Assembly (NCBI GenBank): GCA_002269645.1
Contig: NIVC01001967.1
Location: 153,418 to 217,417 of the forward strand
Length of the DNA: 64,000 nucleotides
Reading direction: 5' to 3'
DNA from: Macrostomum lignano
Taxonomy: Eukaryota
Positions within the stretch are counted from its first letter, which is position 1, and the number at the start of each line of letters is the position of its first letter. The notes under the pieces were generated by a model. The model had not been told where the DNA came from. It saw only the letters and a program-made list of their open reading frames with translations, and searched no databases. A program made the translations under genes and the position numbers. Shown one piece after another: positions 1-64,000 of this stretch.

Positions 1-941
1 GACTGTTGTGAAGAAAGTGCAAGAGCTCCTGGATGATGATCGGTGACGGACTTGCGAAGAGTTGGCAGAAGACGTTGGTGTGTCAGTAGGAAGCGTCCAC
101 ACCATTCTGACGGAGCGTCTTCACCTGCAGAAAAAGTTTTGCAAGTGGGTGCCACACCTGCTGACAGGTGAGCAAAAGATGCAGCGAACTGTGGCTTCAA
201 GCAGCCACCTGCGTCGGTTCCATCGAGAAGGGGAGGATTTTCTATCAAGAATTGTAGCTGGAGACGAGACGTGGGTTTACAGCTGGGATCCTGAGACAAA
301 GGCCCAGTCTGCCGAATGGCTTCCAGCACATTCTCCAAGACCTCAGAAGGCCATCAGGAAGCAGGGCGCGATGAAGATCATGCACGTCATGTTTTTTGAT
401 TCCCAAGGAATCCTGCTGAACTGGGCAGTCCCACAAGGAACCACCGTCAATGGGGACTACTACAAGTGGATTCTGCAGGAGAAGCTGCGCCCAGCAATAC
501 GAAAGAAGCGCCCTGATCTGCTGGAATCTGGCATGATCCTGCTGCACGACAATGCGCCAGCACATCGCAAGCACAACGTCGTGGAACTCCTGAGCAAATG
601 GGGATGGGAAGTGCTCCAACATCCAGCCTATTCGCCTGATTTGTCGCCGTGCGACTTCTTCTTATTTCCATCTGTGAAGAAGCACCTTCGGGGCATTCGA
701 TTCGACAGCGTCGAGCACATCGAGGCTGCATGCAATCAAGCTGTTCGCCAAACGGACGCGAGTGGTGTGAGTTCCGGAATCAGAGGCCTGGTAAATCACT
801 AATAGAAGTGCAAAGACATTGGCCGTGAATATGTTGAGTGACCGAATCATGTTAAGCAATCTAACAGTGTTTTCATAGTTCCAGTTGTTTTGTGTTCAGT
901 TTTGTAGGGCACCGAAAAGAACTTTTTGAATACACCTCGTA
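1..941 (+). mobile_element. Tc1/mariner DNA transposon (mariner, DD34D), 5' part outside window, inactive
   Basis: Frame from base 2 has the motifs AGDETW, HDNAPAH and YSPDLSPCD, with exactly 34 residues between the 2nd and 3rd Asp. Right TIR 912-939 (reverse complement CGAGGTGTATTCAAAAAGTTC) is followed by TA at 940-941. Confidence 0.93.
2..840 (+). pseudogene. mariner transposase pseudogene
   Basis: In-frame stops at 44-46 (TGA in the DRR motif) and 800-805 (TAA TAG). The frame then resumes as KCKDIGREYVE, a typical mariner C-terminus, and stops at 838-840. Confidence 0.88.
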
Positions 942-2819
942 TATCTCAATTCTAGGCCTAATTCAAAGCTTAGTTTCAAAGAAAAAAATGGAAGACCAAA
1001 GAATTTTTTAGTATTGAGAATAGCTATATCAAAATAGAATTGCCTTGAAATAGTCACTTATAAATTCAAGACAGGATAAATCAAGCCAAGTTCCAAGGAC
1101 AATGTGAATTTTCTTTTAATTGATAGGCCATAGTCAGTCTATTTTTGTCATTGCACAAATTCAGTTTTCTGGTGTCATTGTGAGCACAATAATGTATTAT
1201 TTATATACATAGATTATTTGGGCTCTACTTTATAAGCTTAAGTTGATAGGCCCTTTGGGAAGCAGCCTTAATATACCAAATGTATATTTAATTTGTATAT
1301 GCAATTTTCTGAATACCAAATATATGACGATATCTAGGCCTATGTACACTATGTGTCTAATGCACTAAGAAATGTCATTTTTTACATTTAAAAACATGGT
1401 AGGCCTACAAAAAGAAAAACAAATCATACCATTTTTAAACTAAAATACAACATAAAGAATATATTACTAGCAATTACGAAACAACATTTTTTTAAAATGA
1501 AAATATATTAATGAAAAATATATATTTCATTTTTGTGGCATATGCTAATATTGTATATATGCACAGCACCAATGTATACATTGTAGCATCATTATATACA
1601 CTATATATACAATATATACACATGCATATCATATACAGCATATGCATGCCATATACACTGAATATACACTAAAAAATAGTGGCTAGGCCAATATAGACTG
1701 GAATTTTCAAGCAAAAAGGCCATTTTCTTGACTAGGCCTATCATGGTTGATAGGCCTTTTTTACCTAAATCGTATAGAATAGGTCAATATTTGTTAGAAA
1801 CCTTAGTTCTAAAAGTATGCAAAAAATTATATTTGTTTTAATTTGCAAAATATTTTTAATATTTAAGGTTTGGTTAAATATATGCAATCAGCATAGTAGA
1901 AATAGGAGCAAGGTTTAAGGAGAGAAGAGAAACTTGTGTTTTCACTCATTTGTTAGTTATAAGCTCAAAATGTGTTCAATAAACTCATTCTCAAATCTTC
2001 AAAGCATTAATCATTTTACCAGTAAGAGATTCTAAGAGTGTTGTAAAGAAACTTGCTAGAAGGTTGAAAGAAGTTGGGAACTCATGCATAGGGAGTACTA
2101 AGAGTAAGCGCCATGACTCTCTAGTCTCTAATCTCAATAATGCCCAGACAGGAAACAAAGTATATATATCAATAAGACCACTTAGGCCACATAGTATAAA
2201 AATGCTACCAGAATGCTATTAAGAACATTACTAGATTCTAGAATGCTACCGAAATATTACTACAAATTAGAATTAATAGGACAATAGGATTTAATACAAC
2301 TTGGCAACATAACAATGGAATTAATTATAGAATAGAAGTTTCCTCTATGACAACTTTGGTGGCAACTTATAGGATATTTAAATAGACAAAGGAAATATGC
2401 CTACTACAATCAAAAATATTAAATAGTCAAAGTTGAGAATCTGCAAAAAGAAGCTACAAATTACAACAACAAGAATTGGCCTATATATAGCAAGATCTAA
2501 TCTTATCACCAACTTATTAATATCTTGAAATTTTGTTTTTTGATTTTTTGATTTTGATTTTTTTGATCAAAAATTTTTTGAAATAGGCCTTGAAATAGGA
2601 AATATCTTTTTGTTAGTTTCATGATTAAATTAGGCCTAGGCCTAAATAAATTATAAGCTAGACCTAAAATAAACTTTTTTGTTTCTATCAAAATTCTCTA
2701 AGAATTTTTTTAATTGATAAGACGTCTAGTTGCAAAAATAACATTTTTGTAACTTTGTCATAAAAATTTTACACTGTCTGTGACAAGCAATCTTACAAAG
2801 TGATCTTGAATAGGCCTAT

Positions 2820-3516
2820 GGTGTGTGGTAATTTCGTCTGCCACCTTTTCATCTGCCGGCAGACAGAATGACTTTTTTTTAAAAGTTAAGGTATAGCTAC
2901 ATAGCTAGCAAAGCTTATTTTTCACAATTAAATATTGCGAGTCATGCAAAAAAAGTTAAAAAGGGCTGTCAGTTTTTCTAAGCATAGGCCTAATTTTCTT
3001 TATTTCAATATTTTAAAGAAATATGATATAATGATATCAATTTTAAACATCCATTGAAAAAAGAAATTATTATGGATGGATGGATGGATGGAGCTGCAAT
3101 CACAAATATTGAAGGCCGAGACAGAGTTTGCTGTTGAATATGATCAGCCAGCTGTTATGAGCATTGTGGCCATTGTTATGACACCATCCAATGCTGATTC
3201 ATTTTCATTATGAACAATTATATTCAGCTGACAAAATTCATATAACAAACAAAAAGTTTGGCCTAGTGTAGGCCTACATGTAGGCCTATACTATGGGTCC
3301 CTTAGGATTTTTTAAATCGTACGCTTGTGCTTCTAACGTAATGAATTCGTTATCTTCACTATAAGTACTTTTTTAAGATATACAGATAGTAATTATATAT
3401 GTACTGTGGTGTCGTAATATGTCTTAATATTTTGTTGCAGACGAAATGACTGCATCGTATTTTTGCAGACGAAAGAATGGCAGACGAACTGGCAGCAGAC
3501 GAAACGACCGTCGACC
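2820..3516. mobile_element. MITE-like non-autonomous DNA element with imperfect TIRs and 8-bp TSD
   Basis: Left end GGTGTGTGGTAATTTCGTCTGC matches the reverse complement of the right end, GGTCGACGGTCGTTTCGTCTGC, at 16/22 positions. Subterminal GCAGACGAA repeats are present. AGGCCTAT flanks both sides (2812-2819 and 3517-3524). Confidence 0.65.
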
Positions 3517-3939
3517 AGGCCTATGGCTACCACTGAGAAATGATATTTTTGGCCTTCATTGTGATTTATGAAAAGAATTATTTTAATCTAATTATTCTTA
3601 GATTAAGGAAATTAATATCTGACTCAGATATTGTTTTTGAAAACTCTGAAAAATTTTATCGCACAAAAAAAAAAAAAAACTGTAGGACGGGAAACAGATA
3701 ATTTCCTTGCATTTACACATCTGATGGAATTTTTTATTAGATACGTTTGTTATACGAGTTTTGTAAACAATCATTTTTAATATATGAAGTTTCTACAAAA
3801 TAATTAATACTCATTTTATATTCCACTAAGAATTGTTTAGGCATAGTGCATCGGCTTCAGCCTTCCGCTTCCTTTACAAACTACTTTAAATTTCCCCTTC
3901 TATCAGTTCGCATTAGGCTAATCTGCTTCCCTTTTGAGA

Positions 3940-4039
3940 ATGTTAAACGGCGTTTTAAAATCAGTTCAATTGGTTGGCAGCGCTTCTCGCGCTCGCCTTT
4001 GTTCTGCGCCTACAGAACTTGTTGGTGGAATTTCATTTA
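3940..4039 (+). CDS. ACADM: medium-chain acyl-CoA dehydrogenase, exon 1 (mitochondrial targeting peptide)
   Basis: ATG at 3940 reads MLNGVLKSVQLVGSASRARLCSAPTELVGGISF+A, followed by a GTAAGC donor at 4040. The phase-1 join to exon 2 gives GGISFKLSEEQQ, matching the MCAD N-terminal pattern (GFSFE.TEQQ). Confidence 0.75.
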
Positions 4040-4652
4040 GTAAGCGTTATATACTCGTATTTTTATATTAGTGCCTGTCTGAGAGCTTACATGATTAGGC
4101 TCTTATTGTATTGATTACATATGCTTCTGTAAACTTTAATAAGTTTACATATTATAAGTCTAACTCTAGTCTAACTGTCTAAATGTATTGTGTATATAAT
4201 TGAAGAAAAATTGTATGCTAGATGATAGGTGCGATTTTCTAAGCTAAGCCAAGATCGAACTCCTTTAAAATTAAGATTGATTCGAATTTTACGCTGCTGC
4301 AATAGGAATTATAACCCATATTAACTTAATAGTAAAGTTTCTAAGATTTTGAAATCTCTATTCTAACCATTGCATTACCTAGCTGTTTATATATAAAATA
4401 GCTCGTGCTTAAGTGAATTGATCTTTGGTACACTCGAAGGTTGTCAAGCCTCGATGCTAATTGATTTTTAACCTTTATAATATTATCTGAAAAGAAGGAA
4501 AAGGATTAGCTATATTGTCTCAATGTGTCATGCATGTGTGCTCTGAAACATTGTTGAAGCAATGTGTCAGTTTGTGAAATACAGTATTTTTTCATGTCTG
4601 CCTCGTGAAACTATCACCTGTCTAAGTATTCTCAACCAACCAAAATTTGTAG

Positions 4653-5809
4653 AGCTTTCTGAAGAACAGCAGTCCTTGCAGGAGCTGGCGCGAAAGTTTA
4701 CTGCAGATGAAATTCTACCAGTGGCGGCACAGTACGATGTCTCTGGCGAGTATCCATGGCCAGTAATTCGCAAGGCACACTCACTTGGCCTGATGAATCT
4801 TAGTCTGCCCAAGTGGCTCGGCGGGCTTGAATTGGGTGTCTTTGATGATTGCCTAGCTACTGAGGAATTTTCTTTCGGTTGCTCTGGAATTCAGACTGCC
4901 ATTCTGGGCAATGGACTGGGCGCCAGCCCTTTGCTCATGTTTGGCACTAAAGAACAGCAGAAAGAGTACCTTGGGAGGCTTATAGATGAGCCATTGATGT
5001 GCGCCTATGCTGTCACTGAGCCTGGCGCTGGCAGCGATGTAGCTGGGGTTAAAACTACAGCTGTGCGCAAAGGCGATGATTGGGTGATCAATGGCCAAAA
5101 GATGTGGATCACCAATGGCGGAGTGGCTAATTGGTATTTTGTCCTAGCCAGAAGCGACCCCGACCCGAAGACTCCAGCTGGCAAAGCTTTCACCGGCTTC
5201 GTCGTCGACCGAGACACTCCCGGTGTGAATCCCGGCCGCAAGGAGGACAACCTTGGCCAGCGGGCCTCAGACACTCGCGGAATCACTTTCGAGGATGTGG
5301 TGGTCCCAGCCAAAAATGTCCTTGGCACGCCAGGCATGGGTTTCAAGATCGCCATGGGTGCTTTCGATAAGACTCGCGCTCCAGTTGGTGCCGGCGCCGT
5401 GGGTATTGCGAAGCGCGCTCTGCATGAAGCTACGCAATATGCCATGCAGCGCAAGACCATGGGAGTGCCCATCGCCCAGCACCAGGCTGTGGCTTTTCTG
5501 CTCGCGGACATGGCCATCGGGCTGGAGACGGCTCGACTCGCTGTGTGGCGCGCGGCCTACGAGGCCGACTGCGGCCGGCGCAACACCTACTATGCCAGCG
5601 TGGCAAAAGCGTTCGCCTCCGACGTGGCTAACAAGTCTGCCTCCGATGCTGTGCAGGTGTTCGGCGGCAACGGCTACAACAAGGAGTACCCGGTTGAGAA
5701 GCTCATGCGCGATGCTAAGATCTTCCAGATCTATGAGGGCACTTCACAGATTCAGCGCCTCATCATCAGCAGAGAACTGCTTGCAGCCGCCATGTCTGTG
5801 AAGAGCTGA
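4653..5809 (+). CDS. ACADM: medium-chain acyl-CoA dehydrogenase, exon 2 (whole catalytic region)
   Basis: Acceptor TTTGTAG ends at 4652. The exon contains [61 protein letters not shown] and the catalytic [10 protein letters not shown], and stops at TGA 5807-5809. Confidence 0.95.
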
Positions 5810-7809
5810 AGGCCTGCCGCGAGGCTTACGAGCTACAAAGGTGCCATTTTGAATAATGTGGCATCTGATTAGTGTCGGGTGATTGCGTATCTGAAATATC
5901 TAATTACGTTTCCGAACTACAAACTTATGCCCAGCTATATGTTTCTGATCGTGTCTATGATACTGATGGTGTGATTCGGTCACATCGCATGGAATGTATC
6001 GAATTTTTAAAACTGATTCGACTTTAACGCTGTAGGTTTCTTATCGTAGAGCTTCTTTGGGCTCTTTTCTTTTGGCTGTAGCTTTTTGTCTGCAAATTGA
6101 AAAATCTATTAAAATCTAGATGTATAACATTGCTTGCTATAAAGCAAGTGTATGTGGGCTATAAAGTGTTTGTTAATTGTAATACAAGCTTACATTTGAA
6201 TGGTAATATTCCACAAATTGATATTAATGATGCCTAGCTAACTACTCGCAACTCAAGCCTATGCATACAGACGTCTTCGGAAGTTTTCTGTCTGTGCGAT
6301 CTTGGCTAGCGATTTTGGTGCTTTTGATATTCCTATTCGCAATCGCTGTACATGCCCTGGTCTGCCGACTCTACAGACGTGTTATCAAACAGTTTTGATA
6401 GTAAAATGACCAATATTATCACGTGACGGCGTATAGTAAATGTTTTCATGTTGCTTTGATTACGAGTTAATAAATTTTGCTATACTTTTATTAACCCTCC
6501 CTCCTTCACACCGCCATTGATTGAGCTAATTTTGTACACAGCCATTTTTCATCGTTCTGCACATAATTCGTGTGAATCGAAAGCTTCACTAGAATGCTTT
6601 TAGTGAGAAAAGTATGCCCAGAAGTCACTGCATAGTGACAAAAGCTTCTATCACATTAACCCTTGACGGTCATGCCTCTATGCTGCAGTGTAAGAAACTG
6701 CCGTCAAAAATCTAATTGCATATACAGGTGCTCGATTTAAAGTGAACTGCAGCTTGACAAAATCCGATCTTAAAGGAAAAAAGGCTCACCAAATCTTAAT
6801 TTGCAGTTGCAGGAGCGCTCAAAGTTCAAAGGTTATAACTGTTAGATTAGATATGAAAGAACTTTCCAGTACGACTTATGTGCATGGTATAGAAAACGGC
6901 ATGCTGCTTATCGAATCACTATCGAACCATTAAAGCAATAAATTTTGGAGAATTCTGTCTGCATGCATATTATATGCACAATATAACATATATGCACATC
7001 ATGCCCGCGATCATACAGTACTTGTGGCAGGTATGGACAGATAGGATTGGCAATCTCTGAGCGATTTCTTCAGCAGTCATTCTGGGGGCGTGTGGATCGT
7101 ACACATTTACTTTTGCCAACAGCGGGGATCTAGGCCTCTCATTTAACCACTTCTGCCCCTCAAGCCTGTGGGTGCACTCACTCTGAGAAAACCCGTTGGC
7201 TGCAGAGCAGCCATAGATATCTGCGTCTTCCCACAAGCAGCCACAGCATTCACTCTTTGAAAACCCACTGGCTACAGAGAAGCCCATACATGTAGATTCA
7301 CTAAATTAGGTGTGTGAAAATAAGTGCTATTTCTTTAATGGCTGCTCTGCAACAACAGTGGATTTTCGCAGAGTGAGTTGCAGGGTGCCGCTGGTCCTGG
7401 CCACAGACAACTGTGGCGGCGGGCATTCCGCGGATGGCAGATGGCTGCAGAGCAGCCAGCGGCTTTGAGGGTGTTAACTGCACTATACTTTGACGCCTCT
7501 GACGTAAATTTTTGCACCTTGACACTCACGTTGCAGTGCATGGCGCCTCTCACTAACATATTCTGCACCCTGACACTGGTTTGTCACCTCCAACTTATAC
7601 ATTCCTACATGTACACCCAAGTGACACTCACGTTGGAACCTGCTGTGACGAAATTATGCACCACTTGATACTCATTTTGGCATCTCTGACTTACATTCTG
7701 CAACCTGACACTCATGCATTTTGGCATCTCTGACTTACATTCCGCACCCTGACACTCGCATTGGCACCTCATTGGCACTGCCATTGGCACTTCGCACTGC
7801 ATTGGCAAG

Positions 7810-9092
7810 TAAATGCCGCGACCTTTACGTGGTCAGGACAACGGTGAGCCGCACTTAACTGCTGCGGCGGCCAGAAGCGGCAGGACCAAGCGAGGGCAAC
7901 AAAGCGAGGGCAGCAAAGCGAGCGTCGGCGTGTTGGGCGTCGGCTGCTACTGCGCTGGCCTATACGGATCTTCTGGGTGGCGCTATAAGGGCCAAGAGGC
8001 ATATCGATCCCCAGCCTACCACAGGGCATGCTTTGGGTCGGGACGCGAGGACGTTGAACTGCCGCACGCTCAAGGGTGCCTGGCGAAGCAAAGCTGGCCA
8101 GAGCCCGACCTAAGCTGTGATGTCATCGCACTGCAGGAGGTGTCTAAGGCTGATCCGGGGCTATCGCGGTTGCAGCCGTGCTGGATCCGTACCTGCGTCC
8201 TGAGCAGAATGGCTTTCGGCCTCGTCGCGGCATACTGGCGCAGATCCTAGCTCTTCACCGAGTCATCGAAGAGGCGCGGACACGCCAATTGATCCTAATT
8301 GTTATCGTAATTGATTTCAAGAAGGCATTCGACTCTGTCGTCAGGTCTGTGCTTCCAAAGGTGCTCCGTGCGTACAACGTGCCAGAGCAGCTGATTTCCG
8401 CCATCATGTCGATGTACCGTGATGCGAAAGCTGCTGTTTCAAAATCGGACGGCCTATCGGACTTCTTTGAGATATACTCTGGGGTGCTTCAGGGAGATAC
8501 ACAGCTTGCGCCGTTCCCGTTCGTTATGGTGCTTGACTGGGTGCTGCGGACCGCTCTTCCTACCAACGACGACGCCTTTCTGTTGCGGCGACGCGTGGGT
8601 CGACGCCAACCGGAGAGGCGGCTCAGCGTTCTTGGCTACGCCGACGATCTCGCCTCGCTGTCCTCAACTGTCGAAGGAGCACAGCGACAACACGACCGCA
8701 ACATGATTGCGGCGAGTGCCGGCCTGGTGGTCAACACGCGAAGACCGTCGGGCTCTGCGTGTCGGACGACATCAAGGCTGTAATTTTCTGCCGAGGCGCT
8801 GACGGGCAGGTGACTAGACTTCCGAGTCTGTCTAAACAACCTGTTGCGTCGTCGGTGACTCCAGCTGGCAGGCCACATCATCCGCACCGAGACGTACTGC
8901 CCATGAGGTGCTGCTGCCAACGCTGCAGGCACCCCACCGGCGGGGGCAGGCGCGCACTCGACGTTTCGTCGACTGACTGCCAGCAGACGCCGACGCCCGT
9001 GGATTCGGCCGGCGGCGTTGCGTTCGTTCTCGACCTTGCTCTGAAGCTCGCCCTGTGACGCTGACCGCGTATTTTGTTGTTGTTGCTGTTGC
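7810..9092 (+). mobile_element. non-LTR retrotransposon (RTE-like), internally deleted and degenerate
   Basis: APE motif DVIALQEV at ~8119-8142. RT motifs EQNGFRP, DFKKAFDS, GVLQGD and YADD at 8178-8650. RTE-type C-terminal LAGHIIR near 8865-8890. (GTT)n tail at ~9075-9092. The 5' limit is approximate. Confidence 0.85.
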
Positions 9093-9575
9093 ATTACATG
9101 TTTTAAACACTAATAAAAATATTAAGAAAAAAAGCCAACATCAGAAACTTACCAACAGTAGAAAAGAGCCACGTTTTGCATGTACCAATGCATACTATAG
9201 TGCATGTCATTCTGAAAGCTGTATATATTAAATTAGTTGTACGAGCGTACATGTAATTACTTGAATAATATTAAAGCACAACAATACGGATAAACAAAAC
9301 CACACGTACCTTGTTCCTTGGGTAGCTGTGAGCACAGACAGTTTTGATCCGGAGCAGGTAATAGGAGATGGGGGTTGTCTGGAAGTGAGAATTCATGGTA
9401 ATGGGCATAGACACGAGCGGCGATAGCTAACTTGATTGTTCAATTTGTTCATCAGGATCCGAGTGGGAAGGGGGAATGGGGGTGTGGGGGCGAAGCCCCC
9501 CCCCTTACAGCCATAGACAATTTTATCCCGATATCCTGGTAAATTGCTTTATTGTCAATTTCAAACAATGGTAGA

Positions 9576-9682
9576 TTGTATAGTATGCAACTTCGTTGAA
9601 TAATGGCCTTAGACACTCGTGCGCTACGTGCTACGCGCACTCGAGTTTTGGCCATTATTCAACTCAGTTGCATACTATACAA
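9576..9682. repeat. ~107-bp imperfect palindrome (hairpin)
   Basis: Arms TTGTATAGTATGCAACT...TTGAATAATGGCC and GGCCATTATTCAA...AGTTGCATACTATACAA are reverse complements, and there is an inner GTGCGC/GCGCAC stem. Confidence 0.9.
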
Positions 9683-11747
9683 GTGCATTGTATTTATACT
9701 TTCACTCAGCGCTCAGTCATTATTCCACACTTTTGCGGCCATTATTCCACACTTTTTATCATGCTTCAATTGGCTGTTTTAAGAGTTGTTTTACCCATAG
9801 ACGACTGAGTTGTGTGGCTTAGTTTGACCATAGACAACACTGTGATGAGTGCTGATTTTGCTTGCGTCTTGCAAGAAATCAGGAAAGCGAGTAGTGGGAG
9901 AAAAAGCTATTTGTCTTGTCAAACAACTATGGCTATAGTGCATCTCGTCAAACAGCCGCGCTTATTAATTGAAAAAATCTTCCTGTCGACGACTGAACGA
10001 ACCGTGCGGCGCTACCTAGGAAGAAAACGCGATCATGCAGTCTTCAACGCCTCGACGGCTACGAGTATAAACGATGCCTGAAAACGGCCAATCGATTCAG
10101 TCGAGCAGCCGACAGTCCCAAAGAATCCCAGCTTGGATGTACCAAAGAAGCTCATCAGACGAAGCTCATCAGTCGCATGCCAACTTAACCAAGACGTGCA
10201 TCTTTCAAATGGTAAGTTCGGCAACTATACTTGAGCACCTGTATTTCTCTTTCATAGAAAACATTCAACATAGACCAACTCCTTTTGCAGTGCCAAATCA
10301 TCAGGCTAAAGTGTCGAGCATCTTTGGAAACTGCGGCTTTGAGAACTATGCATGTTTCACTTTGGGTGACAAATTGATTTTTACATTGTCAAATTTCGAC
10401 TACAAACTGATGAACTGCACTAGCTGTGACATTTATTATTAACTCTTTTCGTGTAGCTGGTACTTTAGTTTTAATGATTTTTCCTTTTTGTTCATTTACT
10501 TCTTGTTGTTCTGTATTTATTAACAAAAATACTGAGCGATGGATTTTTTCTATCCAAATGTCTATGGTACACATCAAAACTGTGGAATAATGGCCAAAAT
10601 ATTTTTTCATTGCGTCTGGGTAAAAGTCTAATTACAATGACCGGTCATTGCTCGAATGTCGTTGCCTTAACCTAAATTACCATAGACATTTAGAACATTA
10701 TATGTCCCTCAGCTACTGAACTGAGGAACATAGACTTAAAGCTACTGTGGTCAGCTAAAATATTTTTTCTAACTTTTTCGGGGCAAATTCTTAACATTTT
10801 TTGAATAGAGTGGCCCATCCAGGGCCACTAGATACTACATGTATCCATGCCCGAGGCTGCTCCTCGGCCTAGAAACCAGTCTTTATCATAGAAGTAAATA
10901 AACGTTAATAACTTATTACTGCCAATAGCTCGTACTAAGATAATACTAATTCATTTTTCAGTCTGTTGTACTTGGATCAGGTAAAGAAAAAAGTACAATT
11001 ATAGAGGGAAATAAAGGACTACTCAAGTATTGCGACGGAAAGCAACATTTCTTGGAAAAATTTACGAGGCAGGTTTTACCAAAAAATACATTGCGGAGAG
11101 GTTTCCATTTTTTCAACGCAAAAATTGTTATTGCGTTAGGATTCTATGTTAATTTTACATCCCGTAGTTTCCCGTCCTTCTACTTGAGTAGTCCTTGGGA
11201 AAAATTGTTGGGTCCATTTCTACTCAACAGCTAGATTAATATTATTAACTGGTATGCATGTATGCTTGCTGTCTGATGGCTTCCGAATTTAAAATGCTCT
11301 AGAGATTTTCGGATATGAGCTACGAAGCGTGCTAGCAATTAAATTGATGTCAGCTGCGTGAGCCATGATTAATCATTTTATTAGCAGTAGTGCTCTTCTT
11401 GCGTACATAATCCCACAGCACCAAAATTAATCAGTCCAGTGGCTCGATTTGTATGGATTTTTGGTATGAGTGATTAATAACATATTTGCATGCTTATCTG
11501 CTGCCGTTTAAGCGAATTTAATTTAAGTCATGGCTTTTTTCCGACTTACTGCTGGAGAGTACTTTATTGCTGTGCTCATGACATCCGATCGCATGTGGAA
11601 CATTCTTGTCCCGCAGATTCCCAACCAATCAGACACCGAAAGCAGCCTATTGGCCCCTGGCATTTCATTTTATTCAGCCAAATGCGTGCAGGTGGCACTG
11701 GAAGCTGGAAACTTGCGATTCTATTGAACTTTCAGTGAAAGCATCTG

Positions 11748-12287
11748 ATGGACATGGACACGAATTCAGCATCAATATCGGAGCTGGACCCTGCAGGCTC
11801 GGAGGCGTCAATGAATGACGGGTGCCTTCAGCAGCTGCAGGCCAGCATGGGGCTGAATCCGGCCGATCCCACTCCCATGATCAACTACTTTCGGTGCGCC
11901 AACAAGACCGACTTTGTTGAGGCGATTCGCCTGGCTTACAGGTCCCTGCAGGACAGCCGAAGAAGCGAGCTCCCCCTGATCCAGGCGATCATTTCTGTCT
12001 ACGCCGTGTTCATGGCTTTCGGCGTCGTTGGCAACGGTTTGGTGATTTATGCTGTGGCCGCTAACAGGCACATGCGGACACCCAGGAACCTGTACATCGT
12101 GAACCTGGCCATCTCCGACCTCATTCTGTGCGCATTCACGCAGCCGTTGAACATAGTCCGACTGTTCCAGAGATACCGCAGCTGGGAGTTCGGGCTGTTT
12201 CTCTGCAAGACGGTCAACACGGTCACTGGAGTCAATGTATTCCTGTCAACATACGCCATCACTGCCATCGCCTTGGACAGGTTTCAG
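11748..12287 (+). CDS. class A GPCR, NPY/NPF-receptor-like, exon 1 (TM1-TM3)
   Basis: Motifs GVVGNGLVIYAV, MRTPRNLYIVNLAISDLILC, W.FG..LCK and AIALDRFQ. Phase-0 donor CAG|GTTGGT at 12287/12288. Confidence 0.9.
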
Positions 12288-13569
12288 GTTGGTCAATTTC
12301 AACTTCATAAGGGCAGTCTGAACCTAGAAATCTTATTCAGTAAGGTTTCTTTGTTTTGAAGGCAAGATTGAGTACTTAAAGAGCTTTCTTTGAAAACTTG
12401 GGCAGCAAAAAAACTAGCTGAACTGAAGGTCGCTGAGGATCACGAGAAATTTGTTAATTTTTCATGAGTACACTCTTTGCGGCAGCCGTTAAGGCGTCTT
12501 GTTATTTTACAGGCGTTTAAACCCTCTCCATTGGTTTTTTTGCTTGGGAATTCGTCATGTGGCTCCCAAAACTGTGCCCTTGAGACTTCTGCAAAACGAT
12601 TCTCCTGCACAACTGTCTGCGGGCTTATATTGATTATCTGGTCAATTAACTCCCATTTACAGCGTACAGTTGCTTAGTCTGCAATTTGTTACCAGTGTGG
12701 AATAGAGAGTTAGAAAAATATTTTGATTGAAAGCACAACATCATCGGTCTCTTGGGTACTAAATATTCTGAATTAAGTAGACCCCGAGGCAAATCGATTC
12801 TCCTAGTCAAGGAATATTAAACATTGCATTGGCTGAGCAACTGTGTACTGATGACTACAACTTGTAAAAAGTCACAACATACTCATGGGCCTAAGATTCA
12901 TTTTTGTCTAGGTGTGTAGCGTCTTCAAAGCAGTCGAATAAAGCATTCTAAATAAAGAGCATTGACTCGTTTGATTAGCTAAGAAAATGCCCGGTTCTAA
13001 GAGAAACAACCTTCAATAAAATAATGTGCACTGCACGTTAACATTATCCCTCTTTTTAAATGCGCTGGGGTGCTGATTTTTTAATTTTATTGTAATATTG
13101 ATTAGCTTAAACTAGTTAAGACAGTCCAAGAAAAAATAGCTACCAAAGCTAGTGAATAAATGGTATATATTTTCGACGTAAAATAGTATTCAAGCTTATT
13201 TATGAAGCTAATAGTTCGTATGAAGCCCCAGGGCAGTTGCATTCTAGCTTGTGTCATCATGTCTTTGATGAATATTACTAGACTTTCCATTATTCCTACA
13301 TCTTCTTGAGTCATTCGGTACAATACTTTATCCTCTGCAGTAAATTTTTTGAATTTGAAACTTAATCAAAGATTTCCTGTCCAAAACTTATCATTATAAA
13401 TGTTCCAGCTCAACTCAAACAGGAAGCGAACTTCCTTTTCTATCCCCCACATAGCACTTTGGACAGGTCCTATTCTTGTAAAGGATCTCTGGTCTCGCAG
13501 TCCTCATTGCTGCGAAGGCCAGTTTATGGTTTGCTAATTAACTAAAACTAATCAACCAACTGTCTGCAG

Positions 13570-14718
13570 GTGATTGCCTACCCAAACCTGGCCAGCCAGA
13601 GCAGCGGTGCGGCAAGCATCTGCGTGGCCTGTCTCTGGGTGGCCTCGGCTTTGCTAGCGAGTCCCCTCGCCTGGTTCGCCTCCGTCACCACCGTGCCCGA
13701 CCCGTTTGGAGGCGCAGACGCGGTTTTCTGCGGCGAAATGACTACCGATGCAACGGTGAAGCGTTGGAAGGCCATTTATAGCGGAATCGTGCTCGTATTT
13801 CAATACCTGATTCCGCTATCCATGGTGGTGATCGCGTATGGAACCGTCTGCCGCCGGCTCAATCAGAAAGTTCGCCGGCGTCATGCTGGCACAGCTGGCT
13901 TGCCAAGCAACAACACTATTGGCATTGCTAACAATACAAACTGCACCAATAACATGAACGCTTGCAGTTATTATAACAACGCGGCCACTGCATTCCAGCG
14001 CCGTCGCCTGTACTTGGAGCAACGCAGAGGACGGCGGGCTAACCTTGTCCTACTGTTAATAGCAGTAGTTTTCGCAGTTTCCTGGCTGCCCCTGACCCTC
14101 TGCAACGTCTACCACGATATCGCTGATCTTAGCGTACAGCAGGTTTCTTCAGCGTCGGAGCAACAGCAGCAACCCGGTGATGGGGGCCGAAACAGCACCT
14201 GGGAAGGCGGAAGTTTCCATACCCTAAGGAACATTGAGTCCGTTGGTCGCAGCAGCGTTGCAGCCACAGTGGCTTTGCACTTCGCTCCTCCGCTACTAGT
14301 GCTGGTGTCCGCCTGTCTGAACCCAGTGTTCTACGGCTTATTTAACTACAACTTCCAGACGGAGCTGCGTCGAATATGCCAACGTCTGCTGCTGCGAGTT
14401 CCAGGCCGGCGCAGACAGGTTTTCCGGCGACGACTGCGCTTGCCACGGATGCGGCAGCTTCGCCAGCATAGGCATCGCGATCCGCAAGGCGATGATGCCA
14501 GCGATATTGTCGGCACTGTAGGTCAACAGCGGCGAGTGTTTCTCTCTAACCTGCTGCGGCTTGCGAATCTGCCGCTGCGCAGAGCGACGACAACTCATTC
14601 AGCAACAGCATCGATTTGGCAGCCGCAGCTCACCTGTGTCACTGAGACTGCTCTTCGCGATACTCAGGGCGACCTGCCGTATATTGACGATGAAGATCAG
14701 ACGCTGGGGCTTGTCTGA
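13570..14718 (+). CDS. class A GPCR, NPY/NPF-receptor-like, exon 2 (TM4-TM7 and C-tail)
   Basis: Acceptor TGTCTGCAG ends at 13569, and the join gives DRFQ|VIAYP. Also contains ECL2 FCGE, TM5 FQYLIPL, TM6 VFAVSWLP and TM7 SACLNPVFYG. The joined protein is about 562 aa. Confidence 0.9.
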   Translation: MIAYPNLASQSSGAASICVACLWVASALLASPLAWFASVTTVPDPFGGADAVFCGEMTTDATVKRWKAIYSGIVLVFQYLIPLSMVVIAYGTVCRRLNQKVRRRHAGTAGLPSNNTIGIANNTNCTNNMNACSYYNNAATAFQRRRLYLEQRRGRRANLVLLLIAVVFAVSWLPLTLCNVYHDIADLSVQQVSSASEQQQQPGDGGRNSTWEGGSFHTLRNIESVGRSSVAATVALHFAPPLLVLVSACLNPVFYGLFNYNFQTELRRICQRLLLRVPGRRRQVFRRRLRLPRMRQLRQHRHRDPQGDDASDIVGTVGQQRRVFLSNLLRLANLPLRRATTTHSATASIWQPQLTCVTETALRDTQGDLPYIDDEDQTLGLV

Positions 14719-17227
14719 TGAAAACGATAGATTCTAGACGCATCTTGCATGCACTGAACTACTGAAACTGTCAAACTGACCAGACACTTTCGACCGATTA
14801 ACTACCCGGGTATTCTGACAGATTATTATTTTCCGAAGAGGAAGCTTTTGTAAACTACTGCACATGCACAGCACTATACTGAACTTACATATGCTCACTT
14901 TATCGTACCTGCGTCCTGCCCTTTGCACGTTATCTCATGCGATACTTACTAATCGGATCATGGAAATCAATCTGTTTTCGAGACGGTTGACCGGTCGATG
15001 CACAAGACCACTGGCCAAAAAATTGCTTAGTCTTGTGCAAAAGCTTTTAACCCATTATCGGCTTTATGCTTGCACATCGCGTGAGCCACAAAAAGTCAGA
15101 CTCATGACGATTCAGCAAGCGGCATTGCAAGATCTAATTACTGCCAGATCGAATTTCTGCGAATGGTCAGCCATAACTGCGGTTTAGCTGATCCTCCCCT
15201 TTTGTATATTTCTGAGCATGCTAAGGATCGCTAATGCGCGCATAAGCCAGAAATGAATAAAATAAGCGAGTTGATTTTCATAGAGCAGCCAGTAATGCAT
15301 TTGCTTTAGCAAATATTTGCCGGAGAATAAATGGTACTTGGCCAATCGGACTGGAAGTTATGTCGAATTTTGGCCAGTTACAGGCATGATGCTATAAATT
15401 AGAATAAAATCAAACAACTGGCAAAAATGACAAGCTGCAAATCAGTACCGTATCACTGGTACAGATGAATTACACTTGTAGAGCACTTGCTGCTATATTC
15501 GAGTTGTTGCAACTCCAACTTTGCTAGGCCAAGTGATTTATTATGCTGCAGCCAAGGATTTTAGTGCTGCTACCATCGTGCACATTCTCCCGCAAGGAGA
15601 GAGTCCATCGTTAATAATGTAGAATTCAGTAGCATTTTGCAAGCCGGTCGAGGTGTGGGAGCAAGCAGTTCAATAATCAATTGCTAGGGAAAATTTATGT
15701 TCAAGCATCTTTGCCAGCTCCATGTTTCAAAGCATATAAGGACTCTAGGTTCGAGCAAGCTATTAATACGACATAGAATAGCTGAACATATTCGAATAAT
15801 TATACAAAAAGACTCTTAGTCAGGTTTGGCCTTAGACAAAAACTAATTTTGGGCAGTCTTTTGTGTCGAAGTTTCATTCAATCGTGGTGCAGTTTTTAAT
15901 GTTCAATCTATCAACACTTCTTCCTCAGTAAGTCTCTCTCGATCGATCGAAGTACTGGTACTTAGTTTTCTATATGAATAATAGAATTAGACAGTTTGCT
16001 ATACCGAATCAAGTCACCCGCAGCCCGACTGTCTTCTTCATTACTCGAGACTTGTCAGCCGTACTCAAAGGTAAGTGCAATATATTCTGAAATGAAGAAG
16101 TGACACGTGCGCGTGTACTTTATTTGGTTGGCAATGATAATAAGCAATTGGAAAGAGAGTTATCAAGACGCTGAAAGTATGGTGTTAAACCTGAGAAAAG
16201 AGAGACAGCGTCAAATAAAATAGGAAAGATAAGAGAAAAGAGAGGTCTTAGGAATGAGCTTTCCTGTCATATTGCATGTGTATCAGATAGTGGCATCGGT
16301 GCTAGCACGTTCGATGGAGTCTTGGGTTGAGCCTCAGCTCGGAGTCAGCCAGACAGGCACTGCCCAAGGACCACTAGTAGTATATCAGTACCGTTGATGC
16401 TACACTCAAAGATGGTGCAATTTTTCGAAACAGTATAAGAGAAAAAATGAATGCACCGCAATGAACTCGATGTTCTCAACGCCTATGAGTTTTATTTAGT
16501 TTGCCAGGTAAGAGTTGCGTGCTGCATTGCATTACCGTATCAAGGGGAAGTCAGGCCATTCCAAGCAGAAACATAGCACTTCAGGTGACGGAAATTGGTC
16601 CAGACACAGTCCAGGGCAGAATGGGAAGATACGATGTTGATATTAATTCAGACGCACAGTACCTGAGCTATTACGTGCTTCCGCCACAGCGCTTCGATCA
16701 TTGCTGCATCCGAACTGCCCGTCACTCGGCCCGTGTCATCCCATTTTGCCCTGCTGCCTAACTCCACTGGCAGATCTCCTTAAACTCTGGAAAAGCAGGG
16801 CAGGAAGATAATTGCTTCTTATAAGTCATCATTTCCAGGTGGACAGCTATAGGTAGAGTACATATAGTCCCAGATGATTAAGGACTTCATGCTGAAAATG
16901 CATGCGCATATTGTTGGCTGCTGCTGTTATTATTCACAGTTGCCATTGGCATCTGGCACATGCATGAACAGAGAAGACTCGAATGTAAGGAAATTCAGTA
17001 GCGCAAATGATTGGGCAGGGAGCGAATACAGTAGGAAATGTGTGTTGGGAAAGCTTCGCTCATGTGCGTGTGTCCGACCATCACCTCTGAAAGAATAGGA
17101 GTAATTCAGCTTCTAACATCTCGCAAAGCATTGAAACTCGTATCGAGGGTTTCTAAATGCAAAAAGGAGTACATATAACTGAGTACACGTTCGTCGAAGC
17201 TCACTGACTACATATTTTATATTCCAG

Positions 17228-17473
17228 ATGTTTCAAGGTTATCCTCCGCAGAAAGGCTTTAGCGAAGCCGAAATCAACCGTATTTTATGGCTAATTGCCT
17301 GGCAGAAGTTACTGACTCTCACCTTGGCGTGCATTGTTGTCGTGTTTGTGGTTTACATGTTTTCAAGAGACTTGGCCATCATTCTCAGAGCTATCTGTTT
17401 CGGATTTGCAGCGCAAATAAAAGCAAAAAGAACGGAAATGGCGAACCAGAAGCTGGTGGACACAATTAAATAG
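17228..17473 (+). CDS. putative terminal exon of a small single-pass membrane protein
   Basis: 81-codon ORF begins directly after the strong acceptor TTTTATATTCCAG. It has a hydrophobic helix LLTLTLACIVVVFVVYMF and a basic tail. No recognisable family. Confidence 0.4.
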   Translation: MFQGYPPQKGFSEAEINRILWLIAWQKLLTLTLACIVVVFVVYMFSRDLAIILRAICFGFAAQIKAKRTEMANQKLVDTIK

Positions 17474-17627
17474 GCATTGATTGCAGCGTCTTGATTCAGA
17501 ATGCCATCGAATGCAGCTCTTTTCTATCTATTTACTATTGGCTGGCTTCTATTTAATAAACTATATCCATTTATTATAGTTATGCCTAATCTATGCACTA
17601 CCGGTATTCGCACCTGCATATGCTATA

Positions 17628-17852
17628 AGCCCGTACACCAATTCGACATCAGCGATGTTGACCGACGTTCCGACTTCTATTGAGGTCGCTGACAAACATG
17701 TACTTTTACATTCATCGACGGATAACGGCGTCGTCCGTCGGCGGCGAAACGGCAGCTGAACGTTGATGCAATGTAAAAGTACATATTATCAGCGACGTCG
17801 ATAGACTTCCCGTACATCGGCCAGCGTCGCAGACGTCGGATGACTGTGAGGA
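17628..17852. mobile_element. fold-back MITE, possibly PIF/Harbinger-like, degenerate
   Basis: Inverted arms TCGCTGACAAACATGTACTTTTACATT (~17686) and AATGTAAAAGTACATATTATCAGCGA (~17770), with further outer matches. The left end reads TAA|GCCCGTACAC and the right end is eroded. Confidence 0.5.
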
Positions 17853-19601
17853 ATGTTTCAACTTATGTAATAGTATATTGTACAATAGTCACCCCACTAC
17901 CCCACTGGATGAATACATGTACTTACTGTGCATGCTACAGTTACATGTGACTGTCGCTGTCAGTTTTACTAAAAATAAATATGTCGTCTAAATGTAAAAT
18001 GCATTGAATTGGCAGCCAAGCACAAATTCGTACGTGTACAATAGTCACTCGGCCAAAAAGTAACCCTCGCTGGTCAGCAAGCGTCGATAAGCTAGCAAAT
18101 TGGATCGATGCATACATGTACAGTTGAGCGACAATGTGCTACTACATAAGCACCACTGAAGAACACAGTATGTTGCACGATCCCAAATATTGACAGGCTT
18201 CGTATTGCTGCATACGTATTGCTGCATGGGTACACAACATCTGGATTTCTGTCAAACAGCAAAAAATACGGATAGGAAGTAAGATCGACGCGTTCAAAGG
18301 CAAAATTATTGGCCCAGCCAATACAGAAGCGGTGAAAAATGCACTACGTCCGTCGTAAGTACTCTTTGGAGGCTCGTATTAGTTCCTATAGCTTCCTAAA
18401 GGAAGCGAGTACATGTAGTTGATTGACGGCCTTGCCCGTTTTAAAGTGAAGGAAACATGTTCTTCACTTTGTACCAGTAAATCATCTTCAAGCATTTTTC
18501 TCAATCTTCCTTATTATCGCGTGTGTAGGATCCAGGAACTATTTACATGTAAGTAGTCCCTGGTAGCATCTTGTTGTGTTCTCTTATGTTGTCCTTGGTT
18601 ATCCATGTACGGCTAAAAGAAGGCAGCGACACAATTATTTTCTGTAATTGTTAGTGATTTTCCCGTAGTGTTGCTATTGATTGACGACGATTGATATAAT
18701 TTCCAATATACTAAAAATCAAAACTATGTACCTATAGGAACCTTCGCTTAACTTCACTCTACATGGTCGGAATTTCGTGGGGTTTTCTGCATTCGATGCG
18801 TATTGATGACGCGCTGGTACACGAAATTTCGCTAAGAAATTGCTTCATTTTTTCGGGCTTAAATATTCGAAAAACTCGATTTTCTCCCTGTTTTTTAAAG
18901 TTCAAACAGTTCTTTCCGATTGAGAAGGAGTCTGACTGCCGATGGAATTGTATTGCATCATAACTCAGTGCCAACTATAGCATTGGTTCTCTACACTCGC
19001 GTGGAGAGCTACAAGCGTTGAAAGGTTGCGCAACACCTTTAAGTTATTGAAATTGAGGGGCGGGTGTCACTATTCAATTATTCATGGGCTGGCTTGGTTG
19101 TTAATTTCAATGCATCAACTTGCAGGCCTCTCACTGTAGCTAGCGCTGAATGTACACCTTATGAATTTGAATGCTTTAAAGCAGGAATGTTTAATCGTTG
19201 TTTGTGCTTCGAGTTTTTTACTTTCAGAAGAGAGCCTTGTGCCCTTGTATTGCTAGAAAGAGCTTGAAACGCTGAGTTCGGGAATATAATTTCTTTGCTT
19301 AGATTCGAAAAATTGAAAGCACAGCATTAAAAAGAAGATTCCTATGAATTTTACTTTATATACTCATTGTACACTCTCCAATATCGCAAACCCCTACTTT
19401 ATCGCAACTCCACAATTCAAGCCAGCGCCATTGAATTTAGATTTAGATTGCGTAACCATATTGGTGACTTTATTTGAAACTGATACAGACTGGCTGAGAA
19501 ATTATGTCATAACTGCTTCGTATGATTTACTCTGTGCGTGGAGTTTTGAAAGTGTTGAATTATGTACTCGTAAGTGCTACAATTTATGTTATCAAAACAA
19601 T

Positions 19602-19660
19602 GAGAGATAGCCTAGAGGCAAACAGACTGACCTGCTAATGCAGCGACGTGGGTTCGAATT
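19602..19660 (+). promoter_or_regulatory. tRNA-Ser(GCT)-derived cassette with Pol III A/B boxes (H1)
   Basis: TAGCCTAGAGG (A box), CTGCTAA (anticodon loop) and GTGGGTTCGAAT (B box), followed by T-runs. Confidence 0.7.
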
Positions 19661-19794
19661 TTTAAATTGTAGAAGTTTTTTATTAAAAAAATTAATTTTA
19701 AACTTTTTAGCTAAAGAAAACTAAAAAACGTCAGGTAAATCAGGTAGAAGAGAAGCTACGAGTATTCATGTAGTATATTCAAATTTTTTTATTA

Positions 19795-22085
19795 AACTGA
19801 GATGCCAAGGCTAAGAGGGAATTTCTGAGATATCAAGACGTGAGGGGAATTGCTGAGATTTCAAGACTTACTGGGGGAATTACTGAGATATAAGGGCTTA
19901 CTGAGATAATTACTGAGATGCCAAGGCTTAAGAGTGAATTGCTGAGATGTCAAGGCTTGAAGGGAATTTCTGAGGTGTCAAGGCTTGGTGGGAATTGCTG
20001 AGATGTTAAGTCTTGGGGAAGAATTCTATGGATTGGGGAATCTTTGAACGAGAGATGCTTCTAATGGATATCTCGAGGAGATTAGGGGATTCTTTGGCCA
20101 AAAATTCTATTCATGGGCGGATTATTTGGATGGGAGATTCTTTGGATTCCTTGAATGGGGAATTCTGTTGATGGGGATTATTTGGACGTGGATTTTTTAA
20201 CGGGTTTTTTAGATGAGGGTATTCTTTGGCCAATTATTCTTTTGATGGGAGAATCAATGGATAATGTGGATGGAGATTCTGTGGATGGGGATTATTTGGA
20301 CGTGGATTTTTTGAACGGGTTTTTTTAGATGAGGGTATTCTTTGGCCAATTATTCTTTTGATGGGAGAATCAAGGGATAATGTGGATGGGGATTATTTGG
20401 ACGTGGATTATTTGCATGGAGATTATTTGGAGGGGGATTCTTTAGATAGGAATGGATGGGGATTGATAGGAGGATTCTTTGGATAGGGATAAATAGGGGC
20501 ATTTTTTCGATAGGGATGGATGGGGGATTCTTTGGATATGGATGGGTGGGGGGATTCTTTCGATAGGGATTCTGTGAATGAGGGATTATTTAAATAGGGA
20601 TTCTTTTGAAGGGGATTCTTTGCATGTGAGATGTTATGGATGGGCAATGCATTGGATGGGAAGTTCTTCAGATAGGAGAATTCCTTGAATGGGGAATTCT
20701 TTGGATCCGGGATTCTATTGATAGCTGGGTTCTTTGGATGGGGGATTTTTTTATATGGATGGAGGTCGGGGATTTTTTGGATAGGGATGGATAGGGGGAT
20801 TCTTCGGATCGGGGATTCTATCGATGGGGGTTCTTTGGATGGGGATTCTCTGCATGTAAGATTCTATGGATGGGCAATTCTTCAGATAGGAGAATTCCTT
20901 GAATGGGGAATTCTTTGGATGGGGGATTCTTTGGATGGGGGATTCTTTAGATGGGGGATTCTTTGATGGGGGATTCTTTGGATGGGGGATTCTTTGGATG
21001 GGGGATTCTTTGGATGGGGGATTCTTTGGATGGGGGATTCTTTGGATGGGGGATTCTTTGGATGGGGGATTCTTTAGATGGGGGATTCTTCGGATCGGTG
21101 ATTCTATCGATGGGAGGTTTTTTGGATGGCGGATTCTTTGCATGTGAGATTCTTTGTATCGTGGATTCTATGGGTGGTGTATTCTTTGGATGAGGGATTC
21201 TTTGGATGGGAGATTCAGTTGGGTGAAATTTTATTGCGTGGGAAAACTGTGGCTGGAGTTTGGACGGAAAGCCCCAACGGGAGTTGGAATTGGCTAGCTG
21301 AGGAAATTGCTTCACTAATCTTGCAGGAGGTAATTTCTATCAGGGGATGCTTGCTATCGGAAGGACGCTCGCTCTTGGGGGATGCTTGCTCGGAAGAGAA
21401 TTTTAAGATGTCAAGATTTACAGGGGGAATTATTGAGATACATGTATAAAATCTTACCTTGGGGAATTAATGACATGTGAAGGCTTAAGAGGGACTTGCT
21501 GAGATGCCAAGGCTTAAGAGGGAATTGCTGAGGTGTCAAGTCTTGTTGGGGAATTGCTGAGATGCCAAGGCTTAAGAGGGAGTTCCTGAGATTTCAAGAC
21601 TTGGGAAGGAGAATTACTCAGATGTCAAGGCTTAGGGGAATTTCTGAGATGTCAAGGCTTGTGGGGGGAATCGCTGAGATGTGAAGGCTTAAGAGGGAAT
21701 CGCTGAGATGTCAAGGCTTGTGGGGGAATTGCTGAGGTTTGAAGGCTTAAAAAGGAATTGCTGAGGTCTTAAGTCTCGGGGAGGGGAATCGCTAAGATGC
21801 CAAGGCTTTGGACGGGGAGAAATTGCTAAGATGTCAAGACTTACTGGAGGAATTACTGAGATATGAAGGCTAACTGGGAGAATTACTGAGATATGAAGGC
21901 TTACTAGGAGAATTACTGAGATATCAAGGCTTGGGGAGGGGAATTACTGAGATGTCAAGGCTTTTGGCGGGGAGAAATTGGTAACATGTCAAGGCTTGCG
22001 CCGGAATTGCTTAGATGTCAATGCTTGGGGAAAATTTCTGAGGTGTCGAGGCTTGGGGGAATTGCTGAGATGTTAAGTCTTGGGG
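19795..22085 (+). repeat. 30-bp minisatellite GGGGAATTGCTGAGATGTCAAGGCTTACTG, two blocks (~19795-20035 and ~21410-22085)
   Basis: Degenerate tandem units read directly from the sequence. The 16-bp array lies between the two blocks. Confidence 0.85.
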
Positions 22086-22885
22086 GAATTCTATGGATTG
22101 ATGATTCTTTGGATGAGGGATGCTTCTAATGGATAAATTTGGATAGGTGATTCATTGGGCAATTTCTTCGGTGGGGCATTGTTTTGGTGGAGGGCTTTTT
22201 GAATGGGGGATTCTTTAGATGAATGATTCTTTAGATGGGGGTTATTTGAACGGGGGTTCTTTAGATGAGGGGATTCTGGGATTATTTGGCCAATTATTCT
22301 TTTGATGTGGGATTATTTCAGGATGTGAATTCTTTGGAGGGGGATTTTTTGGAGGAGGAATTTTTTGGATATGGATGGTTGAGGGGATTATTTAGATAGA
22401 AATGGATGGGGAAATTCTTTGGATATGGATGAATAGGAGGATTCTTGGGATAGGGACCGATGGGGTATTCTTTAGATAGGGATGGATGGGCGATTCTTTG
22501 GATAGGGATGGGTGGGGGGATTCTTTGGATAGAGGGTTTCTGTGTATGGGGGATTTCTTGAATAAGGGATTCATTGGACGAGGAATTCTTCAGATGGGAG
22601 GATTCCTTGAATTGGGAATTCTTCGGATCGGGGATTCTATCAATGGGATGGGATGGGGATGGGACGGGAAGGATTGGTATTCTTTGCATGTGAGATTCTA
22701 TGGATGGGCGATTAATTAAATAGGGAATTCTACAGATAGAGGATTCCTTGAATGGGAAATTCTTCGGATCGGGGATTCTGTCGATGGGGGGTTCCTTGTA
22801 TGGGGATTCTTTGGATGAGGGTTTTTTGCATGTGAGATTATTTGCATCAGGGATTTTATGGATGAGAGATTCTTTGGATGGAAGG
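20040..22885 (+). repeat. 16-bp minisatellite GGGGATTCTTTGGATG, two blocks (~20040-21210 and ~22090-22885)
   Basis: Near-perfect units at 20900-21080. The 16-aa periodicity of the overlapping ORFs equals three units. Confidence 0.9.
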
Positions 22886-23540
22886 TTCAGTTGGGTAAAT
22901 TTCTTTTGCGTGAGAAAACTTTGGTAGGAGTTCTGACGGAAAGCCCCAACGGGGGTTGGAATTGGCTAGTCCAATATACTAAAAATGGTCTGTCTGTGTC
23001 AAAAAAATGAAAATCTTGTATGTTTGTACGAAATCGATTATCTCCCAAAAGGCTCAACCGATTTTCTTCGAACTTGCACTGTTCGATCAGAAATTTTCCC
23101 GTGACGGTACATGTGTCTTGGCTAAGAAATTGCTCAATGCTAAAAGGATTAAATATTCGAAAAACATGCTTTTGTGCAAAGGTCAAGCAAACTTTTCGAC
23201 TTGAAATGCATTGTAAGAATGCTAGAGAAAAAATTGACTGGTTGAATTCTGATTCTGAAATAGATTGCATCACACCAGGCTTTTTATTTATTCACTCTGT
23301 GTACTGGCTTAATTTTGACACTGAATTGAATTGCGTCACAGTATTGAAAACGCAGTGTGGAAGCCTAGCACAATACTTGATTTATATTGCATAACCATAT
23401 TGCTAACTTTAATAGAAACTGGTACTGACTTGCCTAAGAAATTGATTATGTCATAACTGCTTCGTGTGACTTATACTCAATTGACTTGGTGTGAGTGTTG
23501 AATTATATAGGTGCTACAAATTCATTTATAATTTCAATAA

Positions 23541-23601
23541 GAGCTAGCCTAGATGTGAACACACTGGACTGCTAATGCAGCAACCTGGGTTCGAATCTTA
23601 G
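23541..23601 (+). promoter_or_regulatory. tRNA-Ser(GCT)-derived cassette with Pol III A/B boxes (H2)
   Basis: A box TAGCCTAGATG, anticodon arm CTGGA-CTGCTAA-TGCAG (4/5 pairs), T arm CTGGG-TTCGAAT-CTTAG, and a T7 run about 27 nt downstream. Confidence 0.75.
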
Positions 23602-23679
23602 TAGTGTATGAAAAAAAGTAGCATAATTTTTTTCATTGAAAGCTTTTATTAAAGGACTAATTAAAAAGACCTGGATTAT

Positions 23680-24628
23680 GGCGCTAGATAAACCAAGGAT
23701 TACTGCGCTTGATAAACCAAGGATTATTGCACTTGATAAGCCAAGGATTATTGCACTTGATAAGCCAAGGATTATTGCACCTGATAAGCCAAGGACTATT
23801 GCACTTGATAAACCAAGGATTATTGTACTTGATAAGCCAAGGATTATTGCACTTGATAAACCAAGGACTATTGCACTTGATAAACCAAGGATTATTGTAC
23901 TTGATAAGCCAAGGATTATTGCACTTGATAAACCAAGGACTATTGCACTTGATAAACCAAGGATTATTGTACTTGATAAGCCAAGGATTATTGCACTCGA
24001 TTAGCCAATGATTATTGCACTTTTAAGCCAAGGATTATTGCACCTGATAAGCCAAGGATTATTGCACTTGATAAACAAAGGATTAAAAAGACCTGGATTA
24101 TGGCGCTAGATAAACCAAGGATTATTGCACTTGATAAACCAAGGATTATTGCACCTGATAAGCCAAGGACTATTGCACTTGATAAACCAAGAATTATTGT
24201 ACTTGATAAGCCAAGGATTATTGCACTTGATTAGCCAATGATTATTGCACTTTTAAGCCAAGGATTATTGCACCTGATAAGCCAAGGATTATTGCACTTG
24301 ATAAACAAAGGATTAAAAAGACCTGGATTATGGCGCTAGATAAACCAAGGATTATTGCACTTGATAAACCAAGAATTATTGCACTTGATAAGCCAAGGAT
24401 TACTGTGCTTGATAAACCAAGAATTATTGCACTTGATAAACCAAGGATTACTGCGCTTGATAAACAAAGGATTATTGCACTTCATAAACCAAGGATTACT
24501 GCGCTTGATAAACAAAGGATTATTGCACTTGATAAGCCAAGGATTATTTCACTTGATAAGCCAAGGATTATTGCACTTGATAAACCAAGGATTATTGCAC
24601 TTGATAAGCCAAGGATTATTGCACTTGA
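23680..24628 (+). repeat. 24-bp minisatellite ATTATTGCACTTGATAAGCCAAGG (H2, first part)
   Basis: Tandem units that translate as IIALDKPR. The array continues at 37136-37620 and again at 38865-39422. Confidence 0.95.
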
Positions 24629-27166
24629 CTAGCAATCTAGTGCGGCCCCCCTTCGGGGCGCCCAATAAGCAAGGAGCAAAAATAGTTCATGGAAAAAAAT
24701 AAAAAAGCACATTTTCTTAAACACCAATTCCTTCTTCACTTTAAAAAATCACCTTATTAATGTCAAATTGTCATGGACAATGATATTTGCTATGAATCTC
24801 TTTTTCTAAAATTAACAAACAGACAACAGAATATAGCTTTCACAAAGATAACAGACATTCCACCTAAATAGAAAATATTCCCAAGACAGCAAGCATCCCT
24901 CCAGATAGCAAGCACCCTCCTCCAAAAGTAAGCAACCGCAGATAGCAAGCATCTCCCAAATATTGTAGAAGCATCCATCCAGATAGCAAGCATCCACCCA
25001 GGTAGCAAGAATCCACCCAGATAGCAAGCATCCACCCAGATAGCAAGCATCCACCCAATAGCAAGAATCCACCCAGATAGCAAGCATCCTGCACAATGCA
25101 CATAGCAAGTATATCCCAGATATTGTAGAAGTATCCACCCAGATAGCAAGCATCCTGCACATAGCAAGCACCCCCCAGATATTGTAGAAGCATCCACCCA
25201 GATAGCAAGCATCCCTGGATAGAAAGAATCCCATACATGTAGCCAAGCTTATCAAGTGCAGTAATCCTTGGTTTATCAAGTGCAGTAATCCTTGGTTTAT
25301 CAAGTGCAGTAATCTTTGGTTTATCAAGTGCAGTAATCCTTGGTTTATCAAGTGCAGTAATCCTTGGTTTGCCAAGTGCAATAATCCTTGGCTTATCAAG
25401 TGCCGTAATCCTTGGCTTATCAAGTGCAGTAATCCTTGGCTTATCAAGTGCAGTAATCCTTAGCTTATTAAGAGCAATAATTCTTGGCTTATCAAGTGCA
25501 GTAATTCTTGGCTTATCAAGCGCAGTAATCCTTGGTTTTTTAAGAGCAATAATCCTTGGCTTATTAAGAACAATAATCTTTGGTTTATCAAGTGCAATAA
25601 TCCTTGGCCTATTAAGAGCAATAATCCTTGGTTTATCGAGTGCAGTAATCCTTAACTTATTAAGAGCAATAATCCTTGGTTTATCAAGCGGAGTAATCCT
25701 TGGTTTGCCAAGTGCAATAATCCTTGGCTTATTAAGAGCAATAATACTTGGCTTATTAAGAGCAATAATCCTTGGTTTATCAAGTGCAGTAATCCTTGGT
25801 TTGCCAAGTGCAATAATCCTTAGCTTATTAAGAGCAATAATTCTTGGTTTATCAAGAGCAGTAATCCTTGGTTTATTAAGAGCAATAATCCTTGGCTTTT
25901 TAAGAGCAATAATCCTTGGCTTATCAAGCCCAGTAATCCTTGGTTTATTAAGAGCAATAATCCTTGGTTTATCAAGCGCAGTAATCCTTAGCTTATTAAG
26001 AGCAAAAATTCTTGGCTTATCAAGTGCAGTAATCCTAGGCTTATCAAGCGCAGTAATCCTTGGTTTATCAAGTGCAGTAATCCTTGGTTTATCGAGTGCA
26101 GTAATCCTTGGTTTGCCAAGTGCTATATTCCTTGGCCTATTAAGCGCAATAGTCCTTGGTTTATCAAGCGCAGTAATCCTTGGCTTATCAAGTGCAATAA
26201 TCCTTGGCCTATCAAGTGCAATAATCCTTGGTTTATCAAGTGCAGTAATCCTTGGCTTATCCAGTGCAATAATCCTTGGTTTATCAAGTGCAATTATCCT
26301 TGGTTTATCAAGTGCAATAATTTTTAGTTTATCACACATGTGCAGTAATCTCTGGCTTAATAAGTGCAATAATTCTTGGTTTATCAAGCGCAGTAATCAT
26401 TGTTTTATCAAGTGCAATAATTTTTGGTTTATCAAGTGCAGTAATCCTTGGTTTATCTAGCACCATAATCCAGGTCTTTTTAATTATTTTTTTAATAAAA
26501 GCTTTCAATAAAAAAATTATGCTACTTTTATTCTTTTATACACTACTACATGTACATGTATAAGATTCGAACCCAGGTTGCTGCATTAGCAGTCCAGTGT
26601 GTTTACATCTAGGCTAGCTCTCATTGAAATTTTATATGAATTTGTAGCACTTATAATTCAACACTCACACCAAGTCAATTGAGTAAAAGTTACACAAAGC
26701 AGTTATGACACAATCAATTTTTTAGGCAAGTCATACCAGTCTAAAAAAGTTAGCAATATGGTTACGCAATATAAATCAAGTATTGTGCTATGCTTCCACA
26801 CTGCGTTTTCAATACTGTGACGTAATTCAGTGTCAAAATTCAGCCAGTACATAGACGATAAATAAAGCCTATTGTTATGATGCAATCTATTTCAGAATCA
26901 GAATTCAACCAGTCAGTTTTTTTTCTCTAGCATTCTTACAATGCATTTCAAGTCAAAAGAGCTGCTTGACCTTTGCAAAAAAGCATGTTTTTCGAATATT
27001 TAATCCCTTTAGCATCAAGCAATTTCTTAGCCACGATGCATGTACCGTCACGGAAAAATTTCTGATTGAACAGTGCAAGTTCGAACAAAATCGGTTGAGC
27101 CGTTTTTGCTAAAATCGATCACACACACACACACATATACCGACAGACCATTTTTAGTATATTGGA
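24629..27166 (-). mobile_element. non-autonomous Helitron H3, complete copy of the H2 family
   Basis: Minus strand starts TCCAATATAC at 27166, then core, tRNA-like cassette, 24-bp array (25248-26465), 18-bp array (24885-25215), CCCC-GAAG-GGGG hairpin and CTAG at 24629-24632. Confidence 0.88.
26561..26621 (-). promoter_or_regulatory. tRNA-Ser(GCT)-derived cassette (H3)
   Basis: Reverse complement reads GAGCTAGCCTAGATGTAAACACACTGGACTGCTAATGCAGCAACCTGGGTTCGAATCTTA. Confidence 0.75.
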
Positions 27167-30100
27167 CTAGCCATTTAGCCCCCCGCTGGGGAGCCTTGAA
27201 AATGACACCAATTGGTTTTTATTTTGGCACAAGAGTAACCTTACTATAATCATCCAAAATTTTGATTTCCAATAATCAAAAATTACCTTTTCTCATTTTG
27301 GCAGAAATAAATTGTCATTAATCCGAATTTTATTAGCCAAAAAAGTTTCGTTCATCAGCTCAAAACCCTTTCTAAATCAGCAAATAGTGCTTATCCTTTC
27401 AAGCACAAACTCTTGATGCATATCGTCACTGGCCGGGGCATATTCTGATCCGCAGCAGGAGCTCAATATGCAAATCCCTGACGCCCTTAGACCCTCTCTC
27501 TATATTAGCCTAAATCAAAGGATCAAACCAGCGCAAAGGATTAAATGCGCTGGTATTTCCTATTAGCAGAAATCAGCATCACTTGTGTACTTTTTCATTA
27601 TCTGAATTACATGAGCTACTTGAGCCGTACTACCTGACTATCTGACAATCGCCCAACAACCTAACACCCCTCAAAAAAATTCAGCCATCGTCCATGAGCC
27701 TTGACATCTCAGTAATTTCCACAGTAAGCCTTGATGTCTGAGGAATTCCCCCAGGAAGCCTTGACATCTCAGCAATTCCCCCAGTAAGCCTTGACATCTC
27801 AGCATTCCCCCAGTAAGCATTGAGATCTCAGCAATTCCGCCAGTAAGCCTTGGCATCTCAGCAATTCCCCCAGTAAGCCTTGACATCTCAGCAATTCCCC
27901 CAGTAAGCCTTGACACCTCAGCAATTCCCCCAGTAAGCCTTGAGATCTCAGCAATTCCCTCAGTAAGCCTTGACATCTCAGCAATTCGCCCAGTAAGCTC
28001 TGAGATCTCAGTAAGCATAGAAATCTTAGCAATTCCCAGTAGGACTTGACATTTTAGCAATTCCCAGAAAGCCTTGACACCTCAGCAATTCCTAGTAGGA
28101 CTTGACATCTCAGCAATTCCCCCATTAAGCCTTGACATTGCAGCAATTCTCCCAGCGCAGTAATTAGCCTTGACATCCCAACAACCCAACTCCCCTCTCC
28201 CAAGAATTCAGCAATCCCCTTATAAGCCTTGATAACTCAGCTATTCCCCCATGAGCTTTGATATCTTAGCAAGTCTTTAATTGATTGTTGACAGCGGTGA
28301 TTCTATGATTGAACCAAAACTGACCCTAAGCCCCCAAACCTACCCATAAGTGAGTCTTGGCATGTTAGCAATTTCCACTATGAGCCTTGAGCCTCAGCAT
28401 TAAAGTAACTTCCTCATAAGTTTTGTAATCTGAATTTCACCGAAAGCCTTGACCTATCAGCAATTCCCCGTAGAGCCAAAGCATTTAAGTAATTCGCCCC
28501 AAGAGCCTTTAATCTTAGCAATTCCTCGATGGATCATTGATGGTTGTCACGACGATCGCTCTATAATTTAACCAAAACCATAACCCTTAACCTTTAGTCG
28601 AATTTCAGCAATTCCCCAATGAGCTTTGGAAATGTTAGCAATTTTCCCATGAGCCTGAAAATTGAGTGACTAACCATTTGAAATCTTGGCACTTGCATTT
28701 CAACAATTAATTTCAGCAATTTCACAAATGAAACTTGAAATCAAAGCAATTCTCCCCAGAATGACATAATTATAGCAATTCTCCTTTGTCTTGATATCTT
28801 ATAAATTCTTCCATGAGTATTGATATATCACAGCAATTTACCATACGAGCATTATGCTCGTAGCAATGGTCTTAGCAGTCTTAACAGTCAGCAATTCCCG
28901 ATGAGACTTTTGCTTTCGACAGGGCGCTTTTTTATGATTGACATGATGATTCTTGTTCGTTTTTTCTTGCCTTTGCGTTTTCTTCTCTTTAAAAGAAGTT
29001 TATATTAAAAAATACAATATTTCACTATAGCTTTCTGCAGTTTAGCAATGGTTCACCAGCAGTTTAGCAATGCAGTTTAGCAATGCTTCACCAGCAGTTT
29101 AGCAATGGTTCACCAGCACTGTTTTGCACAATCAGTGAGCAGATGGCCACTAATCTTTGCATATGGCCATATTGCTTCTGCATAATCGAAACCATTTAAA
29201 ATGTTTTTGCAACTTGCAGGGTAAATTTAATCTCCTTACATATTTATTATTTTATTATATGCGTCGACAGATTAGCACTGCTCTCCCCGATTAGCGCTGC
29301 TCACCCAGATTAGCAATACCCTTTGTAAATTAGCACTTACAGCAGATGAGCACTGCTCTTGAAGCTTAGCGTAGCCCCAGCGAAAGTATATATAAAATAA
29401 AATGTTAAAAATTTGCATGAATTCCCATAGGAAACAATGATTATTGTCACAAAGATAAATTCGCTGCTTTAATGTAGACTCGAACTGCCGACCTTCTACT
29501 AAAAACGTTACTATTCTAGAAGTTTAGTAACTTCGCACTTTGAAGTTAACCCCCCCCCCACCCAGAAATCGGCAGTTATCCCCACAACATCCTGAAATTA
29601 GCTATCACTTCTAATCCCACAAACAGACTGCAGTCATACTCTTAGCAGCCTGCAGATATCCACTGTGCCGTCTACAACTTTCATTAACATCAGCAAACTA
29701 CAATACTTCACTCAGCAGTCCGCAGTTATCCACTCAACAACTTGCACTTAATTCTTCACAGCTATTATCCACTTTAAACTCTGTAGATAGTTATCCCCTC
29801 AACAGTTTGCTGCTATGCACTCATAAGTGTTGAGGAACTACCTCAGCAGTTTGTTCCATTTTTCCCTTTGCAGTCTGCATGAATGATCCCTTTGACAATC
29901 TGCAGTTCCACTCAGCATCTTCTGTTCTCCTTTTCAATAATCTTGCAATCTTCCAATAATCTAAAAATGTGCTCAGCATTTTACGGCTCACTAAACATTT
30001 TTAAGTACATATCGGCATTCTTAAAAAGCTCAAAATTTAGCAATTTTAAGAAATTTAAGAAATTTTAACAGCATGGTCTGCAGTTTAATAGCAATTTCAT

Positions 30101-31283
30101 ACAATTTCATACTTTCATGGTGCGAGGCAGTACTCGTTGATGGGATCAGTAATACACGAAGCAGTTTTTTAAAATCAAATTTGATAAGTGGCTTGTGCCA
30201 AGTAGCAAAAATTATTTGCTAATTAATAAAAATTGTTGCAATTAAAATTAATAAAAAATATGTTATATTTAGTCGAGTCACAAGCTACAAATGAATGAAT
30301 TTACTTATTTTAATTATCCACCGGGAGGCGGACTCGAACCTTGGACCTTACGCCTAGCCTAAACCTAGTCCTAGTGCCTACACTGCGGCTATTCCGCCTA
30401 CTGATGGAAGGGCGCAAAAATCAGACATATATGCTTCGGCACTGCAGTCAAATACATACCAGTGATAGCCTGCATGCTCAGTGTGCACAGTTTTGGTGCT
30501 GGCAGAGCCATTGCACAGTTAAGTAAATCTCTCAATTTCAATACTTTTAAAATGCACTGGCTGATTTCTCTCTCCCTCCAGAGTGCCTGCGCAATGCTTG
30601 GCACACTGCCTCCTGCTGAAAAGCTCAGAGTCAGTTTATAGCGAGAATATGCAGTACGCAGTTGTGGCGCAATCATTTAGAATTGTAATTCAGCCAGTCA
30701 AGAATTCAACCCTGCTTGGCCTTCCATTAAAAGCATTTAGATAAACTTGTTTTTCGAATATTTAATACCTTTAGCATTGAAGCAGATTAAAGAAATTTTA
30801 GCTGTCCTCTTTCCAGATAATTACAAAACTTTTGGCCAAAACGCGATCAAAATTGGTCAAGAATTGCAGTCTGTAGAGCGTTACGAAAAACAGATCTTTG
30901 ACGCTTAAAAAGCTCGCTGCTAGCCTCCAGAATAATTTTATTTTTGACCCCTGGTATGGTTGCGCAATTTAAATAGAGTAATTATCTGGGCAGTGGGGCC
31001 CATTGAGTTTTCTGATCAGTTCGCTCTGGCGCAATCAATTAAAATTGGCAGTGAAGCTTCTCGCTGATAAAATTTGCATTGAAAAAGGCCATTTAAAACA
31101 GTTTTTCGAATATTTAATCCCTTTAGCATTGGAGCAGATTAAAGAAATTTTAACCGTCTTCTTTCCAGACAATTTTGAATCTTTTGGCGAAAACGCGATC
31201 AAAATCGGTGAAGAATTGCAGTCTCTAGAGCGTTATGGACATTCAAGCATACAAACCTTAGAGATTTAGTATATTTAGATAGA
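27167..31283 (-). mobile_element. non-autonomous Helitron H4 (30-bp array, second tRNA-like cassette)
   Basis: Minus strand starts TCTATCTAAATATACTAAATCTC and ends with a CCCC-AGCG-GGGG hairpin and CTAG at 27167-27170. The 30-bp array is at ~27690-28150. Confidence 0.85.
30319..30398 (-). promoter_or_regulatory. tRNA-like A/B-box cassette, type 2 (H4)
   Basis: Reverse complement GGCGGAATAGCCGCAGTGTAGG...GGTCCAAGGTTCGAGTCCGCC has an A-box-like TAGCCGCAGTG and a perfect B box GGTTCGAGTCC. Confidence 0.6.
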
Positions 31284-34200
31284 CTAGCCATTTAGCCCCC
31301 CTCTGGGGAGCCTTGAAAATGACACCAATTGGTTTTTATTTTGGCACAAGAGTAACCTTACTATAATCATCCAAAATTTTGATTTCCAATAATCAAAAAT
31401 TACCTTTTCTCATTTTGGCAGAAATAAATTGTCATTAATCCGAATTTTATTAGCCAAAAAAGTTTCGTTCATCAGCTCAAAACCCTTTCTAAATCAGCAA
31501 ATAGTGCTTATCCTTTCAAGCACAAACTCTTGATGCATATCGTCACTGGCCGGGGCATATTCTGATCCGCAGCAGGAGCTCAATATGCAAATCCCTGACG
31601 CCCTTAGACCCTCTCTCTATATTAGCCTAAATCAAAGGATCAAACCAGCGCAAAGGATTAAATGCGCTGGTATTTCCTATTAGCAGAAATCAGCATCACT
31701 TGTGTGTACTTTTTCAGTATCTGAATTACATGAGCTACTTGAGCCGTACTACCCGATTATCTGACAATCGCCCAACAACCTAACACCCCCCCCCCAAAAA
31801 AAATTCAGCCATCATCCATGAGCCTTGACATCTCAGCAACTTCCACAGTAAATCTTGAGATCTCAGAAATTATCCCAGTAAGCCTTGAGATCTCAGCAAT
31901 TCCCCCAGTAAGCCTTGACATCTCAGCATTCCCCCAGTAAGCATTGACATCTCAGCAATTCCCCCAGTAAGCCTTAAAATCTTAGAAATTATCCCAGTAA
32001 GTTTTAAGATCTCAGCAATTCCCCCAGTAAGCCTTGACATCTCAGCAATACCCCAGTAAGCCTTGACATCTCAGCAATTCCCTAAGTAAGCCTTGAGATC
32101 TCAGCAATTCCACCAGTAAGCCTTGACATCTCAGCAATACCCCCAGTAATCTCAGCAATACCCCCAGTAAGCCTTGATGTCTGAGGAATTCCCCCAGTAA
32201 GCCTTGACATCTCAGCAATTCCCCCAGTAAGCCTTGAGATCTCAGCAATTCCCAGTAAGCCTTGACATCTCAGAATTCCCCCAGTAAGCCTTGAGATCTC
32301 AGAAATTATCCCAGTAAGTTTGGAGATCTCAGCAATTCCCCCAGTAAGCCTTGACATCTCAGCAATTCCCCAGTAAGCTTGAGATCTCAGCAATTCCCCC
32401 AGTAAGCCTTGACATCTCAGCAATTTAAGCTTGAGATCTCAGCAATTCCCCCAGTAAGCCTTGACATCTCAGCAATTCCCCCAGTAAGCCTTGACATCTC
32501 AGCAATTCCCTCAGTAAGCCTTGACATCTCAGCAATTCCCCCAGTAGGCTCTGAGATCTCAGCAATTCCCCCAGTAAGCCTTGACATCTCAGCAATTCCC
32601 CCAGTAAGCCTTGACGTCTCAGTAGGCATAGAAATCTTAGCAATTCCCAGTAGGACTTGACATTTTAGCAATTCCAAGAAAGCCTTGACATCTCAGCAAT
32701 TCTTAGTAGGACTTGACATCTCAGCAGTTTCCCCATTAAGCCTCGACATTGTAGCAATTCTCCCAGCGCAGTAATTATAGCCTTGAGATCCCAACAACCC
32801 AACTCCCCTCTCCCAAGAATTCAGCAATCCCCTTATAAGCCATGATAACTCAGCTATACCCTCATGAGCTTTGATATCTTAGCAAGTCTTTAATTGATTG
32901 TTGACAGCGGTTAATCTATGATTGAACCAAAACTGACCCTAAGCCCCCAAACCTACCCATAAGTGAGTCTTGGCATGTTAGCAATTTCCACTATGAGCCT
33001 TGAGCCTCAGCATTAAAGTAACTTCCTCATAAGGTTTGTAATCTGAATTTCACCGAAAGCCTTGACCTGTCAGCAATTCCCTAAGAGCCAAAGCATATAA
33101 CTAATTCGCCCCTTTAATCTTTGAAATTCCTTGATGAATCATTTATGATTGACACGACGATCGCTCTATAATTAAACTCAAATCCTAACCCTTAACCTGC
33201 AGCCGAGTCACAGCATTTCAGCAACTCCCCCTCTCAGCTCAAGAATTTCAGCAATTCCCCAATGAGCTTTTGAAATCTTAGCAATTTTCCCATGAGCATG
33301 AAACTTTAGCGACTAACCTTTTGATATCTTGGCACTTTCACATGAGTCTTATGGTTGAAAACTAACCCTGCCAAGTCACAGCATTTCAGCAATTCCCACC
33401 GTAAACCACAGCATTTCAACAAATACCCAATGAACCTTGACATTTCGTGAATTTCAGCTATTCGCTTTAGGAGCCTTTGAAATCTCAGTCATTCCCCCGT
33501 GAACCTTAGCATCTCAGCAATACCCAAGAGTCACAGCCTACAGCATTACAGGGATCCCCCGTGAGCTTTGAAATCTCAGCTATTCCCCAATGAGCCTTGA
33601 TATCTCAGCAACTCCTATTTGAGCCACAAAATTTCGGCATTATGAGCAGGTACTGCAATCACAACAATCCCCCTGAGCATTGAGCCACATTATAATTCGG
33701 ATATCCCCCCACGAGCCTTTAAAACTTAGCAATTCCCCAATGAGTATTTAATGTTAGACAGGCCTATTCATTTATATGGTTTACGTCTTACTCTTACCCT
33801 AACAATGTCGGCAATTCCCTCAAGAGCCACAGCATTCCAGAAATTATTTCCATGAGCCTTGACAGCAAATAATTTTAATGAGCCTTGATACCTCAGAAAT
33901 TTCTCAAATGGAATTTGAAATCAAAGCAATTCTGCCCAGAATCACATCAGTATAGGAATTTCCCTCTGAGACTTGACAAGACATCTCAGAATTTCTCTCA
34001 TGGGCCTTGATCTGGCCCATGGCCCAGTAAGCCTTGAAATCTCAATAATTCCCCAGTAAGCCTTGACATCTCAGAAATTCCCTCATTAAGATCGACATCG
34101 CAGCAATTGAACTTAAGCTTTGAAATCAAAGCAATTCTCCCCTGAATCACATCATTATAGCAATTACCGCTGAGCCTTGAGATCTTAGAAATTCTCCCAT

Positions 34201-37135
34201 GAGTCTTGATATCACAGAAATTTTCCATACCAGCCTTGACATCTTAGCAATTCACATTGAGTATTTTATTCTCGACAGACCGCTTCTTTTATGGTTGACA
34301 TGATGATTCTTTTGTCGCTTTTTCTTGTGTTGAGTTTTCTTCTGTTTAAAGTAGCATTTATTAAAAACTTACAGTGGTTTACCATCACTTTAGCAATGGT
34401 TTACCATCACTTTAGCGATGGTTCACCAGCAATTTAGCAATGGTTCACCAGCAGTTTAGCAATGGTTCACCGGCACTGTTCCGCAAAATCTGGGAGCAGA
34501 TGGCTACTGATCTCCATATGCTTCTCAATAATCGAAACCATTTGAAATGTTTGCAACTTGCAGTTTAAAATTGATTTGCAATTCTCTTGCATATTTATTA
34601 TTTCATTGTACGTCAGATTAGCACTGCTCACCCAGATTAGACCCTTTGCAAATTAGCACTTACAGCAGATTAGCACTGCTCTAGAAGACTAACGCAGCCC
34701 CAGCAAAAGTATCTTTAAATTTAAGTGTTTAACATCTCCATGAATCTGCATAGGATGCAATCATTATTGTCACAGGTCACAAAGATAAATTCGCTGCTTC
34801 AATGCAGGCTCGAACTGCTGACATCAAAGCATTCTGTTTGCTTCTGCTTGATACTGCCTGCCTACTGCGGCTATTGTGCCTATTGACATGTGGTCGAAAT
34901 AATCTAGTTTAGCAACTTCAGCCGTTTGAAGTTAACCCCCGGAAATCGGCATTTATCCCCACAACAACCTGAAATTATCCCTTCATCTAATCCCGCAAAA
35001 AGACTGCAGTTATTTCTTAGCAGCCGGCATTTATCATCCACTTTGCATTTTAAAACTTTTATTAAAATTAAGAATGCATACCCTCAGCGGCATAGAATTG
35101 TCCCCTTAGCCAAAAATATTTCACTTAGCAGCCGCAGAAATCCCCTAAACAACTTGTACTTAATCTTCCACAGTAAATATCCACTCAAAACTCAATAGTT
35201 AGTTATAAGCCTCAGAAGTCTGCCATTATCCTCTAATTAGTCCGCAGTTTTCCCTCTCAGCAGTCTGCAGCTATACGCTCATACGTCTGGAGGAACTACC
35301 TCAGCAGTTTGCAGTTGTTTCCCCTTTGTAATCTGCAATGATCCCTTCGACAGTCTGCAGTTCCCCTCAGCAGTCTGCAGTCATTTCATTTTCAGTCTAC
35401 AACTGTACCATTAACGATTTTCATTTATTCTCTCAGCAGCCTGCAGTTCTCCTCTCGGCCGGCTCCTCAGTCTCCTCTGCAAACTGCAATTTGCTCAGAA
35501 TTGTACGGCTCACTAATCAATTTTCGATACATATCGGCAGTCTTGAAAAGCTCAGCATTTAGCAGCATTGTCTGCAGTTTAGTAATTTCGTACTTTTATG
35601 GAGCTAGACAATACCCATTGATGGGATCAGTTATACTCGAAGCAGTTTTTACAAATCAAATTTGATTAGTGGCTTGTGCCGAGTAGCAAAAAATGAATTG
35701 CCAATTAATAAAAAAATGTTTCAATTGAAATTAAATAAAAAATGTTTCAATTAGTCCAGGCACAAGCTATAAATTATTGAATTATTTGAATTTTTATTAT
35801 CCACTAGGGAGGCAGACTCGAACCTTGGACCTTACGTCTAGCCTAAACCTAGTCCTAAGTGCCTACACTGCGGCTACTCCGCCTATTGATGGGAGGACAA
35901 CAAAATCAGCCATATATGCTTCAGAACTGCAGTTAAAATACATAGCAGTGATAGGCTGCTGAGTGTGTAGGCGTGCAGGCGGAGCCAATGCACAGTTGAT
36001 TGAGTGAAATCTAGCAATTTTCTATGGAGTCCGCCAGTCAGAGCCAGGGTCAGAATGTACACACGCAGCCACTGAGCATTTTTTCTCCTTGCACACTGCA
36101 ACCAGTATTGAAGCTTACACAGTGGAGAGAGAAAAGTTATGGCGCAATCATAATTGGAATTGGAATTCAGCCAGTCCAGTCAAGAATTCAAGCTAGTTTG
36201 CCCTACCATTAAAAGCATTGGGAAAACTCGTTTTTCGAATATTTGATACCTTTAGCATTAAAGCCAATTAAAGAAATTTTAACTGTCTTCTTTCCAGATA
36301 ATTACAAATCTTTTCGTGGAAACGCGATTAAAATTGGTCAATTGGTTCTATCTCTAGAACGTTATGCAAATACTAACACAAATTCTCTTCGAGTGAAAGT
36401 CACACGAAGCAGCTATGACATAATCAAATACTCAGGCAGTCAGCATCAGTCTCATTTAAAGTTAGCAATATGGTTACGCAATTTCTGTCTTTCAACTTGG
36501 CACAGTGTTTTCAACTTGTTGTGATGCAATCTTTATCAAAATCAGAATTCAGTCAGTCGGTTTTTTCTCTAGCATTCTTACAGCGCATTTCAAGTCGAAA
36601 TAGCTGCTTGACCTTTGCAAAAAAGCATGTTTTTCGAATATTTAATCCCTTTAGCATTGAAGCAGATACAAGAAATTTGAACCATACAATCCCAGGCTGA
36701 TTACAAATCTTTTGGCGAAAACGCGATGTAAATCGGTGAAGAATTGCAATCTCTAGAGCGTTATGGACAAGCAAGCAAGCAAGCAAGCAAGCATACAAAT
36801 ATTAGAGATTTAGTATATGTAGATTTTTTATTGCCCTCCTTTAAGTGGAGCGGAGTGAGTTTTATTATCAGTTGGCTCTGGCGCAATCAATTAAAATTGG
36901 CAGTGAAGTTTCTGGCTGATAAAATTTGCATTGAAAAAGGCCATTTAAAACAGTTTTTCGAATATTTAATCCCTTTAGCATTGGAGCAGATTAAAGAAAT
37001 TTTAAACGTCTTCTTTCCAGACAATTTTGAATCTTTTGGCGAAAACGCGATCAAAATCGGTGAAGAATTGCAGTCTCTAGAGCGTTATGGACATTCAAAC
37101 ATACAAACCTTAGAGATTTAGTATATTTAGAAAGA
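31284..37135 (-). mobile_element. non-autonomous Helitron H5, H4 family, with stacked 5' modules
   Basis: Minus strand starts TCTTTCTAAATATACTAAATCTC at 37135. The 3' tail 31284-31800 is nearly identical to H4 27167-27690. The 30-bp array is at ~31810-32750 and CTAG at 31284-31287. Confidence 0.85.
35801..35885 (-). promoter_or_regulatory. tRNA-like A/B-box cassette, type 2 (H5)
   Basis: Homolog of 30319-30398: GGCGGAGTAGCCGCAGTGTAGG...GGTTCGAGTCTGCC. Confidence 0.55.
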
Positions 37136-39422
37136 TAAGCCAAGGATTATTGCACTTGATAAACCAAGGATATTGCACTTGATAAGCCAAGGATTATTGA
37201 ACTTGATAAGCCAAGGATTACTGCACTTAATAAACCAAAGATTATTGCACTTGATAAGCCAAGGACTATTGCACTTGATAAACCAAGGATATTGCACTTG
37301 ATAAGCCAAGGATTATTGAACTTGATAAGCCAAGGATTACTGCACTTAATAAACCAAAGATTATTGCACTTGATAAGCCAAGGACTATTGCACTTGATAA
37401 ACCAAGGATATTGCACTTGATAAGCCAAGGATTATTGAACTTGATAAGCCAAGGATTACTGCACTTAATAAACCAAAGATTATTGCACTTGATAAACCAA
37501 GGATTACTGCGCTTGATAAGCCATGTATTATTGCACTTGATAGTAAAGAATATTGCACTTGATAAGCCAAGGATTATTGCGCTTTGATAATAAGGAATAT
37601 TGCACTAGATTAGAAAGGGCTATTGCACTATCCCAGACATCGATTTTTGGACTTGATGAGTAAAGGATTATTGCACTTAGCTGAGAAGCTGACTATTGCG
37701 CTGTCTAAAAAAGAGACTATTGCGCTCGCTGAGATGTGGATTGTTGCACAACCTGAGAAAGCGATTATTGCTTTAGTGGAGGTAACATTTGCACTAGCTA
37801 CTTGCTGTCTCGTGGATGCTTGCTATCTGGAGGATGCTTGCTCTCGAGGGGGATACCTGCTATTTGGGAGGGTGGGGGTATACTGGCTAAATGTATGGGA
37901 TTCTTTCTATCTAGGGATGCTTGCTATTTAGGGATTCTTGCTATCTGCAGGATGCTTGCTATCTGGGTGGATGCTTTTATAATATCTTGGGGTGCTTGCT
38001 ATCTGCAGGATGCTTCTATAATATCTGGGGGTGCTTGCTTTCTGCAGGATGCTTGCTATCTGGGTGGATGCTTCTATCTGGGGGGGGGGGTGCTTGCTAT
38101 TTGGGTGGATGCTTCAACAATATCTGGGGGATGCTTGCTATCTGCAGGATGCTTGCTATCTGGGTGGATGCTTAAATAATTACTTGGGGGAGCTTGCTAT
38201 CTGCAGGATGCTTCTATAATATCTGGGTGGTGCTTGCTATCTGCAGGATGCTTCCAAAATATCTGGGGGGTGCTTGCTATCTGCAGGATGCTTGCTATCT
38301 GGGTGGATGCTTCAACAATATCTGGGGGATGCTTGCTATCTGCAGAATGCTTGCTATCTGGGTGGATGCTTCAACAATATCTGGGGGATGCTTGCTATCT
38401 ACAGAATGCTTGCTATCTGGGTGGATGCTTCTATCTGGGGGATGCTTGCTGCTGTCTGCAGATGCTTGCTATCTGGGGTGATGCTTGCTATCTGGGGGAT
38501 GCTTCCTATCTGCAGATGCTTGCTATCTGCAGATGCTTGCTATCTGCAGATGCTTTCTATCTGCAGATGCTTGCTATGAGCACTAGAGAATGCTTGCTAT
38601 CTGTGGTTGTTTACTTTTAGAGGGGGGTGCTTGCTGTCTTGGGAATATTTTCTATTTAGGCGAAGCTATATTTTGTTGTCTGTTTGTTAATTTTAGAGAA
38701 AAAGTAATTCTTTCACTTTGCAAACATCTTTGTCCGTGACAATTTTACACGAATAAGGTAATTTTTAAAAGTGAAGAAGGAATTGGTGTTTAAGAAAATG
38801 TGCTTTTTTATTGTTTTCCATGAACTAATTTTGCTCCTTTCTTATTGGGCGCCCCGAAGGCGCTTGATAAGCCAAGGATTACTGCACTTGATAAACCAAG
38901 GATTATTGCTCTTAATAAGCCAAGAATTATCACTTTTAATAAGCCAAGGATTATTGCACTTGGCAAACCAAGAATTACTGCACTTGATAAACCAATGATT
39001 ACTGCACTTGATAAACCAGGGATTATTGCTCTTAATAAACCAAGGATTATTGCGCTTGATAAGCCAAGTATGACTGCACTAGATAAACCAAGGAATATTG
39101 CACTTGATAAACCCAGAATTATTGCTCTTAATAAACCAAGGATTACTGCACTTGAAAAACCAAGGATTACTGCGCTTGGCAAATCAAGGATTATTGCACT
39201 TGGCAAACCTAAGATTACTGCACTCGATAAACCAAGGATTACTGCACTCGATAAACCAAGGATTACTGCACTTGATAAACCAAGGATAACTGCACTTGAT
39301 AAGCAAATGATTATTGCTCCTGATAAGCCAAGGATTATTGCACTTGGCAAACCAAGGATTACTGCACTTGATAAACCAAGGATTACTGTACTTGATAAAC
39401 CAAGGATTACTGCACTTGATAA
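37136..39422 (+). repeat. 24-bp minisatellite (37136-37620 and 38865-39422) around an 18-bp GGGGGATGCTTGCTATCT array (37800-38625), H2
   Basis: Tandem units read directly from the sequence. A further 18-bp block lies at ~39455-39650. Confidence 0.9.
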
Positions 39423-40308
39423 GCTTGGCTACATGTGTGGGATTCCTTCTATCCAGGGATGCTTGCTATTCAGGGATTCTTGCTATCTGCAGGATGCTTG
39501 CTATCTGGGTGGATGCTTCTACAGTATCTGGGGATGCTTGCTATGTGCAGGATGCTTGCTATCTGGGGTGAAGCTTTCTACGTGTATTAAGGGATGCTTG
39601 CTATCTGCTGTTGCTTACTTTTGGAGGGGGGTGTTTGCTATCTGGAGGGATACTTGCTGTCTTGGGAATATTTTCTATTTAGGTGGAATGTCTGTTATCT
39701 TTGTGAAAGCTATATTTTGTTGTCGGTTTGTTAATTTTAGAAAAAAGGAGATTCATAGCAAATATCATTGTCCGTGACAATTTTACATGAATAAGGTGAT
39801 TTTTAAAAGAAGAAGGAATTGTTGTTTAACGCCAGTGATGCCTCTGCATGATAGGCAACTGTGTTGCCTTTGGGTAACAATATTTTTTGCTGTAGCTGCT
39901 TTTCCAGCCATTGCCGAGCGTACTGCTTCTGCTTACACCGCTACAGAAGTAGTACGCTATTGCTTTGAAAGAAGGCAAGTATGGTTGAATTGTCAGTTTT
40001 AAAATTCTACACAAGCATGTTTTATTAGCACATAAGCCCAGAATTAAAATGAGAATTCGATTCCTAGCCCCCCTCCCTAAGAATTCTTTTCATTTTAAAG
40101 GATTCGTCCCTTGCTTATTGGCCACCCCGAAGGGGGGCGCTAGATTGCTAGTCTTTTACTCAATCCTGTCAATTTATAATTATTGAAATCGATTTACATG
40201 TAAATGTACCACGTACAGTATTAATACTGCATTTACGTGTACATTGCTACATATATGTTAATGAATACAGCTTCAAGTCGTACATTAGCTGCGGTCAGCA
40301 CACAGCAA

Positions 40309-40525
40309 TGTAGTGACTGTGCATCAGGCCTAGGTGTTGTAACTAACGTTGAGGCTATAATTGTTCAATTACCTTATATGCATCGTGCGTTCAATTATGG
40401 TATCGTTGTTTCGATTGCGTAACACTGTTGTCAACGTGCACATGAGTATAAATACGAGCTATATTGAGCGAGACTCAAGTGTCTCCAACTGAATTGAATT
40501 TAATAAATCAACTAAAAACACAACA
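40309..40525 (+). repeat. 5' LTR
   Basis: Starts TGTAGTGACTG and ends AAAAACACAACA. It is a direct repeat of 43882-44092. Confidence 0.93.
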
Positions 40526-40526
40526 A

Positions 40527-43500
40527 ATGGCGACGAGACTTCCATACCCAGCGGAGTTTCAACCCGTACCAGGAGAACCTCCTGTGCCATGGGCAAGGTG
40601 GATTTCGACATTCAACAACTTCCTGGTGGCCGAAGACCTCGGAGAGGCATCAGACGGTCGTAAAAAGGCGATTCTTCTGCACCTGCTTGGCGAAGAGGGA
40701 CGCCGCGGAGCTGCCAACGTCGATACAACAAAGTCACTTCAGGAGACCCAAGAGCTACTGAAGGGCATCTTCGGCTCGTCGAGAAGCGCCATAGCAGAGC
40801 GCTTCGCCTTTCGGCAGCGAGCCCAGCACGACGGCGAGAACATCAGCGACTACGTGATGGCCTTGAGAGAGCTGGCAACAACCTGCAACTTCGGCACGTT
40901 CCACGACGAAATGATCAGAGATCAGCTCGTGGAGAAAACCGGTGTACCTCGCATCAGGGAGCGACTTCTGATGGAGGAGGACAGCCTCACGCTGGCAGAC
41001 GCCATGAAGATTGCTGGAAGAATTGAAGCAGCAATCAAGGATGCCAAGCAGGTCAGCAGCCAAGACCTTCAGGTGAAAGCGGTGAACAAGAGACCGACTG
41101 CTCGTTCTGTCAAGAAAGCTGCAACGCCAGGTTCGAAGTGCACCCGATGAGGAGGCAATCACGAGAACAAGAGCGAATGCAAAGCGATGGGACAGAAGTG
41201 CAGACGATGCGGCAAGACGAACCATTTCGCGAAAATGTGCCGCAAGAAAGCGGTCTCTGCGATCGACACCAAAGAGACTGCAGAGTCCAGCCTGACGGTC
41301 CTGGCCGTGAACAACAGGAGCATCGACAACTTATTCTGCGACTGCCACTTGGACGGGCAGATGATCCGACTACAAATCGACTGCGGTGCTGCCGTCTCAT
41401 TGCTCAACACGGAGACGTTCAAGAAATCCTTCGCTAGGCACCCGCTGCTCCTGACGAGCACAAGACTGGAGGTATACGGCGGATTTGCGATCAAGACCAT
41501 CGGCAAGGTCGAGCTTCCAGTGACGTTTAACGACATCAGGACAGAAGCCACATTCTACGTCGCCGACAAAGGAGCGAACATCCTGGGCCGCGACCTGTTT
41601 CAGGCCCTCGGATTCCAAGGCGACAACAGAGTGATGAGCATCAGCGAGACTACGATCGAGCGCGACTTCCCTGGAATCCTCGATGGTCTGGGCCGGTCCA
41701 AGAGCTTCATCCACCGGACAAAGATCGACGCCTCGGTCAAGCCAGTGTCTCAGCCAATGCGGAAGCTTCCGATCGGCCTGAAGGACGAAGTAACGTCAGA
41801 GATCAGCCGGATGGAGCAACAGGGCATCATTGAGAAGGTCGACGCGTCCGAGTGGGTCAGCAACGTAGTCGTGACGCGTAAGAAGGAGTCCAACAAGGTT
41901 CGTCTCTGCGTGGATCTGCGGCAGGTCAACAGGGTGGTGATCGCGGACCGCTATCCGGTACCGTCAATCGAGGACCTATCGGCTCGAAGTGCTTCAGCAA
42001 GCTGGACCTGCGTCAAGGCTACCAGCAGATTCCGCTGCATCCAGAATCTCGAGGACTGACGTGCTTCATCACCGATGCCGGCCTGTACCAGTTCACCGTG
42101 GTGCCATTCGGGCTATCCAGCTCCGGAGCTGCCTTCCAGCGAGCCCTGCAGACGGTGCTTCGAGGAGCTCCAGGCGCCATCAACATTGTGGACGACATCC
42201 TGGTGCACGGCAAGGACGAGACTGAGCACGACAAGAACCTCCGAGAAGTCCTAGGGCGGATTCACCGCGAAGGCTTTACACTCAATCGAGAGAAGTGCAA
42301 ATTCCAGCAGGCGAGCGTGGATTTCTTCGGATTGGTCATCTCTGCAGATGGCATCAAACCGACCAAGTCCAACGTCGACGCAATTCTAAGAATTCCTGAG
42401 CCAACAACGGTCGCGCAAATTCAATCGTTCCTCGGCGCAGTGAACTTTTTGCACAAGTTCATACCGCATTACTCAGCGATCGCCGAGCCTCTGAGACAAC
42501 TGCTCAAAAAGGACGCGGACTGGCACTGGGGTGAGCGAGAACGTACAGCCTTCCGTACACTCAAGTCAGCCGTAACCAGCAGCCCAGTGTTAGCTCATTT
42601 TGACTGCCAAGCTGAGACGTACGTCACCTGCGACGAAAGTCTAGACGGACTGGGGGCGGTGCTCAACCAAGTACAAAACGGAAAAGAGGTGCCAATCGCA
42701 CTCAGCTCAGCGGAAAAGCGATACTCAGCCCGACGAGCCTGCGACTTCAAGTCATCGAGGAAGCCCACGAAGGGCATCCGGGCGTCGTTCGGTCTAAGCA
42801 GCGGTGCCGAGACACGGTCTGGTTTCCTGGAATTGACCGGCAGGTGGAGGACTACGTCAAGAACTGCACGGCCTGCACTCTGGCGGAGAAGTCCGGCAAG
42901 CCTCAACAGACGATCGTGACACCAGTCGAGGGGTCAGCAGGTCCATGGGACAAGATCGAAATCGACATCTTCGGCGAGGTCGCGGCGGCTTCACGGCATC
43001 AGCGGTTCCTACTGGTGATCCACGACCTGTACAGCAAGTGGCCGGAGATTGCAGCCATGGAAACCGTCACCTCTGCCAACATCATCAAGACGCTTCGGAA
43101 GCTATTCGGCCGGTGGGGAGTCCCAAAGATGCTGATCAGCGACAACGGATCCCAGTTCGTCAGTGACGAGTTCAAAGAGTTCCTGCGAGCCGAGGGCATC
43201 AAGCACAGCCGAGCGAGCCGGTACTACCCGCAAGGAAACGGCGGAGTCGAGCGATTCAACCGGAGTCTGAAGGAGGGCCTGGCAGCGAACCTGAAGGCGG
43301 GAGCGAAGTTCGAGGACGCCATCGACCTGGTGCTCAAGACCTACAGGACCAGCCAGCACGCTCTCACCGGGCTGACTCCAGCCGAGCTGATGATCGGGCG
43401 CAAGCTGCGGTCCGGGCTGCAGCTGCTCAGGCCGACTCAAGAACAACTGCCGAGCGACGACGACCTGCGCGACAGCATCGCGCAGAGGCAAGCTAAGAAC

Positions 43501-43870
43501 GCCGACTACACCAACAAGCGAAGGCGAGCTCGAGACTCAGCAGTCGAGGCCGGAGACTGGGTCTGGTGGCGCACAAGCTGGCAACCCGACTAAAGGAGCC
43601 GCTCAAGATCGCCTCCCGAGCAGGGCGCAACACCGTGCTGTCCGACGGTACAAAGTGGCACGCGAGCCGCCTGATCAAGTGCAACGACCCGACAGCACCC
43701 AGCGGCGCAGCTGACCGAGCGGGCGAGCTGTTCGAGGCGCTCCTGCTGCCTGAGCCGGTGGCCAGGGCGGCGACGGTGCCGCCACCACCGCCTGGCGAGC
43801 CGCTACCCGAGGCGGCGCTCCGAAGGTCGACTCGAGCTCGACGGCAACCGGCGCGTTATCCTCTTCCGGA
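40527..43870 (+). pseudogene. gag-pol pseudogene
   Basis: Gag starts MATRLPYP overlapping the PBS. The first Zn knuckle is broken by TGA at 41148-41150 and the second reads CRRCGKTNHFAKMC. Protease LQIDCGA, RT VRLCVDLR/PFGL/IVDDIL, truncated RNase H, integrase HHCC remnant and D-D35-E core (DIFG, SDNG, VERFNR). Several frameshifts and deletions. Confidence 0.9.
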
Positions 43871-43881
43871 AGGGGGGAGAA

Positions 43882-44092
43882 TGTAGTGACTGTGCATCAG
43901 GCCTAGGTGTTGTAACTAACTTTGAGGCTAGAATTGTTCAATTACCTTATCTGCATCGTGCGTTCAATTATGGTATCGTTGTTTCAATTGCGTAACACTG
44001 TTGTCAACGTGCACATGAATATTAAATATATTGAGCAAGACTCAAGTGTCTCCAACTGAATTGAATTTAATCAATCAATTAAAAACACAACA
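43882..44092 (+). repeat. 3' LTR
   Basis: Follows the polypurine tract at 43869-43881 and matches the 5' LTR. Confidence 0.93.
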
Positions 44093-44830
44093 AGCATACA
44101 GTATAAAAAGGATCAATGAGTACATGAACATGATGTACCACATGTACATTATGCGACTATATACTAAATGGTATATATGGAGAATGTACTTTTGTAAAAA
44201 GCGGTTCAAGGCTAATTTCCTTTCCAATTCCATCGGTGAAAAATTAGCTTCAAATGCGGATTAGCTTCAAGGCTACATTCTAGGCAAAGATTCTATTATT
44301 TGATGAGGATGCACTTTTTTTCCAAATGTCACGCTCACACATGGGCTCCAAACTTGTTGGCCTACTAACAGCAGGCTACGAGCATTTTTTTCCTTTTTTA
44401 TGTAATTTTCCTTGAATTCATCCTAGTAGGATCTTTGTAGCTATATGATTTTGCCATAATTGTAGTTATAATAACATAGGCGCGGTTTTCGCTACTCTTG
44501 GGGTCATAAATCATTGCTTTTGAGCTGGTCTCACAGCCACCTGCGCCTCACTCAGTGTTGAGCTGGCTGGCGTCTGAGATGATGCAGGTGGTAGCTTTTT
44601 TCTCATTATTTATGACAGGCCATCAGATTTATGAGGTCAGGGCCTATGGTTCGTGTTCACTCAAGCGTGCGACAGCTTTGAGAGCTATGCGTTTTTCCCC
44701 TAAAAGTACTTTGGGATTAGCGATTATCGATTTCTCTTCACCATCTTCACTTTCTATTTAATGAGATCTTTCCAATGCATACTTTTTCATTAATTTTTGT
44801 AATTCCTACGCGAAAGGTCATAAATCATAA

Positions 44831-45274
44831 TGTAGCGATTTTGAGTGATTTATGACAGCACCTGGTGTATTTTTATGGCCCCGAGGGAACTAATAGGATC
44901 GTTTGGTCACGTGAGTTTGAGTGGCAACAAGCTCAGCCAATCAGAAAATTCGACGTCAGTTATAAAAAATCGGCTCAGCCAATCAGCGAGGTGTTTCATT
45001 ATAACAAATTGCGGTCCAGTTGGCGGCTATATAAACCGATGTTTTTGGCCCGTTCGGACTCAACTTTTTGACGACTTGTCCTGACTTCGTCAGCCTTTTT
45101 GGACTCCCGGACTCATACCTCTGGAGTCACGACCGTCGTCTCTTGATCCCCGGATTGCGATAATCCCCTCATCATCAAGGACGAATCCCCCGATCAACGG
45201 CATCGATCGACGAGTTTAAGATTATCACCTGCTAGTTATCAATAAAGACTGCAACATCATCATCCCGGTCTACA
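44831..45274 (+). mobile_element. probable LTR of a second, unrelated retroelement
   Basis: TGTAG...CTACA termini, two GCTCAGCCAATCAG CCAAT boxes (~44931 and ~44973), TATATAAA at 45028 and AATAAA at 45241. No TSD and no partner LTR were seen. Confidence 0.5.
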
Positions 45275-45719
45275 GCTGCGAAGTAAGCCGATTTGGTCAC
45301 TGTGGATTACCTGGTCTCCGGCTGTTGAGTATCTGATTGGTTGGGTGAGAGGCTACCTAGACTTGCTTGATTGGGTGATCCCTTATCTGTCCCCTATTTC
45401 AGTAGCTGGATTAGGCGCACACTTTTGCTCATTTTGTTTAGTAGTGCTGTTATTAAGGCAGAAATCATTCAATAATACTGTTTAGTAGTCTGACTAGCAA
45501 TCTACGCCCCCCGTTGGGGAGCCAAATAAATGCAATACACGTTTTTTTAATAAGCTACATGTATCCTTGAAATCTTAAAAAATCTCCTGTCAAACCTTGT
45601 AAGCCTTGACATGTCAGTAATTCCCCCCCCCCACAAGCTTTGACATATCAACTTCCCCCCTTGACATCTCAGCAATGCCCCCAATAAGCCTTGGAAATCT
45701 AAAAATATCTGTCAACCTT

Positions 45720-45780
45720 CTAACCCTAGCCTAACCCTAACCCTAACCCTAGCCCTAACCCTAACCCTAACCCTAACCTA
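45720..45780 (-). repeat. interstitial telomere-like (TTAGGG)n tract
   Basis: About 10 CCCTAA/CCCTAG units on the + strand. Confidence 0.85.
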
Positions 45781-46629
45781 ACATTGAAATTTCAGTAATT
45801 CTCTCTAAGAGTCACTATAGCACTACTACAGCATTATAGCGATTTCCTGCAAGCCTCGACATCGTAGGGATTCCCAAATGAATCTCTTAACTTCGACATG
45901 AAGCTTCTTTTATTTTTTACATTACGCTTTTTTATCAGCGATCCCTCCCCTGAGGAGGCATCAAATAATGTAATAAAAAGTTTTCAATAAACTACATGTA
46001 GCTTCTGACTTTAGCCTTGAAATCTCATTTATACCCCGTGAGCCTTGACATCTCAGCTATTCCCCCCGTAAGCCTTAACCTGTCAGCGATGGCCTCCATA
46101 AACCTTGAAATCTAAAAAATCCCCTGTTATTCTGTTAACCTTGAAACCCGATAAAATATAACCCTCAACCCACACCTGACCTAAACCTAACTTTAACCCA
46201 ACCTAAAGCCTTGAAATCTCAGCAATTCTTCTCCCCTAAGCCTTGACATTTTAGTGATTCCTTCTTTAAGAATCACAGCACTATAACGATTTCCACCAAG
46301 CTTTGACATCGTAGCAATTCCCAAATGAATCTTTTAACTTGAACATGACTTTTCTTTTATGTATAGCTCGTACATACGCTCGTAGTGCTACTTTTATTTT
46401 TTACATGACTCTTCTTCTATAAGCGCCTCCCGTGGCGAGCCAACAAAGAATGCAATAAAAAAAAAATTGAGTAAAGTACATGAACTTTGAAGTAGCTTCT
46501 GACTTTTGCTTTGACATCTCAGAAACCCCCCCCGTAATCTCAGCAGTTATTCTCTGAGAGCCTTTACGTCTCAGTTTTTCTCCCCAGCACAGCATTATAG
46601 CTGCATTTAATTTTTGATTTTTATGATTT

Positions 46630-47790
46630 TCTATGATTTTTAAATGACGCTTCTACGATTTTTACATGACGCTTCTATGATTTTTTACATGACGCTTCTA
46701 TGATTTTTTACATGACGCTTCTATGATTGTTTACATGACGCTTCTATGATTTTTTAAATGACGCTTCTATGATTGTTTACATGACGCTTCTATGATTGTT
46801 TACATGACGCTTCTATGATTTTTTACATGACGCTTCTATGATTGTTTACATGACGCTTCTATGATTGTTTACATGACGCTTCTATGATTGTTTACATTAC
46901 GCTTCTATGATTCTTTACGTGACGCTTTTATGATTTTCACATGACGCTTCTATGATTTTTTAAATGACGCATCTATGATTTTTATATGACGCTTCTATGA
47001 TTTTTTTAAATGACGCTTCTATGATTGTTTACATGATGCTTCTATGATTTTTTAAATGACGCATCTATGATTTTTTTACATGACGCTTCTATGATTCTTT
47101 ACATGACGCTTCCATGATTGTTTACATGACGCTACTATGATTTTTTTACATGATGCTTCTATGATTGTTTACATGACGCTTCTATGATTGTTTACATGAC
47201 GCTTCTATGATTTTTTCATGACGCTTCTGTGATTGTTTACATGATGCTTTTATGATTGCTTACATGACGCTTCTATGATTGTTTACATGACGCTTCTATG
47301 ATTGTTTACATGACGCTTCTATGATTGCTTACATGACGCTTCTATGATTGTTTACATGACTCTTCTATGATTTTTTACATGACGCTTCTATGGTTGTTTA
47401 CATGACGCTTCTATGATTTTTACATGACGCTTCTATGATTTTTTATATGACGCTTCTATGATTTTTTTAAATGATGCATCTATGATTTTTATATGACGCT
47501 TCTATGATTTTTTACATGACGCTTCTATGATTGTTTACATGATGCTTCTATGATTTTTTAAATGACGCATCTATGATTTTTATATGATGCTTCTATGATT
47601 TTTTAAATGACGCTTCTATGATTGTTTACATGATGCTTTTATGGTTTTTTAAATGACGCATCTATGATTTTTATATGATGCTTCTATGATTTTTTAAATG
47701 ACGCATCTATGATTTTTATATGACGCTTCTATAATTTTTTATATGACGCTTCTACGATTTTTTACATGACGCTACTATGATTTTTACATG
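46630..47790. repeat. ~23-bp minisatellite ATGACGCTTCTATGATTGTTTAC
   Basis: About 50 tandem units with variable T-tracts. Confidence 0.95.
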
Positions 47791-47862
47791 ACGCTTCTTT
47801 TTAAAAAGTCTTTTAGTTTTCCTGACGTTGAAAAGCTTTAATTAAAAAAATTATACTCTATG

Positions 47863-47924
47863 AAAATTCGAACCATCGTCGCTGCATTTAGCAGTTCAGT
47901 CTGTTCACCTCTAGGCTAGCTCTC
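47863..47924 (-). promoter_or_regulatory. tRNA-Ser(GCT)-derived cassette (H6)
   Basis: Reverse complement reads GAGAGCTAGCCTAGAGGTGAACAGACTGAACTGCTAAATGCAGCGACGATGGTTCGAATT. Confidence 0.65.
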
Positions 47925-48374
47925 ATCGTTTTGATAACATCAAATTTTGCACTTATATAATTCAACAGTTTAAAATCCAAGCATAGAGTAAATCACACGA
48001 AGATGTTATGACATAATCAGTTTCTCAGTCAGTCAGTATCAGTTAACAATATGGTTACGCAATTTAAATCAAGTCTGGTGCTACGCTTCCACACTGCATT
48101 TTCAATTCAAGTCGGAGTTACAATTCAGTGATGATGCAATCTATTTCAGAACCAGAATTCAACCAGTCAGTTTTTTCTCTAGCATTCTTACAATGCATTT
48201 CAAGTCGAAAAGTTTGCTTGACCTTTGCAAAAAAGCATGTTTTTCGAATATTTAATGCCTTTAGCATCGAGCAATTTCTTAGCCGCGATGCATGTACAGT
48301 CACGGGAAAATTTCTGATCGAACAGTGCAAGTTTGAACAAAATCGGTCCAGCCATTTTTTCTCTAATCGATCAC

Positions 48375-48407
<33 letters not shown>

Positions 48408-49049
48408 CACAGACAGACCATTTTTAGTATATAGGACTAGCAATCTTCGCCCCCCGATGGGGGACATCTGGATAGAACTTCTGTTCTCTACAAATAAAAA
48501 AAAACCCGCCAAATAGAGTCTTCACAAAGACAATAGAAAAACTGCTCAAATGAAGCGCAATGCAAAAAGAAAACATCCCAAGACAGCAAACATCCCCCCT
48601 CCTCCCAGATAGCAAGCATCCCCAGATAGCAAGCACCCCAGATAGCAAGCACCCCCAGATAGCAAGCACCCCCAGATAGTAAGCACCCCAGATAGCAAGC
48701 ACCCCCAGATAGCAAGCACCCCAGATAGCAAGCACCCCCAGATAGCAAGCACCCCCAGATAGCAAGCACCCCCAGATAGCAAGCACCCCCAGATAGCAAG
48801 CACCCCAGATAGCAAGCACCCCCAGATAGCAAGCACCCCCAGATAGCAAGCATCCCTCAGATAGTAAGCACCCCAGATAGAAAGAACCCCCAGATAGCAA
48901 GCGTCCAATTGATAGCAAGTATCTATCCTTAAATAGCAAGCATCCACCAGACAAAAAGTATATAGTGCAACATTTCCTTTTAGCTTTCTAGGGGCTCCTT
49001 TATGATTGGCATGACGCTTCTTATTACGTTTGAAAATGTCTCTCCTGTG

Positions 49050-52000
49050 CTTGAAATGGTGGCTATTTTATGTTTGAATTGGTGGCTTTTTAATGTTTGG
49101 CATGGTGACTCTTTAATGTTCTACATGGTGGCTCTTTAATGTTTGACATCGTGCCAGTTTTATGTTTGTCATGGTGGCTCCTTAATGCTAGAAACGGTGG
49201 CTCTTTAATGTTTGACATAGAGTCACATATATGTTTCACATGGTGGCTCTTCTATGTCTAACTTGGTAGCTCTTTTATGTTTGACATCGTGGCTCGTTAA
49301 TGTTCGACATGGTGGCTCTTTAACGTTCGACATGGTGGCTCTTTAATGTTCGACATGGTGGCTCTTTACTGTTCGACATGGTGGCTCTTTATTGTTTGAC
49401 ATGATGGCTCTTTAATGTTTGACATTGTGGCTCTTTAATGTTCTACATATTGTGGCTCTTTAATGTTCGACATGGTGGCTCTTTAATGTTCTACATTGTG
49501 GCTCTTTATTGTTTGAAACGATGGCTTTTTATTGTTTGACATCATGGCTCTTTAATGTTCTACATTGTGGCTCTTTAATGTTCTATAATGTTTGACATGG
49601 AGTCATGTATGTTTTTGGCATGGAGTCACGTATATGCTTTACATGGTGACTCTTTAATGTTCTACATTGTGGCTCTTTAATGTTCTATAATGTTTGACAT
49701 GGAGTCATGTATGTTTTTGGCATGGAGTCACGTATATGCTTTACATGGTGACTCTTTAATGTTCGACATGGTGGCTCTTTAATGTTTGACATGGAGTCAC
49801 GTATATGTTTGACATGTAGTCACGTATATGTTTGACATGGTGGCTCTTTAATGTTTGACATAGTGGCTCTTTTATGCTTGAAATGGTGGCTCTTTAATGT
49901 TCAACATGGTGGTTCTTTAATGTGTGACATGGTGGCTCTTTAATGTTTGACATGGAGTCATGTATGTTTTTGGCATGGAGTCACGTATATGCTTCACATG
50001 GTGACTGTTTAATGTTCGACATGGTGGCTCTTTAATGTTTGACATGGAGTCACGTATATGTTTGACATGTAGTCACGTATATGTTTGACATGGTGGCTCT
50101 TTAATGTTTGACATAGTGGCTATTTTATGCTTGAAATGGTGGCTCTTTAATTTTCGACATGGTGGCTCTTTTATGTTTAACATGTTGCTCTTAAATGTTC
50201 GACATCGTGGCTCTTTAATGTTTGACATGGTGGCTCTTTAATGTTTCACATGGAGTCACGTATGTGTTTGACATGGAGTCACGTATATGCTTTACATGGT
50301 GGCTCTTTTATGTTTGACATAGTGGCTCTTTATTGTTTGACATGGTGGCTCTTTTATGTTCGACATGATGGCTCCTTAATGTTCGACATGGTGGCTGTTT
50401 AATGTTTGTTATGTAGTCATATGTATATGTTTTACATGGTGGCTCTTTAATGTTAGACAGGGAGTCACGTATATGTTTGACATGTAGTCACGTATATGTT
50501 TGACATGGTGGCTCTTTAATGATCTACATGGTGGCTCTTTAATGTTTGACATGGTGGCTCTTTAATGTTCGACATGGTGGCTCTTTAATGTTTGACATGG
50601 TGGCTCTTTAATGCTTGACATGGTTGCTCTTTAATGTTCGACATGGAGTCACGAATATACTTGACATGGTGACTCGTTAATGTTTGACATGGTGGCTCTT
50701 TAATGTTTGACCTGGTGGCACCTTAATGTAATGATGGCTCTTTAATGTTTGAAATGGTGGCTCTTTAATATTTGACATGGTGGCTCTTTAATGTTAGACA
50801 TGGTGGCTCTTTAATCTTCGACATGGTGGCTCTTTAATTTTTGAAATGGTGGTCCTTTAATGCATGACATGGTGCCTCTTTAATGTTTGACGTGTTGGCT
50901 CTTTTATGTTTGACATGAAGGCTCTTTAATGTTCTACATGGTGGCTTTTTTATTTTCGACATGGTGGCTCTTATATGTTTGGCATGATGGCTCTTTGATG
51001 TTTGACATGGAGTCACGAATATACTTGACATGGTGACTGGTTAATGTTAGACATGGTGGCTCTTTAATGTTTGACCTGGTGGCACCTTAATGTCTGTAAT
51101 GATGGCTTTTTAATGTTTGAAATGGTGGCTCTTTTATGTTTGACATGGTGGCTCTTTTATGTTCGACATGGTGGCTCTTTGATGTTCGACATGGTGGCTC
51201 TTTAATGTTCAACATGGTGGCTCTTTATTGTTCGACATGGTGGCTCTTTAATGTTTGACATGGTGGCTCTTTAATGTTAGACATGGTGGCTCTTTAATGT
51301 TTGACATGAAGTCACATATATGTTGGACATGGTGGCTCTTTAATGTTTGACATGGTGGCTCTTTAATGTTCGACATGGTGGCTCTTTAATGTTAGACATG
51401 GTGGCTCTTTAATATTCGACATGGTGGCTCTTTAATGTTAGACATGGTTGCTCTTTAATGTTCGACATGATGGCTCTTTAATGTTTGACATGGTGGCTCT
51501 TTAATGTTTGACATGGTGGCTCTTTAATGTTCGACATGATGGCTCTTTAATGTTTGAAATGGTGGCTCTTTAATGTTAGACATGGTGGCTCCTTAATGTT
51601 AGACATGGTGGCTCTTTAATGTTAGACATGGTGACTCTTTAATGTTTGACATGAAGTCACATATATGTTGGACATGGTGGCTCTTTAATGTTAGACATGG
51701 TGGCTCTTTAATGTTCGACATGGTGGCTCTTTAATGTTAGACATGGTGGCTCTTTAATATTCGACATGGTGGCTCTTTAATGTTAGACATGGTGGCTCTT
51801 TAATGTTCGACATGATGGCTCTTTAATGTTTGACATGGTGGCTCTTTAATGTTTGACATGGTGGCTCTTTAATGTTCGACATGGTGGCTCTTTAATGTTC
51901 GACATGATGGCTCTTTAATGTTAGACATGGTGGCTCTTTAATGTTCGACATGGTGGCTCTTTAATGTTCTACATGGTGGCTCTTTAATGTTCGACATGGT

Positions 52001-52050
52001 GGCTCTTTAATGTTCGATATGGTGGCTCTTTAATGTTTGACATTGTGCTT
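49050..52050. repeat. 23-bp minisatellite GACATGGTGGCTCTTTAATGTTT (H7)
   Basis: Tandem array with interspersed variant units GACATGGAGTCACGTATATGTTT. Confidence 0.95.
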
Positions 52051-52110
52051 TTTTGTGTTTAGCATTTTGTGTTTTTAAGGTTTTTGAATAAAAAAATCTT
52101 TTTGCACAGC

Positions 52111-52170
52111 TAAGATTCGAACCCAGGTCGCTGCATTAGCAGTCCAGTCTGTTCGCATCTATGCTATCTC
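52111..52170 (-). promoter_or_regulatory. tRNA-Ser(GCT)-derived cassette (H7)
   Basis: Reverse complement reads GAGATAGCATAGATGCGAACAGACTGGACTGCTAATGCAGCGACCTGGGTTCGAATCTTA, with a T7 run about 14 nt downstream. Confidence 0.75.
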
Positions 52171-52653
52171 TTGTCAATTGGAGTACATGAATTGTGGCCC
52201 TTATAATTAAATTCTTATAGCAAATCGGTTAGAGTAAAAAGTTATGACATAATCAATTTCTCAGTCAGCCAGTATCAGTCTCAATTCAAGTTAGCAATAT
52301 GGTTACGCAATTACAATCAAGTCTTGTGTGCATTTCTTCGGCACTGTTTTGAACTTGTTGTGATGCAATCATTACCACAATCAGAATTCAGCCAGTCAGT
52401 TTTTTCTCTAGCATTCTTAAAATGCATTTTAAGTCGAAAATTTTGCTTGACCTTTGCAAAAAAGCATGTTTTTCGAATATTTAATCCCTTTAGCATTTAG
52501 CAATTTCTTAGCCAAGATGCATGTACTGTGCCAGGAAAATTTCTGAATGAATGGTGCAAGTTTGAAGAAAATCGGTTGAGCCAATTTTTCTGAAATCTAT
52601 CGCATACCTACCCACATACATACATACAGACAACTCATTTTTAGTATATAGGA

Positions 52654-55600
52654 CTAGCAATCTTCGCCCCCCTTTGGGGGACATCTGTATAGAACCTCTG
52701 TTCTCTACAAGTAACAAAAAGATAGCCAAAAAAGGCCTTCACAAAGAAAACAGACAAAATACTCAAAGGAAGTGCAATGCAAAAAGAAATCATCCCAAGA
52801 AAGCAAGCATCCCCCAGATAGCAAGCATCCCCCAGATAGCAAGCATCCCCCAGATAGCAAGCATCCCCCAGATAGCAAGCATCCCCTACATAGATAGCAT
52901 CCCCAAATAGCAAGCATCCACCAGACAATAAGTAGCTAGTGCGACAATTTCCTTAGCATTATAGTGGCTCCTTTAAAATTCGCTTACTTTTATGTTTGAA
53001 ATTGTGTAAATTTTATGTTTGACATGGTGGCTGTTTTATGTTCTACATGGCAACTGTTTTATGTTTGAAACGATGGCTTTTTAATGTCAGACATGGTGGC
53101 TCTTTTATGTTTAACATGGTGGCTCTTTTATGTTTGACATGGTGGCTCTTTAATGTTTAACCTGGTGGCTCTTTTATGTTTGAAACAGTGGCTCTTTTAT
53201 GTTTGACACAGTGGCTCTTTAATGTTCGACAAAGTGGCTATTTAATGTTTCAAAAGGAGGCTTTTAAATGTTTGACATGGTGGCTCCTTAATGTTCGAAA
53301 TGGTGGCTCTTTAATGTTTGACATAAAGACACATATATAATTGACATGGTGGCTCTTAAATGTTCGAAATGGTGGCTCTTTAATGTTCGAGAAAGTGGCT
53401 CTTTAATGTTTTTCATGGTGGCTCTTTTATGTTTGACATGGTGGCTCTTTTATGTTTGACATGGTGGCTCTTTTATGTTTGACATGGTGGCTCTTTTAGG
53501 TTTGACATGGTGGCTCTTAAATGTTTGACATGGTGGCTCCTTAATGTTTTACATGGTGGCTCTTAAATGTTTGACATGGTAGCTCTTTAATATTCTACAT
53601 TGTGGCTCTTAAGTGTTCGAAATGGTGGATCTTTTAGGTTTGACATGATGGCTGTTTAATGTTCAACATAGTGGCTCTTTAATATTCTACATGGTGGCTC
53701 TTTTATGTTTAACATGGTGGCTCTTTAATGTTTGACATGGTGGCTCTTTAATGTTTGACATAAAGTCACTTATATGTTCGAAATGGTGGCTCTTTAATAT
53801 TTTACATTGTGGCTCTTAAATGTTCGACATGGTGGCTCTTTTAGGTTTGACATGATGGCTCTGTTAGGTTTAACATGATGGCTCTTTTAGGTTTAACATG
53901 GTGGCTCTTTTAGGTTTAACATGGTGGCTCTTTTAGGTTTAACATGGTGGCTCTTTTAGGTTTAACATGGTGGCTCTTAAATGTTCGACATGGTGGCTCT
54001 TTAATATTCTTCATGTTATAGCTCTTTCATGTTTGACATGGTGGCTCTTTAATGTTCGAAATGGTGGCTCTTTAATGTTCGAAAAGGTGGCTCTTTAATG
54101 TTTGACACAAAGTCACATATATGTTTGACATGGTGGCTCTTAAATGTTTGACATGGTGGCTCTTTATGTTTGACATGTTGGCTGTTTTATGTTTGACATG
54201 TTGGCTCTTTTATGTTTGACATGATGGCTCTTTTAGGTTTGACATGGTGGCTCTTTTATGCTTGATATGGTGGCTCTTTAATGTTTAGCATGGTGACTTT
54301 TAATGTTTGACATGGTGGCTCTTTTATGTTTGACATGGTGGCTCTTTAATGTTCGCCATGGTGGCTCTTTAATGTTCGCCATGGTGGCTCTTTAGTGTTT
54401 GACATGGTGGCTCTTTAATGTTCGACATGGTGGCTCTTTAATGTTTGACATGGTGGCACTTTTATGTTTGACATGGTGGCTTTTTAATGTTCGCCATGGT
54501 GGCTCTTTAAAGTTTGACATGGTGGCACTTTTATGTTTGACATGGAGTCACGTATACGTTTGACATAGTGTCTCTTCAATGTTTGACATGGTGGCTATTT
54601 TGTGTTCGACATGATAGCTCTTTAATGTTTGACATGGTAGCTCTTTAATGTTCGACATGGTAGCTTTTTAATGTTTGACATGTTGGCTCTTTTATGTTTG
54701 ACATGATGGCTCTTTTAGGTTTGACATGGTGCCTCTTTTATGCTTGATATGGTGGCTCTTTAATGTTTAGCATGGTGACTTTTAATGTTTGACATGGTGG
54801 CTCTTTAATGTTCGCCATGGTGGCTCTTTAATGTTCGCCATGGTGGCTCTTTAATGTTTGACATGGTGGCTCTTTAATGTTTGACATGGTAGCTCTTTAA
54901 TGTTCGACATGGTAGCTTTTTAATGTTTGACATGGTGGCTCTTTTATGTTCGACATGGTAGCTTTTTAATGTTTGACATGGTGGCTCTTTTATGTTTGAC
55001 ATGGTGGCTCTTTACTGTGTGAAATAGTGGCTCTTTAATGTTCTACACGGTAACTCTTTTATGTTTGATACGGTGGCTTTTTAATGTCTGACATGGTGGC
55101 TCTTTAATGTTTAACCTGGTGGCTCTTTTATGTTTGACACGGCGGCTCTCTAGTGTTTGACAAAGTGGCTATTTAATGTTCGAAATGGTGGCTCTTTAAA
55201 GTTTGACATAAAGTCACATATATGTTTGAGATGGTGGCTCTTAAATGTTTGACATGGTGGCTCTTAAATGTTTGACATGGTGGCTCTTTAATGTTCTTCA
55301 TGGTGGCTCTTTAATATTCTACATGGTGGCTCTTTTATGTTTGACATGGTGGCTTTTTAATGTTTGACATGGTGGCTCTTTTATGTTTGACATGGTGGCT
55401 CTTTACTGTTTGAAATGGTGGCTCTTTAATGTTCTACATGGTAACTCTTTTATGTTTGATACGGTGGCTTTTTAATGTCTGACATGGTGGCTCTTTTATG
55501 TTTGACATTGTGGCTCTTTAATGTTCTTCATGGTGGCTCTTTAATGTTCTTCATGGTGGCTCTTTAATATTCTACATGTTGGCTCTTTTATGTTTTGACA

Positions 55601-56715
55601 TGGTGGCTGTTTTTTGTTCTACATGGTAACTCTTTTATGTTTGATACGGTGGCTTTTTAATGTCTGACATGGTGGCTCTTCTATGTTTAACATGGTGGCT
55701 CTTCTATGTTTGACACGGTGGCTCTTTAATTTTCGACAAAGTGGCTATTTGATGTTCGAAATGGTGGCTCTTTAAAGTTTGACATAAAGTCACATATATG
55801 TTTGACATGGTGGCTCTTAAATGTTTGACATGGTGGCTCTTAAATGTTTGACATGGGGGCTCTTAAATGTTTGACATGGTGGCTCTTAAATGTTTGACAT
55901 GGTGGCTCTTAAATGTTAGACGTGGTGGCTTGTTTAGGTTTGACATAGTGGCTCTTCTATGTTTGAAATGGTGGCTTTTTAATCGTTGACATGGAGTCAC
56001 GTATATGTTTGACATAGTGCTTATTTTATGTTTTACATGGTAACTCTTTTATATTCGAAATGTTGGCTCTATAATGTTCGACATGGTGGCTCTTCGTTGT
56101 TTGACATTGCGCTTCTATTATGTTTAGCAGTTTTGTTGTGTTTTTAAGGTGTTTTGATAAAAAAAATCTTTTTGCACTACTAAGATTCGAACCCAGGTCG
56201 CTACATTAGCATTCCAGTCTGTTCGCATCTTGGCTATATCTTTCCAATTGGAGAACGTGAATTGTGGCCCTTATAATTCAATTCTTACAGCAAGTCAATT
56301 GAAGTAAAAAGTTATGACATAATCAATTTCTCAGTCAGCCAGTATCAGTCTCAATTTGAGTTAGTAATATTGGTTACGCAATTTAAATCAAGTCGTGTGT
56401 GCATTTCTTCGGCACTGTTTTCAACTTGTTGTGATGTAATCTTTATCACAATCGGAATTCAGCCAGTCAGTTTTTTCTCTAGCATTCTTACAATGAATTT
56501 TAGGTCGAAAGAGCTGCTTGACCTTTGCAAAAAGCAGGTTTTTCGAATATTTAATCCCTTTAACATTGAGCAATTTCTTAGCCAAGATGCATGTACCGTC
56601 CCAGGAAAATTTCTGATCAAATGGTGCAGGTTTGAAGAAAATCGGTTGAGCCATTTTTTCTGAAATCTATCGCATACCTACCCACATACAGACAACTCAT
56701 TTTTAGTATATAGGA
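52654..56715 (-). mobile_element. non-autonomous Helitron H8, H7 family
   Basis: Same architecture as H7: TC start at 56715, tRNA-like cassette 56181-56240, 23-bp array 53010-56110, 18-bp array 52800-52925, CTAG at 52654-52657. Confidence 0.88.
56181..56240 (-). promoter_or_regulatory. tRNA-Ser(GCT)-derived cassette (H8)
   Basis: Homolog of 52111-52170 with B box GGTTCGAATC intact. Confidence 0.7.
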
Positions 56716-56859
56716 CTAGCAATCTTCGCCCCCCGTTGGGGGACATCTGTATAGAATCTCTGTTCTCTACAAGTAACAAAAAGATAGCCAAAAAAGCCTT
56801 CACAAAGAAAACAGACAAAATACTCAAAGGAAGTGCAATGCAGAAAGAAATCATCCCAA

Positions 56860-57790
56860 GACAGCAAGCATCCCCCAGATAGCAAGCATCCTCTAGATTG
56901 CAAGCAACCCTTGGATAGCAAGCATCCCCCAGATAGCAAGCATCCCCCAGATAGCAAGCATCCCCTAGATAGCAACCATCCCCCAGATAGCAAGCATCCT
57001 CCAGATAGCAAGCATCCCCCAGATAGCAAGCATCCCCCAGACAGCAAGCATCCCCCAGATAGCAAGCATCCCCCAGATAGCAAGCATCCCCCAGATAGCA
57101 AGCATCCTCTAGATTGCAAGCAACCCTTGGATAGCAAGCATCCCCCAGATAGCAAGCATCCCCCAGATAGCAAGCATCCCCTAGATAGCAACCATCCCCC
57201 AGATAGCAAGCATCCTCCAGATAGCAAGCATCCCCCAGATAGCAAGCATCCCCCAGACAGCAAGCATCCCCCAGACAGCAAGCATCCCCCAGATAGCAAG
57301 CATCCCCCAGATAGCAAGCATCCCCTAGATAGCAACCATCCCCCAGATAGCAAGCATCCTCCAGATAGCAAGCATCCCCCAGATAGCAAGCATCCCCCAG
57401 ACAGCAAGCATCCCCCAGATAGCAAGCATCCCCCAGATAGCAAGCATCCCCCAGATAGCAAGCATCCTCCAGATAGCAAGCATCCCCCAGATAGCAAGCA
57501 TCCCCCAGATAGCAAGCATCCCCCAGATAGCAAGCATCCCCCAGATAGCAAGCATCCCCAAGATAGCAAGCATCCCCCACATAGCAAGCATCCCTCAGAT
57601 AGCAAGCATCCCCCAGATAGCAAGCATCCCCCAGATAGCAAGCATCCCCCAGATAGCAGGCATCCCTCAGATAGCAAGCATCCCCCAGATAGCAAGCATC
57701 CCCCAGATAGCAAGCATCCCCCAGATAGCAAGCATCCCCCAGATAGCAAGCATCCACCAGATAGATGGCATCCCCAAATAGCAAGCATCC
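56860..57790. repeat. 18-bp minisatellite GATAGCAAGCATCCCCCA (~50 units)
   Basis: Near-perfect units that translate as DSKHPP, with a 216-bp higher-order repeat. Confidence 0.95.
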
Positions 57791-59039
57791 ACCAGACAAT
57801 AGGTAGCTAGTGCGACAATTTCCTAAGCATTATAGTGGCTCCTTTAAAATTCGCTTACTTTTACGTTTGAAATTGTGTAAATTTTATGTTTGACATGGTG
57901 GCTCTTTTATGTTCTACATGGCAACTCTTTTATGTTTGAAACAATGGCTTTTTAATGTCTGACATGGTGGCTCTTTAATGTTTTTCATGGTGGCTGTTTT
58001 ATGTTTGACATGGTGGCTCTTTATTGTTTGACATTGTGGCTCTTTAATGTTTGACACAGTGGCTCTTTAATGTTCGACAAAGTGGCTATTTAATGTTTGA
58101 CAAGGTGGCTTTTAAATGTTTGACATGGTGGCTCTTTAATGTTTGACATAAAGACACATATATAATTGACATGGTGGCTCTTAAATGTTTGACATGGTGG
58201 CTCTTTAATGTTTGACATGGTGGCTCTGTAATGTTCTAAATGGTGGCTCTTTAATGTTTGACATGGTAGCTCTTTTATGTTCGACATGGTGGCTCTTTTT
58301 GGTTTGACATGGTGGCTCTTTTAGGTTTGACATGGTGGCTCTTAAATGTTCGACATGGTGGCTCTTAAATATTTGACATGGTGGCTCTTTTAGGTTTGAC
58401 ATGGTGGCTCTTAAATGTTCGACATGGTGGCTCTTAAATATTTGACATAGTGGCTCTTAAATATTTGACATGGTGGCAATAGACAATAGAAAAACTGCTC
58501 AAATGAAGCGCAATGCAAAAAGAAAACATCCCAAGACAGCAAACATCCCCCCTCCTCCCAGATAGCAAGCATCCCCAGATAGCAAGCACCCCCAGATAGC
58601 AAGCACCCCCAGATAGCAAGCACCCCCAGATAGTAAGCACCCCCAGATAGCAAGCACCCCCAGATAGCAAGCACCCCAGATAGCAAGCACCCCCAGATAG
58701 CAAGCACCCCCAGATAGCAAGCACCCCCAGATAGCAAGCACCCCCAGATAGCAAGCACCCCCAGATAGCAAGCACCCCCAGATAGCAAGCACCCCCAGAT
58801 AGCAAGCACCCCCAGATAGCAAGCACCCCCAGATAGCAAGCATCCCTCAGATAGCAAGCACCCCAGATAGAAAGAACCCCCAGATAGCAAGCGTCCAATT
58901 GATAGCAAGTATCTATCCTTAAATAGCAAGCATCCACCAGACAAAAAGTATATAGTGCAACATTTCCTTTTAGCTTTCTAGGGGCTCCTTTATGATTGGC
59001 ATGACGCTTCTTATTACGTTTGAAAATGTCTCTCCTGTG

Positions 59040-62000
59040 CTTGAAATGGTGGCTATTTTATGTTTGAATTGGTGGCTTTTTAATGTTTGGCATGGTGACT
59101 CTTTAATGTTCTACATGGTGGCTCTTTAATGTTTGACATCGTGCCAGTTTTATGTTTGTCATGGTGGCTCCTTAATGCTAGAAACGGTGGCTCTTTATTG
59201 TTTGACATAGAGTCACATATATGTTTCACATGGTGGCTCTTCTATGTCTAACTTGGTAGCTCTTTTATGTTTGACATCGTGGCTCGTTAATGTTCGACAT
59301 GGTGGCTCTTTAACGTTCGACATGGTGGCTCTTTAATGTTCGACATGGTGGCTCTTTACTGTTCGACATGGTGGCTCTTTATTGTTTGACATGATGGCTC
59401 TTTAATGTTTGACATTGTGGCTCTTTAATGTTCTACATATTGTGGCTCTTTAATGTTCGACATGGTGGCTCTTTAATGTTCTACATTGTGGCTCTTTATT
59501 GTTTGAAACGATGGCTTTTTATTGTTTGACATCATGGCTCTTTAATGTTCTACATTGTGGCTCTTTAATGTTCTATAATGTTTGACATGGAGTCATGTAT
59601 GTTTTTGGCATGGAGTCACGTATATGCTTTACATGGTGACTCTTTAATGTTCTACATTGTGGCTCTTTAATGTTCTATAATGTTTGACATGGAGTCATGT
59701 ATGTTTTTGGCATGGAGTCACGTATATGCTTTACATGGTGACTCTTTAATGTTCGACATGGTGGCTCTTTAATGTTTGACATGGAGTCACGTATATGTTT
59801 GACATGTAGTCACGTATATGTTTGACATGGTGGCTCTTTAATGTTTGACATAGTGGCTCTTTTATGCTTGAAATGGTGGCTCTTTAATGTTCAACATGGT
59901 GGTTCTTTAATGTGTGACATGGTGGCTCTTTAATGTTTGACATGGAGTCATGTATGTTTTTGGCATGGAGTCACGTATATGCTTCACATGGTGACTGTTT
60001 AATGTTCGACATGGTGGCTCTTTAATGTTTGACATGGAGTCACGTATATGTTTGACATGTAGTCACGTATATGTTTGACATGGTGGCTCTTTAATGTTTG
60101 ACATAGTGGCTATTTTATGCTTGAAATGGTGGCTCTTTAATTTTCGACATGGTGCTCTTTTATGTTTAACATGTTGCTCTTAAATGTTCGACATCGTGGC
60201 TCTTTAATGTTTGACATGGTGGCTCTTTAATGTTTCACATGGAGTCACGTATGTGTTTGACATGGAGTCACGTATATGCTTTACATGGTGGCTCTTTTAT
60301 GTTTGACATAGTGGCTCTTTATTGTTTGACATGGTGGCTCTTTTATGTTCGACATGATGGCTCCTTAATGTTCGACATGGTGGCTGTTTAATGTTTGTTA
60401 TGTAGTCATATGTATATGTTTTACATGGTGGCTCTTTAATGTTAGACAGGGAGTCACGTATATGTTTGACATGTAGTCACGTATATGTTTGACATGGTGG
60501 CTCTTTAATGATCTACATGGTGGCTCTTTAATGTTTGACATGGTGGCTCTTTAATGTTCGACATGGTGGCTCTTTAATGTTTGACATGGTGGCTCTTTAA
60601 TGCTTGACATGGTTGCTCTTTAATGTTCGACATGGAGTCACGAATATACTTGACATGGTGACTCGTTAATGTTTGACATGGTGGCTCTTTAATGTTTGAC
60701 CTGGTGGCACCTTAATGTAATGATGGCTCTTTAATGTTTGAAATGGTGGCTCTTTAATATTTGACATGGTGGCTCTTTAATGTTAGACATGGTGGCTCTT
60801 TAATCTTCGACATGGTGGCTCTTTAATTTTTGAAATGGTGGTCCTTTAATGCATGACATGGTGCCTCTTTAATGTTTGACGTGTTGGCTCTTTTATGTTT
60901 GACATGAAGGCTCTTTAATGTTCTACATGGTGGCTTTTTTATTTTCGACATGGTGGCTCTTATATGTTTGGCATGATGGCTCTTTGATGTTTGACATGGA
61001 GTCACGAATATACTTGACATGGTGACTGGTTAATGTTAGACATGGTGGCTCTTTAATGTTTGACCTGGTGGCACCTTAATGTCTGTAATGATGGCTTTTT
61101 AATGTTTGAAATGGTGGCTCTTTTATGTTTGACATGGTGGCTCTTTTATGTTCGACATGGTGGCTCTTTGATGTTCGACATGGTGGCTCTTTAATGTTCA
61201 ACATGGTGGCTCTTTTAATGTTCGACATGGTGGCTCTTTAATGTTTGACATGGTGGCTCTTTAATGTTAGACATGGTGGCTCTTTAATGTTTGACATGAA
61301 GTCACATATATGTTGGACATGGTGGCTCTTTAATGTTTGACATGGTGGCTCTTTAATGTTCGACATGGTGGCTCTTTAATGTTAGACATGGTGGCTCTTT
61401 AATATTCGACATGGTGGCTCTTTAATGTTAGACATGGTTGCTCTTTAATGTTCGACATGATGGCTCTTTAATGTTTGACATGGTGGCTCTTTAATGTTTG
61501 ACATGGTGGCTCTTTAATGTTCGACATGATGGCTCTTTAATGTTTGAAATGGTGGCTCTTTAATGTTAGACATGGTGGCTCCTTAATGTTAGACATGGTG
61601 GCTCTTTAATGTTAGACATGGTGACTCTTTAATGTTAGACATGGTGGCTCTTTAATGTTTGACATGAAGTCACATATATGTTGGACATGGTGGCTCTTTA
61701 ATGTTAGACATGGTGGCTCTTTAATGTTCGACATGGTGGCTCTTTAATGTTAGACATGGTGGCTCTTTAATATTCGACATGGTGGCTCTTTAATGTTAGA
61801 CATGGTGGCTCTTTAATGTTCGACATGATGGCTCTTTAATGTTTGACATGGTGGCTCTTTAATGTTTGACACAAAGTCACATATATGTTTGACATGGTGG
61901 CTCTTAAATGTTTGACATGGTGGCTCTTTATGTTTGACATGTTGGCTGTTTTATGTTTGACATGTTGGCTCTTTTATGTTTGACATGATGGCTCTTTTAG

Positions 62001-63890
62001 GTTTGACATGGTGGCTCTTTTATGCTTGATATGGTGGCTCTTTAATGTTTAGCATGGTGACTTTTAATGTTTGACATGGTGGCTCTTTTATGTTTGACAT
62101 GGTGGCTCTTTAATGTTCGCCATGGTGGCTCTTTAATGTTCGCCATGGTGGCTCTTTAGTGTTTGACATGGTGGCTCTTTAATGTTCGACATGGTGGCTC
62201 TTTAATGTTTGACATAGTGGCACTTTTATGTTTGACATGGTGGCTTTTTAATGTTCGCCATGTGGCTCTTTAAAGTTTGACATGGCGGCACTTTATGTTT
62301 TTGTTGACATGGAGTCACGTATACGTTTGACATAGTGTCTCTTCAATGTTTGACATGGTGGCTATTTTGTGTTCGACATGATAGCTCTTTAATGTTTGAC
62401 ATGGTAGCTCTTTACATGTTCGACATGGTAGCTTTTTAATGTTTGACATGTTGGCTCTTTTATGTTTTGACATGATGGCTCTTTTAGGTTTGACATGGTT
62501 GCCTCTTTTATGCTTGATATGGTGGCTCTTTAATGTTTAGCATGGTGACTTTTAATGTTTGACATGGTGGCTCTTTAATGTTCGCCATGGTGCTCTTTAA
62601 TGTTCGCCATGGTGGCTCTTTAATGTTTGACATGGTGGTCTTTAATGTTTGACATGGTAGCTCTTTAATGTTCGACATTGGTAGCTTTTAATGTTTGACA
62701 TGGTGGCTCTTTATGTTCGACATGGTAGCTTTTTAATGTTTGACATGGTGGCTCTTTTATGTTTGACATGGTGGCTCTTTACTGTGTGAAATAGTGGCTC
62801 TTTAATGTTCTACACGCGTAACTTTTTATGTTTGATACGGTGGCTTTTTAATGTCTGACATGGTGGCTCTTTAATGTTTAACCTGGCTGGCTCTTTTATT
62901 GTTTGACACGGCGGCTCTCTAGTGTTTGACAAAGTGGCTATTTAATGTTCGAAATGGTGGCTCTTTTAAAGTTTGACATAAAGTCACATATATGTTTGAG
63001 ATGGTGGCTCTTAAATGTTTGACATGGTGGCTCTTAAATGTTTGACATGGTGGCTCTTTAATGTTCTTCATGGTGGCTCTTTAATATTCTACATGGTGGC
63101 TCTTTTATGTTTGACATGGTGGCTTTTTAATGTTTGACATGGTGGCTCTTTTATGTTCGACATGGTGGCTCTTTACTGTTTGAAATGGTGGCTCTTTAAT
63201 GTTCTACATGGTAACTCTTTTATTTTTGATACGGTGGCTTTTTAATGTCTGACATGTGCGCTCTTTTATGTTTGACATTGTGGCTCTTTAATGTTCTTCA
63301 TGGTGGCTCTTTAATGTTCTTCATGGTGGCTCTTTAATATTCTACATGTTGGCTCTTTATGTTTTGACATGGTGGCTGTTTTTTGTTCTACATGGTAACT
63401 CTTTTATGTTTGATACGGTGGCCTTTTTAATGTCTGACATGGTGGCTCTTCTATGTTTAACATGGTGGCTCTTCTATGTTTGACACGGGTGGCCTCTTTA
63501 ATTTTCGACAAAGTGCTATTTGATGTTCGAAATGGTGGCTCTTTAAAGTTTGACATAAAGTCACATATATGTTTGACATGGTGGCTCTTAAATGTTTGAC
63601 ATGGTGGCTCTTAAATGTTTGACATGGGGGCTCTTTAATGTTTGACATGGTGGCTCTTAAATGTTTGACATGGTGGCTCTTAAATGTTAGACGTGGGTGG
63701 CTTGTTTAGGTTTGACATAGTGGCTCTTCTATGTTTGAAATGGTGGCTTTTTAATCGTTGACATGGAGTCACGTATATGTTTGACATAGTGCTTATTTTT
63801 ATGTTTTACATGGTAACTCTTTTATATTCGAAATGTTGGCTCTATAATGTTCGACATGGTGGCTCTTCGTTGTTTGACATTGCGCTTCTA
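59040..63890. repeat. 23-bp minisatellite GACATGGTGGCTCTTTAATGTTT (H9)
   Basis: Tandem array that copies parts of the H7 and H8 arrays. Confidence 0.95.
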
Positions 63891-64000
63891 TTATGTTTAG
63901 CAGTTTTGTTGTGTTTTTAAGTGTTTTGATAAAAAAAATCTTTTTGCACTACTAAGATTCGAACCAGGTCGCTACATTAGCATTCCAGTCTGTTCGCATC

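Follow-up and report, generated by a model that had tools for sequence, protein, structure and literature searches.

A tRNA-related cassette with RNA polymerase III-type boxes in the leaders of canonical Helitrons of Macrostomum lignano

Seven canonical Helitrons (H1, H2, H3, H6, H7, H8, and H9) in a stretch of Macrostomum lignano DNA carry an alignable tRNA-like segment of ~60 bp, which is placed after the 5' leader and before the first minisatellite and is directed in element sense in all seven. The earlier note on this DNA had described such a segment in the same elements and in the same place, and this observation is confirmed, whereas its interpretation is partly supported. We put at about 50% the probability that the segment, termed the type-1 cassette, is a tRNA-derived unit, most like tRNA-Ser(GCT), that was captured once, has been inherited as a block in the Helitron leader, and is under constraint as a DNA motif for TFIIIC and RNA polymerase III (Pol III). 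The stretch analyzed, termed the window, comprises 64,000 nucleotides, and the features within it are collected in Table 1.

Table 1. Positions of the Helitrons, the type-1 cassettes, and the other tRNA-like units in the window
Feature	Positions	Strand	Details
H1 and H1b	18702-22969	+	H1 18702-21297 (CTAG end); 5'-less partial H1b 21298-22969 (CTAG end)
H2	22970-40151	+	Two pieces, 22970-24628 and 37136-40151, split by the H5-H4-H3 composite
H5-H4-H3 composite	24629-37135	-	Three Helitrons, one insertion between A and T: H5 37135-31284, H4 31283-27167, H3 27166-24629
H9-H8-H7-H6 chain	45494-64000	-	Head to tail, exact CTAG/TC junctions: H9 (>64000 to 56716), H8 56715-52654, H7 52653-48437, H6 48436-45494
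H1 type-1 cassette	19608-19681	+	A box 19608-19618, loop 19632-19638, B box 19651-19661, T5 19659-19663, T6 19676-19681
H2 type-1 cassette	23504-23633	+	TATA-like 23504-23510, A box 23545-23555, loop 23569-23575, B box 23588-23598, T7 23627-23633; Rfam tRNA 13.0 bits
H3 type-1 cassette	26510-26616	-	A box 26616-26606, loop 26592-26586, B box 26573-26563, 14-bp insertion, T7 26516-26510
H6 type-1 cassette	47844-47918	-	A box 47918-47908, loop with 1-nt insertion, B box 47874-47864, T4 47866-47863, T7 47850-47844; Rfam tRNA, no match
H7 type-1 cassette	52090-52205	-	Most tRNA-like copy; TATA-like 52205-52199, A box 52166-52156, loop 52142-52136, B box 52123-52113, T7 52096-52090; Rfam tRNA 17.4 bits
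H8 type-1 cassette	56159-56275	-	TATA-like 56275-56269, A box 56236-56226, loop 56212-56206, B box 56193-56183, T8 56166-56159; Rfam tRNA, no match
H9 type-1 cassette	63931-64000	-	Cut by window/contig end; loop 63983-63977, B box 63965-63955, T8 63938-63931; A box outside window
H4 type-2 unit	30318-30401	-	GGCGGAATAGCCGCAGTGTAGGC...GGTTCGAGTCC
H5 type-2 unit	35800-35886	-	Local identity maximum H4 versus H5; Rfam tRNA, no match
H5 type-3 unit	34795-34893	-	AATAGCCGCAGTAGGCAGGC...AGTTCGAGCCT

Results

Host elements

Canonical Helitrons begin with TC, end in CTRR, and have a GC-rich hairpin typically 10-20 nt before the 3' end; they insert at A/T without a target-site duplication and, unlike Helentrons/Helitron2, have no terminal inverted repeats. 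All eight 5' ends in the cluster start with TC (TCC(T/A)ATATACTAAA, TCTATCTAAATATAC, or TCTTTCTAAATATAC), all nine 3' ends are CTAG, and the hairpin CCCC(C)NNNGGGG(GG), its stem ending ~15 nt from the 3' terminus, is present in nine of nine. The H5-H4-H3 composite lies in ...CACTTGA/TAAGCC..., and when position 24628 is joined to 37136 a 24-mer unit is restored perfectly and no base is duplicated, as for insertion at A/T. Of the three free 3' flanks, two start with T and one (H1a) with C, and the only free 5' flank, that of H1, has T rather than A as its last base. Comparison of the reverse complement of the 5' end with the last 150 nt gives similarity at shuffle level in the four elements compared, and the Helentron class is ruled out because terminal inverted repeats are absent and the target is A/T. 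These features support the host elements as real canonical Helitrons that have transposed. The H1-H9 lineage is non-autonomous within the window, where no RepHel gene is found among the long ORFs; an autonomous partner that encodes RepHel and has matching ends is expected for a non-autonomous Helitron.

Anatomy of the cassette

The motif GGTTCGAATC at up to one mismatch occurs nine times compared with 2.4 expected, none of the shuffles reaching nine, and seven of the nine matches (19651+, 23588+, 26564-, 47865-, 52114-, 56184-, and 63956-) fall within the alignable ~60-bp segment. Scored against a consensus of TRGCNNAGTGG for the A box and GGTTCGANNCC for the B box, with a required spacing of 30-60 nt, the cassettes agree at 7-8 of 9 fixed positions in each box. 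The A-box-like motif has the general form TAGCNNAGA(T/G)G and varies by copy, being TAGCCTAGAGG only in H1 and H6, TAGCCTAGATG in H2 and H3, TAGCATAGATG in H7, and TAGCCAAGATG in H8. The B box is GGTTCGAAT(C/T)T, with the core GGTTCGAAT identical in all seven copies, and starts 43-44 nt from the start of the A box. The earlier note had placed an A box, a CT-GCT-AA loop, a B box, and a T run in each copy; the B-box core and a run of T6-T8 hold throughout, but the A box of H9 lies past the window end and the loop, CTGCTAA elsewhere, is ATGCTAA in H8 and H9. The T run is found 13-46 nt 3' of the B box and keeps a constant place although the flanks diverge, which counts for a Pol III reading, whereas a T4-T5 run that additionally overlaps the end of the B box in H1 and H6 counts against it. 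The sequence TATAAG is located ~40 nt 5' of the A box.

The first array follows 53-136 bp after the end of the B box. Its repeat unit is a 28-mer in H1 and a 24-mer in both H2 and H3, whereas H6 has a 23-mer and H7-H9 have a different 23-mer, all of these units being devoid of tRNA likeness. The window has 11 B-box-like sites, each of them within a Helitron, and the 74 kb made up of the window and 10 kb upstream contain no decayed or box-less cassette and no cassette outside a Helitron.

Relatedness to tRNA

The tRNA finders to which the earlier note had pointed call no tRNA at normal thresholds. ARAGORN finds 0 tRNA genes in the window at default settings, and when relaxed calls only the H7 copy, at an 80% threshold at which 3% of shuffles are also called; Rfam applied to the whole window detects no tRNA, whether the cutoff is the gathering score or an E of 10. 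With isolated copies the Rfam tRNA model matches two of five, H7 and H2, weakly (scores in Table 1; threshold 29 bits), and is among the top-ranking matches for both, whereas H8, H1, and H6 have no match in the 161-nt search and neither does the type-2 unit described below. The 17.4-bit match of H7 has an E of 0.24 over 4227 families in 161 nt, corresponding by our own scaling to ~6e-5 for the tRNA family alone. The top alignment of the cassette is with tRNA-Ser(GCT), scoring 44 compared with at most 33 in 300 shuffles, against a hand-entered human reference rather than one from M. lignano, and covers tRNA positions ~3-62 with a gap at the variable arm. The likeness to tRNA-Ser(GCT) without variable arm and acceptor stem, as the earlier note had described it, is reproduced in its outline, but with that reference the specific origin is a lead only. 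The anticodon arm is kept (4/5 bp) and some copies have a G-U-rich T arm, whereas the stems of the acceptor, D, and T arms have not been preserved and no cloverleaf is seen by the finders. Taken together, the alignments support a cassette that is tRNA-related; it is not a tRNA gene.

The cassette was also considered as a structured RNA and as a ribozyme or retrozyme, and both were rejected. Minimum free energy folds of eight predicted transcripts are at shuffle level with a best z-score of -1.76, and no hammerhead or other ribozyme family is matched up to E 10 in the whole window (Rfam). An inverted repeat formed by the A and B boxes is present in H7 and H8 and absent from H1 and H6.

H4 and H5, a sister family which the earlier note had omitted, have different tRNA-like units in the same orientation (types 2 and 3 in Table 1). 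Identity between H4 and H5 is 0.92-0.97 in the type-2 unit compared with 0.79-0.86 around it, and these paralogous units keep the acceptor 5' strand and the D arm. The H4 counterpart of the type-3 unit, at 29470-29530, has lost its 5' half, so such tRNA-like units can decay.

Conservation within the leader

The cassette has an identity of 0.79-0.91 between lineages compared with 0.53-0.76 for the upstream spacer and 0.48-0.64 downstream (Fisher p of 0.02 to 1e-4 between lineages), the lineages that are independent numbering ~4 and all coming from one 45-kb cluster that grew partly by duplication. Within the cassette, 2 of 19 box positions are variable compared with 15 of 39 other positions (p = 0.026), and both N positions of the A box vary. 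The better conservation of the segment (79-91% against 48-76% for the flanks) and of its boxes, which the earlier note had proposed as a check, is therefore found, in copies that are few and partly dependent: some are segmental duplicates, and cassette identities of 98.9% for H8/H9 and 98% for H2/H3 mark these pairs as near-duplicates. The flanks may also have been replaced rather than decayed, which would inflate the contrast.

The cassette is one of several conserved islands, which follow a fixed order of 5' end, 30-bp motif, block A, block B, and cassette. A leader of ~620 bp is common to H2/H3 and H6-H9 at 83-92% identity, and H1 has the last ~250 bp only; in H1 the similarity of block A is wholly lost and the cassette is the best-conserved piece. 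Block A is conserved at 0.83-0.92 and the 30-bp motif is found with at most two mismatches in 10 copies, both without tRNA likeness. Block A has no match in Pfam, and its reading as a captured coding fragment was rejected on this result. As block A and the 30-bp motif match or surpass the cassette in their conservation, this feature is not specific to the Pol III boxes; moreover, the entire cassette is conserved and not the boxes alone, which counts against a Pol III reading. The islands may mark something else, for example sites of recognition by RepHel, an autonomous parent's promoter, or blocks of recombination.

These results bear on two statements of the earlier note. The cassette had been called a fixed module of several families that persists across different arrays, and the arrays do differ, but the common 5' leader means that the families are subfamilies with different arrays. 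Retention had been preferred to chance capture, and the conserved island agrees with this, but other leader islands are conserved equally or better, and one capture followed by descent, which we infer, would suffice to explain presence.

Searches for further copies

No free SINE with the cassette as its head, such as the earlier note had suggested looking for, is present in the window and the 10 kb upstream. The unit is internal to Helitrons only, rather than a 5' head accompanied by a LINE-related or A-rich tail and target-site duplications, and a SINE with a tandem-repeat body is ruled out because ~575 bp of conserved leader precede the unit and the T run follows it. Exact-pattern scans of viral contigs and of metagenome contigs give 0 matches each, and an ORF that five leaders keep open gives 0 matches as a protein query. 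Exact look-ups of the window ORFs return nothing on record or only the same contig, and the retroelement reverse transcriptase relatives lead to a contig of another organism without such a Helitron. The sequence strings do not occur in the literature searched, and literature searches return no report of a tRNA-like module in Helitrons, in agreement with the earlier note, which did not know of it as a described Helitron standard.

Discussion

In the reading that we prefer, the cassette would descend from a tRNA gene, or from the tRNA-derived head of a SINE, as a relic that lost its variable arm by deletion and joined the 5' leader of a non-autonomous canonical Helitron lineage in M. lignano. 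The block would then have been passed on to the subfamilies while the minisatellite arrays turned over fast. The parts kept would correspond to a type-2 Pol III unit with TATAAG, a near-consensus A box, an invariant B-box core, and a T6-T8 terminator. The pattern of change fits constraint on DNA motifs through TFIIIC/Pol III binding and not on RNA structure, as seen from retained boxes, two variable free positions in the A box, and unpreserved stems. Binding of TFIIIC/Pol III by the boxes probably persists. If active, the unit would produce an RNA of 65-100 nt that starts ~10-15 nt 5' of the A box and ends in the T run before the array.

The cassette may instead be a passenger, a tRNA pseudogene or SINE fragment captured or inserted once and inherited with the leader with no activity or effect; this is a real possibility, although on balance we find it doubtful. 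Captured host fragments are common in Helitrons, and here all copies have one leader in common and several are local duplicates. The conservation would then be only apparent, as the AT-rich neighbors readily undergo indels and recombination and only a small number of related copies is compared, and the identity of 0.48-0.64 in spacer and downstream sequence is indeed near the level of non-homologous AT-rich DNA. The half-deleted type-3 unit of H4, the stems that are not maintained, and RNA folds no better than shuffles also agree with a passenger, whereas a B-box core invariant in seven of seven copies, a T run held in place, and box positions less variable than the rest of the cassette (p = 0.026) do not, nor does H1, where the cassette is the best-conserved piece although block A similarity is gone. 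A similar pattern moreover recurs in the type-2 unit.

A stronger claim than that of the preferred reading is that the cassette is a putative working Pol III/TFIIIC unit, a standard leader part, with paralogues in the sister family, that would act in cis beside the arrays. It might form a chromatin boundary, so that the 5' end stays accessible next to heterochromatin induced by the repeats, or a barrier to replication forks by which array expansion is seeded or polarized, or it might give rise to a small RNA. We regard this as unlikely, and we know of no need of a DNA transposon for a Pol III promoter, which counts against a Pol III reading. More improbable again is that the islands, cassette included, are the leader (promoter/5' UTR) of an autonomous RepHel Helitron, with constraint acting in the parent and the copies arising by repeated internal deletion. 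Motifs that are exactly those of a Pol III unit with its terminator would be odd inside a Pol II leader, and the long ORFs of the window include no RepHel gene, against which can be set the several islands in fixed order and the arrays that start directly after the cassette in every subfamily as if replacing the coding part. Finally, the boxes could be coincidental in a conserved transposon block that is not tRNA-derived. This is very improbable given the exact B-box core, the A-box-like motif at 43-44 nt, and the 7-nt CTNNNAA loop on a 4/5-bp stem, jointly at tRNA spacing; the tRNA-Ser(GCT) alignment above all shuffles (hand-entered human reference), the tRNA model among the top matches in two copies, and the acceptor 5' strand and D arm kept in the H4/H5 paralogues argue in the same direction. 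The points that chance resemblance would explain are the failure of tRNA finders to make a call at normal thresholds, the three of five copies without a tRNA-model match even in the 161-nt search, and the lack of a cloverleaf.

Comparison with known systems

The heads of tRNA-derived SINE2 elements are degenerate tRNA copies with A and B boxes at tRNA spacing, a decaying cloverleaf, and many mobile copies. The cassette is likewise a degenerate tRNA with boxes at tRNA spacing that is multicopy in a mobile element, but it is located ~575 bp inside a rolling-circle DNA transposon rather than at the 5' end of a retroposon and has no LINE-like tail, and a transcript could not span the element because of the T run within 13-46 nt. 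More generally, the small-RNA-gene promoters of retroelements (SINEs, Cassandra, Helenus, and Ajax) make RNA that is copied back into DNA. The non-autonomous TRIMp3 LTR retrotransposons Cassandra (5S), Helenus (tRNA-like), and Ajax (5S) have a fixed Pol III promoter derived from small-RNA genes, with promoter motifs better conserved than their surroundings and SINE insertion thought to be the origin (PMC10886601). The Helitrons resemble them as a non-SINE transposon family with fixed, better-conserved Pol III-type promoter motifs of small-RNA-gene derivation. The role of the TRIMp3 promoter is clear because its RNA is reverse-transcribed, whereas a Helitron moves as DNA and its unit is internal and self-terminating.

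Non-autonomous Helitrons/Helentrons with central tandem repeats are known as DINE-1/DINE-TR1 in Drosophila and Cg_HINE in oyster (PMC7492417, PMC9659126). The present elements are similar in the short conserved 5' part, the subfamily-specific mini-/satellite arrays, the conserved 3' hairpin end, and the clustering, but they are canonical (TC...CTAG, A/T target, no terminal inverted repeats) and not Helentrons. The oyster Cg_HINE paper mentions no tRNA-like unit, and the word "tRNA" is absent from it. Among amphibians, tRNA-related Pol III-type satellites are described as Hydromantes Hy/Pol III and Xenopus satellite 1 (PMC9659126). The tRNA-related region is physically tied to tandem repeats there as here, but it is present in every repeat unit of those satellites and as a single unit upstream of the arrays in the Helitrons.

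As a Helitron moves as DNA, a retained Pol III unit would point to another use than in retroelements, such as TFIIIC-based chromatin bordering, replication interference beside expanding arrays, or small-RNA production, and if selected it would make these elements the first DNA transposon family with such a module. The cassette would then offer a simple sequence handle for testing these ideas in M. lignano, which is culturable and can be made transgenic, and even as a passenger it marks the descent and recombination of the array-bearing Helitron subfamilies.

Helitron Arrangement in the Window

The left 18.7 kb of the window holds ordinary genes and transposon remnants, and the remainder consists of Helitrons except for ~5.3 kb (40152-45493) with a Ty3-type retroelement. 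This element occupies the 5.3 kb separating two converging Helitron chains, with a repeated motif at 40414 and 43987. Window position 64000 is the end of contig NIVC01001967.1 (assembly GCA_002269645.1, 153418-217417), and the assembly break there was probably caused by Helitron arrays. Eight Helitron 5' ends in the window start with TC, and nine 3' ends consist of CCCC(C)NNNGGGG(GG) followed after ~11 nt by CTAG. Terminal inverted repeats are absent in the four elements compared with shuffles, a lack on which Helentron identity was rejected, and the cassette carriers are canonical Helitrons.

The site 24628/37136 is the strongest proof of transposition among these Helitrons. Here a 12.5-kb composite of H5, H4 and H3 splits the 24-mer array of H2 between A and T, and rejoining the flanks at 24628 and 37136 restores a perfect 24-mer unit with no bases duplicated. 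The internal joints of the composite are exact CTAG/TC junctions, and it looks like a single transposed unit in which two internal 3' ends were bypassed. Because it interrupts H2, that element comprises 22970-24628 and 37136-40151. The remaining elements form two chains with exact CTAG/TC junctions, H1/H1b/H2 on the plus strand (H1b being a partial element lacking its 5' part) and H9/H8/H7/H6 on the minus strand. A 98% match between 48604-52052 and 58591-62065, covering ~3.5 kb of arrays, and the 98.9% identity of the H8 and H9 cassette regions (56100-56300; 63900-64000) indicate that the minus chain grew partly by recent segmental duplication and not by new insertions. The contig end falls inside H9, shortly beyond its 4.8-kb 23-mer array.

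Features located in the window (mariner-type annotation from the public record)
Feature	Position	Strand	Remarks
Mariner-type transposase gene	179-802	+	Left of Helitron cluster
Acyl-CoA dehydrogenase ORF, 415 aa	4562-5809		100% identity to Macrostomum lignano protein
Reverse-transcriptase fragment	8178-8783	+	Left of Helitron cluster
Rhodopsin-type GPCR (two ORFs)	11748-14718	+	Left of Helitron cluster
30-bp motif AATGCTAAAGGGATTAAATATTCGAAAAAC	23136, 26987, 30749, 31101, 36230, 36629, 36953, 48239, 52468, 56538		10 copies, ≤2 mismatches
H5-H4-H3 composite	24629-37135	-	Three head-to-tail elements, two families; 5' TC to 3' CTAG
Type-2 unit, GGCGGA(A/G)TAGCCGCAGTGTAGGC...GGTTCGAGTC	30318-30401 (H4), 35800-35886 (H5)	-	
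Type-3 unit	34795-34893 (H5), 29470-29530 (H4)	-	5' half lost in H4
Ty3-type LTR retroelement ORFs (PNMA-like gag, zinc knuckle, RT, RNase H, integrase)	40464-43593	+	

Anatomy and Origin of the Cassette

With ≤1 mismatch, GGTTCGAATC occurs at 9 sites in the window compared with 2.4 expected, and a ~60-bp alignment joins seven of the nine. The tRNA-like segment so defined, the type-1 cassette of H1, H2, H3 and H6-H9, is composed of an A-box-like TAGCNNAGA(T/G)G, a CTGCTAA loop on a 4/5-bp stem, an invariant GGTTCGAAT starting 43-44 nt past the A-box start and a T6-T8 run 13-46 nt beyond GGTTCGAAT. TATAAG is placed 39-41 nt 5' of the A box in all copies but H1. The motif order and sense described in the earlier note hold in seven copies, but its exact A-box string, TAGCCTAGAGG, is confined to H1 and H6, and the A box of H9 lies outside the window, beyond its end. 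All 11 B-box-like sites in the window (RGTTCGARNCY and two AATTT variants) are within Helitrons and in element sense. From the 5' end, each element passes through the leader, the cassette, the T run and the first array to a hairpin tail and CTAG, and in H2/H3 and H6-H9 a (GGTGCTTGCTATCTGGG)n-type array lies between the first array and the tail.

Neither ARAGORN nor Rfam identifies a tRNA gene in the whole window; on this and the missing acceptor and D stems, tRNA gene identity was rejected. Searched as 161-nt segments against the Rfam tRNA model (gathering score 29 bits), H7 scores 17.4 bits and H2 13.0 bits, and H8, H1 and H6 have no match. The H7 match has an E-value of 0.24 across 4227 families, rescaled by us to ~6e-5 for the tRNA family alone and roughly 0.02 for the whole window. 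Relaxed ARAGORN picks out H7 alone, and the setting needed for this also admits 3% of shuffled segments. The T stem, broken in H1 and H6, is otherwise rich in G-U pairs, and predicted cassette transcripts fold no better than shuffles. As a lead, an alignment with thirteen human tRNA sequences places the cassette consensus closest to tRNA-Ser(GCT) (44 compared with ≤33 in 300 shuffles); it covers tRNA positions ~3-62, and its 13-nt gap coincides precisely with the variable arm. This agrees with the resemblance to tRNA-Ser(GCT) suggested in the earlier note. A tRNA derivation of the cassette is assigned a probability of 0.85-0.9, and tRNA-Ser(GCT) itself is the somewhat favored parent.

The leader, the 5' part of the element upstream of the cassette, is alignable over ~620 bp across H2, H3, H6, H7 and H8; H1 has in common only its last ~250 bp (the conserved block B and the cassette) and a short piece of a second conserved stretch, block A. 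With a shared leader and differing arrays, the "several families" said to carry the module are better described as subfamilies of one lineage, all within one Helitron cluster, and a single capture followed by descent would be enough to explain the cassette in every carrier.

tRNA-like Units of H4 and H5

H4 and H5, a sister family, have different 5' ends, arrays and tails and no type-1 cassette. They contain two different tRNA-like segments, the type-2 and type-3 units, both in element sense and 5' of the arrays. The type-2 unit retains the acceptor 5' strand and D arm and forms a local identity peak between H4 and H5 (0.92-0.97 compared with 0.79-0.86). A lead-in CAATA(A/G)G..TAGCC common to all three types suggests they may be old paralogues. 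The shortened type-3 unit of H4 means that retention of such units is not absolute, and a truncated type-1-like leader within H5, ending just before the cassette site, indicates that the elements are mosaic. The 5' regions of H4 (30750-31283) and H5 (36370-37135), on the minus strand, have 2-3 tandem partial leader copies.

Conservation of the Leader

Pairwise identity in a 55-column sliding window is 0.80-0.95 for block A among five elements, followed by a hypervariable gap, then ~0.75 for block B, 0.54-0.62 for the spacer, 0.87-0.88 for the cassette and ~0.5 downstream; with H1 added to the comparison, the cassette ranks first in conservation. Counting substitutions only, between lineages, the values are 0.79-0.91 (cassette), 0.70-0.85 (block B), 0.53-0.76 (spacer) and 0.48-0.64 (downstream), and the cassette differs from its pooled flanks at p=0.02 to 1e-4 (Fisher tests) in six lineage pairs, drawn from about four independent lineages of a single cluster. 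Within the cassette 2 of 19 box sites vary compared with 15 of 39 others (p=0.026, positions classed after the data were seen), and the variable A-box sites of H7 and H8 coincide with the two positions (N) that the consensus leaves free. Three of five positions in the T-stem 5' strand vary with no compensation, which fits a DNA-motif constraint better than an RNA-structure constraint.

Discussion

The favored reading is that a Pol III unit derived from tRNA-Ser(GCT) entered an ancestral Helitron leader once, by capture or as a short retroposed insertion, and was then passed down as a block. Most copies have an A-rich stretch after the tRNA-like part, consistent with the retroposed route. The boxes, their spacing, the upstream TATAAG and the terminator make the cassette a plausible TFIIIC/Pol III site with a predicted 65-100-nt RNA. 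Binding or transcription of some copies is possible, at a little under even odds, and an effect of this on the Helitron or its arrays is unlikely.

The chief rival reading takes the cassette as a neutral passenger. The equal decay of boxes and flanks that the earlier note named as refuting evidence is not seen here. Flank identity is low, near that of unrelated AT-rich DNA, so the flanks may reflect replacement and not slow decay. Block A is kept as well as the cassette, AATGCTAAAGGGATTAAATATTCGAAAAAC, present in every family, is better kept, and the Pol III boxes are not, on these alignments, singled out as the sole constrained part of the leader. Almost all full-length elements (H2-H8) have AATGCTAAAGGGATTAAATATTCGAAAAAC ~165 bp in from the 5' end, with 2-3 copies in each of H4 and H5 and only a diverged piece in H1. 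A third reading assigns such conserved islands to the leader of an autonomous parent Helitron. An antisense frame of 85-128 codons is open across block A (22976-23400 in H2 and equivalents in H3, H6, H7 and H8), and having neither a Pfam match nor relatives in the protein collection it is probably non-coding.

A literature search gives no reported tRNA-like module in a Helitron and no description of Macrostomum lignano Helitrons. Array-bearing non-autonomous Helitrons/Helentrons are already known in DINE-1 and Cg_HINE (PMC7492417, PMC9659126), the oyster Cg_HINE paper never mentioning tRNA, and tRNA-related Pol III satellites are tabulated for amphibians (PMC9659126). Fixed Pol III modules are found in SINEs and in the LTR elements Cassandra, Helenus and Ajax, where the module makes the template RNA (PMC10886601).
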